A stretch of 64,000 bases of DNA from contig NIVC01000946.1 in assembly GCA_002269645.1 (NCBI GenBank), forward strand, positions 186,001-250,000, written 5' to 3'. The position numbers and the translations under genes are program-made. This document shows, in pieces, positions 1 to 64,000 of this stretch. The DNA comes from Macrostomum lignano (lineage: Eukaryota). Below the pieces are notes generated by a model. The model did not search any database. It was given only the letters and a program-made list of their open reading frames with translations, and was not told the DNA's origin. Numbering within the stretch: position 1 is the stretch's first letter; each line of letters opens with the position of its first letter.

Positions 1-251
1 CTCAAGCTAGTAGTTTTGCTCAGTTAACTACTCGTACTCAGTAGTTTAATAGAAATTGAAGCCTGCCTTTTACTTTATTCGCACCAGTATCTGTACGCGC
101 TATCTCTCTATCAGGACATTTTATTGTCTCTCATAATTTCCCTCACCCACAGTCTCAGTTCTTGTACACAGTGTACGTAGATGACTTTCCACCAACAAAA
201 ATCAATCATTAACCCAGAATCCTGCTCATAATTCTTCGCGCCCCCATACAG

Positions 252-460
252 CAGCAGCGCAGGTTATTTCGTGGGGGCCGTGCGCACCCAGTCGGGCCGA
301 TTGCAGTGGCTGGACGGCAGCCCAGTGGAGCCGGGCGCATTCTACATGGGCCGGCAGCCCAGCAGCGGCTGCGTCCTGTACTCGATGAAGTACAACGCCC
401 TGGTAGAGACCAGCTGCGGCGGCAGGCAAATGTTTATCTGCCAGGTGGAAAAAGTAGATC
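252..460 (+). CDS. Exon: C-terminal half of a C-type lectin domain
   Basis: acceptor ccatacag|, donor |gtaagt at 461; GRLQWLDGSPV...CVLYS...SCGGRQMFICQ. Confidence 0.8.
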
Positions 461-3400
461 GTAAGTTTCTCTGAAGCCGATTTTCAACCTGTTTAGAGGG
501 CCGAATATATACAGAAATTAAAATATAAATATTGATATATTCCGACCGAAAATAACAAAATACAACTTGAAATGAACAGTTTAGCAGTGTAAATAAACAG
601 AACATGAATGAACAAGACAGAATGAAACATAATCCAATCTTAACAAGTTATCTTTAACGAATTACCGATGATACAACGAATGAGTTTCTAAACGTTGAAT
701 GTCAAGTGGAATGCGTTTAAGGCTTTTAGTAGGCCTACCATTAAATATTGAATCGTAGTTAAAAAGTAACGTCTTTTTTGCAGCCGACAGCGCAGTCTCC
801 ACTCCAGTCGTGTTGTCAGCTGTGTACAACACAGACTTGGGTACAACTGCTCAACGGGACACCTACAGTGGTAACGGAGTCTATGAGCACATGGCCCTGC
901 TCAGTATGGACTCTGAGTACACCAGCGGTGTGCCAGCGGTGCTTGACTGTCAGCAGCCCGACGGTCGTTGCAGTCGAAGCATCTGCGCAGATCCCAGCAT
1001 GAAGGAGTCCGGCACTGCTGATGAGCTGGTTTTCAACTATGTCAACATTAGCGTCGGTAAGCATGCGACTGTAAGACTACAAGAGCTCGTACTACTGCTT
1101 GCCGTATCAGTAGTATTGAGGGATAAATTTTTTGTACTAGCTTCACCTAACTATACCTGCTGAACAGTGGCTCTGTCTGTTACAGCAGCCACACCTGCAA
1201 TACAACAGTTTCACCTGCAACACAGCAGTTTCACCTGCAATACAGTAGTTTCACATGTATTACTGTAGTTTCACATGTATTACAGAAATTTCACATGTAA
1301 TACAGTATTTTCACCTGTAATACAGTAGTTTCACTTGTAATACAGTAGTTTCAACTGTAATACAGCAACTTCACCTGTAATATAGTAGTTTCACCTGTAA
1401 TACAGCAGTTTCAACTGTAATACAGCAACTTCACCTGCAATACAGTAGTTTCACCTGTAATACAGCAGTTTCACCAGAAATACAGCAACTTCACCTGTTG
1501 TACAGCAGATTCATTGGAAATACAGAAAGCCTAATTTTTTAACGGTGATTTTACTTGTTATGCAGTAGCCATTAAATACATTTGACAGTGTTTGCTTTGG
1601 ATTCTTTATCCAGGTTGCCACAATCCCTTGCTGCTGGAGGACCAGGTTCTGATCAAATCATCATCGTTTAACTCTCGTCGCTCGCATAATAACAGTCATA
1701 TTGGCAGCATCATGTCTTCAGATGGTACGCTATTGATACACGCATTTACCACACATTCAACGTTCTGCACTCTGTGACTATCTTTAAACTGCATGAACTT
1801 TTCTCATGATGCGCGCAAAATACCTCCCTTGCAGATTATGTGCAGTGTGTTTTGACTCGAAACGACTTCAATTTTTATCGGTACCCATGGTCCGTGACAA
1901 AACAGGGGGAGGTGTGCAAACCCTGGGCCACCGTCGATGCAACTTACAAAGAGTACAATTCGTCGTGTATTTCTTGTGAGCACCGTTAACATCATTTTAG
2001 GCAGCGCGTTGTCTTACAAAAGCAGTTTTACGGCTATAATATTCTTTAAAAATTCCAGACTCCAGCCTCTACGAGCCACGCTGCTACAACCAAGCTAATA
2101 CTCTTACAGATTGTGTTGACTACACAAACAATTACTGTGGTAATAAATTAGAAAGGAGCCTTCCCCTGTTGCTCCTTCTTGTTCCTTGTAGCCGATTGTT
2201 ACTCTTTCCTGTGTCTTGCAGCCGGTTGTTACTCCTTCCTGTGTCTTGCAGCCGGTTGTTACTCCTTCCTGTGTCCTGTAGCCGATTGTTACTCCTTCCT
2301 GTGTCCTGTAGCCGATTGTTACTCCTTCCTGTGTCTTGCAGCCGGTTGTTACTCCTTCCTGTGTCCTGTAGTCGATTGTTACTCCTTCCTGTGTCCTGTA
2401 GCCGATTGTTACTCCTTCCTGTGTCCTGTAGCCGATTGTTACTCCTTCCTGTGTCCTGTAGCCGATTGTTACTCCTTCCTGTGTCCTGTAGCCGATTGCT
2501 ACTCCTTCCTGTGTCCTGTAGCCGATTGTTACTCCTTCCTGTGTCCTGTAGCCGATTGTTACTCCTTCCTGTGCCCTGTAGCCGATTGTTACTCCTTCCT
2601 GTGTCCTGTAGCCGATTGCTACTCCTTCCTGTGTCCTGTAGCCGATTGTTACTCCTTCCTGTGCCCTGTAGCCGATTGTTACTCCTTCCTGTGTCCTGTA
2701 GCCGATTGTTACTCCTGTCTGTGTCCTGTAGCCGATTTTTACTCCTTCCTGTGTCATGTAGCCGATTGCTACTCCTGCCTGTGTCCTGTAGCCGATTGAA
2801 AATACTAGGACACAGGAAGGAGTAACAGTCTACCTTAAGCGGCTAATTAATTAACTGTGAACTTATTCTTGCTAACCAATGTTCTTCAATTTCACATTCC
2901 AACCCCCAGCTGAGTACTATTACCCACCGCGCTCGGAAAACAACCCTTCAAGCATCCTGAAGGAAGCAAGCGTCCACTTTAACGGCCTGAAATTGACTCC
3001 CAGCATCACAGGAGCCAACGGACTGTACGTGAACACCCAGGCTTACACTGGCAGCGTCCCGCAGCCCCAGACAGTCTGGTGGCTGCTGCTGGATTTGAAG
3101 TTGCAGTACCGGCTGGGACAGATGCGACTCAAGACAGGTGATGCCATCCTAATACTGACTGTCAACTCTGAGTTGTTTACACAGTATTCACTGGACTTTT
3201 GATTGAAATCGTGTAGTTAAAATATTTGGATAGTTTGATTGACTAATAATCGTGTTTAAACTCGAATTGAGTCGCTCGATTTTTTTAATCTAATCAAATA
3301 TTGACTTGACCTGTCATGTTTTGACTTTCAGCCGATGTTTTGAACAACATTAGCGTTAGAACAAGTGACAAGTGGAATGCTGCGCTAAATGAATCGGCCT

Positions 3401-6400
3401 TCGAAAACTGGACCTCCTGCTTTGAGTGGAACTACCCGGAACCGATGCCCAGCTCAACAGACTTCTACGTCACCTGCCACGTGGAGACAGCTGCTCGATA
3501 TTATGTAATCTTGAGGAGCGCAGCCATTGGAACATTGAAGATTAGCTATGTCACTCTGGTTGGAGATGAAGGTGAGATGGCCTGTCATACGGACTAACAG
3601 ATGGAGATAGATAGACAGACATACAGACAGACAACTCTTGTTATAGTTTAAAATCGCTTAATGCAGTATGCATTATTAAGTTGGCAAAAGCAGTCATTGA
3701 CAACCAACGCTCGCTCCCCTCAGTTCCGGAAATCGGTTCCAAGCTGCAAAAGTTCATTCCGTCCAGATTTCCTCGACAATTGATAGCGGAAGCCGTACAG
3801 AACGGCAACCGGATGGAATTTCACCTGCGCATCAGAACCGCTTCCGTGATGCTGTACTTCTCTGAGTTCTACGAGCAGGCGGACATAATGACTGGAGTGA
3901 GTGCTCCTCAGAGTTAGACAGTATATATACAAAAAGTTCCAAGTTACAATTTTGATTCAGGATGACTATTGCGCCATTTATTGCGTTCAGGCGTAATTTT
4001 ACGACGCACTTACTTGACTTAGCTGCAGGGGGTTCCATTCAATGCACAGATATCTAGACTTGAATCATTAATCAATTGGCCACGGGCCATTGGCTTGCAG
4101 TCAGCCTATCTTTTGAAACCAGATTGAAACGTACGGCGGGCCGCCCGCCGAGAATGTCTGTGACTTTGGAGTACCTTGGCCTGCTTAAAGTACGTTTGTG
4201 CATTTCGATTAGGCAAGAAAATCGTGTCTTTTAAGTGATTGCATCAATGTGAAGGTCTGGAAAGTCTGCCAGGCTGATGAAGAACGATTGAAGAGATGGA
4301 TCGTAGTCAATGCAAACTCGAGCGAGTGCTTTTTTCATCGAGAGCACTGAAAAAGCAAAAAAACTATCGTTTCCAAAAGAGTCGTTGAACATATTGACGA
4401 TTCTGAATGCTGACATTTTACATGCATGGCTAAAGAAGAAGGGGTTTTCTCACTTGCGAATCAGTCATTCTGCCTTTATAGATTATATGTACTACTTGGC
4501 TTCCCCGATCCCCTTCCACCAGACCAGGTACGAGGTGGTCATCACCTGTAACGGCAGCCACGCGTTCCTGGCCGCAAATCCGGCCGTTCGTCGTGGCGAC
4601 CTCTTCGGCGCCAATCTGCAGACGCTCGCCGCCCTGGCGGTGTTGGAGTCGGCCCGGCTGCCAGTCCAGTGCGACGACTTCCTGCGCACCTCGACAGCCT
4701 GGAGCGGCGAGCCGCCAGTTCAGGTGGCCATCGAGATCGAAGGACAAACGTTGGCCAGACTGCAAGCACCACTGAACAGCAGTTTGAATGTCAGCAATGT
4801 TGCTTACGTTGGGGTGGACTCTGAGCACCAGGCTGTACTGTTGATTAATAAAACCGGTAAGAATCTCGATTAACTCCTTACTTTCTCATATAGATAATTT
4901 ATGAGAGCTTTAAGCAAGACTGCAGGGTTTTGAGCGCTGAGCAGTCTCGTTTCGCTTGTGTGTTCAAAACAAGCGCTCGATACGGACGCGCACAGGTAAA
5001 CTCAGACATATGTGTATCAACAGCGGCCCTGACTTTCTCGTTGTCAGACCATGTGCTACATACTACTAATGTACATATCATGACAATCCTCAATGATTTT
5101 ACCTTTCAGGCCAAAGAAGCCTAGGATTTTGGAGCCCAGTAACCGCCAATGGGCCTGACAGTGCCAACGGGTTCCGTGAATACATTCAGGTGCGAATGAA
5201 TTTTGCTCAGCGAATCACGAGTGCTTTACCATGGCATTGCAGACAGTCTGAAGTCTAGAAATTTTTCCTTTCGTGGTTGCCATTTACAGGCCAGCTTCCC
5301 GAAGTTTGTCACGGCCTTCATCCTGTCGATGCAGAGCGGCACAGGTAGATTTGATGCTGGCAGCAGCTGGGCATCGAATGTGAAGAAGGTACAGCTGGCC
5401 TACAGTAACAACGGACTGCACTTTGAGCACTACATTCACGTGAGCAGTAGTATAGCTTTATTTTGGGAAATTTATACAATCTACGAGGCAGAATGACGGG
5501 TTCAAGAAGCTGTGCGTTTGCAGTTAGTTGCCTAGAAAAAGACGGTGCTAGAAGCCACAGCCAGGCAATGTACAGTGTGAAATGAGGAGTGAAGATGAAG
5601 AAGGCGAATTTCACTGAGTTCGCTTTTAGCTGTCCTGTTCGCACTTAAAATTCCGTTAAAACCGACAGAAAATCCGCGGCCCATTGGCTGGCGATTTTGT
5701 CACCAGCTACCGCCTGACCCCGGAGGTGACGGCCAAAGCCTATCGCGTTTATATCGTGGATTTTACTAACAGGATCGAGTTTCGCTGGATGCTGTACGGC
5801 TGCTGGAACTGTGAGTTTTTTATTTATTTTATCGTTCAAATTTTCAGCAGAAATGCAGATCTATAATCGAATTTTATCTTCGTTTGTTGTCATGACAACT
5901 TAGCCTAACCAAAGCCCCATACAGAGGGGCCAGCTGACAAACCCAACGTTTCACAAAATTCCAAGAAAGCATTTTATTTCACAAACCCATGGTCTGAAAC
6001 CCAGGCAAAGTAGCTCTCGGAACCTTCAGTTCAGTTCAGTTCAGTTCAGTTCAGTTCAGTTCAGTTCAGTTCAGTTCAGTTCAGTTCAGTTCAGTTCAGT
6101 TCAGTTCAGTTCAGTTCAGTTCAGTTCAGCGAGAAGCTAGAATCGAACCCAATTAACTTTAGCGCAAGAGTCTGACCTGTTACCAAGGTGCTACTTTGCC
6201 TACCTGTTAAGCACTTGAGCTCTGATCAGTAGCTCGACGGAGTTGAAAGCTTTACGTACCTTCTTTGAAAGTTAGAGTTTTTAAAATAAAACCTCTTACC
6301 TTCAAACAGCTTCCTATAATGATTTGAGTCCGCCGCCTCAGCTCATCTCTGGTCATCAGACAGCGGTGAGCTCAACTCCCTACTCAACATACTATGCCAA

Positions 6401-9400
6401 GTATGTGAACGATGGCAACAGGCTGGCGGTGATGTCAGCACCCTGCTGGGTCGGCTCCGGCCTGCGACCATACATTGCAATCGACTTGGAGAGGCCGAGA
6501 TTCGTGCACAGCGTCATTGTTTATTCGCAGTTGGACGATGACAAAGGTGATGCTAGTTGGGAGCAATGCACCACCTGAGGGCTGCTAGACACCAGACTGG
6601 GAGCAATGCACCACCTGAGAGGGCTGCTAGACACCAGACTGGGAGCAATGCACCACCTGAGAGAGGGCTGCTAGACACCAGACTGGGAGCAATGCACCAC
6701 CTGAGAGAGGGCTGCTAGACACCAGACTGGGAGCAATGCACCACCTGAGAGAGGGCTGCTAGACACCAGACTGGGAGCAATTTCGTAGCATCCAAATATT
6801 TATACCAATCGGTCCGTACTTAATATATGACTATTTATAGGTTTCGTCACCAACGACCGGAACAGTAACTCGGCAGTGTACCTGTCTAACAGCAGTGAGA
6901 GTTCAGCGCCTGTAGTAATTGCCAAGACAGACAACACAGTTCCGCCTCAACCTTGGATAATTAAAGCTGATAGGGTATGTTTTATAAATTCGGTAATAAA
7001 TCATGAGGCTAGCTATGTGACAAATTATGATTCCTAAATTTCTGTCCATCATTTTTACAGCCAGCGAGATACGTCGGACTGTTGCGTCACTCAAACGACA
7101 CGGGCTATTTTTCGGTTTGCGAAATAGAAGTTTATGGTTATCCAATTGGTCAGTTAAAAAATAATTTTTGTAACGTAGCGTAATGTATTTCTGCACGCAG
7201 ATGTACTTTTTAATGACGAGCGGTTATTCACTTTTGTAAATACTTGATTTTTGCATGAAAATGGTACTTCTCATAAGGATGTATGCTCGTACTAATTATT
7301 GCTTCAGTACTTTTACTTCGTAACTCAGTTTAATTTTCCATAGCTTGAAGGGGGTTGTAGCCTAGTAGTTAGAGCGTCGGACTCACGACTTGAAGGTCGG
7401 GGTTCGATTCTCGACCCACTCGGGACAATTTGTGTCCTTGAGCAAGACAGTTAACTCTGCATTGCTTCAGTTCACCCAGCTGTAAAATGGGTGCCAGCAA
7501 TAGCTGGGGTAATTGAGGGTGTGTGGCGACCCCCCAGTCCTTGGACTAAACAGCCGTACGCAGCCTTCAGATGCACCGCGCAATAGCTGCGGCTGAGCTG
7601 TCGGTTGCTCATCTGCTCATTAGGGCAGGTGTAATAAATAATAATTATTATTAGCTTGATAGAAATCTCTCGTTTTGAATAAAATTTTAATAATTGTAAT
7701 TTTCACATCTCCAAACTCTTCACCCTTGGACACTCACCAGGCATTCCGCTGCCCCAACCCTCATCCGGCTTGCCCAACACCACCTCTATAGGCTTCCTGA
7801 CCCCACCCCTAGGTTTGCCCCACCCCGCTTCCGGCCTGCCCTCACCCCGCCTCTGGGGCCTCCTCATCGCTGATTGGCTCCCCCTCGCTGATTGGCTCCC
7901 CCTCGCTGATTGGCTCCCCCTCGCTGATTGGCTCCCCCTCGCTGATTGGCTCCCCCTCGCTGATTGGCTCCCCCTCGCTGATTGGCTCCCCCTCGCTGAT
8001 TGGCTCCCCCTCGCTGATTGGCTCCCCTCGCTGATTGGCTCCCCCTCGCTGATTGGCTCCCTTCGCTGATTGGCTCCCTCTCGCTGATTGGCTCCCCCTC
8101 GCTAATTGGCTGGCCAATTTTTGGCAAAGACCGTACCATTTTCCTACTACTGTTATCTCTTACACATTTGTATTTTACATAAATTATATACTTTTATGTC
8201 AGTGCTTTTTGCGCGAATGTGTATAAGTATAGGGATTTTTCTCCTGTACGAGCTAATAATCAGTCAAGATTCAATCTTTATTCACTAAAATCTCTAACTA
8301 ACAAAGCTTTTCCCTGTCCCCCCCAGGCCAACCGGGTGATCAGCTGGCCAGGCTGCTGCACGCGCCAACCCAGTTCGGCCAGCGCTACCCGGTGACCTCG
8401 GCGGTGACCAGTCCCTACCTGAGCAAGTTCAAGTTCTACACTGGCGACGTGTACTCACTGCCGCTGAACCTGCCAGGTAGCGAGGCGTTCTCATTCGCCT
8501 ACTACACCTATAACACGGCGGCTGGCATTAGCGTCTACCTGCCCTGCGTGTTCACCCTGACCGGCTTTGTTGCCATGGGAACCGGACAGCACAAGCCCTA
8601 CTCGGGCCGGTTTACCGGTCTCCGGGTTCGCTACGCCTACGAGAGGAGCGCAAAATTTCTGGATTATTATCGCTACCCTGGCACGGCGACCATTGTGAGC
8701 AGCTGTTTACCGTTAAATTTGCTAAACTCCTACTTTAAGTAGTTTAAACCAAAACTGCTAATTTTCGCAATTCGTTTAAATTTCACACAAACTTCTACAG
8801 GTGGAATTCGACGGCCCAATGGACGAGATGCAGGCGAGGAAGTACTACTTTCAGCGACCGTTCCAGGCTTCCATAGTGGAACTCGAGCCCACGGGCTACT
8901 CGGGTCAGAGGGCCATCAAGCTGGACTTTCTCGGCTACCCAGACGATGGCAGTGAGTGCTGAGTGACAGTCCAAACAAACTGACTTTAATTTCAGACACC
9001 TGAATTTAGTCCAGAGCAGATCACCTGAACAAAAGTTGATAAATCGATTGCAGACAGCACCCAGGTGCCAGGCCAATCGAGCTTCAATGGCAGCGCAGCC
9101 ATCGTGATAAACCTGACAGTGCTGCATCATCTGAGCTACCTGTCTGTGAATCGCAGCGCAGCAGATCATCTTCGATTCACCGTGAGCTACCGGGAGGTGA
9201 CGCTGGAGACCGGCTGGACAGATCTTGTTGTCAATAATTTCACCTGGGTGGTGAGTTTATTTTAGCCTTAGTAAATTGAAGTCTGCTTTTAAATGTGAGC
9301 CATTTTCCCGCCAATTTGAATGCACCATTGTCGTCTACAGAGTTCCCACACAATGTCAATCCTATATACTAAAATATAATCTTAAAAACTAACTTAAAGA

Positions 9401-12400
9401 TCTCATTAAATCTACCTCATCCACCACGTCCCATAAAGATCTCATACAGATCCCACACAGATCCCACACAGATCCCATACAGATCCCATACAGATCCCAC
9501 ACAGATCCCACACAGATCCCACACAGATCCCACACAGATCCATACAGATCCCACACAGACCCATACAGATCCCACACAGATCCATACAGATCCCACACAG
9601 ATCCATACAGATCCCACACAGATCCACACAAATCCCACACAGATCCCACATAGACCCACACAGATCCATACAGATCCCACACAGATCCACACAGATCCCA
9701 TACAGATCCCATACAGATCCACACAAATCCCACACAGATCCCACACAGATCCCATACAGATCCCACACAGATCCACACAAATCCCACACAGATCCCACAT
9801 AGACCCACACAGATCCATACAGATCCCACACAGATCCACACAGATCCCATACAGATCCCATACAGATCCACACAAATCCCACACAGATCCCACACAGATC
9901 CCATACAGATCCCACACAGATCCACACAAATCCCACACAGATCCCACACAGACCCACACAGACCCATACAGATCCCACACAGATCCACACAGATCCCATA
10001 CAGATCCCACACAGATCCCACACAGACCCATACAGATCCCACACAGATCCATACAGATCCCACACAAATCCCATACAGATCCCACACAGACCCACACAGA
10101 TCCCACACATCCCATCCTTGCAAACCGGCTTCACCCAAACAGTAATCAACAATGTTCCCCAGCCATTCCTCCCAGGTCCCAGCTCAAGAGACTCGGTCCC
10201 GCATTCTCTCCACAGTTTGAGACCAGCAATCGGCAGGAGCGCTTCATCCTGCCCAGCCTCCTGCAGCCGGTGTCGCTGCGGCTGAACCTCATCTCCGGCA
10301 GCCTCCTGCCCAGCCAGGTCACCACTCTGGGCCGGCCGCTTAGCAACTGCCCTCTGGGATTTGTTCCCCATTTCGATGTCTGTTTCCGGCTGGTGACTGT
10401 GCAGGCCAGATGGGCTGAGGCCTTGGCCCACTGCCAGTCGGCTTACACCTGGGCTGGCGGGCGAGGCACCCTGTTCCAGCCGAAGGACCCGATGAAGCTA
10501 TCGTTTCTAGCCAAATAGTGAGTGGCTCTGGGTGTCGGATTTTTGGGTATTTGAATATGGGAGCGTACACGTGAATGTCTGAGCTTCTATGTGAATGTCT
10601 GAGCTTCTATGTGAATGTCTGAGCTTCTATGTGAATGTCTGAGCTTCTATGTGAATGTCTGAGTTTCTATGTGAATGTCTGAGCTTCTATGTGAATATCT
10701 GAGCTTCTATGTGAATATCTGAGCTTCTATGTGAATGTCGAGCTTCTATGTGAATGTCTGAGCTTCTATGTGAATGTCTGAGCTTCTATGTGAATGTCGA
10801 GCTTCTATGTGAATGTCTGAGCTTCTGTGTGAAAAGCGGAGCCTATATTCGAATTGGTGTGAAATTTTGGGGCAGAAATTGTCATCTCTCGAATTTCTCA
10901 CCCCAGCTACTCCTGGCGGCTGCACGTGGGCATTCGTCGCGACCCGGCCAGCGGAGGCTGGCAGTGGCTGGACGGCGATCCCATGCCTTCGTCGGCCTGG
11001 GTGCTCGACCAGCCCGGCGACCTGTTCGGCGCCTGGGACGCCGCTGCGGCCGGCCTGACTGCCCTGGCCTCGGATTCAGTGCCGCTGTACTTTGCCTGCC
11101 AGGTGCCGCTGTACACCGCGCCAGGCGGTGAGTGCCAGGTGTACATTTTTTATTAGGAGCTGTACATTATCCAATGGTGAGCTGTACATTATCCAATGGT
11201 GAGCTGTACATTATCCAATGGGGAGCTGTACATTATCCAATGGGGAGCTGTACATTATCCAATGGGGAGCTGTACATTATCCAATGGGGAGCTGTACATT
11301 ATCCCTTAGGGAGTTGTACACTATCCAATGGTGAGCTGTACATTATCGAACGGGATGTTGCACATCGATTCTCGTACACTCCCAGATCCCAGCAGCTGCG
11401 CCAGCGGGCCGCTGATGTACTACGGAGAGCCGTACGCTGCCTGCACCGGCTGCAATGACGATTTCGAAGTGTTCACGGAGTCCCTGGATAATCGCTGGGC
11501 CGCTCTGTGGCCGCTGACCTTCATGGACAGTTACTATGGCAACATGAGCATGTGGTACCGCACCAGAAGCACTCAACAGAAGATTCTAGCCAATGTGCAG
11601 CTGTCCACCAGCTGGGCTGCAAGCACTAGCACAGTGACGCACTATTTTACATGCGTCAGACCAGGTCAGTCCAGAGGCATAGGTGTCACAGATATAGGTG
11701 TAAAAGCATTATGTGTCACAGCACTACTACAGGTGTCACAGCACTAGTAAGTGTACAGGTGTCACAGCACTAATACATGTGTCACAGCACACATACAAGT
11801 GTCACAGACTCACAGCACTAGTAAATGTACAGGTGTCACAGCACTAATACATGTGTCACAGCACTAATACATGTGTCACAGCACACATACAAGTGTCACA
11901 GCACTAGTAAATGTACAGGTGTCACAGCACAAATACAGGTGTCACAGCACTAATACAGGTGTCACAGCACTGATACAGGTGTCACAGCACAAATACAGGT
12001 GTCACAGCACTAATACAGGTGTCACAGCACTGATACAGGTGTCGCAGCACTGATACAGGTGTCACAGCACTGATACAGGTGTCACAGCACAAATACAGGT
12101 GTCACAGCACTAATACGGGTGTCACAGCACTGATACAGGTGTCACAGCACTAATACGGGTGTCACAGCACTAATACAGGTGTCACAGCACTGATACAGGT
12201 GTCACAGCACTAATACGGGTGTCACAGCACTAATACAGGTGTCACAGCACTGATACAGGTGTCACAGCACTAATACAGGTGTCACAGCACTGATACAGGT
12301 GTCACAGCACTAATACAGGTGTCACAGCACTAATACGGGTGTCACAGCACTAATACAGGTGTCACAGCACTGATACAGGTGTCACAGCACTAATACGGGT

Positions 12401-15400
12401 GTCACAGCACTGATACAGGTGTCACAGCACTGATACAGGTGTCACAGCACTAATACAGGTGTCACAGCACTGATACAGGTGTCACAGCACTAATACGGGT
12501 GTCACAGCACTAATACAGGTGTCACAGCACTGATACAGGTGTCACAGCACTGATACAGGTGTCACAGCACTGATACAGGTGTCGCAGCACACATACAAGT
12601 GTCACAGCACTAATACAGGTGTCGCAGCACAAATACAGGTGTCGCAGCACTAATACAGGTGTCGCAGCACTAATTCAGGTGTCACAGCACTAATACAGGT
12701 GTCACAGCACTAATACAGGTGTCGCAGCACTGATACAGGTGTCGCAGCACTGATACAGGTGTCGCAGCACTGATACAGGTGTCGCAGCACTAATACAGGT
12801 GTCGCAGCACTGATACAGGTGTCGCAGCACTGATACAGGTGTCACAGCACTAATACAGGTGTCACAGCACTAATACAGGTGTCACAGCACTAATACAGGT
12901 GTCACAGCACTAATACAGGTGTCGCAGCACTGATACGGGTGTCACAGCACTGATACAGGTGTCACAGCACTGATACAGGTGTCACAGCACTAATTCAGGT
13001 GTCGCAGCACTAATACAGGTGTCGCAGCACTAATACAGGTGTCGCAGCACTAATACAGGTGTCGCAGCACTAATACAGGTGTCGCAGCACTAATACAGGT
13101 GTCGCAGCACTAATACAGGTGTCGCAGCACTAATACAGGTGTCGCAGCACTAATACAGGTGTCACAGCACTAATTCAGGTGTCGCAGCACTAATACAGGT
13201 GTCGCAGCACTAATACAGGTGTCACAGCACTGATACAGGTGTCACAGCACTGATACAGGTGTCACAGCACAAATACAGGTGTCACAGCACTGATACAGGT
13301 GTCACAGCACTGATACAGGTGTCGCAGCACTGATACAGGTGTCACAGCACAAATACAGGTGTCACAGCACTGATACAGGTGTCACAGCACTGATACAGGT
13401 GTCACAGCACTGATACAGGTGTCACAGCACTGATACAGGTGTCACAGCACTGATACAGGTGTCACAGCACTGATACAGGTGTCACAGCACTGATACAGGT
13501 GTCACAGCACTGATACAGGTGTCACAGCACTGATACAGGTGTCACAGCACTGATACAGGTGTCACAGCACTAATACAGGTGTCACAGCACTGATACAGGT
13601 GTCGCAGCACTGATACAGGTGTCTCAGCACTAATACAGGTGTCGCAGCACTGATACAGGTGTCACAGCACTAATACAGGTGTCACAGCACTAATACAGGT
13701 GTCACAGCACTAATATACGAGCTCGTAAGTGTCCTGGAGCATGTACTGACACGCACTGAGCCGTAAACACTGGCCCCCTTCACACTTGGTTTGGTTTTGG
13801 CTGAAAAGAACCTTTAACATGCAATCAGAGTTCTCTGAACTTTTATTAACATGCCAAATTTGGCCAAATCCGCCACAGACTGTATGCAGCCGCTGCTTCC
13901 CGGCGTCCCGGGCCAGCTGACCGCCAGCATCAGCACCAACAGGCGAGCCTCTTACTACAGGCCTGAGGACTCCATCGTGGGCAGTTCCGTTCGGGTCAGA
14001 AGTGAGTAGTACTCAGCAATAGCGACTCTCCTACAATCAGTAGCACTCAGCAACTCTCCTACTATCAGTAGCACTCAGCAACTCTCCTACAATCAGTAAC
14101 ACTCAGCAACTCTCCTACAATCAGTAGCACTCAGCAACTCTCCTACAATCAGTAGCACTCAGCAACTCTCCTACAATCAGTAGCACTCAGCAACTCTCCT
14201 ACTATCAGTAGCACTCAGCAACTCTCCTACAATCAGTAACACTCAGCAACTCTCCTACAATCAGTAGCACTCAGCAACTCTCCTACAATCAGTAGCACTC
14301 AGCAACTCTCCTACTATCAGTAGCACTCAGCAACTCTCCTACTATCAGTAGCACTCAGCAACTCTCCTACTATCAGTAGCACTCAGCAACTCTCCTACTA
14401 TCAGTAGCTTTTAGCAACTCTCTTATTATCAATAGTATTTAACTCTCCTACTTTTTGTACCTTGTACCCAGGGTTGTTGGTTGTTTTTCTTTCTACAACC
14501 TTCAAACCGCGTACCTTCCTACTATCATCAGTAGCATTATGCGGATTCAAAAACCCTAATTTCTCTTCCCACCGCTATTCGCAGCGCCGTGCGCGATGCA
14601 GAGAGCCGAGTCCGCCGACTTTGTCCATTCGCTAAACGTTACTGAGGCCGGCGTCGCCTGTCTGCCGTGGACCAGCGCCCAAGTTAGCGGAGCCAGAGAT
14701 TACAAAAGCTACTGCCTCAGTCGTAAGCGCTGGAGCTAATTTTAAGCTCGTGTGCCTTGAAAGCGAATACATATTTGCCTGCTAATTTTACAACGAAATC
14801 ATTTCAGGAACTAATTACGATCGAAGTCCCGAGTGCTACATTACAGCATCGGCAACAGACTTTAGTGTGCAGCGGGACTGCTGTAAGATTCATTGGCTAG
14901 TCTTGTCTTCTCCCTTGCCTAGATTACACGAGAAGCACAGACAGCAAACACTCATCCACAATGTCCAGCACCGCACAGCACCAAAAAGCCCTACTTAACC
15001 TGTCTCAAAAATCTACAAAAATAAATCCCACATGCATGTACCATTGTATAAGGACGTTGAGGCTCTACCAAACCGCGCTGAACTCTCATCAAAGCTGGTA
15101 TTTCTCCAAATTCTCACCTCAGTTCTCAGTTACGCGCCACAGCGTCTCAGCTTGAACTCGGCCAACGCCGCCGCCTACAAAACCATCACGTTTAATGGCA
15201 AATCGGTCGACAGCGCAACCATCGATTCCAACGGCTTTTTAACTATCAGCACCCAGCCATTGTCAACCAGCGTGACCGCCTATCGATTGTACTACTTGCT
15301 CATCGACTTGAAGATTGAGCACACAATCGTTGGACTGGATATTACCCTTGGTTAGAAACCTTATTGATTCCTTATTTGCGCTTGTTTCTGTTTTCAAACA

Positions 15401-18400
15401 AAGAGCTCTTAAACTCAGACAAGAAACTTCCCGTCCCGACAACATAATTATCAGCAAATCTGCAGTACGGTCTCAAAGCCAAGTACGCCACCGAATGGAA
15501 CGCATCGGCGGGCGAGGAGGCCTTCAACGATTGGGCATTGTGCGACAGTCTCGAAGTGCCGCTAGCCTCTCTAAGGCAGGTCAGCCTGTCTTGCCCACCC
15601 GGCGGCGTCACTGGGCGATACCTGGCTGTGTTGAAACCGGCGGAGCTCGGCTTTATGCGGTTGGAATCGCTGATGGTTTATGCTGAGGAAGGTGAGTTGC
15701 TGCGGTAGAGAAGTACATGTAGGTCAAATGATTTCCTTCCAAATATTAATGCCTTTTCTGGCCTAGTGCCAAAGTCGGTCACATGTAGCTGCCTATCCAG
15801 GTTTAGTGTCTCAAGTTTGATCACATGTAGCTTTCATGTAGCTGTCTATCCTGGTGTAGGGTTGGTCACATGTAGCTTTCATGTAGCTGTCTATCCTGGA
15901 GTAGTGTCTCAAGGCTGGTACCGTACGTACAGGTTGTGGTCACATTTTCAGTTAACGACCTGGACGACATGGTCCCGAAACGAGTCGAATGGATGCCAGA
16001 CGATGTGATCAGAGCGGCAATGGCCAACAACAGCGTGGAATTCCTGTGCCGGTTTCGGCAGCGCAAACTAAAAGTCTGGTTTACTGACCAGTTCGGCTAC
16101 CTGGAGGCCATGACAAATGTAAGCATGAAGGGTAGTTTATAATCTTTTGAAAAGACAACATATGCTATAAACTGGCCCATATATATATGGCAAGAAATGG
16201 TAGAGAGCCTCACTGCAACGACTTGATGTCACCCAATGAAAACCTTCTAGAAACGCTACGTAATCATTCTGGAAGGCGTCAGTTCTGACACTGTGCAGTT
16301 CGTCGGCGCTCGTATTGAGCACAGAGACTACTCAGTGCCGGAGTCTTTTTACACATTAGCTAACATCAGCGCTAGCCTGGTTGCCAACGCGACCGGAGTT
16401 GCTACGGACGATTTCCAACCGGTTCAGGTCACCTGGCAGCTGTCCGCTTCCGGCATTCAGCTGGCGGTTAGAGTCGCCAATCAACTGGTGGGCGTCTGCC
16501 AGGACTCGAACTTCAGCTTGGCCGCCATCAGGAAGCTTGGCTATTCGAGCGATGCGCCACCCGACGGAGCAACAAGTCTGCAGGTGGCGTTTCCTCAAGT
16601 TCAAAGCTACAAGACAATGGGCTGTCATCGGGAGCCCTACTATTCCGCCACCGAGAGAGTCTATGTACAGGTGAGTTTACGCTGTAGTTAACTTGCTCTT
16701 ACAAGGCAAAGCAACACTAGCAGTAGACAAATACATAAACACGGTTGTTTTTTGTTTATAGCTACGATAGTTTGTCACGCAAAACTATCTGGAATCGGAG
16801 CAATCACACAGGTGCATCCTGGAAAACAAATTTAATGCTCAAATTCATACCGATTTTTGAGTTCTCATTGCTGAAAAAACGATTCTCCAATCACGCCCAG
16901 GTGAGCTTCAGCCGGCCAGCAACGCTAATGTGGATCACCGTTCAGGGTGGCAACGCTAGAAACGTTATATCAGGAGCGACCTATATGACTTACGTCTACT
17001 CGTATGTGCTGTACTTTAGCGAGACTGGCAACTATTGGAGACCATTCCAAGAGCGACTGGTGAGTCGATAACTGCATTCTAATTAACAATTAGTAACAAA
17101 CCACTCGTCGCTTGGATACCGAAAAACTTTTGATCCCAGGAAATCATGGCCAACCGGCACCAGCGCGCGGTGGCCAGTCTGCGCTTCCAGCCCAACCAGT
17201 TGGCCGAGCACCTCCGACTTTATCGAGTTACCGGACAGTCGGTTGGCGAGCTGCGCTTGCAATTGTACGGCTGTCCGGCAGGTAAGCTGACTCGGGGGGG
17301 GGCTGTGGAAGGTCTTATAAATATTGGTATTCTCAAGATATGATCCTTCAGTATTTCGTAGACTGAGTACTTCGTAGGCTGCGTAATTTTTAGGCTGAGT
17401 ATAGATACTCAGCAACATTGAAAAGTCGCCCCCTTTGCCCCAGTGAGCAGTGTCTTTCGACCAGCCTCTATCACCTGGCCAACCATTTTGATATTAAAAA
17501 TGCTTGAAAAAACAATGAAAACCGGGCGGAAGCTTCAATCCATCCAGTCTTCGCCCTCGTCCGCTCTTCCCAATCCCTCCTCACCCAGCCCAACTCTGCG
17601 TCGCGTGGCTAGAATTTACTGCGCACTCTCAAAGGTGGTGACATTTTAGTGTTGTTGATGAGGATACTTAGCAACAGTAAAAAGTAGAAGCTCTAGCGAG
17701 AGGCCAACCGCAAACACGTAGCGAGTGCGTGAATTTCTCTGTCTTTTACTTCAATCGCGAGTGTCACGAAAGTCGCCTCTCGCTAGGGGTGCGAATTTGG
17801 ACTGTTGCTGAGTGGTATCGATATGTGTGAGCTTGCGCAACCAACCACAAAACCCACCTCTCGAACCTCCAAACTGTGCAGACGCGAGCGAAGCCCGCTT
17901 GCGCTCCTACCTTCAGTCGCGCTTCAAACGCGTTCATGTCGACTCCGGCAGCACCGCCGGCCGCGGCAACGACGGCTCCCTTAGCGGCTTCTTCGGCAAC
18001 GGCGGCGTTTACCAGAGCGACATTGAGCAGTACTCAACAGATTACCTGTACTGGATGGTGGACCTCGGCCAGTTCACCTACATAACATTCATCAGGGTAG
18101 TGGATGCCATCGAGAATCTGGGTTAGTCAGTTATAAAATATGCTAGTTCTACATGTATTCAGGGGCTGTGGTGCTGTGGCAAAGTCAGGCATGTGCATTT
18201 TGGCACTGTATGCCTGCCACATCCGAGGGCTGCTGCATACACCTTGTGCAGTGCTGAAGTCTGCGTGCGGGGGTCCTAACTCAGAGCTCAGAGCTGCTAC
18301 CCGATTACAGCAGGGTGCTCCGAAGCTTAGTTCAACTGGCCAATTAATCACTGAGGTTGCCTTAATGAGTAACCAAGGCCAACTCTGCTCAAATTGCAAG

Positions 18401-21400
18401 ACTGGCGGTTGGTGAGCTGGTAACCAACCATCTTAACGTGCTTCCATGTATGTCCCAATGTTTTATGTGCTTATCTAAATGTCCAGCTTGAAATTAACTG
18501 TCGGTACAAATTGTGTGATCACGCGATGCTACTCGAAGTAACCGCCGAACCAGGTCTTCATAGACAAATTATGTTAAACTACGATTGGTCACATCAAGAT
18601 CGGTTGTCAGAGCAACCCCCCTTCCCCTTGTTTCTCAACAGACGCTTACGGAGGTGACGTGTGCAGCACCAGCACATCCGTGTACTCGTACTACGGCATG
18701 CAAAATGTTACGGCAAACGGAATCCCCTGCCAAAATTGGAGCTCGAATTCTCCGCAAACTGTATCTGCCAGGTGCCAAGTAGACACGTACTTTCCGGGAA
18801 CCAACAGGAGCGCTTCTGTGAATTACTGCAGAGACTGCAACGGCAACGGTTATAAAGGCTGCTACACCACAGATCCCGCTGTTCCCTACGCCAGCTGCAA
18901 CATTTTCGCTTGCTCCCGGGACAACATGAAGTTCGGTGAGCAGGGCAAGGTTGGTTTTTAAGTACATAGCCAGTCTGGGTGACACAGATATATATAGGTC
19001 GATTTTTATATGACATAAAGGTCGTAGGCTATTGCTATATTCAGTGCCGGATTGGGGGGGGGGTCGCCACATGCACCCGTGAGTGCAGCAAGGACCATAG
19101 ACTGGCCAAGCTTTTCTTTTGCGTGGTCTTTTAAAGGCTATAAAATCAAGGAAATTTAGATAAACTGAACTGTCGATGGTCCTTGCTGCACTCAGTCAGT
19201 GTGTAATATTTCATTGCCAAACGACCCTATCTGCGATAATCAATGGAATGAGTGCGAGACATTTTGCCATAGACAGGCGCATTACCGCACGCTGACTACC
19301 AGAGAGAACAAGTCATAAGCTTACTAGCGCAAGGAAATGAAATGGAGGCATTAAGCGCGACACCCAAAGCAATAAACATGTTGGATCTGTCCTGGTTTCT
19401 TTGAGTAAATGATCAGCGGTCTAACCAGTGATGAAATCGCGAAGCAAGTCCAACTATGTGATAGAAATTCAGAGATTGAGAAGAAGATCATGTTTGATGA
19501 CTCGGACGAGAATATAGACGGACTAGCTACAATTGAGGAACTTTCTGCGTTGTTGCCGGATACAACTCGATCCATCGACTTCACTGAGTCTGTCGCTGCC
19601 GTCGCTTCGACGACAGACAGGCTTACTGCAAACTGTATTACGGCGAATGAGAGGGTGGAAAACCAGACTACTCTACCAAGTGCAGGGTTTAGATTGGAGT
19701 TTAGCGGCTCGTTCCAGAATTGCACATTTCAGTTTAGGGGAAACTAAGCTTTAGACTAATTTTAACGGCCCCTGGTAAACATGTATGTCCGTTCCTGTTT
19801 GTCCGACATAGTGACACGATGAACTTTGCCATAGGTTGCATGCACTGAAGTGTTGACTCACTAGCAGTGGCGATTGTTATTGACCGGGCTTAGAGATTTG
19901 TATGGTATTGTATTCAACCCCACCCCATGCGCGCGCTTGAATCTGTCTGCACCCACCAGTCCACCACCTCATTGCTAACTAAATCAGCCTAGCTCCCAAG
20001 CGAGCACCTTTTCTCACTCCTGCAATCAAACACTACTGCCTCAGTTATTAAAGATATCACAGAGCCTACTTCAAGTAAAACAGCAAAACGCCATCAACCA
20101 TTGTCACACGTACGCTCGTAAGTGGGCTACGGGCATGGATGAATGAATAGAATGGATTGCTATTCTGGCTCTGGCTATTTTCGTTTTTGACTCTTTTGCA
20201 TCCGGTTCCCCCCCGTGCCTTTTCATTGGTTGATGATTGCCATAGACAATTTTCGGCCTTCGCCCCTTTCTTTCGATGCACAAGCGCTTTCGCTCGTGTT
20301 TTGAAATAAAGGGGGAAGACCTACAAGCACGATTCGAGAGTCGATTCGTCTACAATAAAATCAGTTCTTTGCGCTTGTGCATCGAAAGAAAGGGGCGAAG
20401 GCCGAAAATTGTCTATGGCAATCATCAACCAATGAAAAGGCACGGGGGGGAACCAGATGCAAAAGAGTCAAAAACGAAAATAGCCAGAGCCAGAATAGCA
20501 ATCCATTCTATTCATTCATCCATGGCTACGGGTCGTTTGGGCATATTGTATCGTCATAGACAATGATTAGTTTTAGCCGCTCTTGGCTTAGACTCATTGA
20601 TGTTGCTCAGATGCTATGATGTAGAAGCTCACAAGGAATGCTGACAACTTCCGGCTTACGCATTTGCTTTAAAAATTTCCTTCGAGATTAACAATTTTGA
20701 ATGTACAAACCCAAAAGCCAAAAGCACGTGTTTAAATAACAATTTTTACTCCTTTTTTGTTTCCTTCCGTAGCCTTCCGAAATCGTAGCCAATTATAATT
20801 GGTCAATTTCAATCTCTTTCGCAATTATTATCTAGCGTCAGAAAAGTGCATCATATAGAAGATGATTTAAAGCTTATCGAATCCGGCGAGTGTTACGAAT
20901 ATAAACAATTTTGTGATGCAAATATATTTGTTGCAGTAATAAAACCGTTACAAAATGCAGAGCGTAGTCAAAGTTGCCGTTAAAATAAGCATAAAATTAT
21001 GAATCAATTTTTGGAGAAGCCCAACTCCTTCAAGAGACCAGCATCCAGGTACTTCTTGACGATGCTGTAGAAGCACTTCCTGGCGCAGTCGTCATCCTCG
21101 ATGTCGCACTGGCAGTCGGCCGGCAAGTCGACCAGAACGCGCAGCTTGGCCAGGGTGGCAGTCAGCTCGGCAGGCTTCAAGAATTGGGCCAAGAGGTCGC
21201 AGTTCTGGTCCTCGATCAGGCACGGCTTGAACCCAGCCTCGACGCCCTGGATGGCAGTCTGTGCAGCGGCTTTGGCGGTCTGAAGTTTGAACATTTCAAT
21301 GCACAAAGGGTCAAGTTTCAAGGCAACGCCTGAAAGCATTTCTAATAATTAGATCGGTAATAAATGCACTGTGCGAACCTCTGCATCGCCTCCCATGGAC

Positions 21401-24400
21401 AGAGAGATCCAGGCCGCACTGACGGCAGAGGACTTCACCAGGTAGTTGTACACGCAGCCGCGCAGACACTTCGCCTCGGAGAGGTCGCAGCTGCACCGAT
21501 CGGTCAGTTCAATGCTCCGGAAAATCTTAAGCACGATCCGGCCTCGTCTGAAGTCCAGGGAACCGTCCGGAGGGCAGTTGAAGTCTTTCAGGATGCAGTC
21601 TTGCAGTGACGCCGCCAGCCCCTCGTCTGCCAAAGACTCCAGGTGCACCAGGTGCGCCGAGCGGCGATACAACGCATGTGCCATTGGCGAGCCAGAGACT
21701 GGCTCCTGACCAAGGAAGCAAGCAAGAGGGCCGTGACAAACCAACATCTCTCACTCGTGCATGCATCAGTCTAGAAAGCAGTTTATTTAATAGCTAGAAT
21801 AAAAAATGACCAGAAAATACTCACAGTATCATTAAAGCCGACAGCGATAAGCAAGAACAGAGACAGGTATCCGCGCATGGTCACTGATGGAGCACCTTGG
21901 ACTAGAGCCTAAAAACTGCCGGTGTACAAGCGTAGATATTGACTGGAGCGGCTGACTGTGCGTGGCTGGCTGACTGCTGAGTGGGCCAGTTGTATTTATA
22001 CACTTTCCTTAACGATAGAATCTTGCGTACTCCAACTGCTCGCTCAAATACAGCCCCCCCCATTACCTGGTGAAAAACCCAGAAAAAACCCTGCTGTCTG
22101 CTGAATAAAAGCTTAGCTTAGCTAGTCTCATCTCTGTGCCCTAACACTGTGTTGGAGCTTCTCTCTGCGCTGATTGGCTGGCGGCCTCGCGTGAAACGTA
22201 AAACTTTTCTACCCTTGTCGCACCCACCCCAAAACCAGCTAGAGGGCAAGAGCACTCTGCCCTCTAGCTGATGGGCTATTGGTTATACGCTCGTAGCCAA
22301 CTTTTGCAATTGGTCAGCCAGAACCAGTACTCGGTTTGCCGGTTTGGCGGAGCGAAGGATGCTCTACAAACTGAACATTTTTACCTTCTCAATCAACAGA
22401 AAATAAACTATACAAACTATTTAAAAGCTTGCTCATTTTGGAACGGCAGAGATTCGTTTTGAAACAGTTTAAATTAATAAACTTGTTTTTAACAGACCAG
22501 TAATTTAACAGACGTATAGTTTTTACGATCTCGATATACTTTTGGGACGAATAAGTAACTACGAGACTTTTTACTTTCTCCAAAGTCCTCTTGGCTCAGA
22601 GACACGAAACGAGGGTTTTCTCTTGGTAAATTAACACCCAGACTTACTAATACTCATATATTATCAGCGCTGACCACTGTAAAAAATGGTTTTGCTAATT
22701 TGAAGACTTTTATATTACTGTCAGTAACAAAGGAGAGTTTTTTTACACATAACACAAAGCACTTTGTATTTGAAAATTTTGGTTCATTGCTTTTTTTCAA
22801 ATGATTCGTCGATTCTAACATTCATTCGACAGACTACGAAGAGCTGGACTATGCTGAGATTATCCTAGCAAACGCTTCGTCTCCGACTGACTCGAGCGTA
22901 GAGGTGTTGGCTAAGCGAGGCCAAGGCTACATCAAGGAGCACTTCTGGAGCGTGGAGACGTTTCGGGTAAAAAATCAGCTGGTATTCTGACTGACTCACA
23001 AATAAAACTACTGTAAATTGATGTGAAAATAAACCTGATTTTAACTTTAATAGATTGCTCGATTTGCCGGCGTCAGAAAGTCCACGTTCTATCGCCGACG
23101 CTTGTCATTTGCTGAGTTTGAGGTGTACGGCTACCCGAGAGTCTGTACGTATCCTGTTGGAATAGACTGAGTATTCCGTAGACTGAGTATTCCGTAGACT
23201 GAGTATTCCGTAGACTGAGTATTCCGTAGACTAAGTATTCCGTAGACTGAGTATTCCGTAGACTGAGTATTCCGTAGACTGAGTATTCCGTAGACTGAGT
23301 ATTCCGTAGACTGAGTATTCCGTAGACTGAGTATTCCGTAGACTGAGTATTCCGTAGACTAAGTATTCCGTAGACTGAGTATTCCGTAGACTGAGTATTC
23401 CGTAGACTGAGTACGCTCGTATTCCGTAGACTGAGTATTCTATAAACAGCATAAACCTGATTTAACTGTATCTATTACCACATCTGACTTAAACCTCTAA
23501 ATAAACTCACACAGCCGATCCTCAGTTGTTGAGCAATCCAGTCGGGCTGGAGGATGGTGCAGTGCAGGTAAACCAACTGGATCTCAGCGACTCTCTCGGG
23601 CCATCAACAATGGTGCCAACTGAGCACGCGGCCACCTGCATGCTGCGGTTGAATGCCAAGCAGCTGCCGGGACTTCCACCGGCGATGTACTTTTATAAAG
23701 GTGGATATTTTATAAATGTGGGAGGGTGCTGTAGCCCAGTGGTTAGAGCGTCGGACCCCCGATCCCACTGGAACACTTTGTGTCCTTGAGCAAGACAGTT
23801 AACTCTGAATTGCTTCAGTTCACCCAGCTGTAAAAAGGGTTACCAGCATTAGCTGGGATAATTGAGGGTGTGTGGCGACCTCCCAGTCCTTGGACTGAAC
23901 AGCCGTACGCAGCCTTCAGATGCGCCGCGCGATAGCTGCGGCTGAGCTGTCGGTTGCACATCTGGCCCAATGTGTACAGATGTAATCAATTATAAATTAA
24001 TTGGTACTATTAATATAGGTGGAAAAAATCGATGCTATCTAGAGATTGAGTTTCAATTGACTAAACACGAGCCTCCAAAACACTTCAGTTGGCATCACGC
24101 TCGACATCAACCTGCCAGTCCGGCATCGGATAAGCGGTCTGGTGACGCAGGGAGGCGGTTTGTTCGACAGCACAAATAAGTGGATGGCCTACGTGACCGA
24201 GTTCCAGCTACTGTACGGCGACGATCCCAGAGTTTTGCGGCCGTACAATTCATTTTCTACTGGCAGTAGTGTAGAAAGCATCGTAAGTATTAGTTTATTC
24301 TAATTGAGACTAAAATTTCCACTATCGTTTAAACATGGCAAGAGATGGTCGGCTTCAACTCTTAAAATGTTGTTGTTATTATTATTATTATCAATTTTGC

Positions 24401-27400
24401 TAGAATTTCTGCTGTATAGATGTTTCTATCTTCTTAAACAGGAAGTGTGGAACTTCACTATCTTCCCCCCCCCCCACATGGCACTGTGGGCAGGTCCTGT
24501 TCTCGTAAGGGATCTTTGCTTTCGCAGTCCTCATTGCCTCGCAGGCCAGTTTTTGGATTGCTAGTCTAAACTGTGACAGGGTGCACTTTAGTTCTGGATT
24601 GGAAACTTATAGGACATGCTTTTCGGTTGAGTAGTGCCTACATGTCATGAATTAGAATGTCACATTCTCATCCAATCCGCAGCACAATTTTGCTGGCCAA
24701 CAAAACGACGAGATCGCGCTCCGGTTCGACCTGCCAGTCCCGATATTGGCCAAGCTGGTCAGATTCGTGCCAACCAAGTTTGTGAACTCGCTGGCTCTGC
24801 GACTGGAGATTCTCGGCTATCCAGAGGGTGAGGTCCACCTCCCTGCCTGGTCTGATTCAATGTACACTCAGTGAATGTACTGACCAACGGTCTTGGGTAG
24901 AGCAGGTGCAGGCGAACTCCGGCCCGTGGGCCACATGCAGCTCGCAAAGCCTCTCTATCCGGCCCGAGGGTCCTTTGAAACTTCACAATAGCAATCCGAC
25001 CCGCTCAAGATTCGTGTCTCTTGTCAGATCTCTTCTCTTTAATCTCCTCTCTCTTCTCTCCTCTCTCCTCTCTCTTTTCTCTTCTCTTCTCTCCTCTCTC
25101 CTCTCTCTTCTCTCTTTTCTCTCCTCTCTTCTCTCTTCTCTCTCTTCTCTTCTCTCCTCTCTCCTCTCTCTTCTCTCTTTTCTCTCCTCTCTCTTCTCTT
25201 CTCTCCTCTCTCCTCTCTCTTCTCTCTTCTCTTCTCTCCTCTCTTCTCTCTTCTCTCTTCTCTCTCTCCTCTTCTCTCCTCTCTCTTCTCTCTTCTCTTC
25301 TCTCCTCTCTCCTCTCTCTTCTCTCCTCTCTCCTCTCTCCTCTCTTCTCTCTTCTCTCTCTTCTCTTCTCTCCTCTCTTCTCTCTTCTCTCTCTTCTCTT
25401 CTCTCCTCTCTTCTCTCTCTTCTCTCTTCTCTTCTCTCCTCTCTTCTCTCTTCTCTCTCTTCTCTTCTCTCCTCTCTTCTCTCTTCTCTCTCTTCTCTTC
25501 TCTCCTCTCTTCTCTCTTCTCTCTCTTCTCTTCTCTCCTCTCTTCTCTCTTCTCTCTCTCCTCTTCTCTCCTCTCTCTTCTCTCTTCTCTTCTCTCCTCT
25601 CTTCTCTCTTCTCTCTCTTCTCTTCTCTCCTCTCTTCTCTCTTCTCTCTCTTCTCTTCTCTCCTCTCTTCTCTCTCTTCTCTCTTCTCTTCTCTCCTCTC
25701 TTCTCTCTTCTCTCTCTTCTCTCCTCTCTTCTCTCTTCTCTCTCTTCTCTTCTCTCCTCTCTTCTCTCTTCTCTCTCTCCTCTTCTCTCCTCTCTCTTCT
25801 CTCTTCTCTTCTCTCCTCTCTTCTCTCTTCTCTCTCTTCTCTTCTCTCCTCTCTTCTCTCTTCTCTCTCTCCTCTTCTCTCCTCTCTCTTCTCTCTTCTC
25901 TTCTCTCCTCTCTCCTCTCTCTTCTCTCTTCTCTTCTCTCCTCTCTTCTCTCTTCTCTTCTCTCCTCTCTCCTCTCTTCTCTCTTCTCTCTCTTCTCTTC
26001 TCTCCTCTCTCCTCTCTCTTTTCTCTTCTCTTCTCTCTCCTCTCCTCTCTCCTTTCCTATTTTATCTCTCCTCTATTCTCATTTATTTCCTCGCCTCTCC
26101 TTTATCTTCTTTCTCTTCTCTCTTCTCTATTACTTCTCCTCTCCTGCCGACCTCTAGGGTAGAGAAAAAACACAAAGACACCTCCGGTGCCCTAATCAGT
26201 GTACAATAACGAATTTACGCTTGACTAAAGGGACAGAGAGAATCCGTATTGGCTTTCTTCAGTGTACTTAAACCCCCCCAATGCGGATCGCTTTTAAAGA
26301 CCTCGAAATAATATTTAAATCAGCAGAAGCTACCCCTCTAGCATAGTGACACAGAAGATAAGCAACATCATAGGTGATTCAAAAACGCATGAAGGAAAGC
26401 CTACTCAAGTATGGACAATTGCCGTCTCTCGTTAGTGGTGGTATGCATACCTCATGATCAAAGGGTAGAGTCTCGGGTGTCGATAGAATTCATAATTCCT
26501 TTCCAGATTGCCCGGTTGTTCCGTCGGATCACGTGACTAGCCAGTCGGCGAGCGGGCAGACAGTCAGTCTGCAATTGAAAAGGTACTTTTGGCTAACGGG
26601 ATTTCAGCTGCCAGCGAGTGGCGGAGACACAGCGGCGGCCGTTCTACTGCAGTACAGAAACCTGAGAAATAGCAGCTTGACAAACCTCACTGTCAATGGA
26701 GTGCCTTATGTGAGTCAAAGCATAGCACAGGGGTCGGCAAACTACGGCCCGCTCAATATCTCTTCTCAGCTCTCTTACCTCCACTCTCCTCTCTTCTATC
26801 TCCCTGTCTCTTCTCTCATCTCCTCTCTCGCCTTTCCTCTCTCCTCTCCACTATTTCCCCTCTTTTCCTCTCTCATCTGGCCCACAGTCATTAGCTAGGC
26901 TCTTATCTTGCGGCTTGCCAACCCCTGCCATAGTGTCAATATTAAATCGTGTCTTTCTTCGACGCCCCAGGTATTCAAGCTGATCTATGGACTCAACCAG
27001 TCGTTTCCAAGATCGGTACTCACCAATGAGCTGCATCTGATATTTTTGAATAGTTCGACGCCAGCGTCTACCGGTGTTAGCATTCGAGGCTGCCTTCAGT
27101 ACGAAGGTGAGCACTGGGAGAGGCACGGGTCAATCTGGCAATGCTGTTCCCTCACTTGAAGTATGCTCATAGGAGTATTGTATTGAATATAGTAGTACGT
27201 GCATGAAAGTAAACAAAATGGATTGCTAATCTATCCGATATGCACGTGGGCAGAGCACCACGAGAACCAACCCCAAGGCACAGAGAGTGTACATGCCTGA
27301 GAGTGTACATGCCTGAGAGTGTACATGCCTGAGAGTGTACATGCCTGAGAGTGAACATGCCTGAGAGTGAACTTGCCTGAGAGTGTACATGCCTGAGAGT

Positions 27401-30400
27401 GTACATGCCTGAGAGTGTACATGCCTGAGAGTGTACATGCCTGAGAGTGTACATGCCTGAGAGTGTACATGCCTGAGAGTGTACATGCCTGAGAGTGTAC
27501 ATGCCTGAGAGTGTACATGCCTGAGAGTGTACATGCCTGAGAGTGTACATGCCTGAGAGTGTACATGCCTGAGAGTGTACATGCCTGAGAGTGTACATGC
27601 CTGAGAGTGTACATGCCTGAGAGTGTACATGCCTGAGAGTGTACATGCCTGAGAGTGTACATGCCTGAGAGTGTACATGCCTGAGAGTGTACATGCCTGA
27701 GAGTGTACATGCCTGAGAGTGTACATGCCTGAGAGTGTACATGCCTGAGAGTGTACATGCCTGAGAGTGTACATGCCTGAGAGTGTACATGCCTGAGAGT
27801 GTACATGCCTGAGAGTGTACATGCCTGAGAGTGTACATGCCTGAGAGTGTACATGCCTGAGAGTGTACATGCCTGAGAGTGTACATGCCTGAGAGTGTAC
27901 ATGCCTGAGAGTGTACATGCCTGAGAGTGTACATGCCTGAGAGTGTACATGCCTGAGAGTGTACATGCCTGAGAGTGTACATGCCTGAGAGTGTACATGC
28001 CTGAGAGTGTACATGCCTGAGAGTGTACATGCCTGAGAGTGTACATGCCTGAGAGTGTACATGCCTGAGAGTGTACATGCCTGAGAGTGTACATGCCTGA
28101 GAGTGTACATGCCTGAGAGTGTACATGCCAGACGATTAGAAAGTCAGGGCCGCTGTACACCCTGCGTGAGCGTGTGCGTGCCTGCGTACAGTATTGGCGC
28201 GATTGCATGCGCTCAGCAGTCAGCGGAATGAGCAGAATTGCCGTCAGCGCTGGTTGTGCTGGACGATGTCGCCGAAGGCGTCGCAATTACGGCCGAGGCC
28301 ACCCACCCAACCTCCTGCCAGACTGTCCGTTCGGCTTCTTCCGGCACAAGTTCAGCTGCTTCTGGGCGCCCATGCCGCTGAACAGCACCAAGCAGTACCC
28401 GCACACGGTGGCGCCTCCCCTGGTGGCCAAATCCATTTGCGAATCGATTTCCTGGAACGGCAGCGGCCACCTGGCCAGCCCGAGAAGCATTGCCGAGCAG
28501 CAGCTGTTCTACTACCTGTTTTACCATGCTGCCGATGGGTGAGACTGTGCTCAAATTCTGGCTGCTCAATACCTGCTGAACCTTACTTTAGATTTGAATT
28601 AAAAATAGTCGTAGAACATCAGCCACCCAATGAACTATACGAGCTACCATTCTATCGTTAATTGTACCCAATGACCTACCATCCTACCATTAAATGCACC
28701 CAATGACCTACCATCCTACCATTAAATGCACCCAATGACCTACCATCCTACCATCAAGTGTACCCAATGACCTACCATCCTATCATCAAGTGTACCCAAT
28801 GACCTACCATCCTACCATTAAATGCACCCAATGACCTACCATCCTACCATTAAATGCACCCAATGACCTACCATCCTATCATCAAGTGTACCCAATGTCC
28901 TACCATCCTACCATTAAATGCACCCAATGACCTACCATCCTACCATTAAATGCACTTTCTTGTTACTATGCAACTCAACATCTCGATAATCCAGCAGTCA
29001 GAGTCAGCACAAATTTGTGCACATCGACGGCCGCTGGAACGGAACATCCGGCCGCTGGGAATGGTGGGACGGCAGCCCGGTTACCTGGTCATTCTGGCAG
29101 CACAGCTATCCGGGAAAGCAGTGCCTCATGATGTCGCTGGCCAATGGTGGAGCCTGGAACAATATTCAGTGCGACACCTACCTGGCCGCATATCCATTCC
29201 TGTGCGAGGTGGCGGCCTTGAGCACGGGCTACAGCCAAGTGGCCTCGCCAATCAGCATCGTTGGCGCTCCAGTCAACACTTCTCAGGTACTAATGTGCTC
29301 CTCACAAACAGCACCCCACAAACAGCAACCCACAAACAGCACCTCACAAACAGCACCTAACAAACAGCACCTCACAAACAGCACCCCACAAACAGCACCC
29401 CACAAACAGCAACCCACAAACAGCACCTCACAAACAGCACCTCACAAACAGCACCTCACAAACAGCACCCCACAAACAGCACCTCACAAACAGCACCTCA
29501 CAAACAGCACCCCACAAACAGCACCTCACAAACAGCACCTCACAAACAGCACCTCACAAACAGCACCTCACAAACAGCACCCCACAAACAGCAACCCACA
29601 AACAGCACCCCACAAACAGCACCTCACAAACAGCACCTCACAAACAAACAGCACCCCACAAACAGCACCCCACAAACAGCACCCCACAAACAGCACCCTA
29701 CAAACAGCACCCCACAAACAGCACCTCACAAACAGCACCCCACAAACAGCACCCCACAAACAGCACCCCACAAACAGCACCTCACAAACAGCCATCCAAC
29801 CCCCCCGCACTTCCTCACCCGACAGATCCGCTCCACCTCCGGCCCCATCGGAGCCGCAAACGACGGCGACTTCACCCAGGACTGGGCGCTGCGGCCCGGC
29901 CTGTCGCTGGAGTACGCCTACGGGCCCAGCAACTACGATTGGTGGCGAGTGCAGCTGCCTGCCAGCCCCGGCCGGGTGGCCTTCGTCTGGCACTACCTGA
30001 GATCGGATGCTAACGGTGCGTGCTGAGCCTGCTGTCAGTCAAATGTAATGTGATGAGACAGCTCAGCCAGAGGCTTGGCTTGTCGTCCAATTTTCTAACA
30101 TGAGGTCCAAGGCGCTGAGAGTGTACATGCTTGACGATAGGAAAGTCAGGGTTGCTTTACACCCTGTGTAAGCGTGTACCTGCGTACATATCCCTGCGTG
30201 TTCGGTGGTCGGAATTGTTGAATCCCAAGGCTCAAGATGGGGGGACACGCTGAGACGCCAGTGCACAAGTCGAGGGTTAGGGTCAGGCCATTGAGAGGAT
30301 GCTGATTGATGTCTTAGCCTACAAAGCTTCTTGATATCAGGGCCAATACCTGTCTGCTATAGAAACCCTACGACTTTCCAAGACACTGTCAAATAACACT

Positions 30401-33400
30401 TACAAATAACTATAGTGAGTTATTTTATATACAAGGCTTCCTACAGGCAGAGCTATTTTCAATATTTTTTGAAGAACTCTAAATTCCGACAAAATGTCTT
30501 TTTGCAGAGAATTTCAAAGATTATGAGTGCTGGCTATCTGACACTGCAGCTGACAACCCCTTCTTGTCAGCAATGCCCAACAGCTTCTTCTGTCAGGCAT
30601 CGCTGGGCACCTACAGTCCCGGCGGGGTCATTGAGTACACCTGCGATTGGTTCGGCAGGTTTCTGACTGTGCGCAGGCGCCGCATCAGCTGCTGCTTCGG
30701 AGCCAGCGAGATCCTTGTGTACAGAGTGCAATGTGAGTGCGGGAGATAGATTAGCAATCCACTTTGCTTATTCATTCATCTAGGCTAGATTAGCAATCCA
30801 CTTTGCTTATTTATTCATTTTGGCTAGATTAGCAATCCACTTTGCTTATTCATTCATCTAGGCTAGATTAGCAATCCATTTTGCTTATTCATTAATCTAG
30901 GCTAGATTAGCAATCCATTTTTCTTATTCTTCATATAAGCTAGATTAGCAATCCGCGGTATAAGCTACCCAGACTAAAGTACAAGTACTTCACAATCCTG
31001 TTTACAGACGCCGAGTCCCCGAGGCCGCCGCAGAAGCTGTCAGTGAAGCGAAGCAACATTTATCCCAGCCTTAATTATCTCAACAGCGAGTCAGCCGTGA
31101 GCCTCATCAGGCTGCTCAGATTCTGCGACCAGCAGCTGCCAGCCGCCTGCGCCTCCGTTGCCGTCGCCTCCTTGAAAGCAACTCGATTCAGCGACGCCAA
31201 CGCGACAGACTTCGAGACCGCCATGTTAAACTTTGACAGCAACACGGACTGCTTGTTGCAGCGGATGCCGTATAGTGAGGATTCCCCCGCTCTGGGAGTC
31301 CCCTGCTATGGGAATTCCCTGATATGGGAATCCCCTGCTATGAGAATCACCTGATATGGGAATCCCCTGCTTTGGGAATCCCCTGCCATGGGAATATCCT
31401 GCTATGGGAATCCCCCGCTCTTGGAATCCCCTGCTATATGAATCCCCTGCTATGTGAATCCCCCGCTCTTGGAATCCCCTGCTATTGGAATCCCTTGCTA
31501 TGGGAATCCCCCGCTCTGGGAATCCCCTGCTATTGGAATCCTCCACATTTTATGACACCCTATGCTCCAGAGTAGCGAGCTTATGAAATCCATTGAAAGT
31601 CATTTTGGGATCTTCTAGCCTTATGAATTTTTCATTATACAGGGATTTTTGGAATTAACTTTTAGTTAAATTGGCAATTAATTGGGAATCCCGATAAGCC
31701 AGATTTGCCTTTTTGTGGATTTCCTCAGTTCTTCAGTATAATCGTTGCCCTGGTTGCTTCTACTGATTCAAAAATGAAAATTTCAGACCCGCAAAATGAC
31801 TGGCCCCTCATCAGCGGGGTCGACAGTCTGACCAGCGCCTCGCTGACGTCCAAGTCGGAGAGTTTTCTGTACACCGCCAGGAGCGCTTCCTACCGGGTGC
31901 AGTCTTTCTGTGAGTGCAATCCGAGACGATTTGTTCGCTGTTATCGAATACATGTACTTCTGTATGCACTGGCGTACTATTATTAAGTAATGTATTTTTT
32001 AATTACCTACACACAATCTCGTATCTCCCAGCGGGGATCTCTAATTTCCCAGCGGGGATCTCTTATCTCCCAGCGGGGATCTCGTATCTCCCAGCGGGGA
32101 TCCCGTATCTCCCAGCCGGAATCTCTTATCTCCCAGCGAGGATCTCTTATCTCCCAGCGGGGATCTCGTATTTCCCAGCGGGGATCTCTTATCTCCCAGC
32201 GGGGATCTCGTATCTTTCAGCGGGGATCTCTTATCTCCCAGCGGGGATCCCGTATCTCCCAGCCGGAATCTCTTATCTCCCAGCGAGGATCTCGTATCTC
32301 CCAGCGGGGATCTCTAATTTCCCAGCGGGGATCTCTTATCTCCCAGCGGGGATCTCGTATCTCCCAGCGGGGATCTCTTATCTCCCAGCGGGGATTCCGT
32401 ATCTCCCAGCGGGGATCTCTTATCTCCCAGCGGGGATCCCGTATCTCCCAGCCGGAATCTCTTATCTCCCAGCGAGGATCTCGTATCTCCCAGCGGGGAT
32501 CTCTAATTTCCCAGCGGGGATCTCTTATCTCCCAGCGGGGATCTCGTATCTCCCAGCGGGGATCCCGTATCTCCCAGCCGGAATCTCTTATCTCCCAGCG
32601 AGGATCTCTTATCTCCCAGCGGGGATCTCGTATTTCCCAGCGGGGATCTCTTATCTCCCAGCGGGGATCTCGTATCTCCCAGCGGGGATCTCTTATCTCC
32701 CAGCGGGGATCCCGTATCTCCCAGCCGGAATCTCTTATCTCCCAGCGAGGATCTCTTATCTCCCAGCGGGGATCCCGTATCTCCCAGCCGGAATCTCTTA
32801 TCTCCCAGCGAGGATCTCGTATCTCCCAGCGGGGATCTCTAATTTCCCAGCGGGGATCTCTTATCTCCCAGCGGGGATCTCGTATCTCCCAGCGGGGATC
32901 TCTTATCTCCCAGCGGGGATTCCGTATCTCCCAGCGGGGATCTCTTATCTCCCAGCGGGGATCCCGTATCTCCCAGCCGGAATCTCTTATCTCCCAGCGA
33001 GTATCTCTTATCTCCCAGCGGGGATCCCGTATCTCCCAGCCGGAATCTCTTATCTCCCAGCGAGGATCTCGTATCTCCCAGCGGGGATCTCTAATTTCCC
33101 AGCGGGGATCTCTTATCTCCCAGCGGGGATCTCGTATCTCCCAGCGGGGATCCCGTATCTCCCAGCCGGAATCTCTTATCTCCCAGCGAGGATCTCGTAT
33201 CTCCCAGCGGGGATCTCTAATTTCCCAGCGGGGATCTCTTATCTCCCAGCGGGGATCTCGTATCTCCCAGCGGGGATCTCTTTTCTCCCAGCGGGGATCC
33301 CGTATCTCCCAGCCGGAATCTCTTATCTCCCAGCGAGGATCTCGTATCTCCCAGCGGGGATCTCTTATCTCCCAGTGGGGATCTCGAATCTCCCAATAGG

Positions 33401-36400
33401 GATCTCGTATCTCCCAGCGGGGATCTCGTATCTCCCAATGGGGATCTTGTATCTCCCAGTAGAAATATCGTATCCCCCAGCGGGGATCTGACCCTGATTA
33501 CCGACCTGCAGTCTGTACACCAGCTGTGTTTCTCATTGCCTTCACAAACTCCACAGCACCGGACGGCCTGAACCCGGACCCCAGAGCGGCCCAAGTGGCC
33601 GTGTGGCCGCTGGACAATGGCACAGCGGGTGCCAATGCAACTGAGCCGCACGGCCTGCTGTACCGCGGGCTGGTCAGCCCCAATGCCAGCTGGGTGTTTG
33701 GCCCCACCTACAAGACGGGCGGCGGGCTCTACCTGTCCGAGGTCTCGAACTCGAGCCTGCTAGCACCGGGAGGCGTCGCGTTAAACCTCGACTCCCCGGT
33801 GTACACCTTGTGCATGTACTTTTACGTGAACGCCACGTACAATTTTGCCAGCCCATTGCTGCAGTCAACCAACGGCAGTCTGCAGTTCCGAATGACCAGC
33901 CTGGTTGGTTTCGAGCTGAGAGTTCGCCGCCGCTCCGGGCAGTTCGCCACGCTGACTGGCAGTTTCGTGTTCGACCTGCTGTGGCGATTCGTGTGCATCA
34001 CGGTTGACACGGCGGCTGGCAGGCTGCAGATCCTGGACAGGATTAGAATTGAGTTCTCAGCCTCTGTTGCCAACTCCAGCGCCGACCCCATGGAGACAAT
34101 TCACGGGTGAGCGAAGTCCTTCCTGGTGAAAGTTTTTTTGCATTTTCTCAGTATCTCAGCTTCTGGACTTCTCAATTAAAATTGAGAAAGTTTGTCTAGA
34201 TACTCGTAAAATGACCTAAAGAGACAGTAACCGCTTATATTTCGCGAGAAATTTGCTTCTTTGTTCGTCTCATAAAAATTTGCTAAACAGAGTTGTGAAA
34301 TCATCCTCAGCTAAAACTCATATTTATCTAGACTGCTTAATTGATTTGTACTGGTAGCTTTGGTCATTATTCTGCAGTTGGTCCTCAATGTACTTTTGCC
34401 CATATCCAAAATTTCATCACGTGGCTGCTTTCTCATCTTTATGATCCATCCAATTAGTCTGAATCCATCTTGATTTATCTGTATCCGTTGGTGCGAGTAA
34501 ATTCCGCGACCTCCAAGTAGTCACTGCTGCGGCTGGAACAAGCATCGGGATGGTGCGCTGGCTCATCTGGGCGGCGCCAGGGACCGCAAAGCACCACAGA
34601 GGCAAACTTGGGGTCGGGACACTGAACTGCCCGCACTCCCAAGGCCGCCTGGCGGAGAGGAGCTTAAGGTCGAGCTAGTGCTCGACCTTAGCTATGACGT
34701 GATCGAGCTGCAGGAGGCGTCTATCAAGGCTGATCCGGGACTTCTGTGTGAGCATCTTGGCGCTGGACAGACACCCTACTAGACATCGGTGAACCAGAGA
34801 GGCCGTGAAGGAGTTGGAATGCTGATACGATCAGGCTTCAGCAGAGCTGTTGCTGGGTTTCCCTGTCCCCCGGCTACTTCGGGTCGACATCCGGCTTCGT
34901 GGAGGGAACGCTTGCCTGCTCTGAGCGTATGCATCCCCTGCCACTCGTCCTGTTGAGGCTCAAGACTTCTTCGAGCAGCTCTCGGTGCGCGTGAAGGTTA
35001 AAGCGCAGCGCAGACCTGAACACGATTATGTAGAGAACGGCAACACCGGAGCGCTGGAGGACCGCCACGCCGTCAACTGCCGCGCCATCACGTCGCTGGG
35101 TCTGCGGTGCGATCATCGACTCCTCCTCAGCGATATTTGCCTTCGCGATACGGTCCGCCGAAGGCGCTACTACCGCATTGCTAGCGCTCTCATTACTGCG
35201 CTCGGCCGTGGAAGTCAGCCTGCTGTACAACGTTGAGACATGGACCTGACGAACTCGCTCAAGCAACAAGTAGACGCGGCGCACGCTTGCAGGCCTGCTG
35301 CACGCCGCATTCAAGAGCGAGTTTCCAACGCTGCACGGTGCACTGCATCGCTGCACCGGCCTGGTCCGTCCAAGCGATCTGTTGCGCTATAGGCGACTCC
35401 AGCTGGGAGACCCCATCATCCGCGCCGAGTCGTACTGCCTGCAGCCGGCGCATGAGGGGTTGACAGCACGCATTTGGCGTTTCTTCGACTGCTTGCTGCT
35501 GGCGCTGTCGCCGGCGCTCCGGCGGGTCCTTCATTGGCGACTTGGCCCAGAGGCGCGCCCTGCGATGCTGCTTTCTAAAGACCCCGACAACGTATTTTAG
35601 TGCTGTTAGCTAGCCAATAAGAATTCAGAAGTAAAAAGAGACACTACTGAACTGGCAGTAGCTTACTAGCGTATTATTGTGCTTCTCAGTTATAGTGATA
35701 TTTTTCTGCTTTTCTATTAACCTTCTTTTAAGACAGTGCATTCTGTACGAACAGCTAGCTTAGCCATACAGTATCTTATGTATAGAAATACCCCACCACT
35801 CAAAATATTGCAGCCAGCAGCTCCTGTTCGGCAATGGCAGCTCATTCCACCTGTTCTGCGTGCAGCTGTACAAGATGGCATTCACCACGCCTCTGGCGCA
35901 CTGGGCCTACAGGGAGTGCGCACCATACACCAAGTGTAGGTGACGGAATGGACGGAAGGCACAGAGAGTGTACATGCCTGAGAGTGTACATGCCTGAGAG
36001 TGTACATGCCTGAGAGTGTACATGCCTGAGAGTGTACATGCCTGAGAGTGTACATGCCTGAGAGTGTACATGCCTGAGAGTGTACATGCCTGAGAGTGTA
36101 CATGCCTGAGAGTGTACATGCCTGAGAGTGTACATGCCTGAGAGTGTACATGCCTGAGAGTGTACATGCCTGAGAGTGTACATGCCTGAGAGTGTACATG
36201 CCTGAGAGTGTACATGCCTGAGAGTGTACATGCCTGAGAGTGTACATGCCTGAGAGTGTACATGCCTGAGAGTGTACATGCCTGAGAGTGTACATGCCTG
36301 AGAGTGTACATGCCTGAGAGTGTACATGCCTGAGAGTGTACATGCCTGAGAGTGTACATGCCTGAGAGTGTACATGCCTGAGAGTGTACATGCCTGAGAG

Positions 36401-39400
36401 TGTACATGCCTGAGAGTGTACATGCCTGAGAGTGTACATGCCTGAGAGTGTACATGCCTGAGAGTGTACATGCCTGAGAGTGTACATGCCTGAGAGTGTA
36501 CATGCCTGAGAGTGTACATGCCTGAGAGTGTACATGCCTGAGAGTGTACATGCCTGACGATTAGAAAGTCAGGGCCGATGTACACCCTGCGTGAGCGTGT
36601 GCATGAGTTTGTGCCTGCGTACTGTATTGGCGCGCTTGAATGTGCTCAGCAGTCAGCGGAAGGGGCAGAATTGCTGTCAGCGCGAGGGATTGCTGGAAGG
36701 GATTGCTAATCTAGCCAACAATGAAAAAGCAACAGAATGCCCATCCGCTAACTGCCTCACAGACTGTCTACCAGTGCCGTCCCGCTGTCCGGGATACGTG
36801 GAGCGCCTGCATCACGTAGCAATTTTTTACTCGTATGACGGCTACACGTTATCTGCCTGGTCAGGCGAGGAGAACTACTGGAGCCGGTTTGTCTCCGGGA
36901 CTTTCAATCTCGTGGTATTACGTAATACCGCCAGAGAGTACGCTTCGGATATTCGAGTCATCAATCGAGGATTCTATTATGAGTCAGTTAATGCGGACAC
37001 GATGCTGTGGCGCTGCTGCAGCCCCGACAGTCCGGACGGCTTCGCCAGCGGCCAGCACTGCGCAGTCAACACCAACGAGCTGCCGTCGTTCGCTGGCAAG
37101 TTCTGCACCCAGTCAGGCGGACGCGACGCCTGCTTCCCGTGGGACCGGCGGATCGGCCTGGACGCCCCGGACAGCTTCGTTGAGGGCAGCGCCTACGATG
37201 CTGGCAACAACTGCAGGCAGAAATGCGCCAACACGGCCACCAGCGCCCTGTATACCTGTTCCATTCTGTTCTGCGACTCCGGTGAGCGCTTCCTGGCGCT
37301 GGGGGTTGTCTGGCATCTAACAGTTGTCCTACTGAGTAGCCCTGATCCTTTCGGTGATCCTACTTAGTTACTGGTCCTTCATTAGCTCAACTGGTCCTTC
37401 ATTAGCCCATCTGGTCCTTCATTAGCCCAACTGGTCCTTCATTAGCCCATCTGGTCCTTCATTAGCCCAACTATAGCCCTGACCATTACCCCAGCTGCCC
37501 GAGCAGCTAGTAATTTGAGTATCCCAACCTGTCTTTGGCACAAGCAAGCTCAAGCAATGCTCGTTCACTTTCACCAGCCGACCCGCGCCCGAACATCGGT
37601 TACTGGCGAGCGGGCAGCACCGACCCGGACGAGTGGCTTCAGGCCGCTTTCAGCAGCCGCATCGAGGCCCACAGCGTCACCGTAGGCTCGGCCTTTTGCT
37701 ACAGCACATCGATCACCAAGGAGCTGATCAAACGGTACTACCTCCTGTACTCTGACGATGCCGAGTTCTGGTATCGATACGCCGTGAACAAATTTCATCT
37801 GAATGTGAGTCCGAACTACAGGCTAAATTCTTCATTTTCTCCCTACTTCGAAATGCTTGTGTCACATTCCTGTCTGTCACATATTCTTGTCTGTCACATA
37901 TTCTTGTCTGTCACATATTCCTGTCTGTCACACATTCTTTGTCTGTCACATATTCTTGTCTGTCACATATTCCTGTCTGTCACACATTTTTTGTCTGTCA
38001 CACATTCTTGTCTGTCACATATTCCTGTCTGTCACACATTCTTTGTCTGTCACACATTCTTGTCTGTCACATATTCCTGTCTGTCAAATATTCCGTCTGT
38101 CACATATTCCTGTCTGTCACATATTCCTGTCTGTCACATATTCTTGTCTGTCACACATTCCTATCTGTCACATTCTTGTCTGTCAAATATTCCTGTCTGT
38201 CAAATATAATTGCCTGTGTCACATATTCCTGTCTGTGTCACACATTCCTGTCTGTGTCACATATTCCTGTCTGTGTCACATATTCCTGTCTGTGTCACAC
38301 ATTCCTGTCTGTGTCACACATTCCTGTCTGCGTCACATATTACTGTCTGTGTCACAAATTCCTGTCTGTGTCACATATTCCTGTCTGTGTCACATATTCC
38401 TGTCTGTGTCACACATTCCTGTCTGTGTCACACATTCCTGTCTGTGTCACACATTCCTGTCTGTGTCACACATTCCTGTCTGTGTCACACATTCCTGTCT
38501 GTGTCACACATTCCTGTCTGTGTCACACATTCCTGTCTGTGTCACACATTCCTGTCTGTGTCACACATTCCTGTCTGTGTCACACATTCCTGTCTGTGTC
38601 ACACATTCCTGTCTGTGTCACACATTCCTGTCTGTGTCACACATTCCTGTCTGTGTCACACATTCCTGTCTGTGTCACACATTCCTGTCTGTGTCACACA
38701 TTCCTGTCTGTGTCACACATTCCTGTCTGTGTCACACATTCCTGTCTGTGTCACACATTCCTGTCTGTGTCACACATTCCTGTCTGTGTCACACATTCCT
38801 GTCTGTGTCACACATTCCTGTCTGTGTCACACATTCCTGTCTGTGTCACACATTCCTGTCTGTGTCACAAATTCCTGTCTGTGTCACATATTCCTGTCTG
38901 TGTCACATATTCCTGTCTGTGTCACACATTCCTGTCTGTGTCACACATTCCTGTCTGTGTCACACATTCCTGTCTGTGTCACACATTCCTGTCTGTGTCA
39001 CACATTCCTGTCTGTGTCACACATTCCTGTCTGTGTCCCTCTCTCCAGCGCCTCACGTTCCCCTTTCCAGTACCTGTACGGCCCGTTCAGCGCGCCAGAC
39101 TACTGTGGCAGCTCCAGCGAGGTGCTCCGGCCGCCAATCCAGGCCATGTACATCCGCCTGTACGCGTCCAGCATCTACGGCACAATGGCTGGCAAGCTGG
39201 AGCTGTTCGGCGTCGCAGCATCGATTCCGCCTGAGCCGAGGCTGCCAGAGATTCAATACGAAGCCTTCCAGCTGTCCGCCAGGAAGGTGACGAACCAGTT
39301 CGACACCAGCCGGCCGATCAGCTCCGCCCTGATTCGCTGGGGCTCGCCGATCACCTACGGCGGTTCGACGTACCAGCCCGCCTACAGGACCAGCCTTAAT

Positions 39401-42400
39401 GATGACGTCATGCTGCAGCTGCCGGTGCCGCACCGGGTAATGTCGGTCGTCACGGCGGGAGGCGGCGGGCACGCCGTCAGCCAGTTCGAGCTGCTGTACA
39501 GCGAAACAGCCGACTCCGACGCGCTGCAGCTGGCCAACAGCAGCCACACTGGCAACTCCAGCTTCTTAGGCAACACGGAGGACAAGCAGCTGATTCGGAA
39601 CGACCTTGGCGGCCCAGCTGATGCCGCCCTGCTGGCGGTGCGGCCAAAGCAGGCGCTGGGCGCGAACAGCTTGCTTAGATTCGGACTGCTGGGGTATCCG
39701 CTTGGTGAGCAGCTTCTCTGACTTCTCTGACTCACTTTTCCCTGACTGTCAAGCTGATACCTGTCCGACTGCCTGTCACCTGACTGTCAAGCTGATACCT
39801 GTCAGACTGCCTGTCACCTGACTGTCAAGCTGATACCTGTCAGACTGCCTGTCACCTGACTGTCAAGCTGATACCTGTCAGACTGCCTGTCACCTGACTG
39901 TCAAGCTGATACCTGTCCGACTGCCTGTCACCTGACTGTCAAGCTGATATCTGTCCGACTGCCTGTCACCTGACTGTCAAGCTGATATCTGTCAGACTGC
40001 CTGTCACCTGACTGTCAAGCTGATATCTGTCAGACTGCCTGTCACCTGACTGTCAAGCTGATATCTGTCCGACTGCCTGTCACCTGACTGTCAAGCTGAT
40101 ACCTGTCAGACTGCCTGTCACCTGACTGTCAAGCTGATACCTGTCAGACTGCCTGTCACCTGACTGTCAAGCTGATATCTGTCAGACTGCCTGTCACCTG
40201 ACTGTCAAGCTGATATCTGTCCGACTGCCTGTCACCTGACTGTCAAGCTGATATCTGTCCGACTGCCTGTCACCTGACTGTCAAGCTGATATCTGTCAGA
40301 CTGCCTGTCACCTGACTGTCAAGCTGATATCTGTCAGACTGCCTGTCACCTGACTGTCAAGCTGATATCTGTCAGACTGCCTGTCACCTGACTGTCAAGC
40401 TGATATCTTTCCGACTGCCTGTCACCTGACTGTCAAGCTGATATCTGTCCGACTGCCTGTCGCCTGACTGTCAAGCTGTCAAGTTGGCTGTTATGCTATC
40501 AGGCTGAATGTCGTGTTGTCAGACACGCTGTCATGCTGTAAGCTTGGCTGTAATGCTGTCAGATAGGCTGTCATGCTGTAAGCTTGGCTGTAATGCTATC
40601 AGATAGGCTGTCATGCTGTAAGCTTGGCTGTCATGCAAATTCGAATTCCAGAATGCCCAGCGGTGCCATTCGCTAACATTAGCACCAATGGGAGCAACCT
40701 GGACCGCCCGCTGACCCTGACGATCCCGGAAATCCGGTGGCCGCTGTACCTGAACTTCACCAGTCTGCACCATTTTACCAACCTCACCTACAGCCAGTCT
40801 GGTTCGTGCTCCGCCGAAATCATCGCGCTGAACTTCACCGACCTCAGCAATGCTTCGGTGGCTAACTATGTAAGCATGAGCAGTTCAATTGATGCAATGG
40901 TGAATTTATGCGAAATAGATCTGTGCCCTACGCTGTGAACCTGGCGTTTGATCGTCCGCAGACAATCGAATTGAGCTCAGGCAACTCCAGCCTGTGGCTG
41001 AATCGGTCAGTCACCGCTCACTCGGCTGTGATTCGGTTTCTGACTTCGCCAGCAGACCCCGGGTGTCATTCGGTGCAGCTGCACTTTTACGGCTGTCCAG
41101 CAGAAGGTAAGAACGATAAACAGTTAGGATTTCTTTTAATTTTTTTAACTACTCTAGCCGTCAAGAATCCCAATAATATAAAGTCTCAAGAGTAACATCC
41201 TGGAAACTAAAACGCCGGACACCAACACCCCGGGCACCAACACCCCGGAAACTAAAACCCCGGACACCAAAATGCCGGACACCAACACCCCGGACACCAA
41301 AACCCCGGACACCAAAACCCCGGACACCAAAACCCCGGACACCAAAACCCCGGACACCAAAACCCCGGACACCAAAACCCCGGACACCAAAACCCCGGAC
41401 ACCAAAACCCCGGACACCAAAACCCCGGACACCAAAACCCCGAACACCAAAACCCCGGACACCAACACCCCGGACACCAACACCCCGGACACCAACACCC
41501 TGGACACCAACACCCCGGACACCAACACCCCGGACACCAACACCCCGGACACCAACACCCCGCACACCAACATCCCGGAAACTAAAACCCCGGACACCAA
41601 AATGCCGGACACCAACACCCCGGAAACTAAAACCCCGGACACCAAAATGCCGGACACCAACACCCCGGATACTAAAACCCCGGACACCAAAATGCCGGAC
41701 ACAAACACCCCGGATACTAAAACCCCGGACACCAAAAGCCGGGACATCAAAAACCCCGACACAAAAAACACGGATATCAAACCCCCGACACCAAAAATCC
41801 GGACGCAAACAATCTGGAAAGTAAGAAAACCCGGACACAAAAACCCCAGACTCACAAAAAGTACCGCACAGCCACAGCCAGAAAGTCGGACACCAATTTC
41901 CCGGACATGAAATTCATATACTCTACTCAGTTTCTAAAACTCAAAAAAAACAAAACCAATTTCAGAATGCCCAGTCAATTTCTATTACCTGAACGGTCGC
42001 TGCATTCACCACTACTCGGACTTCAACGCCCAGCTGACCAGGCCGCTGGCTCTCGAGTACTGCCGCAACATCAGCTGGACCCGCCGGGCCGGCCTCTTTG
42101 TGCCCGTCAGCTTCTATGACTACGCGGCCGTGCGGCTGGGCTACGCGCACTGGCAACAGTAAGTCAGGGACTTCTGTATTGTGCAATCTGGGCGGGGCGT
42201 CTCTTAGACAGGCATCAAAAGCTCTGTGGGACAGTCTATGGGAGTGAATATGCAGGTAAAGCTTTTGTCTACAGTTAGACTTACATGTACGCTCGTAGAA
42301 GATGGACTTCCAAAGCTGAGCAAAGACAGGTTCAACCATAGACAAGAAGCAAACTTGTGACTGAGAAACTCCCATAAACTCAAAATACCATAAACTCACA

Positions 42401-45400
42401 ATCCCATAAACTCACAATCCCATAAACTCACAATCCCATAAACTCAAAATACCATAAACGCAAAATCCCATAAACTCAAAATCCAATAAACTCTAAGTCC
42501 TATAAACTCAAAATACCATAAACTCAATATCCAATAAACTCAAGATGTTCAAGGAAATCAATATCTCATAAATTCAAAATCCCATAAATTTACAATCTCA
42601 TAGACTCTCAATCTAATAAAATCAAAATATACCTCACAAGTCCAAAATGTCGCCCTTTTCAATTCAAAATTTTGTCCAGATCCCGCCCGTCCAGCTCTGT
42701 CGGCGCTGTCCAGTCCTTCAGCGTCCATCTGGGCGTTGCGCGTAACGCCAGCGGCGGCTCCTGGCTGGTGGAGGCGACAGGGCAGCCTCTTAGCTGGCAG
42801 CACTGGAAGGCTGCAGAGCCCGCCGCCTCCGACAACTGCGCTGTCAGCACCTTCTCCGACGAGAGCTGGACAGGCCTGACTGACTGCGGCACTAGAATGG
42901 TGATCTGCGAAGTGCCCGCCAGTGAGTTATGGACATTCTCCTCATAACTCAAGATGGAATTCTGGGCGCTCTTTGAATGCTTTAATGTTAGTGTATTCAT
43001 GGGATTTGAGATTACATAAGATATGAGATTCTTGGGATTTGAGATTCTTGGGATTTGAGATTCTTGGGATTTGAGATTTTTGGGATTTGAGATTCTTGGG
43101 ATTTGAGATTTTTGGGATTTGAGATTCTTGGGATTTGAGATTCTTGAGATTTGAGATTCTTGGGATTTGAGATTCATGGGATTTGAGATTCTTGGGATTT
43201 GAGATTCTTGAGATTTGAGATTCATGGGATTTGAGATTCATGGGATTTGAGATTCATGGGATTTGAGATTCATGGGATTTGAGATTCGTGGGATTTGAGA
43301 TTCATGGGATTTGAGATTCGTGGGATTTGAGATTCATGGTATTTGAGATTCATGGGATTTGAGATTCGTGGGATTTGAGATTCATGGGATTTGAGATTCA
43401 TGGGATTTGAGATTCATGGGATTTGAGATTCATGGGATTTGAGATTCATGGGATTTGAGATTCATGGGATTTGAGATTCCTGGGATTTGAGATTCTTAGA
43501 ATTCTTGAGATTCTTAGGATTTTGGCATTCAGGATTATGAGTACTCAGATATGCTAATCCTAAATTTAAATTAACGGCCTGTAGTACCTTCGTAATTCCT
43601 GGAATCTAGGACTGTCGTATGGTTCGTGAGATTCTTGGGGTGCTCATGTTTTTTTGAAACCATGAAACCATGAGAGTCTCGTTCCCTATCCACTCGGCAG
43701 ACATCCGGTCGAACCGCAGGTGCTCCGATCCCTACTACAATGTCTACCTGAACGTTCGGCTGGCCTCCCGGAATCCCCTGGACGAGATTCCCCGGGCGCA
43801 GCAGGCGTGGCGCAACCTGCCGGAGGCCATCAAAGCCTGCCAGTACGCTGGCCGCGCCACCTGCAGCAGCATTGAGACCAAGGACCTGGACACCTGCTTC
43901 AGCACTATGGACACAATCACAGTGAACTATTCTACAGCAGCTGATGCTGGCTCCTTCGTTATTGAGCAGCTGTGCAGAGGTGAGGACCCTGTTCGCTCTG
44001 GTACCACTTGCCAGCTTTGGAACTCTTGTAGATAATGACCTAAATAAGGCTTAGTAGCTAAGGATCTGATTGACGAATGTATTCAGTAGCTAAGGATCTA
44101 CTGACGAAGGAATTCTGTAGCTAATGATCTAACTGACGAAGGAATTCTGTAGCTAATGATCTAATTGACGAAGGATTTCTGTAGCTAATGATCTAACTGA
44201 CGAAGGAATTCTGTAGCTAATGATCTAACTGACGAAGGAATTCTGTAGCTAATGATCTAATTGACGAAGGAATTCTGTAGCTAATGATCTAATTGACGAA
44301 GGAATTCTGTAGCTAATGATCTAATTGACGAAGGAATTCTGTAGCTAATGATCTAATTGACGAAGGAATTCTGTAGCTAATGATCTAATTGACGAAGGAA
44401 TTCTGTAGCTAATGATCTAATTGACGAAGGAATTCTGTAGCTAATGATCTAATTGACGAAGGAATTCTGTAGCTAATGATCTAATTGACGAAGGAATTCT
44501 GTAGCTAATGATCTAATTGACGAAGGAATTCTGTAGCTAATGATCTAATTGACGAAGGAATTCTGTAGCTAATGATCTAACTGACGAAGGAGTTCTGTAG
44601 CTAAGGATCTAATTGACGAAGGAATTCTCTAGTTAAGGATCTAATTGACGAAGGAATTCTGTAGCTAATGATCTAATTGACGAAGGAATTCTGTAGCTAA
44701 TGATCTAATTGACGAAGGAATTCTGTAGCTAATGATCTAACTGACGAAGGAATTCTGTAGCTAATGATCTAACTGACGAAGGAATTCTGTAGCTAATGAT
44801 CTAATTGACGAAGGAATTCTGTAGCTAATGATCTGATTGACTAAGTTATTCTGTAGCTAATGATCTAACTGACGAAGGAATTCTGTAGCTAATGATCTGA
44901 TTGACTAAGTTATTCTGTAGCTAATGATCTAACTGACGAAGGAATTCTGTAGCTAATGATCTAATTGACGAAGGAATTCTGTAGCTAATGATCTAATTGA
45001 CTAAGTTATTCTGTAGCTAATGATCTAACTGACGAAGGAATTCTGTAGCTAATGATCTGATTGACTAAGTTATTCTGTAGCTAATGATCTGATTGACGAA
45101 GGAATTCTGTAGCTAATGATCTAACTGACGAAGGAATTCTGTAGCTAATGATCTAACTGACGAAGGAATTCTGTAGCTAATGATCTAATTGACGAAGGAA
45201 TTCTGTAGCTGAGGATCTAATTGACGAAGTAATTCTGTAGCTAATGATCTAATTGACGAAGGAATTCTGTAGCTAATGATCTAACTGACGAAGGAATTCT
45301 GTAGCTAAGGATCTAATTGACGAAGGAATTCTCTAGTTAAGGATCTAATTGACGAAGGAATTCTGTAGCTAATGATCTAATTGACGAAGGAATTCTGTAG

Positions 45401-48400
45401 CTAATGATCTAATTGACGAAGGAATTCTGTAGCTAATGATCTAATTGACGAAGGAATTCTGTAGCTAATGATCTAATTGACGAAGGAATTCTCTAGTTAA
45501 GGATCTAATTGACGAAGGAATTCTGTAGCTAATGATCTAATTGACGAAGGAATTCTGTAGCTAATGATCTAATTGACGAAGGAATTCTCTAGTTAAGGAT
45601 CTAATTGACGAAGGAATTCTGTAGCTAATGATCTAATTGACGAAGGAATTCTGTAGCTAATGATCTAATTGACGAAGGAATTCTGTAGCTAATGATCTAA
45701 CTGACGAAGGAATTCTGTAGCTAATGATCTAACTGACGAAGGAATTCTGTAGCTAATGATCTAATTGACGAAGGAATTCTGTAGCTAATGATCTGATTGA
45801 CTAAGTTATTCTGTAGCTAATGATCTAACTGACGAAGGAATTCTGTAGCTAATGATCTGATTGACTAAGTTATTCTGTAGCTAATGATCTAACTGACGAA
45901 GGAATTCTGTAGCTAATGATCTAATTGACGAAGGAATTCTGTAGCTAATGATCTAATTGACTAAGTTATTCTGTAGCTAATGATCTAACTGACGAAGGAA
46001 TTCTGTAGCTAATGATCTGATTGACTAAGTTATTCTGTAGCTAATGATCTGATTGACGAAGGAATTCTGTAGCTAATGATCTAACTGACGAAGGAATTCT
46101 GTAGCTAATGATCTAACTGACGAAGGAATTCTGTAGCTAATGATCTAATTGACGAAGGAATTCTGTAGCTGAGGATCTAATTGACGAAGTAATTCTGTAG
46201 CTAATGATCTAATTGACGAAGGAATTCTGTAGCTAATGATCTAACTGACGAAGGAATTCTGTAGCTAAGGATCTAATTGACGAAGGAATTCTCTAGTTAA
46301 GGATCTAATTGACGAAGGAATTCTGTAGCTAATGATCTAATTGACGAAGGAATTCTGTAGCTAATGATCTAATTGACGAAGGAATTCTGTAGCTAATGAT
46401 CTAATTGACGAAGGAATTCTGTAGCTAATGATCTAATTGACGAAGGAATTCTCTAGTTAAGGATCTAATTGACGAAGGAATTCTGTAGCTAATGATCTAA
46501 TTGACGAAGGAATTCTGTAGCTAATGATCTAATTGACGAAGGAATTCTCTAGTTAAGGATCTAATTGACGAAGGAATTCTGTAGCTAATGATCTAATTGA
46601 CGAAGGAATTCTGTAGCTAATGATCTAATTGACGAAGGAATTCTCTAGTTAAGGATCTAATTGACGAAGGAATTCTGTAGCTAATGATCTAATTGACGAA
46701 GGAATTCTGTAGCTAATGATCTAATTGACGAAGGAATTCTGTAGCTAATGATCTAATTGACGAAGGAATTCTGTAGCTAATGATCTAATTGACGAAGGAA
46801 TTCTGTAGCTAATGATCTAATTGACGAAGGAATTCTGTAGCTAATGATCTAATTGACTAAGTTATTCTGTAGCTAATGATCTAACTGACGAAGGAATTCC
46901 ATATACTAAAAATGGTCTGTCGGTATATGTGTGTGTGATCGATTTTAGCAAAAATGGCTCAACCGATTTTGTTCAAACTTGCACCATTCGATCAGAAATT
47001 TTTCCGTGACGGTACATGCATCGTGGCTAAGAAATTGCTCGATGCTAAAGGGATTAAATATTCGAAAAACATGCTTTTTTGCAAAGGTCAAGCAGCTATT
47101 TCGACTTGAAACGCACTGTAAAAATGCTAGAGAAAAAACTGACTGGTTGAATTCTGATTCTGAAATAGATTGCATCACAATACACTTTATTTATCGTCTG
47201 TGTACTGGCTGAATTTGACACTCAATTGAATTGCGTCACAGCTTTGAGTGTGAAAGTATAGTGCAGTACTGAATTTATATTACGTAACCATATTGTTAGC
47301 TTTCATAGACACTGGTACTGACTTGCCTAAGAAATTGATTATGTCATAACTGCTTCGCGTGACTTTTTACTCTACCTGACTTGGTGTGAGTGTTGAATTA
47401 TATAAGTGGTACAAACTCACTGATAACTTCGATGAGAGCTAGCCTAGAGCTGAGCATACCAGACTGCTAATGCAGCGACCTGGGTTCGAATCTAAGTAGT
47501 TTAAAAGTAGTAGTGTAAATTTTTTATTAAAAGCTTTTATTGAAGGACTAAATAAAAACACTTAGATTACTGCACTCGATAAGCTAAGGATTATTGCGCT
47601 TGGCAAACCAAGGAATACTGCACTCGATAAGCCAAGGATTATTGCTATTAATAAACCAAGGATTACTGCACTCAATAAACCAAGGACTATTGCTATTAAT
47701 AAACCAAGGATTACTGCACTCAATAACCAAGGACTATTGCTATTAATAAACCAAGGATTACTGCACTCAATAAACCAAGGACTATTGCTCTTGGCAAACC
47801 AAGGATTACTGCACTCGATAAGCCAAGGACTATTGCTCTTGGCAAACCAAGGATTACTGCACTCGATAAGCCATGGATTATTGCTATTAATAAACCAAGG
47901 ATTACTGCACTCGATAAGCCAAGGATTATTGCTATTAATAAACCAAGGATTACTGCACTCGATAAACCAAGGATTATTGCTATTAATAAACCAAGGATTA
48001 TGCACTTGGCAAACCAAGGATTACTGCACTCGATAAGCCAAGGATTATTGCTATTAATAAACAAAGGATTACTGCACTCAATAAACCAAGGACTATTGCT
48101 CTTGGCAAACCAAGGATTACTGCACTTGATTAATCAAGGATTATTGCTATTAATAAACCAAGGATTACTGCACTCGATAAGCCAAGATTATTGCTATTAA
48201 TAAACCAAGGATTACTGCACTCGATAAGCCAAGGATTATTGCTATTAATAAACCAAGGATTACTGCACTCGATAAGCCAAGGATTATTGCTATTAATAAA
48301 CCATGAATTACTGCACTCGATAAGCCAAGGATTATTGCTATTAATAAACCAAGGATTACTGCACTCATAAGCCATGGATTATTGCTATTAATAAACCAAG

Positions 48401-51400
48401 GATTACTTACTGCACTTGGCAAACCAAGAATTACTGCACTCGATAAGCCATGGATTATTGCTATTAATAAACTAAGGATTACTGCACTCGATAGCCAAGG
48501 ATTACTGCGCTTGATAAGCTTGGCTACATGTATATGATTATTTCTATCCAGGGATGCTTGCTATTTAGGGATTCTTGCTATGTGCAGGATGCTTGCTATC
48601 TGGAAGGATGCTTCTACATTATTTGGGGTATGCTTGCTATCTGCAGATGCTTGCTATCTGCAGATGCTTGCTATCTGGGTGGATGCTTGCTAGGAGTATT
48701 AGGGGATGCTTGCTACTGGGGGGATGCTTGCTGTCTTGGGAATATTTTCTATTTAGGGGTAATGACTAAAATTCATGAGAGCTAGCCTAGAGGTAAACAG
48801 ACTAAACTGCTAAATGCAGGGACGATGGTTCAAATTTTTAGAGAGTAGAGTTTTTTTAATTAAAGCTTTTTAACGCCAAGACAAAAAAAAATTATGGAAG
48901 CGTCATGTAAAAATCATAGAAGCGTCATGTAAAAATCATAGAAGCGTCATGTAAACAATCATAAAAGCGTCATGTAAACAATCATAGAAGCGTCATGTAA
49001 ACAATCATAGAAGCGTCATGTAAACAATCATAGAAGCGTCATGTAAACAATCATAGAAGCGTCATGAAAAAATCATAGAAGCGTCATGTAAAAATCATAG
49101 AAGCGTCATGTAAAATCATAGAAGCGTCATAAAAAATCATAGAAGCGTCATGTTAAAATCATAGAAGCGTCGTGTAAACAATCATACAAGCGTCATGTAA
49201 ACAATCATAGAAGCGTCATGTAAAAAATCATAGAAGCGTCATGTTAAAATCATAAAAGCGTCATAAAAAATCATAGAAGCGTCATGTAAACAATCATAGA
49301 AGCGTCATGTAAACAATCATAGAAGCGTCATGTAAAAAATCATAGAAGCGTCATGTAAAAATCATAGAAGCGTCATGTAAAAATCATAGAAGCGTCATGA
49401 AAAAATCATAGAAGCGTCATGTAAAAATCATAGAAGCGTCATGTAAAAATCATAGAAGCGTCATGTAAAAAATCATAGAAGCGTCATGTAAACAATCATA
49501 GAAGCGTCATGTAAACAATCATAGAAGCGTCATGTAAACAATCATAAAAGCGTCATGTAAACAAGCATAGAAGCGTCATGTTAACATAGAAGCGTCATGA
49601 AAAAATCATAGAAGCCTCATATAAAAACTAATGAAAGTGTGTCTTTAAAAAATTAAGAAGCATCATGGAAGAATAAAAGAAGCGTAACGTAAAAATCAAA
49701 AGAAGCGTCATGTCAGACATAAAACAAGTGTCATAAAAATTAAATGAAGCTATAGTGCTGTGCTGGGGAGAATCACTGAGACGTCAAGGCTCACAGAGAA
49801 TAACTGAGATTACAGGGGGGTTTCTGAGATGTTAAAGCAAAAGTCAGAAGTTACTTCAAAGTACATGTACTTTACTTAAGTTTTTTTATTGCATTCTTTG
49901 TTGGCTTGCCACGGTGGGGGGGGCGCTGATAGAAGAAGAGTCATGTAAAAATAAAAGGAGCACTATGTATACATAAAATAAAAGTCATGTCAAAGTTAAA
50001 AGATTCATTTGGGAATTGCTACGATGTCAAAGCTTGGAGGGAATCGTTATAGTGCTGTGATTCTTAAAGAAGGAATCACTTAAATGCCAAGGCTTAGGGA
50101 AGAAGAATTGCTGTGATTTCAAGACTTTAGGTTGGGTTAAAGTTAGGTTTAGGTCAGGTGTGGGTTGAGGGTTATATTTTATCGGGTTTCAAGGTTAACA
50201 GGGGATTTTTTAGATTTCAAGGTTTATGGGGGGCATCGCTGACATGTCAAGGCTTACGAGGGGAATCTATCTATCTATCTATCTATGGCTGAGATGTCAA
50301 GGCTCACGGGGGAATAAATGAGATGTCAAGGCTAATGTCAGAAGCTACATGTAGTTTATTGGAAAAAAGTTATTACATTATTTGTTGGCTCCTCACGGGA
50401 GGGATCGCTGATAGAAAAAGCGTAATGTAAAAAAAAGAAGCTTCATGTCGAAGTTAAGAGATTCATTTGGGAATCCCTACGATGTCGAGGCTTGCAGGGA
50501 ATCGCTATAATGCTGTAGTAGTGCTATAGACTCTTAGAGAGAATTACTGAAAGTTCAATGCTTTAGGGTTAGGGTTAGGGTTAGGGTTCGGGTTAGGGTT
50601 AGAAAGTAGACAGATTTTTTAAGATTTCAAGGCTTATGGGAGCATCGCTGAGATGTCAAGGGGGGAGTTGATATGTTAAGGCTTGTGGGGGGGATTGCTG
50701 ACATGTCAAGGCTTACAAGGGTACTGGTAGCGTACTGAAGCATACTGGTAGAAGTAGCTCTGAAAGAAGGCAAGTATGGTTGAATTTCAATGTCTGTTAT
50801 AAAATTCTGCACAAACATGTTTTATTGGTACATAAGCCTGGAATTAAAATGAGAATTCGATTCCTAGCCCCCCTCCCTAAGAATTTTTTTTCATTTTAAA
50901 GGATTCGTCCCTTGCTTATTGGCCACCCCGAAGGGGGGCGCTAGATTGCTAGTCTGTAGCTAATGATCTGATTGACTAAGTTATCCCATATACTAAAAAT
51001 GAAAATCTTGCTTGCTTGTAATTCCATATACTAAAAATGGTCTGTCGGTATGTGTGTGTGTATGTGTGTGTGTGTGATCGATTTTAGCAAAAACGGCTCA
51101 ACCGATTTTCTTCGAACTTGCACTGTTCGATCAGAAATTTTCCCGTGACAGTACATGCATCGTGGCTAAGAAATTGCTTGATGCTAAAGGGATTAAATAT
51201 TCGAAAAACATGCTTTTTTGCAAAGGTCAAGCAGCTCTTTCGACTTGAAATGCATCGTAAGAATGCTAGCAGAAAAACTGACTGGTTGAATTCTGATTCT
51301 GAAATAGATTGCATCACAATACACTTTATTTATCGTCTGTGTACTGGCTGAATTTGACACTCAATTGAATTGCGTCACAGCTTTGAGTGTGAAAGCATAG

Positions 51401-54400
51401 CGCAGTACTGAATTTATATTACGTAACCATATTGTAAACTTTCATAGACACTGGTACTGACTTGCCTAAGAAATTGATTATGTCATAACTGCTTCGTGAG
51501 ACTTTTTACTCTACCTGACTTGGTGTGAGTGTTGAATTATATAAGTGGTACAACATCACTGATAACTTCGATGAGAGCTAGCCTAGAGCTGAACAGACCA
51601 GACTGTTAATGCAGCGACATAGGTTCGAATCTAAGTAGTTTAAAAGTAGTAGTGTAAATTTTTTATTAAAAGCTTTTATTGAAGGACTAAATAAAAACAC
51701 TTAGATTACTGCACTCGATAAGCCAAGGATTATTGCTATTAATAAACCAAGGACTACTGCACTCGATAAACCAAGGACTATTGCTCTTGGCAAACCAAGG
51801 ATTACTGCACTCAAGAAGCCAAGGATTATTGCTATTAATAAACCAAGGATTACTGCACTTGGAAAACCAAGGATTACTGCACTCGATAAACCAAGGACTA
51901 TTGCTCTTGGCAAACCAAGGATTACTGCACTCAAGAAGCCAAGGATTATTGCTATTAATAAACCAAGGATTACTGCACTTGGAAAACCAAGGATTACTGC
52001 ACTCGATAAACCAAGGACTATTGCTCTTGGCAAACCAAGGATTACTGCACTCAAGAAGCCAAGGATTATTGCACTTGGAAAACCAAGGATTACTGCACTC
52101 GATAAACCAAGGACTATTGCACTTGATAAACCAAGGAATATTGCACTTGATAGGCCAAGGATTACTGCACTTGATAAACCAAGGATTATTGCACTTGATA
52201 GGCCAAAGATTACTGCGCTTGATAAACCAAGGATTATTGCACTTGATAAACCAAGGATTATTGCACTTGATAAGCCAAGGATTACTGCGCTTGATAAACC
52301 AAGGATTATTGCACTTGATAAACAAAGGATTATTGCACTTGATAAACCAAGGATTATTGCACTTGATAGGCCAAAAATTACTGCGCTTGATAAACCAAGA
52401 ATTATTGCACTTGATAGGCCAAAAATTACTGCGCTTGATAAACCAAGGATTATTGCACTTGATAAACCAAGGATTATTGCACTTGATAAGCCAAGGATTA
52501 TTGCACTTGATAAACCAAGGATTATTGCAGTTGATAAGCCAAGGATTATTGCATCTGATAAACCAAAGATTATTGCACTTGATAAACCAAGGATTATTGC
52601 ACTTGATAAACAAAGGATTATTGCACTTGATAGGCCAAAGATTACTGCGCTTGATAAACCAAGGATTATTGCACTTGATAAACCAAGGATTATTGCACTT
52701 GATAAGCCAAGGATTATTGCACTTGATAAACCAAGGATTATTGCAGTTGATAAGCCAAGGATTATTGCATCTGATAAACCAAGGATTATTGCACTTGATA
52801 AACCAAGGATTATTGCACTTGATAAACCAAGGATTATTGCACTTGATAAACCAAGGATTATTGCTCTTGGCAAACCAAGGATTACTGCACTCGATAAGCC
52901 AAGGATTATTGCTCTTAATAAACCAAGGATTACTGCACTTGGAAAACTAAGGATTACTGCACTCGATAAACTAAGGATTATTGCTCTTGGCAAACCAAGG
53001 ATTATTGCACTTGATAGGCCAAGGATTACTGCACTTGATAAACCAAGGATTATTGCACTTGATAAACCAAGGATTATTGCACTTGATAAGCCAAGGATTA
53101 TTGCACTTGATAGGCCAAGGATTACTGCGCTTGATAAACCAAGGATTATTGCACTTGATAAACCAAGGATTATTGCAGTTGATAAGCCAAGGATTATTGC
53201 ACTTGATAAACCAAGGATTATTACACTTGATAAACCAAGGATTATTGCACTTGATAAACCAAGGATTATTGCACTTGATAGGCCAAGGATTACTGCACTT
53301 GATAAACCAAGGATTATTGCACTTGATAGGCCAAAGATTACTGCGCTTGATAAACCAAGGATTATTGCAGTTGATAAGCCAAGGATTATTGCACTTGATA
53401 AACCAAGGATTATTTCACTTGATAAACCAAGGATTATTGCACTTGATAAACAAATATTGCACTTGATAAACCAAGGATTATTGCACCTGATAAGCCAAGG
53501 ATTACTGCGCTAGATAAACCAAGGATTATTGCACTTAATAAACCAAGGATTATTGCACTTAATAAACCAAGGATTATTGCACTTGATAAACCAAGGATTA
53601 TTGCACTTGATAAACAAAGGATTATTTCACTTGATAAACCAAGGATTATTGCACTTTATAAGCCAAAGATTACTGCACTTGATAAACCAAGGATTATTGC
53701 ACTTGATAAACCAAGGATTATTGCACTTGATTAATCAAGGATTATTGCTATTAATAAACCAAGGATTATTGCACTAGCTGAGAAGCTGATTACTGCGCTG
53801 TCTAAAAAAGAGATTATTGCGCTCGCTGAGACGTGGATTGTTGCACAACCTGAGAAAGTGATTATTGCATTAGCGGAAGTAACATTTGCACTAGCTACTT
53901 GCTGTCTCGTGGATGCTTGCTCTCGAGGGGGGATACTTGCTATTTGGGAGAGGGGGTACTGGCTACATGCATGGGATTCTTTCTATCCAGGGATGCTTGC
54001 TATTCAGGGATTCTTGCTATCTGCAGGATGCTTGCTATTTAGGGATTCTTGCTATCTGCAGGATGCTTGCTATTTAGGGATTCTTGCTATCTGCAGGATG
54101 CTTGCTATCTGGGTGGATGCTTCTATAATATCTGGGGGTGCTTGCTATCTGCAGAATGCTTGCTATCTGCAGGATGCTTGCTATCTGGGTGGATGCTTCT
54201 ATAATATCTGGGGGGTGCTTGCTAATCTGCAGATGCTTGCTATCTGTGGTGATTCTTGCTATGAGCATTAGAGGATGCTTGCTATCTGCGATTGTTCACT
54301 TTTGGAGGGGGTTGCTTGCTGTCTTGGGAATATTTTCTATTTAGGGAAACGATATTTTGTTGACTGTTTGTTAATTTTAGAGAAAAAGTGATTTTTTAAT

Positions 54401-57400
54401 TTTGCAAACATCTTAGTCCGTGACAATTTTACACGAATAAGGTGATTTTTAAAATGTGAAGAAGGAATTAGTGTTTAAGAAAATGTGTTTTTTTATTGTT
54501 TTCCAGTAATTCTGTAGCTAATGATCTAATTGACGAAGGAATTCTGTAGCTAATGATCTAACTGACGAAGGAATTCTGTAGCTAAGGATCTAATTGACGA
54601 AGGAATTCTCTAGTTAAGGATCTAATTGACGAAGGAATTCTGTAGCTAATGATCTAATTGACGAAGGAATTCTGTAGCTAATGATCTAATTGACGAAGGA
54701 ATTCTGTAGCTAATGATCTAATTGACGAAGGAATTCTGTAGCTAATGATCTAATTGACGAAGGAATTCTCTAGTTAAGGATCTAATTGACGAAGGAATTC
54801 TGTAGCTAATGATCTAATTGACGAAGGAATTCTGTAGCTAATGATCTAATTGACGAAGGAATTCTCTAGTTAAGGATCTAATTGACGAAGGAATTCTGTA
54901 GCTAATGATCTAATTGACGAAGGAATTCTGTAGCTAATGATCTAATTGACGAAGGAATTCTCTAGTTAAGGATCTAATTGACGAAGGAATTCTGTAGCTA
55001 ATGATCTAATTGACGAAGGAATTCTGTAGCTAATGATCTAATTGACGAAGGAATTCTGTAGCTAATGATCTAATTGACGAAGGAATTCTGTAGCTAATGA
55101 TCTAATTGACGAAGGAATTCTCTAGTTAAGGATCTAATTGACGAAGGAATTCTGTAGCTAATGATCTAATTGACGAAGGAATTCTGTAGCTAATGATCTA
55201 ATTGACGAAGGAATTCTGTAGCTAATGATCTAATTGACGAAGGAATTCTGTAGCTAATGATCTAATTGACCAAAGTACAAAGTGGCTATTGATGTACTTA
55301 TTCCGCAGACTCCTGGTTGAATCTCATGGACGAAGCCAGTACCGTGAGCTACCAGCTTTCAGGCCAAACTTCTCAAGGTAACGTGGAGTTCGCCAAGTTC
55401 AGCGCGGTGCAGCCACCAGGTGCTACCGGGCAGTTTTGGAACGGGCAGCAGCTTGAGGTGAGATTTTCAGAGATTGTTTCTGAATTCGCTGAGTGCTTAC
55501 TGAGTGCTCTTGATGAGTGTTTGCTGAGTGTTTGCCGAGTACCTGCTGAGTGCTTACTGAGTGTTTACTGAGTGTTTTCTGAGTGCTTGCTGGGTGCTTG
55601 CTGAGTGCTTGCTGATGTTTTGCTGATTAACTATCGAGAATTCTGTCTGCAACACTCTGAATGTCAGCGTACAAGCATAATCTTCAAACTTGCCCCGCAG
55701 ATCACCTTCACTACCAGGTGGATGTTCTTTGCCGTCACACTGATGGGCGCGGGCACTAAGGACGCTTACTCCAGACAGTACTCAGGCATGACCGTCTACT
55801 ACTCGGACTCGGCACCCGGCAGCACTCCAGTGCTGGGCAGCATCAACTCTGCAGGCAGTCCGGTGAGCAGTTTTTCGTTGATGACCCGAGAACTTAAGCA
55901 GGCACACATTCGAAGGTTGTGACTTTCTCGGGTTGGGCAGGCAGCGTGACGTACTTCTTTGTTGTGACATTAAAAATACTATTTAAAAATCTAGAATTCA
56001 TCTAATCTACTTGTATAAGTAGTAGACTAGATGTTTTCTTACATTGTAGAATACTTTGTTTTATTTGGAACTTTACAGAGCGTGCTCACGGTGGATTCCA
56101 GCATCCTGTCCAGCCCCATAATTGTCAGGCTAAGGCGGTACATCTACGCCAGCAAGCTGATCATCTCTCCTGACTCGTTCAGCACGAGTGGCGCCATGAA
56201 AATTGATTTATGGGCTACGGAATTCGATGGTGAGTTGTCAACTCGTTGTGATGTGAGCAACAGGCAAAAGTGTCCACCCTTTCTCCAGAGACTTTGTGTC
56301 TCGGTTGAGTGGCAACTCGGAGACTCTGGGCCATAGACATTTATTCTGACACACGACTCAATGCGCATTGCTTAATCCACAGGATTGAGATAGACAGCTT
56401 GCACCTGTGGAACTCGATACGACCTACCTCTCTATGGTCAATCGAGATAAAATAATTGTTGTCATTTCGAATGATAAATACTGGTATTATGACAAATTGT
56501 GATTTAGGACAGATCTCGATGTGACTTAAAGCTAGGATCGAAGCCGGGGATTTCAGGCATAGAACGCATTCTTTATAAAACAGCTCGACCATAAGTTCAA
56601 TCTTATCTCACTCTAGGTCGCACCTGTGTTGGTTCCCAGCTAAGACTCATTTTTATCTTTATCTTTAAACACAACCCCAGATGCATTGATCATTGGATAC
56701 TTTCGCGGCTCTCCGTATCCACACCACAGGAGAGAAGCTGTCCTGCGAGAACAAGACGCAGTTGGAGGTGGTCAGTCCTCAGGCTGGCACCCAGACTATT
56801 GACTGCCAGGGCTCCTGGCTGCTGTTCTATCGGCACTGGGACTCCGAATGGCGAATGAACCGGAGCTGGTCGGCCTACCAGAACGGCTTCCGGTTTGAAG
56901 GCAACGGAAGCAGCAGCAACAGCAGCTCATTCTGGCTGGGACACGAGCTTCTCCAGTTGCTCTTTCTGGTCAGAGACTACCGGCTTAGGGTGGACTATTG
57001 GGACAGGTGAGCTTTGTTCCTGTCACGCTTTCTACAGTTAATTCCAAACGTTTCAGCTCAGTCAGGACGCGTTAAACATCGTCCAGATGTGTTCGACGTC
57101 GTTAAAGGGCGCAAGTAATAATCAAGCTATGGTGTCTAAAAGGCGACTAAAACACACCTTTAAAATGGTTTAAAACTTAAAGTGTCTGGAAAGTGCTCGA
57201 GACTCAATAAAAATCTTTTTTTCGTTGATAGATTGTTTAAATACAATCGCTATTCGCATGACACTAAAAAGCGTTTTGTATAGAAACTATAAAAGCGCTT
57301 GGAAATGTCGCTATCAACGACTCAAAAACGCTACAAAATCAACTGCAGGAGCGGGCAGTTCCGATACGTCGAGTGCAACAGGTTCCGCATCAGTCCGGTC

Positions 57401-60400
57401 TACCAAAACTACCGCCTGACTGTTGGCAACTGCTCCAGCGCCTTCGGCTCAGATGAAGCAGCTCTGATCGCCTCGCTGAATGGACTCACCTTCAGCGCTT
57501 ACGACTGGGGCGATCAGCGCGTCTGCGCGGCCTCCAGCGGCAGCGCCTGGTGGTTCAAGCCTGACATCGGCTGCTACTCAACTACTAAGCTGACTGGAGA
57601 CAGCGAGCAGCTCGAATGGTCGCCGGAACTGCAGGGCGGACGAGTTTCTATGCGGATGCTGTCCACTGAGAAGGCTGAGCCGGGTAAGGCCGTGTTAAGG
57701 GTATCGGTGCGTTTCAGAGCATTCTCTGTCGCTAAGCTCGTAGCTATCGTAGCCAAGCTCGTAGCTATTGCAGCCAAGCTCGTAGCTATCGTAGCCAAGC
57801 TCGTAGCTATTGCAGCCAAGCTCGTAGCTATCGTAGCCAAGCTCGTAGCTATTGCAGCCAAGCTCGTAGCTATTGCAGCCAAGCTCGTAGCTATCGTAGC
57901 CAAGCTCGTAGCTATTGCAGCCAAGCTCGTAGCTATCGTAGCCAAGCTCGTAGCTATTGCAGCCAAGCTCGTAGCTATCGTAGCCAAGCTCGTAGCTATT
58001 GCAGCCAAGCTCGTAGCTATCGTAGCCAAGCTCGTAGCTATTGCAGCCAAGCTCGTATCTATCGTAACTAAGCTCGTAGCAAAGTTTCCCAAGGACCGTG
58101 TACAAAATTTTAAGCAGACGAACACATTTTGTAATACAGTTATCAAATGATTATCTTAAAGTTTATATGACGTTTGAGTTCCTATCCTGTCAGTGTACAT
58201 GTCAATCAATTCTTAGTGATAGCCCATGCGCCTTTCAAACGTATAGATATAAATATGTAATAAGTAATTAATCACAGTATTTCCAATTGTGTTTTCAGCT
58301 CAAAACTTCAGCGAAACGTGTCAGAGTGACTACAATTGCCTTCATATGAACGATTCAGTGTGCTTGGCTCAAGATGGCACTTACGAGCTCAAATGTGACT
58401 GTTTAGTTGGTTGGATTTTCTCGCGACACGCTTGCAAGCCAAGTAAGCAGTAATGCTTAAATACGAGAATGCAGCAAATTATCCCTACTACAAAATTGTC
58501 ATTCTCCGATTTTAGTTGTCGATGTGCAAGCGCTGAACATTAGTACAGCAGCACCGCTGGCTAACTGGACTCGTCTGTCACAGAGAAACTTCACGCTCAC
58601 CATCTACTTGCTGGTAGCGAATGGCTCGGCCAATATCAGCGAGGCTACAGGTTCGGCCGTGAACTTCAACTTCACTGTCTATCTCTGGAACAATCAGAGC
58701 GCGGCCGCTCCCGCAGCGCTCATGCCAGACTATTGGTTGGCTAAATTTACTTGGCCCATCACCGGCAATCGGCAGGCCGCTAGAAAGCTGGGCGAGACCA
58801 TCGGACTGAGCTTGGGAGCCAGTGTGGTCATGGAGAGCGGCCGGCGGTGCAAGCAGGCCAAGTACTTGTGCATCGCCACGGTTAAATCGCCCACAGCCAA
58901 GTTTGTCGACCAGAACAGCCTGAACGATGCAGGCTGCATTGGCATCGCTAGCGATGTAATCTGTCAGCCGCCTGCGGACACGGAGCTGCTCCAGTTTCAG
59001 CTGAATCAGACGGAGCCCTATATTCGAACTACGCCGTACCGTGTTCCGCTGATTGCACTGGTGCGAACGGTGTCCGCCAGATGGCCAATCGCGCAAGTGC
59101 TGGATGGCGACGAGAATTTTCGGTTTGAGCTGCACTTTAGTGAGCAAAACTGCGCCAAGTCATGGGCGTGTCTCAACGCTAGCTCTGTTTTTAGTAACTT
59201 GACCGAGGGAAATCCTGCGCAGGCCAGTCTGGGCATGGAAGTCAACAGCACATTGGCTGTGCAGCTGGTGGCTCAGTTCAGCTTGGAGTATTGGCGCTGC
59301 GCCAGAGCCAGGTTTGTCTGCCTCTCCGCCTTCAGCGGAGAAAATGCCAGCTACCAGGAGGTCAACCTGGACAACAATGTTGCCTGTCAGCCTGTTGTAC
59401 TGAACTGTGTACCATTTGTTGACACTAGAGCTTCTGGGGTATCGCTAACCCTTGGAAATGAGTCCTGGCTGGCCAGGTATCCTGCCCATTTGAATGTTCG
59501 CGCGAGTCTGCAGCATCTCAGTGGACTGCCAATCGATCAGGTGTTTGGCCCTCAAACAAATTATTTTATTAGCTTTTTCCTCCAATTAAATGACACGGCC
59601 AGTTCTCAAGTTTTGCCAGTGGCAACTGACTGTCAATCAGTCGATTTGAAACAACCGCTGGCTCAAAGCGGAAACGTCAGTTTTGCGTGCTCAATCATAT
59701 TAAATGTCACTATTGAGGAATGCAGAAGTCTATCCAGCTATTGTCTGACATTTAACAGCTCAAAGAATGGCTCTTACACAGAGCTGGACCCGAGCAACAA
59801 CAGATGGTGCGATAGAATTTCCATCCCTATCAATTGCACTGGAGTGCCCATAGAGAATGCTTCGTGTCGCTTGTCGAACAACACACTACTGTCCAGTGTA
59901 CCACTGACTGTCGGTCTCAGCTGGGATGCTGGCTCGGCTGTGCATGCTGAATTGACTTATGGCAATGCTGACAGCTACAGATGGGACTGGCTGACCTACA
60001 ATCACACCGATCACTTTGGAAGGCACTCGGTTGATGCAGTCTATCGCTACTCTGACGACTTTGGCGACATGCCAATCACATGCCGATTCCGGAACGAGTT
60101 GGGCGAAGTTCGCATCAACAGAGTGGTTTCAATAATTGCCGATCTTAACGATTTCTTGTCCGTCGCTCTCTTGTACGAACCAGCAGTGGTACCGCTAAAT
60201 GCTAGCATCGAGTTTCGCTTGCTCAAAGGTTCTAACTACTCCTACATGAGCAATATTACCTGTTGGGTGACACCAGAGCTTCAAACAGATGGAATATTTG
60301 TTACTAGTTTTGCCTTTGGCCGCTTTGATAGAAAATTATTGACGTTTCAGTTTGTTGTCGAGGAGCCGTTCTCAAATATATCCGTGAAATGCTCAAATCA

Positions 60401-63400
60401 GTTTTCCAGCACAATTCGTCCGTTATATGTGAGAAAGCAGATACTCGTTGAGGGCTTCAATGCAACCATATCTAAGCGCCATCTGAAGTCCAATGAGACT
60501 GCCACCGTGATGCTTTTCCTTAGAAACGGCTCGCATGTTTATTACATAATCTACCCAGGCGATGACAGAGTCTTCAACCAAACTGACGGACAAAAGTTGT
60601 CATCAGCAGCTCTGGACTTCCTAGAAATCAGCTATCCAGAGCCTGGTGCGTACAACTTGACGGTTTTTGCAGAGAACTATCACTCGTCTCAGACATCTGT
60701 TGTCGGTGAGATAATCGTGCAGCACGAGCTGACCAATGTGACCCAGACGGCTCCCACTGTAGTATCTACCGCCATCGTGAACTTCACTGTTGACCTGCTC
60801 TTCAACCAAATACCTTCTCCGACGAACGTTACCTGCAAGATTATATTTGGGACCAGCAGTCCTATAGTGGTTCATTTCGGTAATCAGTCAGAAAAATCTG
60901 TTGCTTTAGCCTGCAGAGCGGATCTGATTGGCCCGCCAATGCTCTTGCATTCTAACTGCTTTAATCTAGTGTCAAACCAGTCAGTGCAAAGCGAAGTGAG
61001 TTGTCAAGAACCAATCAGTGGCTTGCAGGTCTTTGGAGACTTGGTACACGAAAGAGGCCGACCGATTATAATGAATGCCACTGTAGCTTCAGGCTCGCAT
61101 TTGATTGGAACTTTTTTCTATGGTTTTGGTGACCTAAGGGACACCATACGAGCCTCTTCCCTAACAGACAAGAAGTTAGTGGCTAATTTTACATATGACA
61201 CAGTTGGCAACTACACGGCTACTGTTGTGCTGCGAAACGAGCTTGGAGAGCGGAACTCAACTCTGGGCCCGATAGTGGTTCTGGACCGGTTGTCGGAGTT
61301 GATGTTGGACTACAACAGCACCGTGGTTTACCCGACCGCCCCGCTCAGGGTGTGCCTCAGCCACGGGAGCAACAATGCCACGAATGTCTTCTGTGTGATT
61401 CGATTGAGTTCATTTTATCTCCAGCAAAAATACACCGATGTGCTGGGCCCCACCAATCCGCTGTGTTTTTCCACCAATCTACAAAGGGAGGCAATTGGAA
61501 ATCACAGCATTGAAGTAAACTGCTCCAATCTACTATCTCGGATTCATGAAGTCAGACTGATTACGGTTGAGCTCGATGCTGTGATTATTCAAAGCTTTCG
61601 CACTAACGGCAGCGTGCTCACATTCAATGCCAGCACATTTATTATAAAAATCGCCCGCTTCGGTACGTACGGCTGCTTTGCGGTAAACTTTGGCGACTCG
61701 ACGCCAGGTATGTGCTTCGGGGTAGCGCATCTGTGCCAGCCGTACGCTACCAGCAAAGGAATGAACTTTACCGAGATCACCTACTCAACTAATCTGGTTG
61801 TATTTGAGCATCTGTATTCTACACATGGAGCTTTCTCGGCACAATTGTATGCTTTTAATCACGTGAGCAACGATACAGCAGAGACTTTGGCATTGGTACT
61901 AGATCGCTACTGCTTTGAACCGCTTCTAAATTTTACACATAACGACACACGTATCGTTCCTTTCGATGTGGAAAACGCCCTGGAGATTCGCAGATCTGTT
62001 GATCTGTTAGTAAAATTAGAGCTGGAGTTGAATTGCACAAAGACAGACGTTATCTCAGGTATCTGGTGGATTGACACCTATCCGGAGCTGAGGCCCCTCG
62101 GACTGGCCCTGCCAGATTCTGTGGAGATGCGCCTGCAAAAGCGCAGTCTGCCTTATGGCCTGTACAGAGTCAGTCTCAACCTGAGCATGGTCGCTGTGCA
62201 ACCCGCCGTATCCGTGCAGCGTCAATTCTTTCTACGCATCGTTCCAACGCCAGTTCAGGTGGAACAGATTGGCGCACCAGCTCAAGTTGAATACGACCAG
62301 TTGGTGACGCTGACAGCGTCGCAGTATACCCACGATTACGACGTTGAGCCTGGCAACCTGACCGGCTTTCATTTTGTTTGGATGTGCCTGCAGCTGAGCG
62401 AGAACTCCAGCGCACCGTTTAATTTGACTAACTTTGTGTCGCCTCCTGCTAGCCAGGGTGTCAATAATTATAGAGGCTGCTATGGCAACGGATACGGTAT
62501 AGTGCTACAAGGTGACAGTGAGACAGCTGGAAATCTCACACTGAGTACCTACCACACCATGCCAAATGCAACATACCTGTTTAGACTGTTTGTTTATAAA
62601 GGATCGCGTTGGGACCTCAAAGAGATGGTTCTGTACGTTCGAACTCAGAAGGCTCCCGTGTTTGATATTAGGTAAAGGCATTTTTCGTTCTTTTCAAGCA
62701 TTTTTTAAATTGCATTTGACATTAAACTAACCATAAACCATGCCAAATGGCTCTCTCTAGTTGCGTTTCCAACTGCAACAGAAAGATCAGCTCAGAAGTT
62801 GATCTAGTCTACCAAGTTGATTGTCGACAATATTGCGGGCAAAAGTTCCAACCGCTGCAGTACTTGTGGCAGATGTACCAAGCAAATGTATCGGTACTTC
62901 GCATGGATGATCTGTCAGTCGTCAGCGGGAGCGGTAAGCTGGAGCACTTTCCCGGCACCTATCTGACTTTTTTCTGATTCTAAACACTCAAACGTAAGCC
63001 CAGATGCCCATAATATCCACCACTTTAGAAGGCTTCAGATCCGCCAGCTTCACTCGCAGAGCCAATACTCTGCCAAAGGCGAGCTACTATATTCTGAAGG
63101 TGACGTGCAGCAACTTCAGGCAGGAGGGTCCGGTTACACGTGAGCAAAGACTAATCGTGAACAGCCCGCCCTACGGAGGCAAGTGCGATGTAGCGCCACG
63201 CAACGGCACTGCCATGTCAACGAAGTTCCAAATAAGCTGCTGGGACTGGAAGGAGTTCGACATCGAGCTGGGCGGGATTCGCTACGAGTTTAAAATCCGC
63301 GAGCCTGGCAGCCGGCGAAAAATCCCGCTATTCTTTGGCAAAGTCTCCACTTCGCCGCGCATATTTTTCCCGCTAGGCAGCCCCAGCGCCAACTTACCGC

Positions 63401-63765
63401 TCTTGTGTCTGCGCTACTCATTGACTCGCTGGGTGACTCACAGAAATACGAGTTTCCTGTCACGGTACGTCTTAGAAGAATTTCAGAGAGTTTCAGTTTC
63501 CTTGCCACCCGCTGTACACAGACTGTTGCACCCTTTCTAGGTTTTACCCCCGCCAGTTTCTGTGGAAGTTCTCTCTGACAACATCTCTGACATTCTGACT
63601 GGCAGAAGCGAAGAGCTCACGAAATATTTCCAACTTAACGACCAACAAGGAGCCGCGTCGACAATGCTGTGCCTGGTGTCGCTAATGAACGTTGATTCCA
63701 AATACTTTCTAGGCGAGAATGCCACGGCCGAGGATGCCCAGTCAGCGATCAAGCGTATGACAGAA
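252..63765 (+). CDS. Giant multi-exon polycystin-1/REJ-family (PKD1-like) receptor ectodomain, partial at both ends; ~65 exons, ~6,000 aa in window
   Basis: GC-rich coding-like blocks bounded by AG/GT whose intron phases chain consistently across the window (weak junctions near 4442, 7149-8326, 18122-18641). Recognisable CTLD, kringle, FTP, F5/8C, LamG, FReD, EGF, PKD and REJ motifs occur in order. No start codon, TM segment or stop is seen in the window. Confidence 0.85.
784..1056 (+). CDS. Exon: Cys-containing linker module after CTLD (possibly PAN-like)
   Basis: ttttgcag| 784, |gtaagc 1057, phase 1-1; LDCQQPDGRCSRSIC. Confidence 0.6.
1186..1512. repeat. 20-bp minisatellite
   Basis: tacagtagtttcacctgtaa variants, ~16 copies. 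Confidence 0.9.
1614..2139 (+). CDS. Three exons (1614-1724, 1835-1975, 2059-2139): discoidin-like start plus divergent kringle
   Basis: all phase 1; GCHNPLLLED, GEVCKPW, EPRCY...DC; paralogous to 13879-14882. Confidence 0.6.
2168..2800. repeat. 30-bp minisatellite
   Basis: gccgattgttactccttcctgtgtcctgta, ~21 copies. Confidence 0.95.
2910..3571 (+). CDS. Two exons (2910-3137, 3332-3571): fucolectin/FTP-like jelly-roll domain
   Basis: WWLLLDLK...; C...ARYYVIL; 228 and 240 nt, phase 1; paralogous to 15123-15691. Confidence 0.65.
3724..4856 (+). CDS. Two exons (3724-3896, ~4442-4856): unassigned ~190-aa module
   Basis: open frames with GT-AG ends. The start at 4442 is inferred from phase and from alignment of FSHLRISH with FVGARIEH at 16299; that acceptor is weak. 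Confidence 0.5.
5110..5810 (+). CDS. Three exons (5110-5189, 5290-5439, 5669-5810): F5/8 type C (discoidin) domain
   Basis: FWSP...EYIQ|ASF; VKKVQLAYSNNG; PEVTAKAYRVY...FRWMLYGC. Confidence 0.8.
6026..6129. repeat. (TTCAG)n microsatellite
   Basis: ~20 perfect copies. Confidence 0.98.
6310..7148 (+). CDS. Three exons (6310-6546, 6841-6974, 7061-7148): FTP/fucolectin-like domain
   Basis: AVSST...AKYVNDGN, PYIAIDLERPRFVHSVIVY, ARYVGL...SVCEIEVYG; phases 1,1,0,1. Confidence 0.8.
6557..6781. repeat. ~42-46-bp minisatellite
   Basis: ctgggagcaatgcaccacctga(ga)nggctgctagacaccaga, 5 copies. Confidence 0.95.
7350..7652 (+). mobile_element. tRNA-derived SINE with CORE-like central domain
   Basis: A box tagcctagtagttagagc (7358) and B box ggttcgattc (7401), then gtgtccttgagcaagacagttaac...ctgtaaaatggg, then an AT-rich tail; second copy at 23720. 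Confidence 0.8.
7866..8113. repeat. 18-bp minisatellite containing CCAAT on the minus strand
   Basis: cgctgattggctccccct, ~14 copies. Confidence 0.95.
8327..8951 (+). CDS. Two exons (8327-8694, 8801-8951): divergent F5/8 type C domain
   Basis: VRYAYE; RPFQASIVELEPTGYSGQRAIKLDFLGYP; strong |gtgagc and |gtgagt donors. Confidence 0.75.
9054..11127 (+). CDS. Three exons (9054-9250, 10216-10517, 10907-11127): degenerate discoidin-like module then C-type lectin domain
   Basis: CPLGFVPHFDVCFRL...WAEALAHCQS; GWQWLDGDP...WVLDQP...FACQ; phase-2 junction 10517/10907 restores the frame. Confidence 0.8.
9430..10110. repeat. 10/11-bp minisatellite
   Basis: cacacagatc(c) variants. Confidence 0.95.
10571..10827. 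repeat. 20-bp minisatellite
   Basis: gtgaatgtctgagcttctat. Confidence 0.95.
11155..11350. repeat. 22-bp minisatellite
   Basis: ggggagctgtacattatccaat. Confidence 0.95.
11386..11664 (+). CDS. Exon: unassigned Cys-containing module following CTLD
   Basis: ctcccag| and |gtcagt, 279 nt, phase 1-1. Confidence 0.6.
11680..13713. repeat. 20-bp minisatellite, ~100 copies
   Basis: gtcacagcactaatacaggt. Confidence 0.98.
13879..14882 (+). CDS. Three exons (13879-14001, 14585-14722, 14808-14882): discoidin-like start plus kringle
   Basis: DCMQPLL; LNVTEAGVACLPW...SYC; PECY...C; all phase 1. Confidence 0.7.
14010..14450. repeat. 28-bp minisatellite
   Basis: tcagtagcactcagcaactctcctacaa. Confidence 0.95.
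15123..15691 (+). CDS. Two exons (15123-15350, 15455-15691): FTP-like domain, paralog of 2910-3571
   Basis: YYLLIDLKIEHTI; EWNA..GEEAFNDWALC; C...GRYLAV; first exon is the same 228 nt as its paralog. Confidence 0.7.
15952..17281 (+). CDS. Four exons (15952-16118, 16299-16670, 16901-17059, 17140-17281): unassigned module plus F5/8 type C domain
   Basis: VYVQ|VSF..LMWITVQG...YVYSYVLYFSETGNYW; LRLQLYGCP; phases match 3724-5810. Confidence 0.75.
17882..18121 (+). CDS. Exon: first half of an FTP domain
   Basis: AGRGNDGS...YWMVDLGQFTYITFIRV; 240 nt, phase 1-1. Confidence 0.8.
18642..18935 (+). CDS. Exon: complete kringle domain
   Basis: C...YYGMQNVTANGIPCQNW...NYCRD...GCYTTDPAVPYASC; tctcaacag| and |gtgagc, 294 nt, phase 1-1. 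Confidence 0.9.
19409..19747 (+). other. Intronic 112-aa acidic ORF ending FSGSFQNCTFQF; possible Crypton/DUF3504-type remnant
   Basis: only the C-terminal motif and acidic composition support this; no recombinase motifs seen. Confidence 0.2.
20134..20524. mobile_element. Foldback MITE: 154-bp TIRs, 83-bp spacer, 8-bp TSD; P-superfamily-like ends
   Basis: arms 20134-20287 and 20371-20524 are reverse complements with 1 mismatch; gctacggg duplicated at 20126-20133 and 20525-20532; ends CATGG...CCATG. Confidence 0.85.
21004..21878 (-). CDS. Nested antisense 3-exon gene (21878-21825, 21705-21379, 21279-21004): 218-aa putative secreted protein with two 6-Cys repeats
   Basis: ATG at 21878 gives MRGYLSLFLLIAVG (signal-peptide-like). 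Exons are 54, 327 and 276 nt, all phase 0, with donors gtgagt and gttcgc and acceptors ggtcag and cttcag. TGA at 21004. Confidence 0.75.
21993..22177 (-). promoter_or_regulatory. Putative core promoter of the nested gene
   Basis: TATAAATA on the minus strand at 22000-21993, ~115 nt upstream of the ATG; agCCAATca at 22177-22173. Confidence 0.5.
22833..23144 (+). CDS. Two exons (22833-22966, 23054-23144): second half of the FTP domain begun at 17882
   Basis: AEIILAN; ARFAGV...LSFAEFEVYG; 134 and 91 nt vs 134 and 88 nt in the paralog at 6841-7148. Confidence 0.75.
23163..23440. repeat. 16-bp minisatellite
   Basis: agactgagtattccgt. Confidence 0.95.
23515..24827 (+). CDS. Three exons (23515-23700, 24089-24282, 24683-24827): F5/8 type C domain
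   Basis: PVGLEDGAV; ISGLVTQGGG...YVTEFQLLYGDD; PILAKLVRFVP...ALRLEILGY. Confidence 0.9.
23720..24000 (+). mobile_element. Second copy of the same SINE with the B-box region deleted
   Basis: near-identical body (gtgtccttgagcaagacagttaactctg...gctgagctgtcggttgc) to 7350-7652. Confidence 0.8.
24903..24966 (+). mobile_element. hAT-like terminal fragment
   Basis: caggtgcaggcgaactccggcccgtgggccacat...ccggccc resembles hAT non-autonomous 5' ends; related caggggtcggcaaactacggcccg at 26728. Confidence 0.45.
25028..26140. repeat. ~1.1 kb polypyrimidine (CT/CTT/CTCTT) low-complexity tract
   Basis: essentially only C and T on + strand from ~25030 to ~26050. Confidence 0.98.
26507..27106 (+). CDS. Two exons (26507-26709, 26971-27106): degenerate discoidin-like module
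   Basis: DCPVVP...; SIRGC; paralogous to 9054 and 40652 blocks. Confidence 0.65.
26728..26752 (+). mobile_element. hAT-like terminal fragment
   Basis: caggggtcggcaaactacggcccg followed by CT-rich sequence. Confidence 0.45.
27280..28128. repeat. 16-bp minisatellite inside a dispersed repeat (copy 1)
   Basis: gagagtgtacatgcct, ~52 copies; shared flanks with 35958 array. Confidence 0.98.
28322..29286 (+). CDS. Two exons (28322-28538, ~28995-29286): C-type lectin domain
   Basis: CPFGFFRHKFSCF; WEWWDGSPVTWSFW...C...WNNIQC...FLCE; phase-2 junction. Confidence 0.85.
28655..28950. repeat. 32-bp minisatellite
   Basis: cccaatgacctaccatcctaccattaaatgca. Confidence 0.95.
29295..29790. repeat. 14-bp minisatellite
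   Basis: ctcacaaacagcac variants. Confidence 0.95.
29826..30732 (+). CDS. Two exons (29826-30015, 30508-30732): FTP/fucolectin-like domain
   Basis: AANDGDF...WWRVQL...RSD; C...YTCDWFGRFLTV...SEILVY. Confidence 0.8.
30748..30955. repeat. 39-bp minisatellite
   Basis: tagattagcaatccactttgcttattcattcatctaggc, ~5 copies. Confidence 0.9.
31008..31909 (+). CDS. Two exons (31008-31274, 31787-31909): PAN/apple-like module and linker
   Basis: C-x6-C...C spacing (RFCDQQLPAACAS...DCLL) resembling 43701 exon; GT-AG, phase 1. Confidence 0.5.
31280..31545. repeat. ~20-bp degenerate minisatellite
   Basis: ggaatcccctgctatg core. Confidence 0.9.
32017..33490. repeat. 21-bp minisatellite, ~70 copies
   Basis: atctcccagcggggatctctt. 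Confidence 0.98.
33524..35935 (+). CDS. Two exons (33524-34106, 35814-35935): LamG/pentraxin-like (concanavalin-A fold) domain
   Basis: VAVWPLD...FGP...TLCMYFYV...WRFVCITVD..GRLQI; LLFG...CVQLYKMAFT; phase-2 junction. Confidence 0.7.
34600..35480 (+). mobile_element. Degenerate, internally deleted RTE-clade LINE
   Basis: frameshifted APE motifs (VGTLNC, YDVIELQE, GVGMLI, CDHRLL) followed almost directly by post-RT motifs (SLLYNVETWTLT, SNAAL, RRLQL); no RT core seen. Confidence 0.7.
35958..36556. repeat. 16-bp minisatellite inside a dispersed repeat (copy 2)
   Basis: same unit and same 3' flank gacgattagaaagtcagggcc. Confidence 0.98.
36763..37281 (+). CDS. Exon: linker plus kringle-like domain
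   Basis: FAGKFCTQSGGRDACFPW...SAYDAGNNCR...C; 519 nt, phase 1-1. Confidence 0.7.
37370..37470. repeat. 20-bp minisatellite
   Basis: ctggtccttcattagcccaa, 5 copies. Confidence 0.9.
37578..39704 (+). CDS. Two exons (37578-37804, 39071-39704): two F5/8 type C domains
   Basis: WRAGSTDPDEWLQ...YYLLYSDD; PPIQAMYIRLY...KLELFG; VMSVVTAG...FELLYS...LRFGLLGY. Confidence 0.85.
37858..39037. repeat. 19-bp minisatellite
   Basis: gtcacacattcctgtctgt. Confidence 0.98.
39738..40480. repeat. 38-bp minisatellite (followed by a 40-bp triplet at 40527-40635)
   Basis: cacctgactgtcaagctgatatctgtcagactgcctgt. Confidence 0.97.
40652..41106 (+). CDS. Two exons (40652-40869, 40962-41106): degenerate discoidin-like module
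   Basis: ECPAVP...; VTAHSAVIRF...QLHFYGCP. Confidence 0.7.
41190..41830. repeat. 15-bp minisatellite
   Basis: accaaaaccccggac. Confidence 0.95.
41966..42921 (+). CDS. Two exons (41966-42158, 42680-42921): C-type lectin domain
   Basis: CPVNFYYLNGRCI...EYC; WQHWKAAEP..NC...W...C...ICE; phase-2 junction. Confidence 0.8.
42375..42620. repeat. 16-bp degenerate minisatellite
   Basis: cataaactcacaatcc. Confidence 0.85.
42990..43500. repeat. 16-bp minisatellite
   Basis: gggatttgagattcat. Confidence 0.95.
43701..43979 (+). CDS. Exon: PAN/apple-like module
   Basis: RCS...AIKACQYAGRATCSSI...CF...LC; ctcggcag| and |gtgagg. Confidence 0.55.
44056..46897. repeat. 32-bp satellite, left block (~88 units)
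   Basis: aattctgtagctaatgatctaattgacgaagg; resumes at 50953-50983 and 54506-55270. Confidence 0.98.
47560..48520. repeat. 24-bp satellite within Helitron copy 1
   Basis: gattattgcacttgataaaccaag family. Confidence 0.95.
48895..49620. repeat. 22-23-bp satellite within Helitron copy 1
   Basis: aatcatagaagcgtcatgtaaac. Confidence 0.95.
50563..50602 (+). repeat. Interstitial telomeric-type (TTAGGG)n
   Basis: six units, one variant ttcggg. Confidence 0.85.
50984..54505 (+). mobile_element. Second, 3'-truncated copy of the Helitron with a doubled 5' end
   Basis: tcccatatactaaaaatg at 50984 and tccatatactaaaaatgg at 51023; 51023-51700 closely matches 46898-47575; no terminal hairpin found. Confidence 0.65.
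51700..53775. repeat. 24-bp satellite within Helitron copy 2
   Basis: same family, about twice as long as in copy 1. Confidence 0.95.
54506..55270. repeat. 32-bp satellite, right block
   Basis: same unit as 44056-46897. Confidence 0.98.
55309..56229 (+). CDS. Three exons (55309-55457, 55701-55862, 56079-56229): F5/8 type C domain
   Basis: QQLE|ITF..AVTLMG...MTVYYSD; RYIYASKLIISP...MKIDLW; phases 1,0,0,1. Confidence 0.7.
56730..57683 (+). CDS. Two exons (56730-57006, 57349-57683): fibrinogen C-terminal (FReD) domain
   Basis: RSWSAYQNGF...FWLGHE...LRVD; FRI...YRLTVG...NGLTFSAYD...AWWF..C. Confidence 0.85.
57725..58085. repeat. 21-bp minisatellite with two alternating variants
   Basis: gccaagctcgtagctatcgta / gccaagctcgtagctattgca. 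Confidence 0.95.
58299..58442 (+). CDS. Exon: EGF/EB-like module
   Basis: TCQSDYNC...SVC...KCDCLVGW...C; 144 nt, phase 1-1. Confidence 0.75.
58516..62671 (+). CDS. 4.16 kb exon: three Cys-rich modules, several PKD repeats and start of REJ domain
   Basis: uninterrupted 1383-aa ORF. PKD motifs YPGDD...SYPEPGAYNLTVFAEN, YGFGD...YDTVGNYTATVVLRN, VNFGD...HLYSTHGAFSAQLYAFN. REJ-like LPYGLYRVSL and FHFVWMC. Very dense N-x-S/T sequons. Confidence 0.9.
62761..63765 (+). CDS. Three exons (62761-62933, 63029-63464, 63541-63765): REJ domain, with an apparent 1-nt frameshift near 63395
   Basis: CVSNC..K, NSPPYGGKCDVAPRNGTAMSTKFQISCWDW, and (shifted frame) IDSLGD...FPVT|VLPP. Confidence 0.8.
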
Positions 63766-64000
63766 GTAAGACATACGAGTAGAAAGTATTGATCCTTTAA
63801 CAGGTTTTTCCCTAGCTGAATCTGTGCGCCAGTCTGTCCCTAGTCTGTGCCCTAGACGGCTGGCAGAGCGTCTTGCATGCTGCATGCAGATTAGCACAAA
63901 AAATAACTCAGCAATGTCAAAGTTCGGGCGAGAACGGCATGTACTTAGGAAGATACTCTAGGCATCTTAGCTTTCATAGGATGCGCGCACATTTGTAACA

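Follow-up and report, generated by a model that had tools for sequence, protein, structure and literature searches.

Nearly the whole of the 64-kb window (the full stretch of DNA analysed here) appears to be taken up by one very large animal gene. Its exon chain, obtained by a splice-aware parse followed by curation, runs on the plus strand from 252 to 63765 and comprises 61 exons, all GT-AG, whose joined 17,746 nt (5,915 codons) contain no stop and are open at both window ends. A sequence-only reading had estimated about 65 exons and ~18 kb, close to these figures, and had regarded the gene as incomplete at both ends, in agreement with a chain that enters and leaves the window in an open frame. 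The initial parse, a dynamic-programming search using codon log-odds from the 4.2-kb exon only together with generic GT/AG matrices, yielded 56 plus-strand exons in compatible phase between 252 and 63765, recovering the previously proposed end points (252 and 63765) as well as the borders of exons at 43979 and 58516; paralogues and homologues were then used for curation, which raised the count to 61. Over bases 1-58000, a control region chosen to leave out the training exon, the plus strand scored 386 (53 exons), compared with 33.5 (14 exons) for the minus strand and 6-8 for shuffles. Donors conform to GTRAG in 45 of 61 cases and acceptors to CAG in 53 of 61 (counted on a model one base-edit short of the final one), the median intron is 388 nt, and 19 of the 61 exons are phase 1-1.

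Retraining the gene finder led to over-fitting, in which the 4.2-kb exon was split and the true exons 6841-6974 and 7061-7148 were lost; from the retrained parse, only new exons backed by paralogy were accepted (e.g. 17140-17281). The borders of some exons were set by paralogy (e.g. 23054-23144 and 23515-23700) and may be in error by a few codons. A paralogue-based search of the window revealed no further missed exons, and the model may still be short of some small ones. No tRNA genes or Rfam matches were found in the window.

The final part of the chain carries the elements that identify the gene, arranged in the order F5/8C, fibrinogen-related domain (FReD), EGF-like, three Ig-like repeats, six to seven PKD repeats and REJ:

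55309-55457, 55701-55862 and 56079-56229, plus strand: F5/8C domain 7
56730-57006 and 57349-57683, plus strand: FReD (Pfam Fibrinogen_C 62.8 bits, E 5.4e-17, profile positions 40-177 of 221)
58299-58442, plus strand: EGF-like exon
58516 to 59858, plus strand: three four-cysteine Ig-like repeats of ~150 aa, outside any Pfam family (found as internal repeats)
59850 to 61901, plus strand: six to seven PKD repeats (Pfam PF00801, 49.4 bits)
62022 to 63765, plus strand: REJ domain, incomplete (Pfam PF02010, 158.5 bits, E 2.8e-46, profile positions 3-386 of 452)

The Ig-like and PKD repeats lie within a large exon of 4,156 nt (58516-62671), the end of which also opens the REJ domain; REJ then continues through exons 62761-62933, 63029-63432 and 63541-63765 and is cut by the window end. 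When exon 62761-62933, which is covered by tblastn of homologues, is left out, the REJ match falls to 112.7 bits in two stretches, compared with a single stretch at the full score. Local jackhmmer placed six PKD repeats at aa 4708-5391, with a seventh likely in the gap. For the Ig-like repeats, which are conserved in Macrostomum and Dimorphilus, an AF2 model from a 7-sequence alignment reached a pLDDT of 76, and the best Foldseek matches were integrin alpha leg domains. The proposed FReD is borne out by its Fibrinogen_C match and by FReDs at the equivalent position in Macrostomum and Dimorphilus, while for EGF one EGF-like exon could be retained, on the basis of its cysteine pattern only.

PF00801 and PF02010 matches place PKD repeats N-terminal to REJ as had been proposed, and the relatives are family members, upholding the assignment to the polycystin-1/REJ family with a very large, lectin-fold-rich mosaic ectodomain. 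Searched exhaustively with HMMER, the last 1,200 aa returned 310 matches, the named ones being polycystin-1-like, PKD1L2 or PKDREJ-like. Word-indexed protein search proved unsuited, returning nothing at E 1e-5 for the 1,383-aa exon and missing the Dimorphilus protein P0012 itself when queried with 2,500 aa of it. The best named relatives are Macrostomum lignano PKD/REJ proteins (A0A267F6B5; A0A1I8JK18 / A0A1I8JIH8) at 26-28% identity, which share the FReD-EGF-Ig-like-PKD-REJ core with the window protein; one of them (A0A1I8JK18, P0153) aligns over this core in a single HSP (E 1e-147), collinear to the window edge. These models are 5′-truncated fragments, and hence silent on upstream lectin modules.

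Two proteins of Dimorphilus gyrociliatus, P0004 (DgyrCDS14777, CAD5126713.1, 5,543 aa) and P0012 (DgyrCDS14438, CAD5126282.1, 6,071 aa), are of comparable giant size and, like the window protein, have repeated super-modules of F5/8C, CTLD and PAN, followed by F5/8C, FReD, a discoidin/F-type domain, EGF-like, four-Cys Ig-like, PKD and REJ. BLASTP gives collinear HSPs with the window protein at only 21-26% identity, and from F5/8C domain 7 on, P0012 runs collinear with it. The Dimorphilus proteins differ in carrying the extra discoidin/F-type domain after the FReD, in having no detected kringle, unlike the window protein, and in that Pfam or motif identifies their PAN and F-type ('RKDCC') domains clearly, while the window modules at these places are unrecognisable. 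The earlier suggestion that this architecture is not known from a described gene thus needs revising insofar as these two annotated, uncharacterised proteins share its module order. The comparison points to a design that is not unique but conserved within Spiralia; we found no paper describing such an architecture in the literature, and similar giant predicted proteins are already present, unstudied, in annelid and flatworm databases.

With human PKD1 and PKD1L2/PKD1L3 the window protein shares PKD repeats, REJ and N-terminal lectin-type modules. In that group, the paradigm receptor subunit of a TRPP channel complex, the N-terminal modules are one CTLD, WSC or, in PKD1L2, SUEL (PMC1934368, PMC11448475). 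Human PKD1 contains LRR, WSC, one CTLD, LDL-A and 16 PKD repeats and lacks F5/8C, kringle, FReD and repeated super-modules; it totals 4,303 aa, compared with 5,915 aa for the ectodomain part alone in the window. Sea-urchin SpREJ1-10 are PKD1-family members defined by REJ, of which SpREJ1-3 have CTLDs, SpREJ1 an EGF and SpREJ3 a SUEL lectin domain (PMC1934368); they contain a few lectin modules at most, their largest gene has 52 exons, and no discoidin/kringle/FReD array has been reported for them. The papers on the spiralian PKD1-like genes planarian pkd1L-2 and Platynereis PKD1-1 likewise report no giant lectin array for them (PMC11448475, PMC6294549).

The outer part of the protein consists of ~35 adhesion and lectin-type modules, and all 5,915 aa are of extracellular type, with no TM-like stretch, 129 sequons and 147 Cys. 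Upstream of the core, the array falls into three super-modules of roughly 1,200 aa each; the first two follow the plan CTLD, Cys module, kringle-like, beta modules, two F5/8C and CTLD, of which the third is a variant:

252 to 460, plus strand: CTLD-1, C-terminal half (Pfam Lectin_C 16.9 bits, profile positions 41-106; paralogue of CTLD-3)
784-1056, plus strand: 'PAN-like' 1, Cys-containing, ~90 aa (parse exon; no Pfam match)
1614-1724 and 1835-1975, plus strand: kringle-like 1, truncated, with 'CKPW' core (no Pfam match)
2910-3137 and 3332-3571, plus strand: 'FTP-like a' 1, beta-rich (no Pfam or PDB match)
3724-3896 and 4523-4856, plus strand: module X1 (no Pfam or PDB match)
5243-5810, plus strand: F5/8C domain 1
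6310-6546, 6841-6974 and 7061-7148, plus strand: 'FTP-like b' 1, discoidin-like
8327-8951, plus strand: F5/8C domain 2
9054-9250 and the start of 10216-10517, plus strand: module Y1
Rest of 10216-10517 and 10907-11127, plus strand: CTLD-2 (Pfam Lectin_C 21.1 bits)
11386 to 17281, plus strand: second super-module (by paralogy to super-module 1)
11386-11664, plus strand: PAN-like 2
13879-14001 and 14585-14722, plus strand: kringle-like 2, truncated
15123-15691, plus strand: FTP-like a 2
15952-16670, plus strand: module X2
16901-17059 and 17140-17281, plus strand: F5/8C domain 3 (Pfam F5_F8_type_C 16.9 bits)
17882-18121, 22833-22966 and 23054-23144, plus strand: 'FTP-like b' 2, discoidin-like, interrupted by the kringle exon
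18642-18935, plus strand: complete kringle in one phase 1-1 exon (Pfam Kringle 36.1 bits, cut-off 34.3)
23515-24827, plus strand: F5/8C domain 4 (Pfam F5_F8_type_C 23 bits)
26507-27106, plus strand: module Y2
28322-28538 and 28998-29286, plus strand: CTLD-3 (Pfam Lectin_C 33.2 bits, above cut-off)
29826 to 37281, plus strand: third super-module, variant
29826-30732, plus strand: FTP-like b 3
31008-31274, plus strand: PAN-like 3
33524-34106 and 34644-34747, plus strand: possible ConA/LamG-like module (Laminin_G_3 E 0.09)
36763-37281, plus strand: segment without match, and kringle-like 4 (kringle profile against PDB kringles E 4e-14)
37578-37804 and 39071-39704, plus strand: F5/8C domains 5 and 6 (Pfam F5_F8_type_C 24.8 bits)
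40652-41106, plus strand: module Y3
41975-42158 and 42695-42921, plus strand: CTLD-4 (Pfam Lectin_C 15.2 bits)
43701-43979, plus strand: PAN-like 4

The window boundary cuts CTLD-1 mid-domain, so that the gene enters in phase 2. Paralogy links much of the array: the modules of 784 to 1975 correspond to 11386-14722 in sequence and phase, the stretch from 2910 to 4856 matches its paralogue at 15123-16118 (BLASTP E 2.7e-11), and the block from 37578 to 43979 matches F5/8C domain 4 at 37% identity (BLASTP E 1e-15). Exon 23054-23144 ('FAEFEVYGYP') was located by inspecting reading frames. Across 5243 to 8951, Pfam gave F5_F8_type_C at 15.8 bits and F5_F8_type_C_2 at 16.5 bits, along with a neuropilin b1 match at E 0.006; the CTLD-2 region (9054 to 11127) has phmmer matches to Dimorphilus CTLDs (E 8e-8), and 23515 to 29286 is collinear with aa 1615-1931 of P0012 by BLASTP.

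Profile tests sorted the proposed module labels. All four predicted CTLDs were found, though only CTLD-3 exceeds the Pfam cut-off, and a profile built from three of them matched the Dimorphilus CTLD profile with 89.6% probability (hhalign). The 'many' F5/8C modules are likewise supported, seven in number: singly they score 13-25 bits, all below the Pfam cut-off of 28.2, a multi-domain piece reaches 31.7 bits, and the seven-module profile matches that of Dimorphilus F5/8C at 96.9% (E 1.7e-10, hhalign). Where four kringle-like modules had been predicted, two hold up as kringles, a clear one at 18642-18935 and a second in 36763-37281; the two two-exon modules are truncated, with only the central G..C.PW core (hhalign 26%), and the match of the four-module profile to HGF and plasminogen kringles is mostly due to the clear kringle. 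The label of about five FTP-like modules could not be sustained, with weak discoidin-type matches in three and nothing in two; in the PDB profile search FTP-like b had only the marginal neuropilin b1 match (E 0.006) and FTP-like a none, and hhalign against the Dimorphilus F-type-like domain gave below 2%. PAN-like modules had no Pfam match at E<=1 and hhalign below 1% against Dimorphilus PAN, their support being position alone, as a Cys-containing ~90-aa module after each CTLD, like Dimorphilus PAN. Nor was LamG confirmed: Laminin_G_3 scored 13.3 bits (E 0.09), phmmer found no PDB match, and single-sequence AF2 gave an all-beta model at pLDDT 33. Against all tested profiles, PAN, FTP a/b, X, Y and LamG stayed under 3% hhalign probability, transitive jackhmmer from Dimorphilus PAN, F-type and CTLD seeds reached no window match at conservative database size, and some one in three modules (FTP-like a, X, Y, PAN-like and LamG-like) have no fold support from Pfam, PDB or hhalign.

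EPN or QPD together with WND are the Ca2+/sugar-binding motifs of Drickamer-type CRDs, and the fucose-binding motif of F-type lectins is of the H...RxDCCxER type. Read directly from the translation, none of the four CTLDs has EPN/QPD and WND intact together (QPS/VET, QPG/none, YPG/WNN and EPA/WTG in CTLD-1 to -4), and the DCC motif occurs in no FTP-like module, whereas the Dimorphilus homologues do have it. Describing the receptor as glycan-binding was therefore an overstatement; since the CTLDs lack canonical sugar-binding residues, sugar binding by the ectodomain is an unproven assumption.

These degenerate lectin motifs, the strong divergence of many domains to below Pfam cut-offs, and the fact that the gene is known here from genomic sequence alone are what one might expect of an unexpressed relic or pseudogene, or of an exon-like chain that no longer gives a functional transcript. 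We regard this as highly improbable, given 5,915 codons free of stops and frameshifts, splice sites that are all intact, and a kringle, EGF and Ig-like repeats that keep their structural cysteines. Moreover, paralogous modules inside the gene are only 23-37% identical and still have open reading frames, which argues for ancient duplication rather than a recent duplication of the assembly.

Whether the lectin array and the PKD/REJ part belong together depends on one interval:

43980 to 55308, no strand: 11.3-kb AT-rich intron, largely duplicated satellite arrays (TRF arrays; GC 35-41%)

The region 43979-58516 had been treated as empty; four exons in 55309-57683 and the EGF exon lie there. At 11.3 kb compared with a median intron of 388 nt, and with a different base composition, the gap could instead separate two same-strand neighbours, a secreted multi-lectin/discoidin mosaic ending near 43979 and a polycystin-1-like gene (F5/8C-FReD-EGF-PKD-REJ) with its first exons within or just after the satellite-rich region. 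In that case chance would account for the matching phase 1 on either side of the gap, with a probability of about 1 in 3, higher in mosaic genes rich in 1-1 exons, and the 19 of 61 exons of this class make phase agreement weak evidence. REJ-less multi-lectin mosaics are also known, for example Branchiostoma proteins with F5/8C, CTLD and kringle, and the Macrostomum models start at or just before the FReD; these models, however, have no start Met and are truncated. Exon 43701-43979 has no stop and ends at a strong GTGAG donor, exon 55309 begins mid-protein at a strong CAG acceptor, and no first-exon candidate (ATG with a hydrophobic, signal-peptide-like stretch and a GTRAG donor in phase 1) was found in the 11.3-kb intron. 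The Dimorphilus order CTLD-PAN-F5/8C-FReD-PKD-REJ, with CTLD-PAN directly ahead of F5/8C-FReD in a single protein in both giants, matches both sides of the intron and argues for one gene. The putative junction of 43979 to 55309 rests on phase compatibility and on the architecture of proteins from distant species, about 21-26% identical; on this comparative ground we favour a single transcript across 43979-58516, as the sequence-only reading had it, and consider two genes unlikely.

Taken as one gene, the window is probably the middle ~64 kb of a protein-coding gene, presumably from a spiralian near the flatworms, for a polycystin-1/REJ-family receptor with its channel-homology region downstream. 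From homologues, the upstream part is predicted to supply a signal peptide (P0004 begins with Met and a hydrophobic, signal-peptide-like stretch) and at least the first half of CTLD-1, and the downstream part the rest of REJ, GAIN/GPS, a first TM, PLAT, ten more TM helices and, as the last part, a polycystin/TRP-like channel-homology region. Coupling to a channel complex is suggested by these homologues only, with GPS, PLAT and the TM region beyond the window; Pfam GPS was detected among the relatives scanned only in the mollusc protein P0038. One gene could also encode a product other than a channel-coupled 11-TM receptor, namely a 1-2-TM REJ-type protein as in sea-urchin REJ1/REJ2 or an adhesive matrix protein that is shed or secreted, given that 1-2-TM CTLD-bearing members exist in the PKD1/REJ family (PMC1934368) and that the window shows nothing past REJ profile position 386. 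We think this quite unlikely, because PLAT and Polycystin_dom follow REJ in all close full-length relatives scanned (Macrostomum P0002 and P0153, Dimorphilus P0004 and P0012), PKD_channel is present in all of these but P0004, and P0153 is collinear with the window protein up to the window's edge.

As a channel-coupled receptor, the protein would be a membrane component of sperm or ciliated sensory cells, partnered with a PKD2-like (TRPP) channel subunit, and its long, heavily N-glycosylated, disulfide-rich ectodomain could act as a multivalent tether or ligand-capture arm towards extracellular matrix, mucus or another cell surface, with the PKD/REJ stalk conveying binding or mechanical load to the channel. 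This role is suggested by analogy with planarian, Platynereis and sea-urchin proteins. Planarian pkd1L-2/pkd2L-1 function in rheosensory neurons that are ciliated (PMC11448475), and Platynereis PKD1-1/PKD2-1 are required in the hydrodynamic startle response (PMC6294549); in both of these, where function has been tested, ciliated mechanosensory neurons need the PKD1-like genes along with PKD2-like ones. CTLD-bearing REJ proteins of sea urchins serve in sperm recognition of egg-jelly glycans and sperm-egg-jelly signalling (PMC1934368).

More tentatively, the gene may belong to a conserved, undescribed spiralian clade of giant polycystin-1-like receptors, in which a common core (F5/8C-FReD-EGF-three four-Cys Ig-like repeats-PKD-REJ-11TM) would be combined with lineage-specific lectin-fold arrays and a possible role as sensor tether; kringles would have been recruited here, and exon shuffling would have placed one of them midway within a beta-sandwich module. 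If true, a polycystin-based mechano- or chemosensor of ciliated sensory cells could have receptors of this kind as its extracellular 'tether', which would offer a tractable system for the question of polycystin-1 ectodomain ligands. To our knowledge, the ligand of polycystin-1-type ectodomains and the way it gates or tunes the TRPP channel are still unsettled in the field, even for human PKD1. A ~35-module ectodomain in a subfamily common to flatworm-like animals and annelids would indicate the extent of possible elaboration, and invertebrate models are at hand in Macrostomum, Dimorphilus, planarians and Platynereis, where RNAi or CRISPR and behavioural assays of PKD-dependent mechanosensation are already available.

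For annotation, genes of this kind, with 61 or more small exons, minisatellite-filled introns and domains under Pfam cut-offs, are easily fragmented. Mis-binning as bacterial is also possible: the best database match to the window protein, at 41% identity, is on a metagenome contig of 4.9 kb filed under a Kangiellaceae MAG.

We parsed the window with a purpose-written splice-aware dynamic programming routine, which combined generic matrices for donors and acceptors with codon log-odds trained on the single long ORF 58524-62672 only and kept full track of phase and split codons. The best plus-strand parse contained 56 exons (16,978 nt, 252-63765), recovering the end points of an earlier sequence-only reading along with its landmarks at 43979 and 58516. 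Donors in this initial parse strongly preferred GTGAG, with G or A at +3, A at +4 (50/55) and G at +5 (48/55), and 50 of the 55 acceptors were CAG. The same parser run on bases 1-58000, which leaves out the training exon, scored 386 on the plus strand (53 exons), 33.5 on the minus strand (14 exons) and 6-8 on block shuffles, placing the exon chain far above chance. The encoded protein shows internal paralogy (23-37% identity), including two recognisable copies and a third variant copy of a ~1,200-aa super-module, and exon-by-exon comparison of these copies, together with a retrained parse, formed the basis for curation.

Exons added or revised in the final model, and one kringle exon
1835-1975, plus strand, added; half of a kringle-like module with 'CKPW'
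17140-17281, plus strand, added; end of an F5/8C (discoidin) domain
17882-18121, plus strand, added
18642-18935, complete kringle in a single phase 1-1 exon, within the intron that splits the discoidin-like module 17882-23144
23054-23144, plus strand, added; 'FAEFEVYGYP'
23515-23700, plus strand, revised; supersedes 23526-23700
58299-58442, plus strand, added; EGF-like
62761-62933, plus strand, added; REJ, covered by tblastn matches from several homologues
63029-63432, plus strand, revised; supersedes 63060-63432

With exon 62761-62933 included, the Pfam REJ match is a single piece of 158.5 bits (profile 3-386 of 452), as against 112.7 bits split over two pieces before; a search of the window for further paralogous exons found none. 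The final model, stop-free and GT-AG throughout, has 61 exons (17,746 nt; median exon 209 nt, median intron 388 nt) and encodes 5,915 aa with 129 N-glycosylation sequons, 147 cysteines and no TM-like stretch. The feature is real and was correctly located by the sequence-only reading, and the REJ score, the PKD repeats and relatives from the same family uphold its assignment to the polycystin-1/REJ family.

Besides REJ and PKD, the domains above Pfam cut-offs were Fibrinogen_C (62.8 bits), one Kringle (36.1 bits) and one Lectin_C (33.2 bits); the remaining three C-type lectin domains (CTLDs) reached 15-21 bits each with Lectin_C, and seven F5/8C modules 13-25 bits each. In hhalign, a profile of three of the CTLDs matched the Dimorphilus CTLD profile at 89.6% probability, and a profile of the F5/8C modules matched that of the Dimorphilus F5/8C domains at 96.9% (E 1.7e-10). 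A joint profile of the four kringle-like modules matched HGF and plasminogen kringles (E 4e-14); in the two encoded by two exons, the central G..C.PW motif is all that remains. Local jackhmmer delineated six PKD repeats and left space for one more. Other labels from the sequence-only reading found no such backing: three of the modules called FTP-like gave marginal discoidin-type matches and two gave none, the PAN-like modules had no match, and the LamG module reached only Pfam E 0.09 with an unusable single-sequence AF2 model, all three types being negative by hhalign. Nor does the sequence support the description as glycan-binding, because on direct reading the EPN/QPD and WND motifs for sugar/Ca2+ are not both retained in any of the four CTLDs. 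The complete kringle is either a domain-in-domain insertion via exon shuffling or a cassette exon; the paralogous modules 6310-7148 and 29826-30732 are without a kringle at the corresponding place.

The last 1,200 aa, used as query in an exhaustive HMMER search, retrieved 310 proteins. The best match, at 41% identity, belongs to a pair of neighbouring ORFs, P0001 and P0072 (MEE4247216.1, MEE4247217.1), from a 4.9-kb contig filed under a Kangiellaceae bacterium MAG; as the two between them match the window's intron-less 4.2-kb exon, the contig probably represents animal DNA that was wrongly binned with a bacterium. Among named relatives, Macrostomum lignano proteins come closest (26-28% identity), others being Dimorphilus gyrociliatus, Branchiostoma polycystin-1-like, Argopecten PKD1L2 and Haliotis PKDREJ-like proteins. 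The Macrostomum PKD/REJ proteins P0002 and P0153 (A0A1I8JK18) both contain REJ, PLAT, Polycystin_dom and PKD_channel, and P0153 aligns in a single HSP from the fibrinogen-related domain (FReD) to the window's end (E 1e-147). Two Dimorphilus giants of 5,543 aa (CAD5126713.1) and 6,071 aa (CAD5126282.1) are collinear with the window protein. In both, repeated F5/8C, CTLD and PAN blocks lead into F5/8C, FReD, a domain of discoidin/F-type, an EGF-like stretch, four-cysteine repeats like those of the window protein, PKD repeats and REJ; PLAT and Polycystin_dom come next in both, and PKD_channel also in the 6,071-aa protein. The 5,543-aa protein begins with Met and a hydrophobic, signal-peptide-like leader.

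The lectin part and the PKD/REJ part of the window protein are separated by an 11.3-kb intron, flanked by the Cys module that follows CTLD-4 (43701-43979) and by F5/8C domain 7 (55309-56229).

Features of the 11.3-kb intron
43980-55308, AT-rich intron of duplicated satellite blocks, GC 35-41%
44054-46899 and 54508-55270, 32-mer arrays
47565-48517 and 51704-53775, 24-mer arrays
46939-47212, unique unit, with a second copy at 51078-51351
50563-50602, short interstitial run of TTAGGG x6.7

Two separate genes might meet here, a reading to which the 5' truncation of the Macrostomum models leaves room; against it, splice sites are strong on both sides with matching phases (weak evidence, because phase 1-1 exons are common in this gene), a search inside the intron for an ATG, hydrophobic stretch and phase-1 donor found no candidate, and, above all, the order of CTLD, PAN-position module, F5/8C and FReD is identical in both Dimorphilus proteins. 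On balance, we consider it likely that both parts belong to one gene.

Described PKD1-family proteins have a few lectin-type modules at most (PMC1934368, PMC11448475), and full-text literature searches turned up no publication describing discoidin, kringle and FReD arrays in a REJ protein. The architecture is nevertheless not unique: because equivalent giant predictions exist in public proteomes, it is best seen as a variant of a known family, conserved in Spiralia but uncharacterised, and neither a one-off nor a new kind of system. Lineage-specific are the kringles, one of which lies within a beta-sandwich module as a phase 1-1 exon, and the degree to which many modules have diverged.

The large exon opens with 447 aa (58518-59858) made up of three ~150-aa four-cysteine repeats, which match no Pfam family and have conserved counterparts in the homologues from Macrostomum and Dimorphilus. 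AF2 on a 7-sequence alignment predicted Ig-like beta-sandwiches (pLDDT 76), and the nearest Foldseek folds were Ig-like leg domains of integrin alpha chains; since the TM-score is only ~0.25 despite E 6e-9, we read them as a generic beta-sandwich stalk. In the polycystin stalk they may constitute a repeat family not yet described.

While the ectodomain anatomy is observed directly, homologues suggest that the protein would continue past the window into GPS, PLAT and 11 TM helices and partner with a PKD2-like channel. Planarian pkd1L-2/pkd2L-1 function in ciliated rheosensory neurons (PMC11448475), Platynereis PKD1-1/PKD2-1 in the hydrodynamic startle response (PMC6294549) and CTLD-containing sea-urchin REJ proteins in sperm (PMC1934368), so that by analogy a sensory or gamete-surface receptor is likely. 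The long multivalent arm could bind matrix, mucus or another cell, with the PKD/REJ stalk passing on binding or force.

The window is eukaryotic genomic DNA, with neither tRNA genes nor Rfam matches found in it. GC is 46-58% across most of its length and only 35-41% from ~44 to 56 kb. Tandem Repeats Finder assigned 22.4 kb (35%) to minisatellite arrays, which make up 49% of intron sequence (periods 14-191 bp) and have zero overlap with exons of the final model. One 16-bp minisatellite, GAGAGTGTACATGCCT, occurs with ~125 bp of unique flank in separate introns at 27283-28250 and 35964-36683, both copies pointing the same way and being 97.6-100% identical; the element bearing it looks recently mobile or gene-converted. 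Within a 3.9-kb intron, the minus strand carries two adjoining ORFs (21007-21348 and 21352-21750) that are paralogous, contain Cys and encode 114 and 133 aa, one with the motif 'DCQCD..C..KC' and the other with 'DRCSCD..C..GC'; neither has a Pfam match, and the pair may represent either a gene nested in the intron or the relic of a repeat.

Follow-up and report, generated by a model that had tools for sequence, protein, structure and literature searches.

A gene nested antisense in an intron of a Macrostomum lignano polycystin-like gene encodes a probably secreted protein with two six-cysteine repeats

We analyzed a 64-kb stretch of the Macrostomum lignano genome (the window; contig NIVC01000946.1) and, by splicing the sequence, obtained a three-exon gene on the minus strand. 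The exons (21878–21825, 21705–21379, and 21279–21004; 54, 327, and 276 nt) are joined across two GT..AG introns into a coding sequence (CDS) of 657 nt for a protein of 218 amino acids, with the ATG at 21878–21876 and the stop codon at 21006–21004. The coding part of exon 1 (21825–21878) covers Met1–Thr18, includes the signal-peptide-like segment MRGYLSLFLLIAVGFNDT, and has an A at position –3 of the ATG. Intron 1 (21706–21824; 119 nt, GTGAGT...CAG, phase 0) has a GC content of 0.41 compared with 0.59 in the CDS. Exon 2 (21379–21705) encodes residues 19–127, comprising a low-confidence linker and then repeat 1, whose core at approximately 21385–21633 contains Cys55, 62, 89, 91, 98, and 102. Intron 2 (21280–21378; 99 nt, GTTCGC...CAG, phase 0) falls in the inter-repeat linker, and exon 3 (21004–21279) encodes residues 128–218 with the stop codon and the cysteines of repeat 2 (Cys147, 154, 183, 185, 192, and 196). 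The product is 100% identical to the GenBank proteins PAA54405.1 and PAA74457.1, "hypothetical protein BOX15_Mlig026050g1/g2" of M. lignano. A sequence-only reading of this DNA had proposed a complete gene with introns at 21824–21706 and 21378–21280; these positions proved exact, and splicing at them yields the annotated 218-aa protein.

On the same strand, TATAAATA at 21993–22000, a putative core promoter (TATA) element, precedes the ATG by 122 nt, with no other ATG in between. Farther upstream are three CCAAT motifs (22173–22313, with starts at 22177, 22282, and 22313), compared with approximately 0.5 expected per 500 nt (P of at least three, ~0.014). The distance from TATAAATA to the ATG is equal in all three genomic copies of the locus and the CCAAT motifs are conserved in both other copies; the TATA and CCAAT boxes that the sequence-only reading had ascribed to the gene are thus present and retained, in a putative promoter role.

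The gene lies antisense within an intron of a gene encoding a 4468-aa Kringle/lectin/PKD/REJ protein, inside the annotated span of this host on the opposite strand. A plus-strand host exon region upstream of the nested gene (18659–18961) matched Kringle (Pfam PF00051, E 9.7e-10), and another downstream (29017–29300) matched the C-terminal part of the C-type lectin domain (PF00059, E 4e-5), both above the curated cut-offs and in agreement with the annotated host product, which includes Kringle and Lectin_C. With a Kringle exon on one side and a lectin exon on the other, the nested antisense position suggested earlier is supported. No plus-strand ORF longer than 87 aa overlaps the nested gene, and the window contains neither a further paralog of it nor any tRNA or Rfam feature. 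In the explanation we favor, the host is a giant polycystin-1/REJ-like gene, and the nested gene occupies one of its early introns and has its own TATA-containing upstream region.

The same nesting was found in two other genomic copies (L001 and L004), one of which is truncated by a 2.6-kb deletion that removes the 3' half of the gene. The second genomic copy carries a 27-nt indel in intron 2 and differs at 3 of the 657 coding positions, all synonymously, compared with ~3.3% in the flanks. As far as sequence comparison can tell, the differences between the copies form a purifying pattern.

Searches by phmmer against 1.84 billion representatives and by profile against 5.8 billion proteins found paralogs of the nested gene, and relatives were limited to M. 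lignano in both. The former recovered paralogs at E 1.5e-13 (A0A1I8GAE8) and 1.1e-10, and the latter added one more; together they comprise Mlig029205 g1/g3 (PAA58127.1 and PAA82461.1; UniProt A0A1I8GAE8), A0A1I8G9Z9 ("Secreted protein"), and A0A1I8G7C1. Three apparent metagenome relatives lack the cysteine motif; they are ABC substrate-binding proteins of bacteria and were discarded as chance matches. The nested protein is only 23–28% identical to its paralogs, with which it shares a signal peptide, two repeats, and the motifs C-[IL]-[ILV]-x3-N-C and C-x-C-x6-C-x-R-x-C-x-Y; the paralogs lack the 25-residue N-terminal extension of the Mlig026050 protein. The two paralogs with readable loci also share three exons, short phase-0 introns, and GC3 of ~0.75 (0.74–0.77 across the family). 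The A0A1I8GAE8 gene has exons of 66, 264, and 252 nt separated by 75- and 83-nt introns, its tandem neighbor has exons of 63, 267, and 249 nt, and intron 2 of the former aligns with intron 2 of the nested gene to within two residues. Unlike Mlig026050, these two paralogs form a tandem pair on another contig, outside the PKD/REJ gene.

Mlig026050 is almost certainly a real coding gene. The contrary explanation, that the locus holds no functional coding gene but fortuitous ORFs, a pseudogene in decay, or a noncoding antisense transcript modulating the host gene, draws on the loss of the 3' half in one of the three genomic copies, on the lack of a canonical poly(A) signal (neither AATAAA nor ATTAAA occurs in the 600 nt downstream), and on the possibility of transcriptional interference from within the host intron. 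We consider it very improbable. The in-frame GC3 of 0.77 indicates strong codon periodicity; GC content falls to 0.38–0.41 in the introns and to 0.35 downstream. The frame is intact over two canonical introns, the protein is identical in two copies separated by synonymous changes alone, and the exon 1/2 junction is spanned without interruption both in the partial protein of the third copy and in the identical GenBank protein. Divergent paralogs elsewhere in the genome keep the motif cysteines and the exon plan, and structure prediction became confident when they were included. With the GC3, the GenBank identity, the junction-spanning partial protein, the exon plan of the paralogs, and the synonymous-only differences, the gene goes far beyond what chance would give. 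A search of short transcript-like contigs with the database-identical protein revealed no exact copy. According to PMC5730564, the Mlig_3_7 annotation was built with RNA-seq, StringTie/TACO, and de novo transcripts, and a gene model with a transcript basis has already been released under the name of a hypothetical protein. The novelty claimed earlier therefore holds for the function and the family and not for the gene model.

The N terminus of the protein combines an Arg-containing n-region with a hydrophobic core of 11 residues and small residues at –3/–1; there is no other hydrophobic segment and no transmembrane segment in the 218 residues. Secretion, as proposed before, is supported by this signal-like N terminus, by equivalent N termini in the paralogs, and by the UniProt name of one of them, and is predicted accordingly from sequence features. 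An "RRS" propeptide cleavage site had also been suggested, and we dropped it because the dibasic is not conserved in the paralogs and is not a furin-type site.

The two repeats, one each in exons 2 and 3, are homologous, as the sequence-only reading had held (BLASTP E 3e-7; profile–profile hhalign probability 98.3%, E 1.2e-13). Their signature is C-x5-N-C...C-x-C-x6-C-x-R-x-C-x-Y, the first motif having been misread before as C-x4-NC, and the full cysteine spacing is C-x6-C-x26/28-C-x-C-x6-C-x3-C. Columns invariant in the family are C55, N61, C62, C89, C91, C98, R100, C102, Y104, C147, N153, C154, C183, R194, C196, and Y198. AlphaFold gave an unusable model from the single sequence (pLDDT 46) that was rescued by the five-sequence alignment, with an all-helical structure at pLDDT 73 and pTM 0.71 and a core from residue 50 onward at pLDDT 76–91. 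Under the proposed layout of one domain per exon, exon 1 would supply the signal peptide and exons 2 and 3 one ~80-residue all-helical six-cysteine module each. The protein would enter the secretory pathway, lose its signal peptide near Gly14, and be exported as an acidic product of ~22 kDa, with three disulfides locking each module. Cys4 and Cys5 are missing from repeat 2 in the Mlig029205 group, and because three paralogs have both of these cysteines replaced together in that repeat, a C4–C5 disulfide is probable; C1–C6 and C2–C3 for the remaining pairs are a guess.

The sequence-only reading had recognized no family, and neither Pfam, PDB sequence searches, nor Foldseek gave a match. Against Pfam-A, the whole proteins and eight single repeats produced nothing relevant, with weak hits to DUF7545 (E 0.17) and Kazal_2 (E 0.11) far below the cut-offs; the models corresponding to insect CSP/OBP, plant nsLTP, CFEM, and other catalogued helical cysteine-rich domains were unmatched. 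Searched by sequence with the protein itself and with profiles of the family and of the repeat, the PDB returned zero matches. With the whole two-repeat model from five sequences as the Foldseek query, the PDB matches listed were noise (best E 0.31, all TM scores at most 0.21), as were those from BFVD. The proteins constitute an undescribed domain family that has a clear signature and no Pfam, PDB, or Foldseek counterpart. We tentatively entertain the possibility that the ~80-residue three-helix module C-x6-C...C-x-C-x6-C-x3-C is a new cystine-stapled helical domain or fold that arose, or diverged beyond recognition, in Macrostomum, was duplicated internally, and expanded. Such a module would carry a ligand or be a secreted signal in a process particular to this flatworm, reproduction and the secretions of its surface or gut being examples.

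A more familiar alternative is a highly divergent SAPLIP, in which lipid-interacting saposin B-type domains, arranged in tandem as in prosaposin, solubilize or perturb membranes. Secretion, tandem all-helical modules of ~80 residues, and six cysteines would suit such a protein, and UniProt has given A0A1I8GAE8 the automatic name "Saposin B-type domain-containing protein." Nevertheless, SapB_1 and SapB_2 gave no hit up to E 10, whether the queries were whole proteins (the Mlig026050 product and two paralogs) or the eight single repeats, hhalign of the family against human saposins A–D gave a probability of 0.2% with shallow profiles, and no saposin appeared among the PDB matches listed by Foldseek, though saposins are well represented in the PDB. 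The spacing of the repeats also departs from the C-x2-C-x27-C-x10-C-x24-C-x5-C of saposin C, for which the comparison sequence was verified against PDB 2gtg. We regard this alternative as improbable: the relationship was rejected at the level of Pfam, profile–profile comparison, spacing, and fold, and the UniProt name was not reproduced. That name stems from the PROSITE saposin B-type profile, which is represented here by the name alone.

On the reading we prefer, the protein is lineage-restricted, is made by a secretory cell type, and has a binding or structural role outside the cell. It carries no catalytic-looking motif, and we consider it likely to be secreted and nonenzymatic; the overall explanation, in which a nested coding gene gives a secreted, helical, disulfide-stapled, nonenzymatic binding or structural protein, is on balance probable. 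Among specific roles we favor the carriage of small hydrophobic ligands or lipids, by analogy with secreted proteins that are likewise small, helical, and stapled by disulfides, and by that analogy the role is conceivable yet doubtful. Used as a stand-in for lipid binding, hydrophobicity and amphipathicity were uninformative, and hydrophobicity does not set the family apart (paralog GRAVY –0.35 to –0.58). A reproductive or gland-secretion signal is unlikely, and some other role is a somewhat stronger possibility, still short of probable.

The sequence-only reading had offered a secreted effector (a seminal, mucus, toxin, or signaling protein) as a guess, and a guess it remains. The reproductive reading can be put more broadly as a fast-evolving protein that acts on the mate or the environment, for instance as part of the seminal fluid, as a pheromone-like signal, or as a constituent of mucus, rhabdites, or adhesive. 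Consistent with it, the family is apparently restricted to M. lignano, its members within one genome are just 23–28% identical, the proteins are secreted and cysteine-rich, and two of the paralogs are tandem duplicates; PMC5977470 describes many orphan prostate-limited secreted transcripts in this species. However, the complete table in supplement file 16 of PMC7336406, where prostate, antrum, and other transcripts validated in situ are mapped to Mlig_37v3, contains none of the three locus ids, and we judge this alternative, too, unlikely. The locus ids and accessions were absent from M. lignano full texts and searchable supplements, most large tables being covered in part, and these sources yielded neither a site of expression nor a proteomic detection nor a phenotype. 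We retain the extracellular binding or structural protein as the preferred reading.

In itself, the gene is ordinary: lineage-restricted, secreted, nested in an intron, and already deposited, with a modest value in defining an undescribed domain family, for which there is now a clear signature and, by inference, one disulfide pair. RNAi and in situ hybridization are established in M. lignano. The species is a tractable model, in which transgenesis has been reported as well (PMC5730564), and the function can therefore be tested directly. If the fold is new, or if the protein is reproductive or carries a ligand, the family would provide a case study of the origin and diversification of orphan secreted families after genome duplication.

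The locus resembles nested intronic genes of metazoan genomes in being a small complete gene on the opposite strand within an intron of a large host, here kept in duplicated copies; no evidence of a regulatory link between the nested gene and its host was obtained, and the nesting is otherwise nothing unusual among such genes. With SAPLIPs, the protein shares secretion, all-helical modules of ~80 residues, three predicted disulfides, and a tandem arrangement in one precursor; it differs in cysteine spacing and in the absence of any HMM, profile–profile, or fold match. Insect CSPs and odorant-binding proteins and plant nsLTPs are small helical disulfide-stapled secreted carriers, and Aplysia attractin and the Euplotes pheromones are helical six-cysteine water-borne pheromones. 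CSPs have a C-x6-C loop and nsLTPs a C-x-C motif. The M. lignano family matched no Pfam model of any of these groups and differs from them in full cysteine pattern, size, and taxon, and we take these proteins as leads, with no claim of homology, to a shared class of small, secreted, α-helical, and cystine-stabilized proteins.

The minus-strand gene Mlig026050 (window 21878-21004) is a real, intact and constrained coding gene, and its three-exon structure is exactly the one proposed by the sequence-only reading. Exon 1 extends 54 nt from the ATG at 21878 to a GTGAGT donor, intron 1 (21824-21706, 119 nt) ends in CAG, and intron 2 (21378-21280, 99 nt, GT..AG) separates the 327-nt exon 2 from the 276-nt exon 3, which closes with a TGA stop at 21006-21004. 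The joined CDS of 657 nt encodes 218 aa. As also remarked in that reading, the gene is fragmented in a prokaryote-style ORF list, where the exons appear merely as the pieces 21349-21747 and 21004-21339. The coding signal is strong; GC content is 59% in the CDS (GC3 0.77), 41 and 38% in the introns and 35% in the 3' flank.

A 218-aa GenBank entry, 'hypothetical protein BOX15_Mlig026050g2/g1' (PAA54405.1/PAA74457.1, UniRef A0A267FMX1), matches the spliced product at every residue. The gene models come from the Mlig_3_7 annotation (PMC5730564), which draws on RNA-seq, StringTie/TACO and de novo transcripts, and the splice pattern is therefore already transcript-supported. The original observation was confirmed and its interpretation supported, but as the gene was already public as an uncharacterized hypothetical protein, the find is a rediscovery. 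New here are the definition of the family, the domain-per-exon architecture, an inferred disulfide pair, the conserved nesting and the negative tests against known families.

Macrostomum lignano shows hidden polyploidy of recent origin, and its assembly is redundant (PMC5730564; PMC10468722); we compared the locus with its other genomic copies. The second copy (L001, on NIVC01002915.1) is ~95.5% identical to the window across 2.7 kb, with differences at 3 of 657 CDS positions, all of them synonymous, 17 of 512 upstream positions and 7 of 203 downstream positions. In NIVC01000946.1 the gene extends over 875 nt, as it does in the window, compared with 902 nt in the second copy, whose intron 2 carries a 27-nt indel. 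The third copy (L004, on NIVC01001631.1) has an annotated partial product of 77 aa (P0001, Mlig018204g1), which crosses the exon 1/2 junction and is 96% identical to the query. Here, a deletion of ~2.6 kb (junction at L004 10348-10353, equivalent to window 18942-21534) has removed the 3' half of the gene, from mid-exon 2 through intron 2 and exon 3, along with the 3' flank, leaving the interrupted exon 2 joined to where the Kringle-coding region of the host ends.

Window 15176-64000 (plus strand) holds the host, a giant gene of the polycystin-1/REJ-like type. The publicly annotated host model runs opposite to the nested gene and covers its locus, with a low end mapping to ~15176; its 4468-aa product matches F5/8C, Kringle, Lectin_C, PKD, Fibrinogen_C and REJ. 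Plus-strand ORFs encoding Kringle (18659-18961, PF00051, E 1e-9) and Lectin_C (29017-29300, PF00059, E 4e-5) lie on either side, placing the nested gene antisense in the intron between them and bearing out the nested, antisense arrangement first proposed. Further host regions are F5/8C-like (~17812-18126, by eye, and 37535-38209, weak), fibrinogen-C-like (57299-58150, weak) and PKD and REJ (58524-63540), the last including an uninterrupted 4.1-kb coding ORF (58524-62675). Host exons are 95-100% conserved in the second copy, and the truncated third copy is likewise nested antisense, within a 3920-aa paralogous host; the arrangement is therefore older than the duplication.

Minisatellite arrays are dense in the window (44 TRF rows, 1181-58080), and the same units return at distant sites: a 16-nt unit, GAGAGTGTACATGCCT, at 27283-28129 and 35964-36557, a 32-nt unit at 44054-46899 and 54508-55270, and a 24-nt unit at 47565-48517 and 51704-53775. 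Minisatellite arrays account entirely for many of the long 'ORFs' listed across the six frames, and an AT-rich block within the host span (44001-56000, GC 0.35-0.41 vs. 0.45-0.58 elsewhere) consists nearly entirely of tandem arrays. The lectin ORF (29017-30000, plus strand) enters, without a change of frame, an array with a 14-nt period (29303-29792) that translates as a Thr/Pro/Gln/His-rich, sequon-rich repeat (TAPHKQHLTNSTPQ...), possibly a mucin-like part of the host's coding sequence. Upstream of the host's annotated low end, two plus-strand ORFs, 4310-4873 (187 aa, no Pfam match) and 11328-11747 (139 aa), may belong to another gene or be unannotated host 5' exons.

The TATA and CCAAT boxes attributed to the nested gene are present as sequence elements. 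TATAAATA sits 122 nt 5' of the ATG, with no ATG between, and three CCAAT motifs lie 299-435 nt 5' of the ATG, where ~0.5 per 500 nt are expected; all are kept in the three genomic copies and are plausible as putative promoter elements. Between the CCAAT motifs, we observed a perfect 13-nt inverted repeat (22236-22270, CAGCTAGAGGGCA / TGCCCTCTAGCTG, 9-nt spacer), the right arm of which is inexact in the other two copies. Within 600 nt downstream of the gene, there is no AATAAA or ATTAAA.

The proposed signal-like N-terminus was recovered in residues 1-18, encoded by exon 1: Arg2 is followed by an 11-residue hydrophobic core (mean Kyte-Doolittle 2.7), and Ala-Val-Gly occupies positions -3 to -1 of the predicted cleavage site, which adjoins the only sequon, N16. 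No second segment of the 218-aa protein approaches transmembrane hydrophobicity, and the mature protein is ~22 kDa with a pI of 5.1. The suggested propeptide cleavage site, RRS, is not conserved and was dropped. The two six-cysteine repeats are indeed homologous (BLASTP E 3e-7; hhalign between the repeat 1 and repeat 2 family alignments, 98.3% probability, E 1.2e-13, 82 columns), and each is encoded by its own exon (exons 2 and 3). AlphaFold2 with five sequences gave an all-helical model (pLDDT 72.7, pTM 0.71) with predicted helices at 48-58, 70-82, 96-121, 126-148, 163-177 and 190-206; the 10-residue block means are 76-91 for residues 51-200, and residues 19-45 are of low confidence.

Among 1.84 billion representative proteins, an exhaustive phmmer search returned three matches, all from M. 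lignano by cluster look-up. The family appears to be lineage-restricted, with proteins recovered from M. lignano only: P0002 and P0005 (Mlig029205 g3/g1), P0003 (A0A1I8G7C1) and P0007 (A0A1I8G9Z9, 'Secreted protein'), the paralogs being 23-28% identical to the query. Metagenome matches (L005-L007) were rejected as relatives; they are bacterial ABC-transporter substrate-binding proteins without the cysteine motif and arose by chance via the pattern MGGDAETA. The members share the signature E-x3-[KR]-[PD]-C-[IL]-[ILV]-x3-N-C, 26-28 residues, C-x-C-x6-C-x-R-x-C-x-Y. In repeat 2 of P0002, P0005 and P0007, Cys4 and Cys5 are jointly substituted (Y or F; A or T), from which we infer a C4-C5 disulfide in the module. 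Two paralogs lie in tandem on NIVC01000469.1, 7 kb apart (69-796 and 8001-8740 of L003), with an LTR retrotransposon ORF (2517-5624; RVT_1, RNase H, integrase) in between. Both have the exon plan signal peptide / repeat 1 / repeat 2, phase 0 introns of 72-83 nt at positions equivalent to those of the nested gene, and a GC3 of 0.74-0.75. Another paralog, a 1369-aa UniProt model (P0006), is fused to a retroelement ORF, probably an annotation artefact.

The product would enter the ER co-translationally, lose its signal peptide, form three disulfides in each module and be exported as a soluble acidic protein acting by binding, not catalysis. A role as a hydrophobic-ligand or lipid carrier is slightly favoured by analogy, because small helical cystine-stapled secreted proteins most commonly serve as such carriers. 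A function in reproduction or gland secretion has a similar likelihood, and the composition of the protein does not separate the two. None of the Mlig locus ids appears in the complete table of transcripts validated in situ (PMC7336406), and literature and supplement searches found no expression or phenotype data for the family.

The sequence-only reading had recognized no known family, and our searches agree. Neither whole proteins nor single repeats matched Pfam-A; sequence searches of the PDB gave no match for the protein itself or for either the family or the repeat profile; and Foldseek found no significant neighbour in BFVD or in PDB (best E 0.31, TM <=0.21 among the matches listed). The sole lead to a known family was the automatic UniProt name of P0002, 'Saposin B-type domain-containing protein'. 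A profile of the human saposins (saposin C, whose sequence agreed with PDB 2gtg, and its siblings) scored 0.2% probability against the family alignment, no SapB model matched the family, no saposin structure was among the Foldseek matches listed, and the cysteine spacing of saposins is unlike that of the Mlig026050 family. The family is therefore not placed in SAPLIP, and any relation to saposins would possibly be very remote or convergent.
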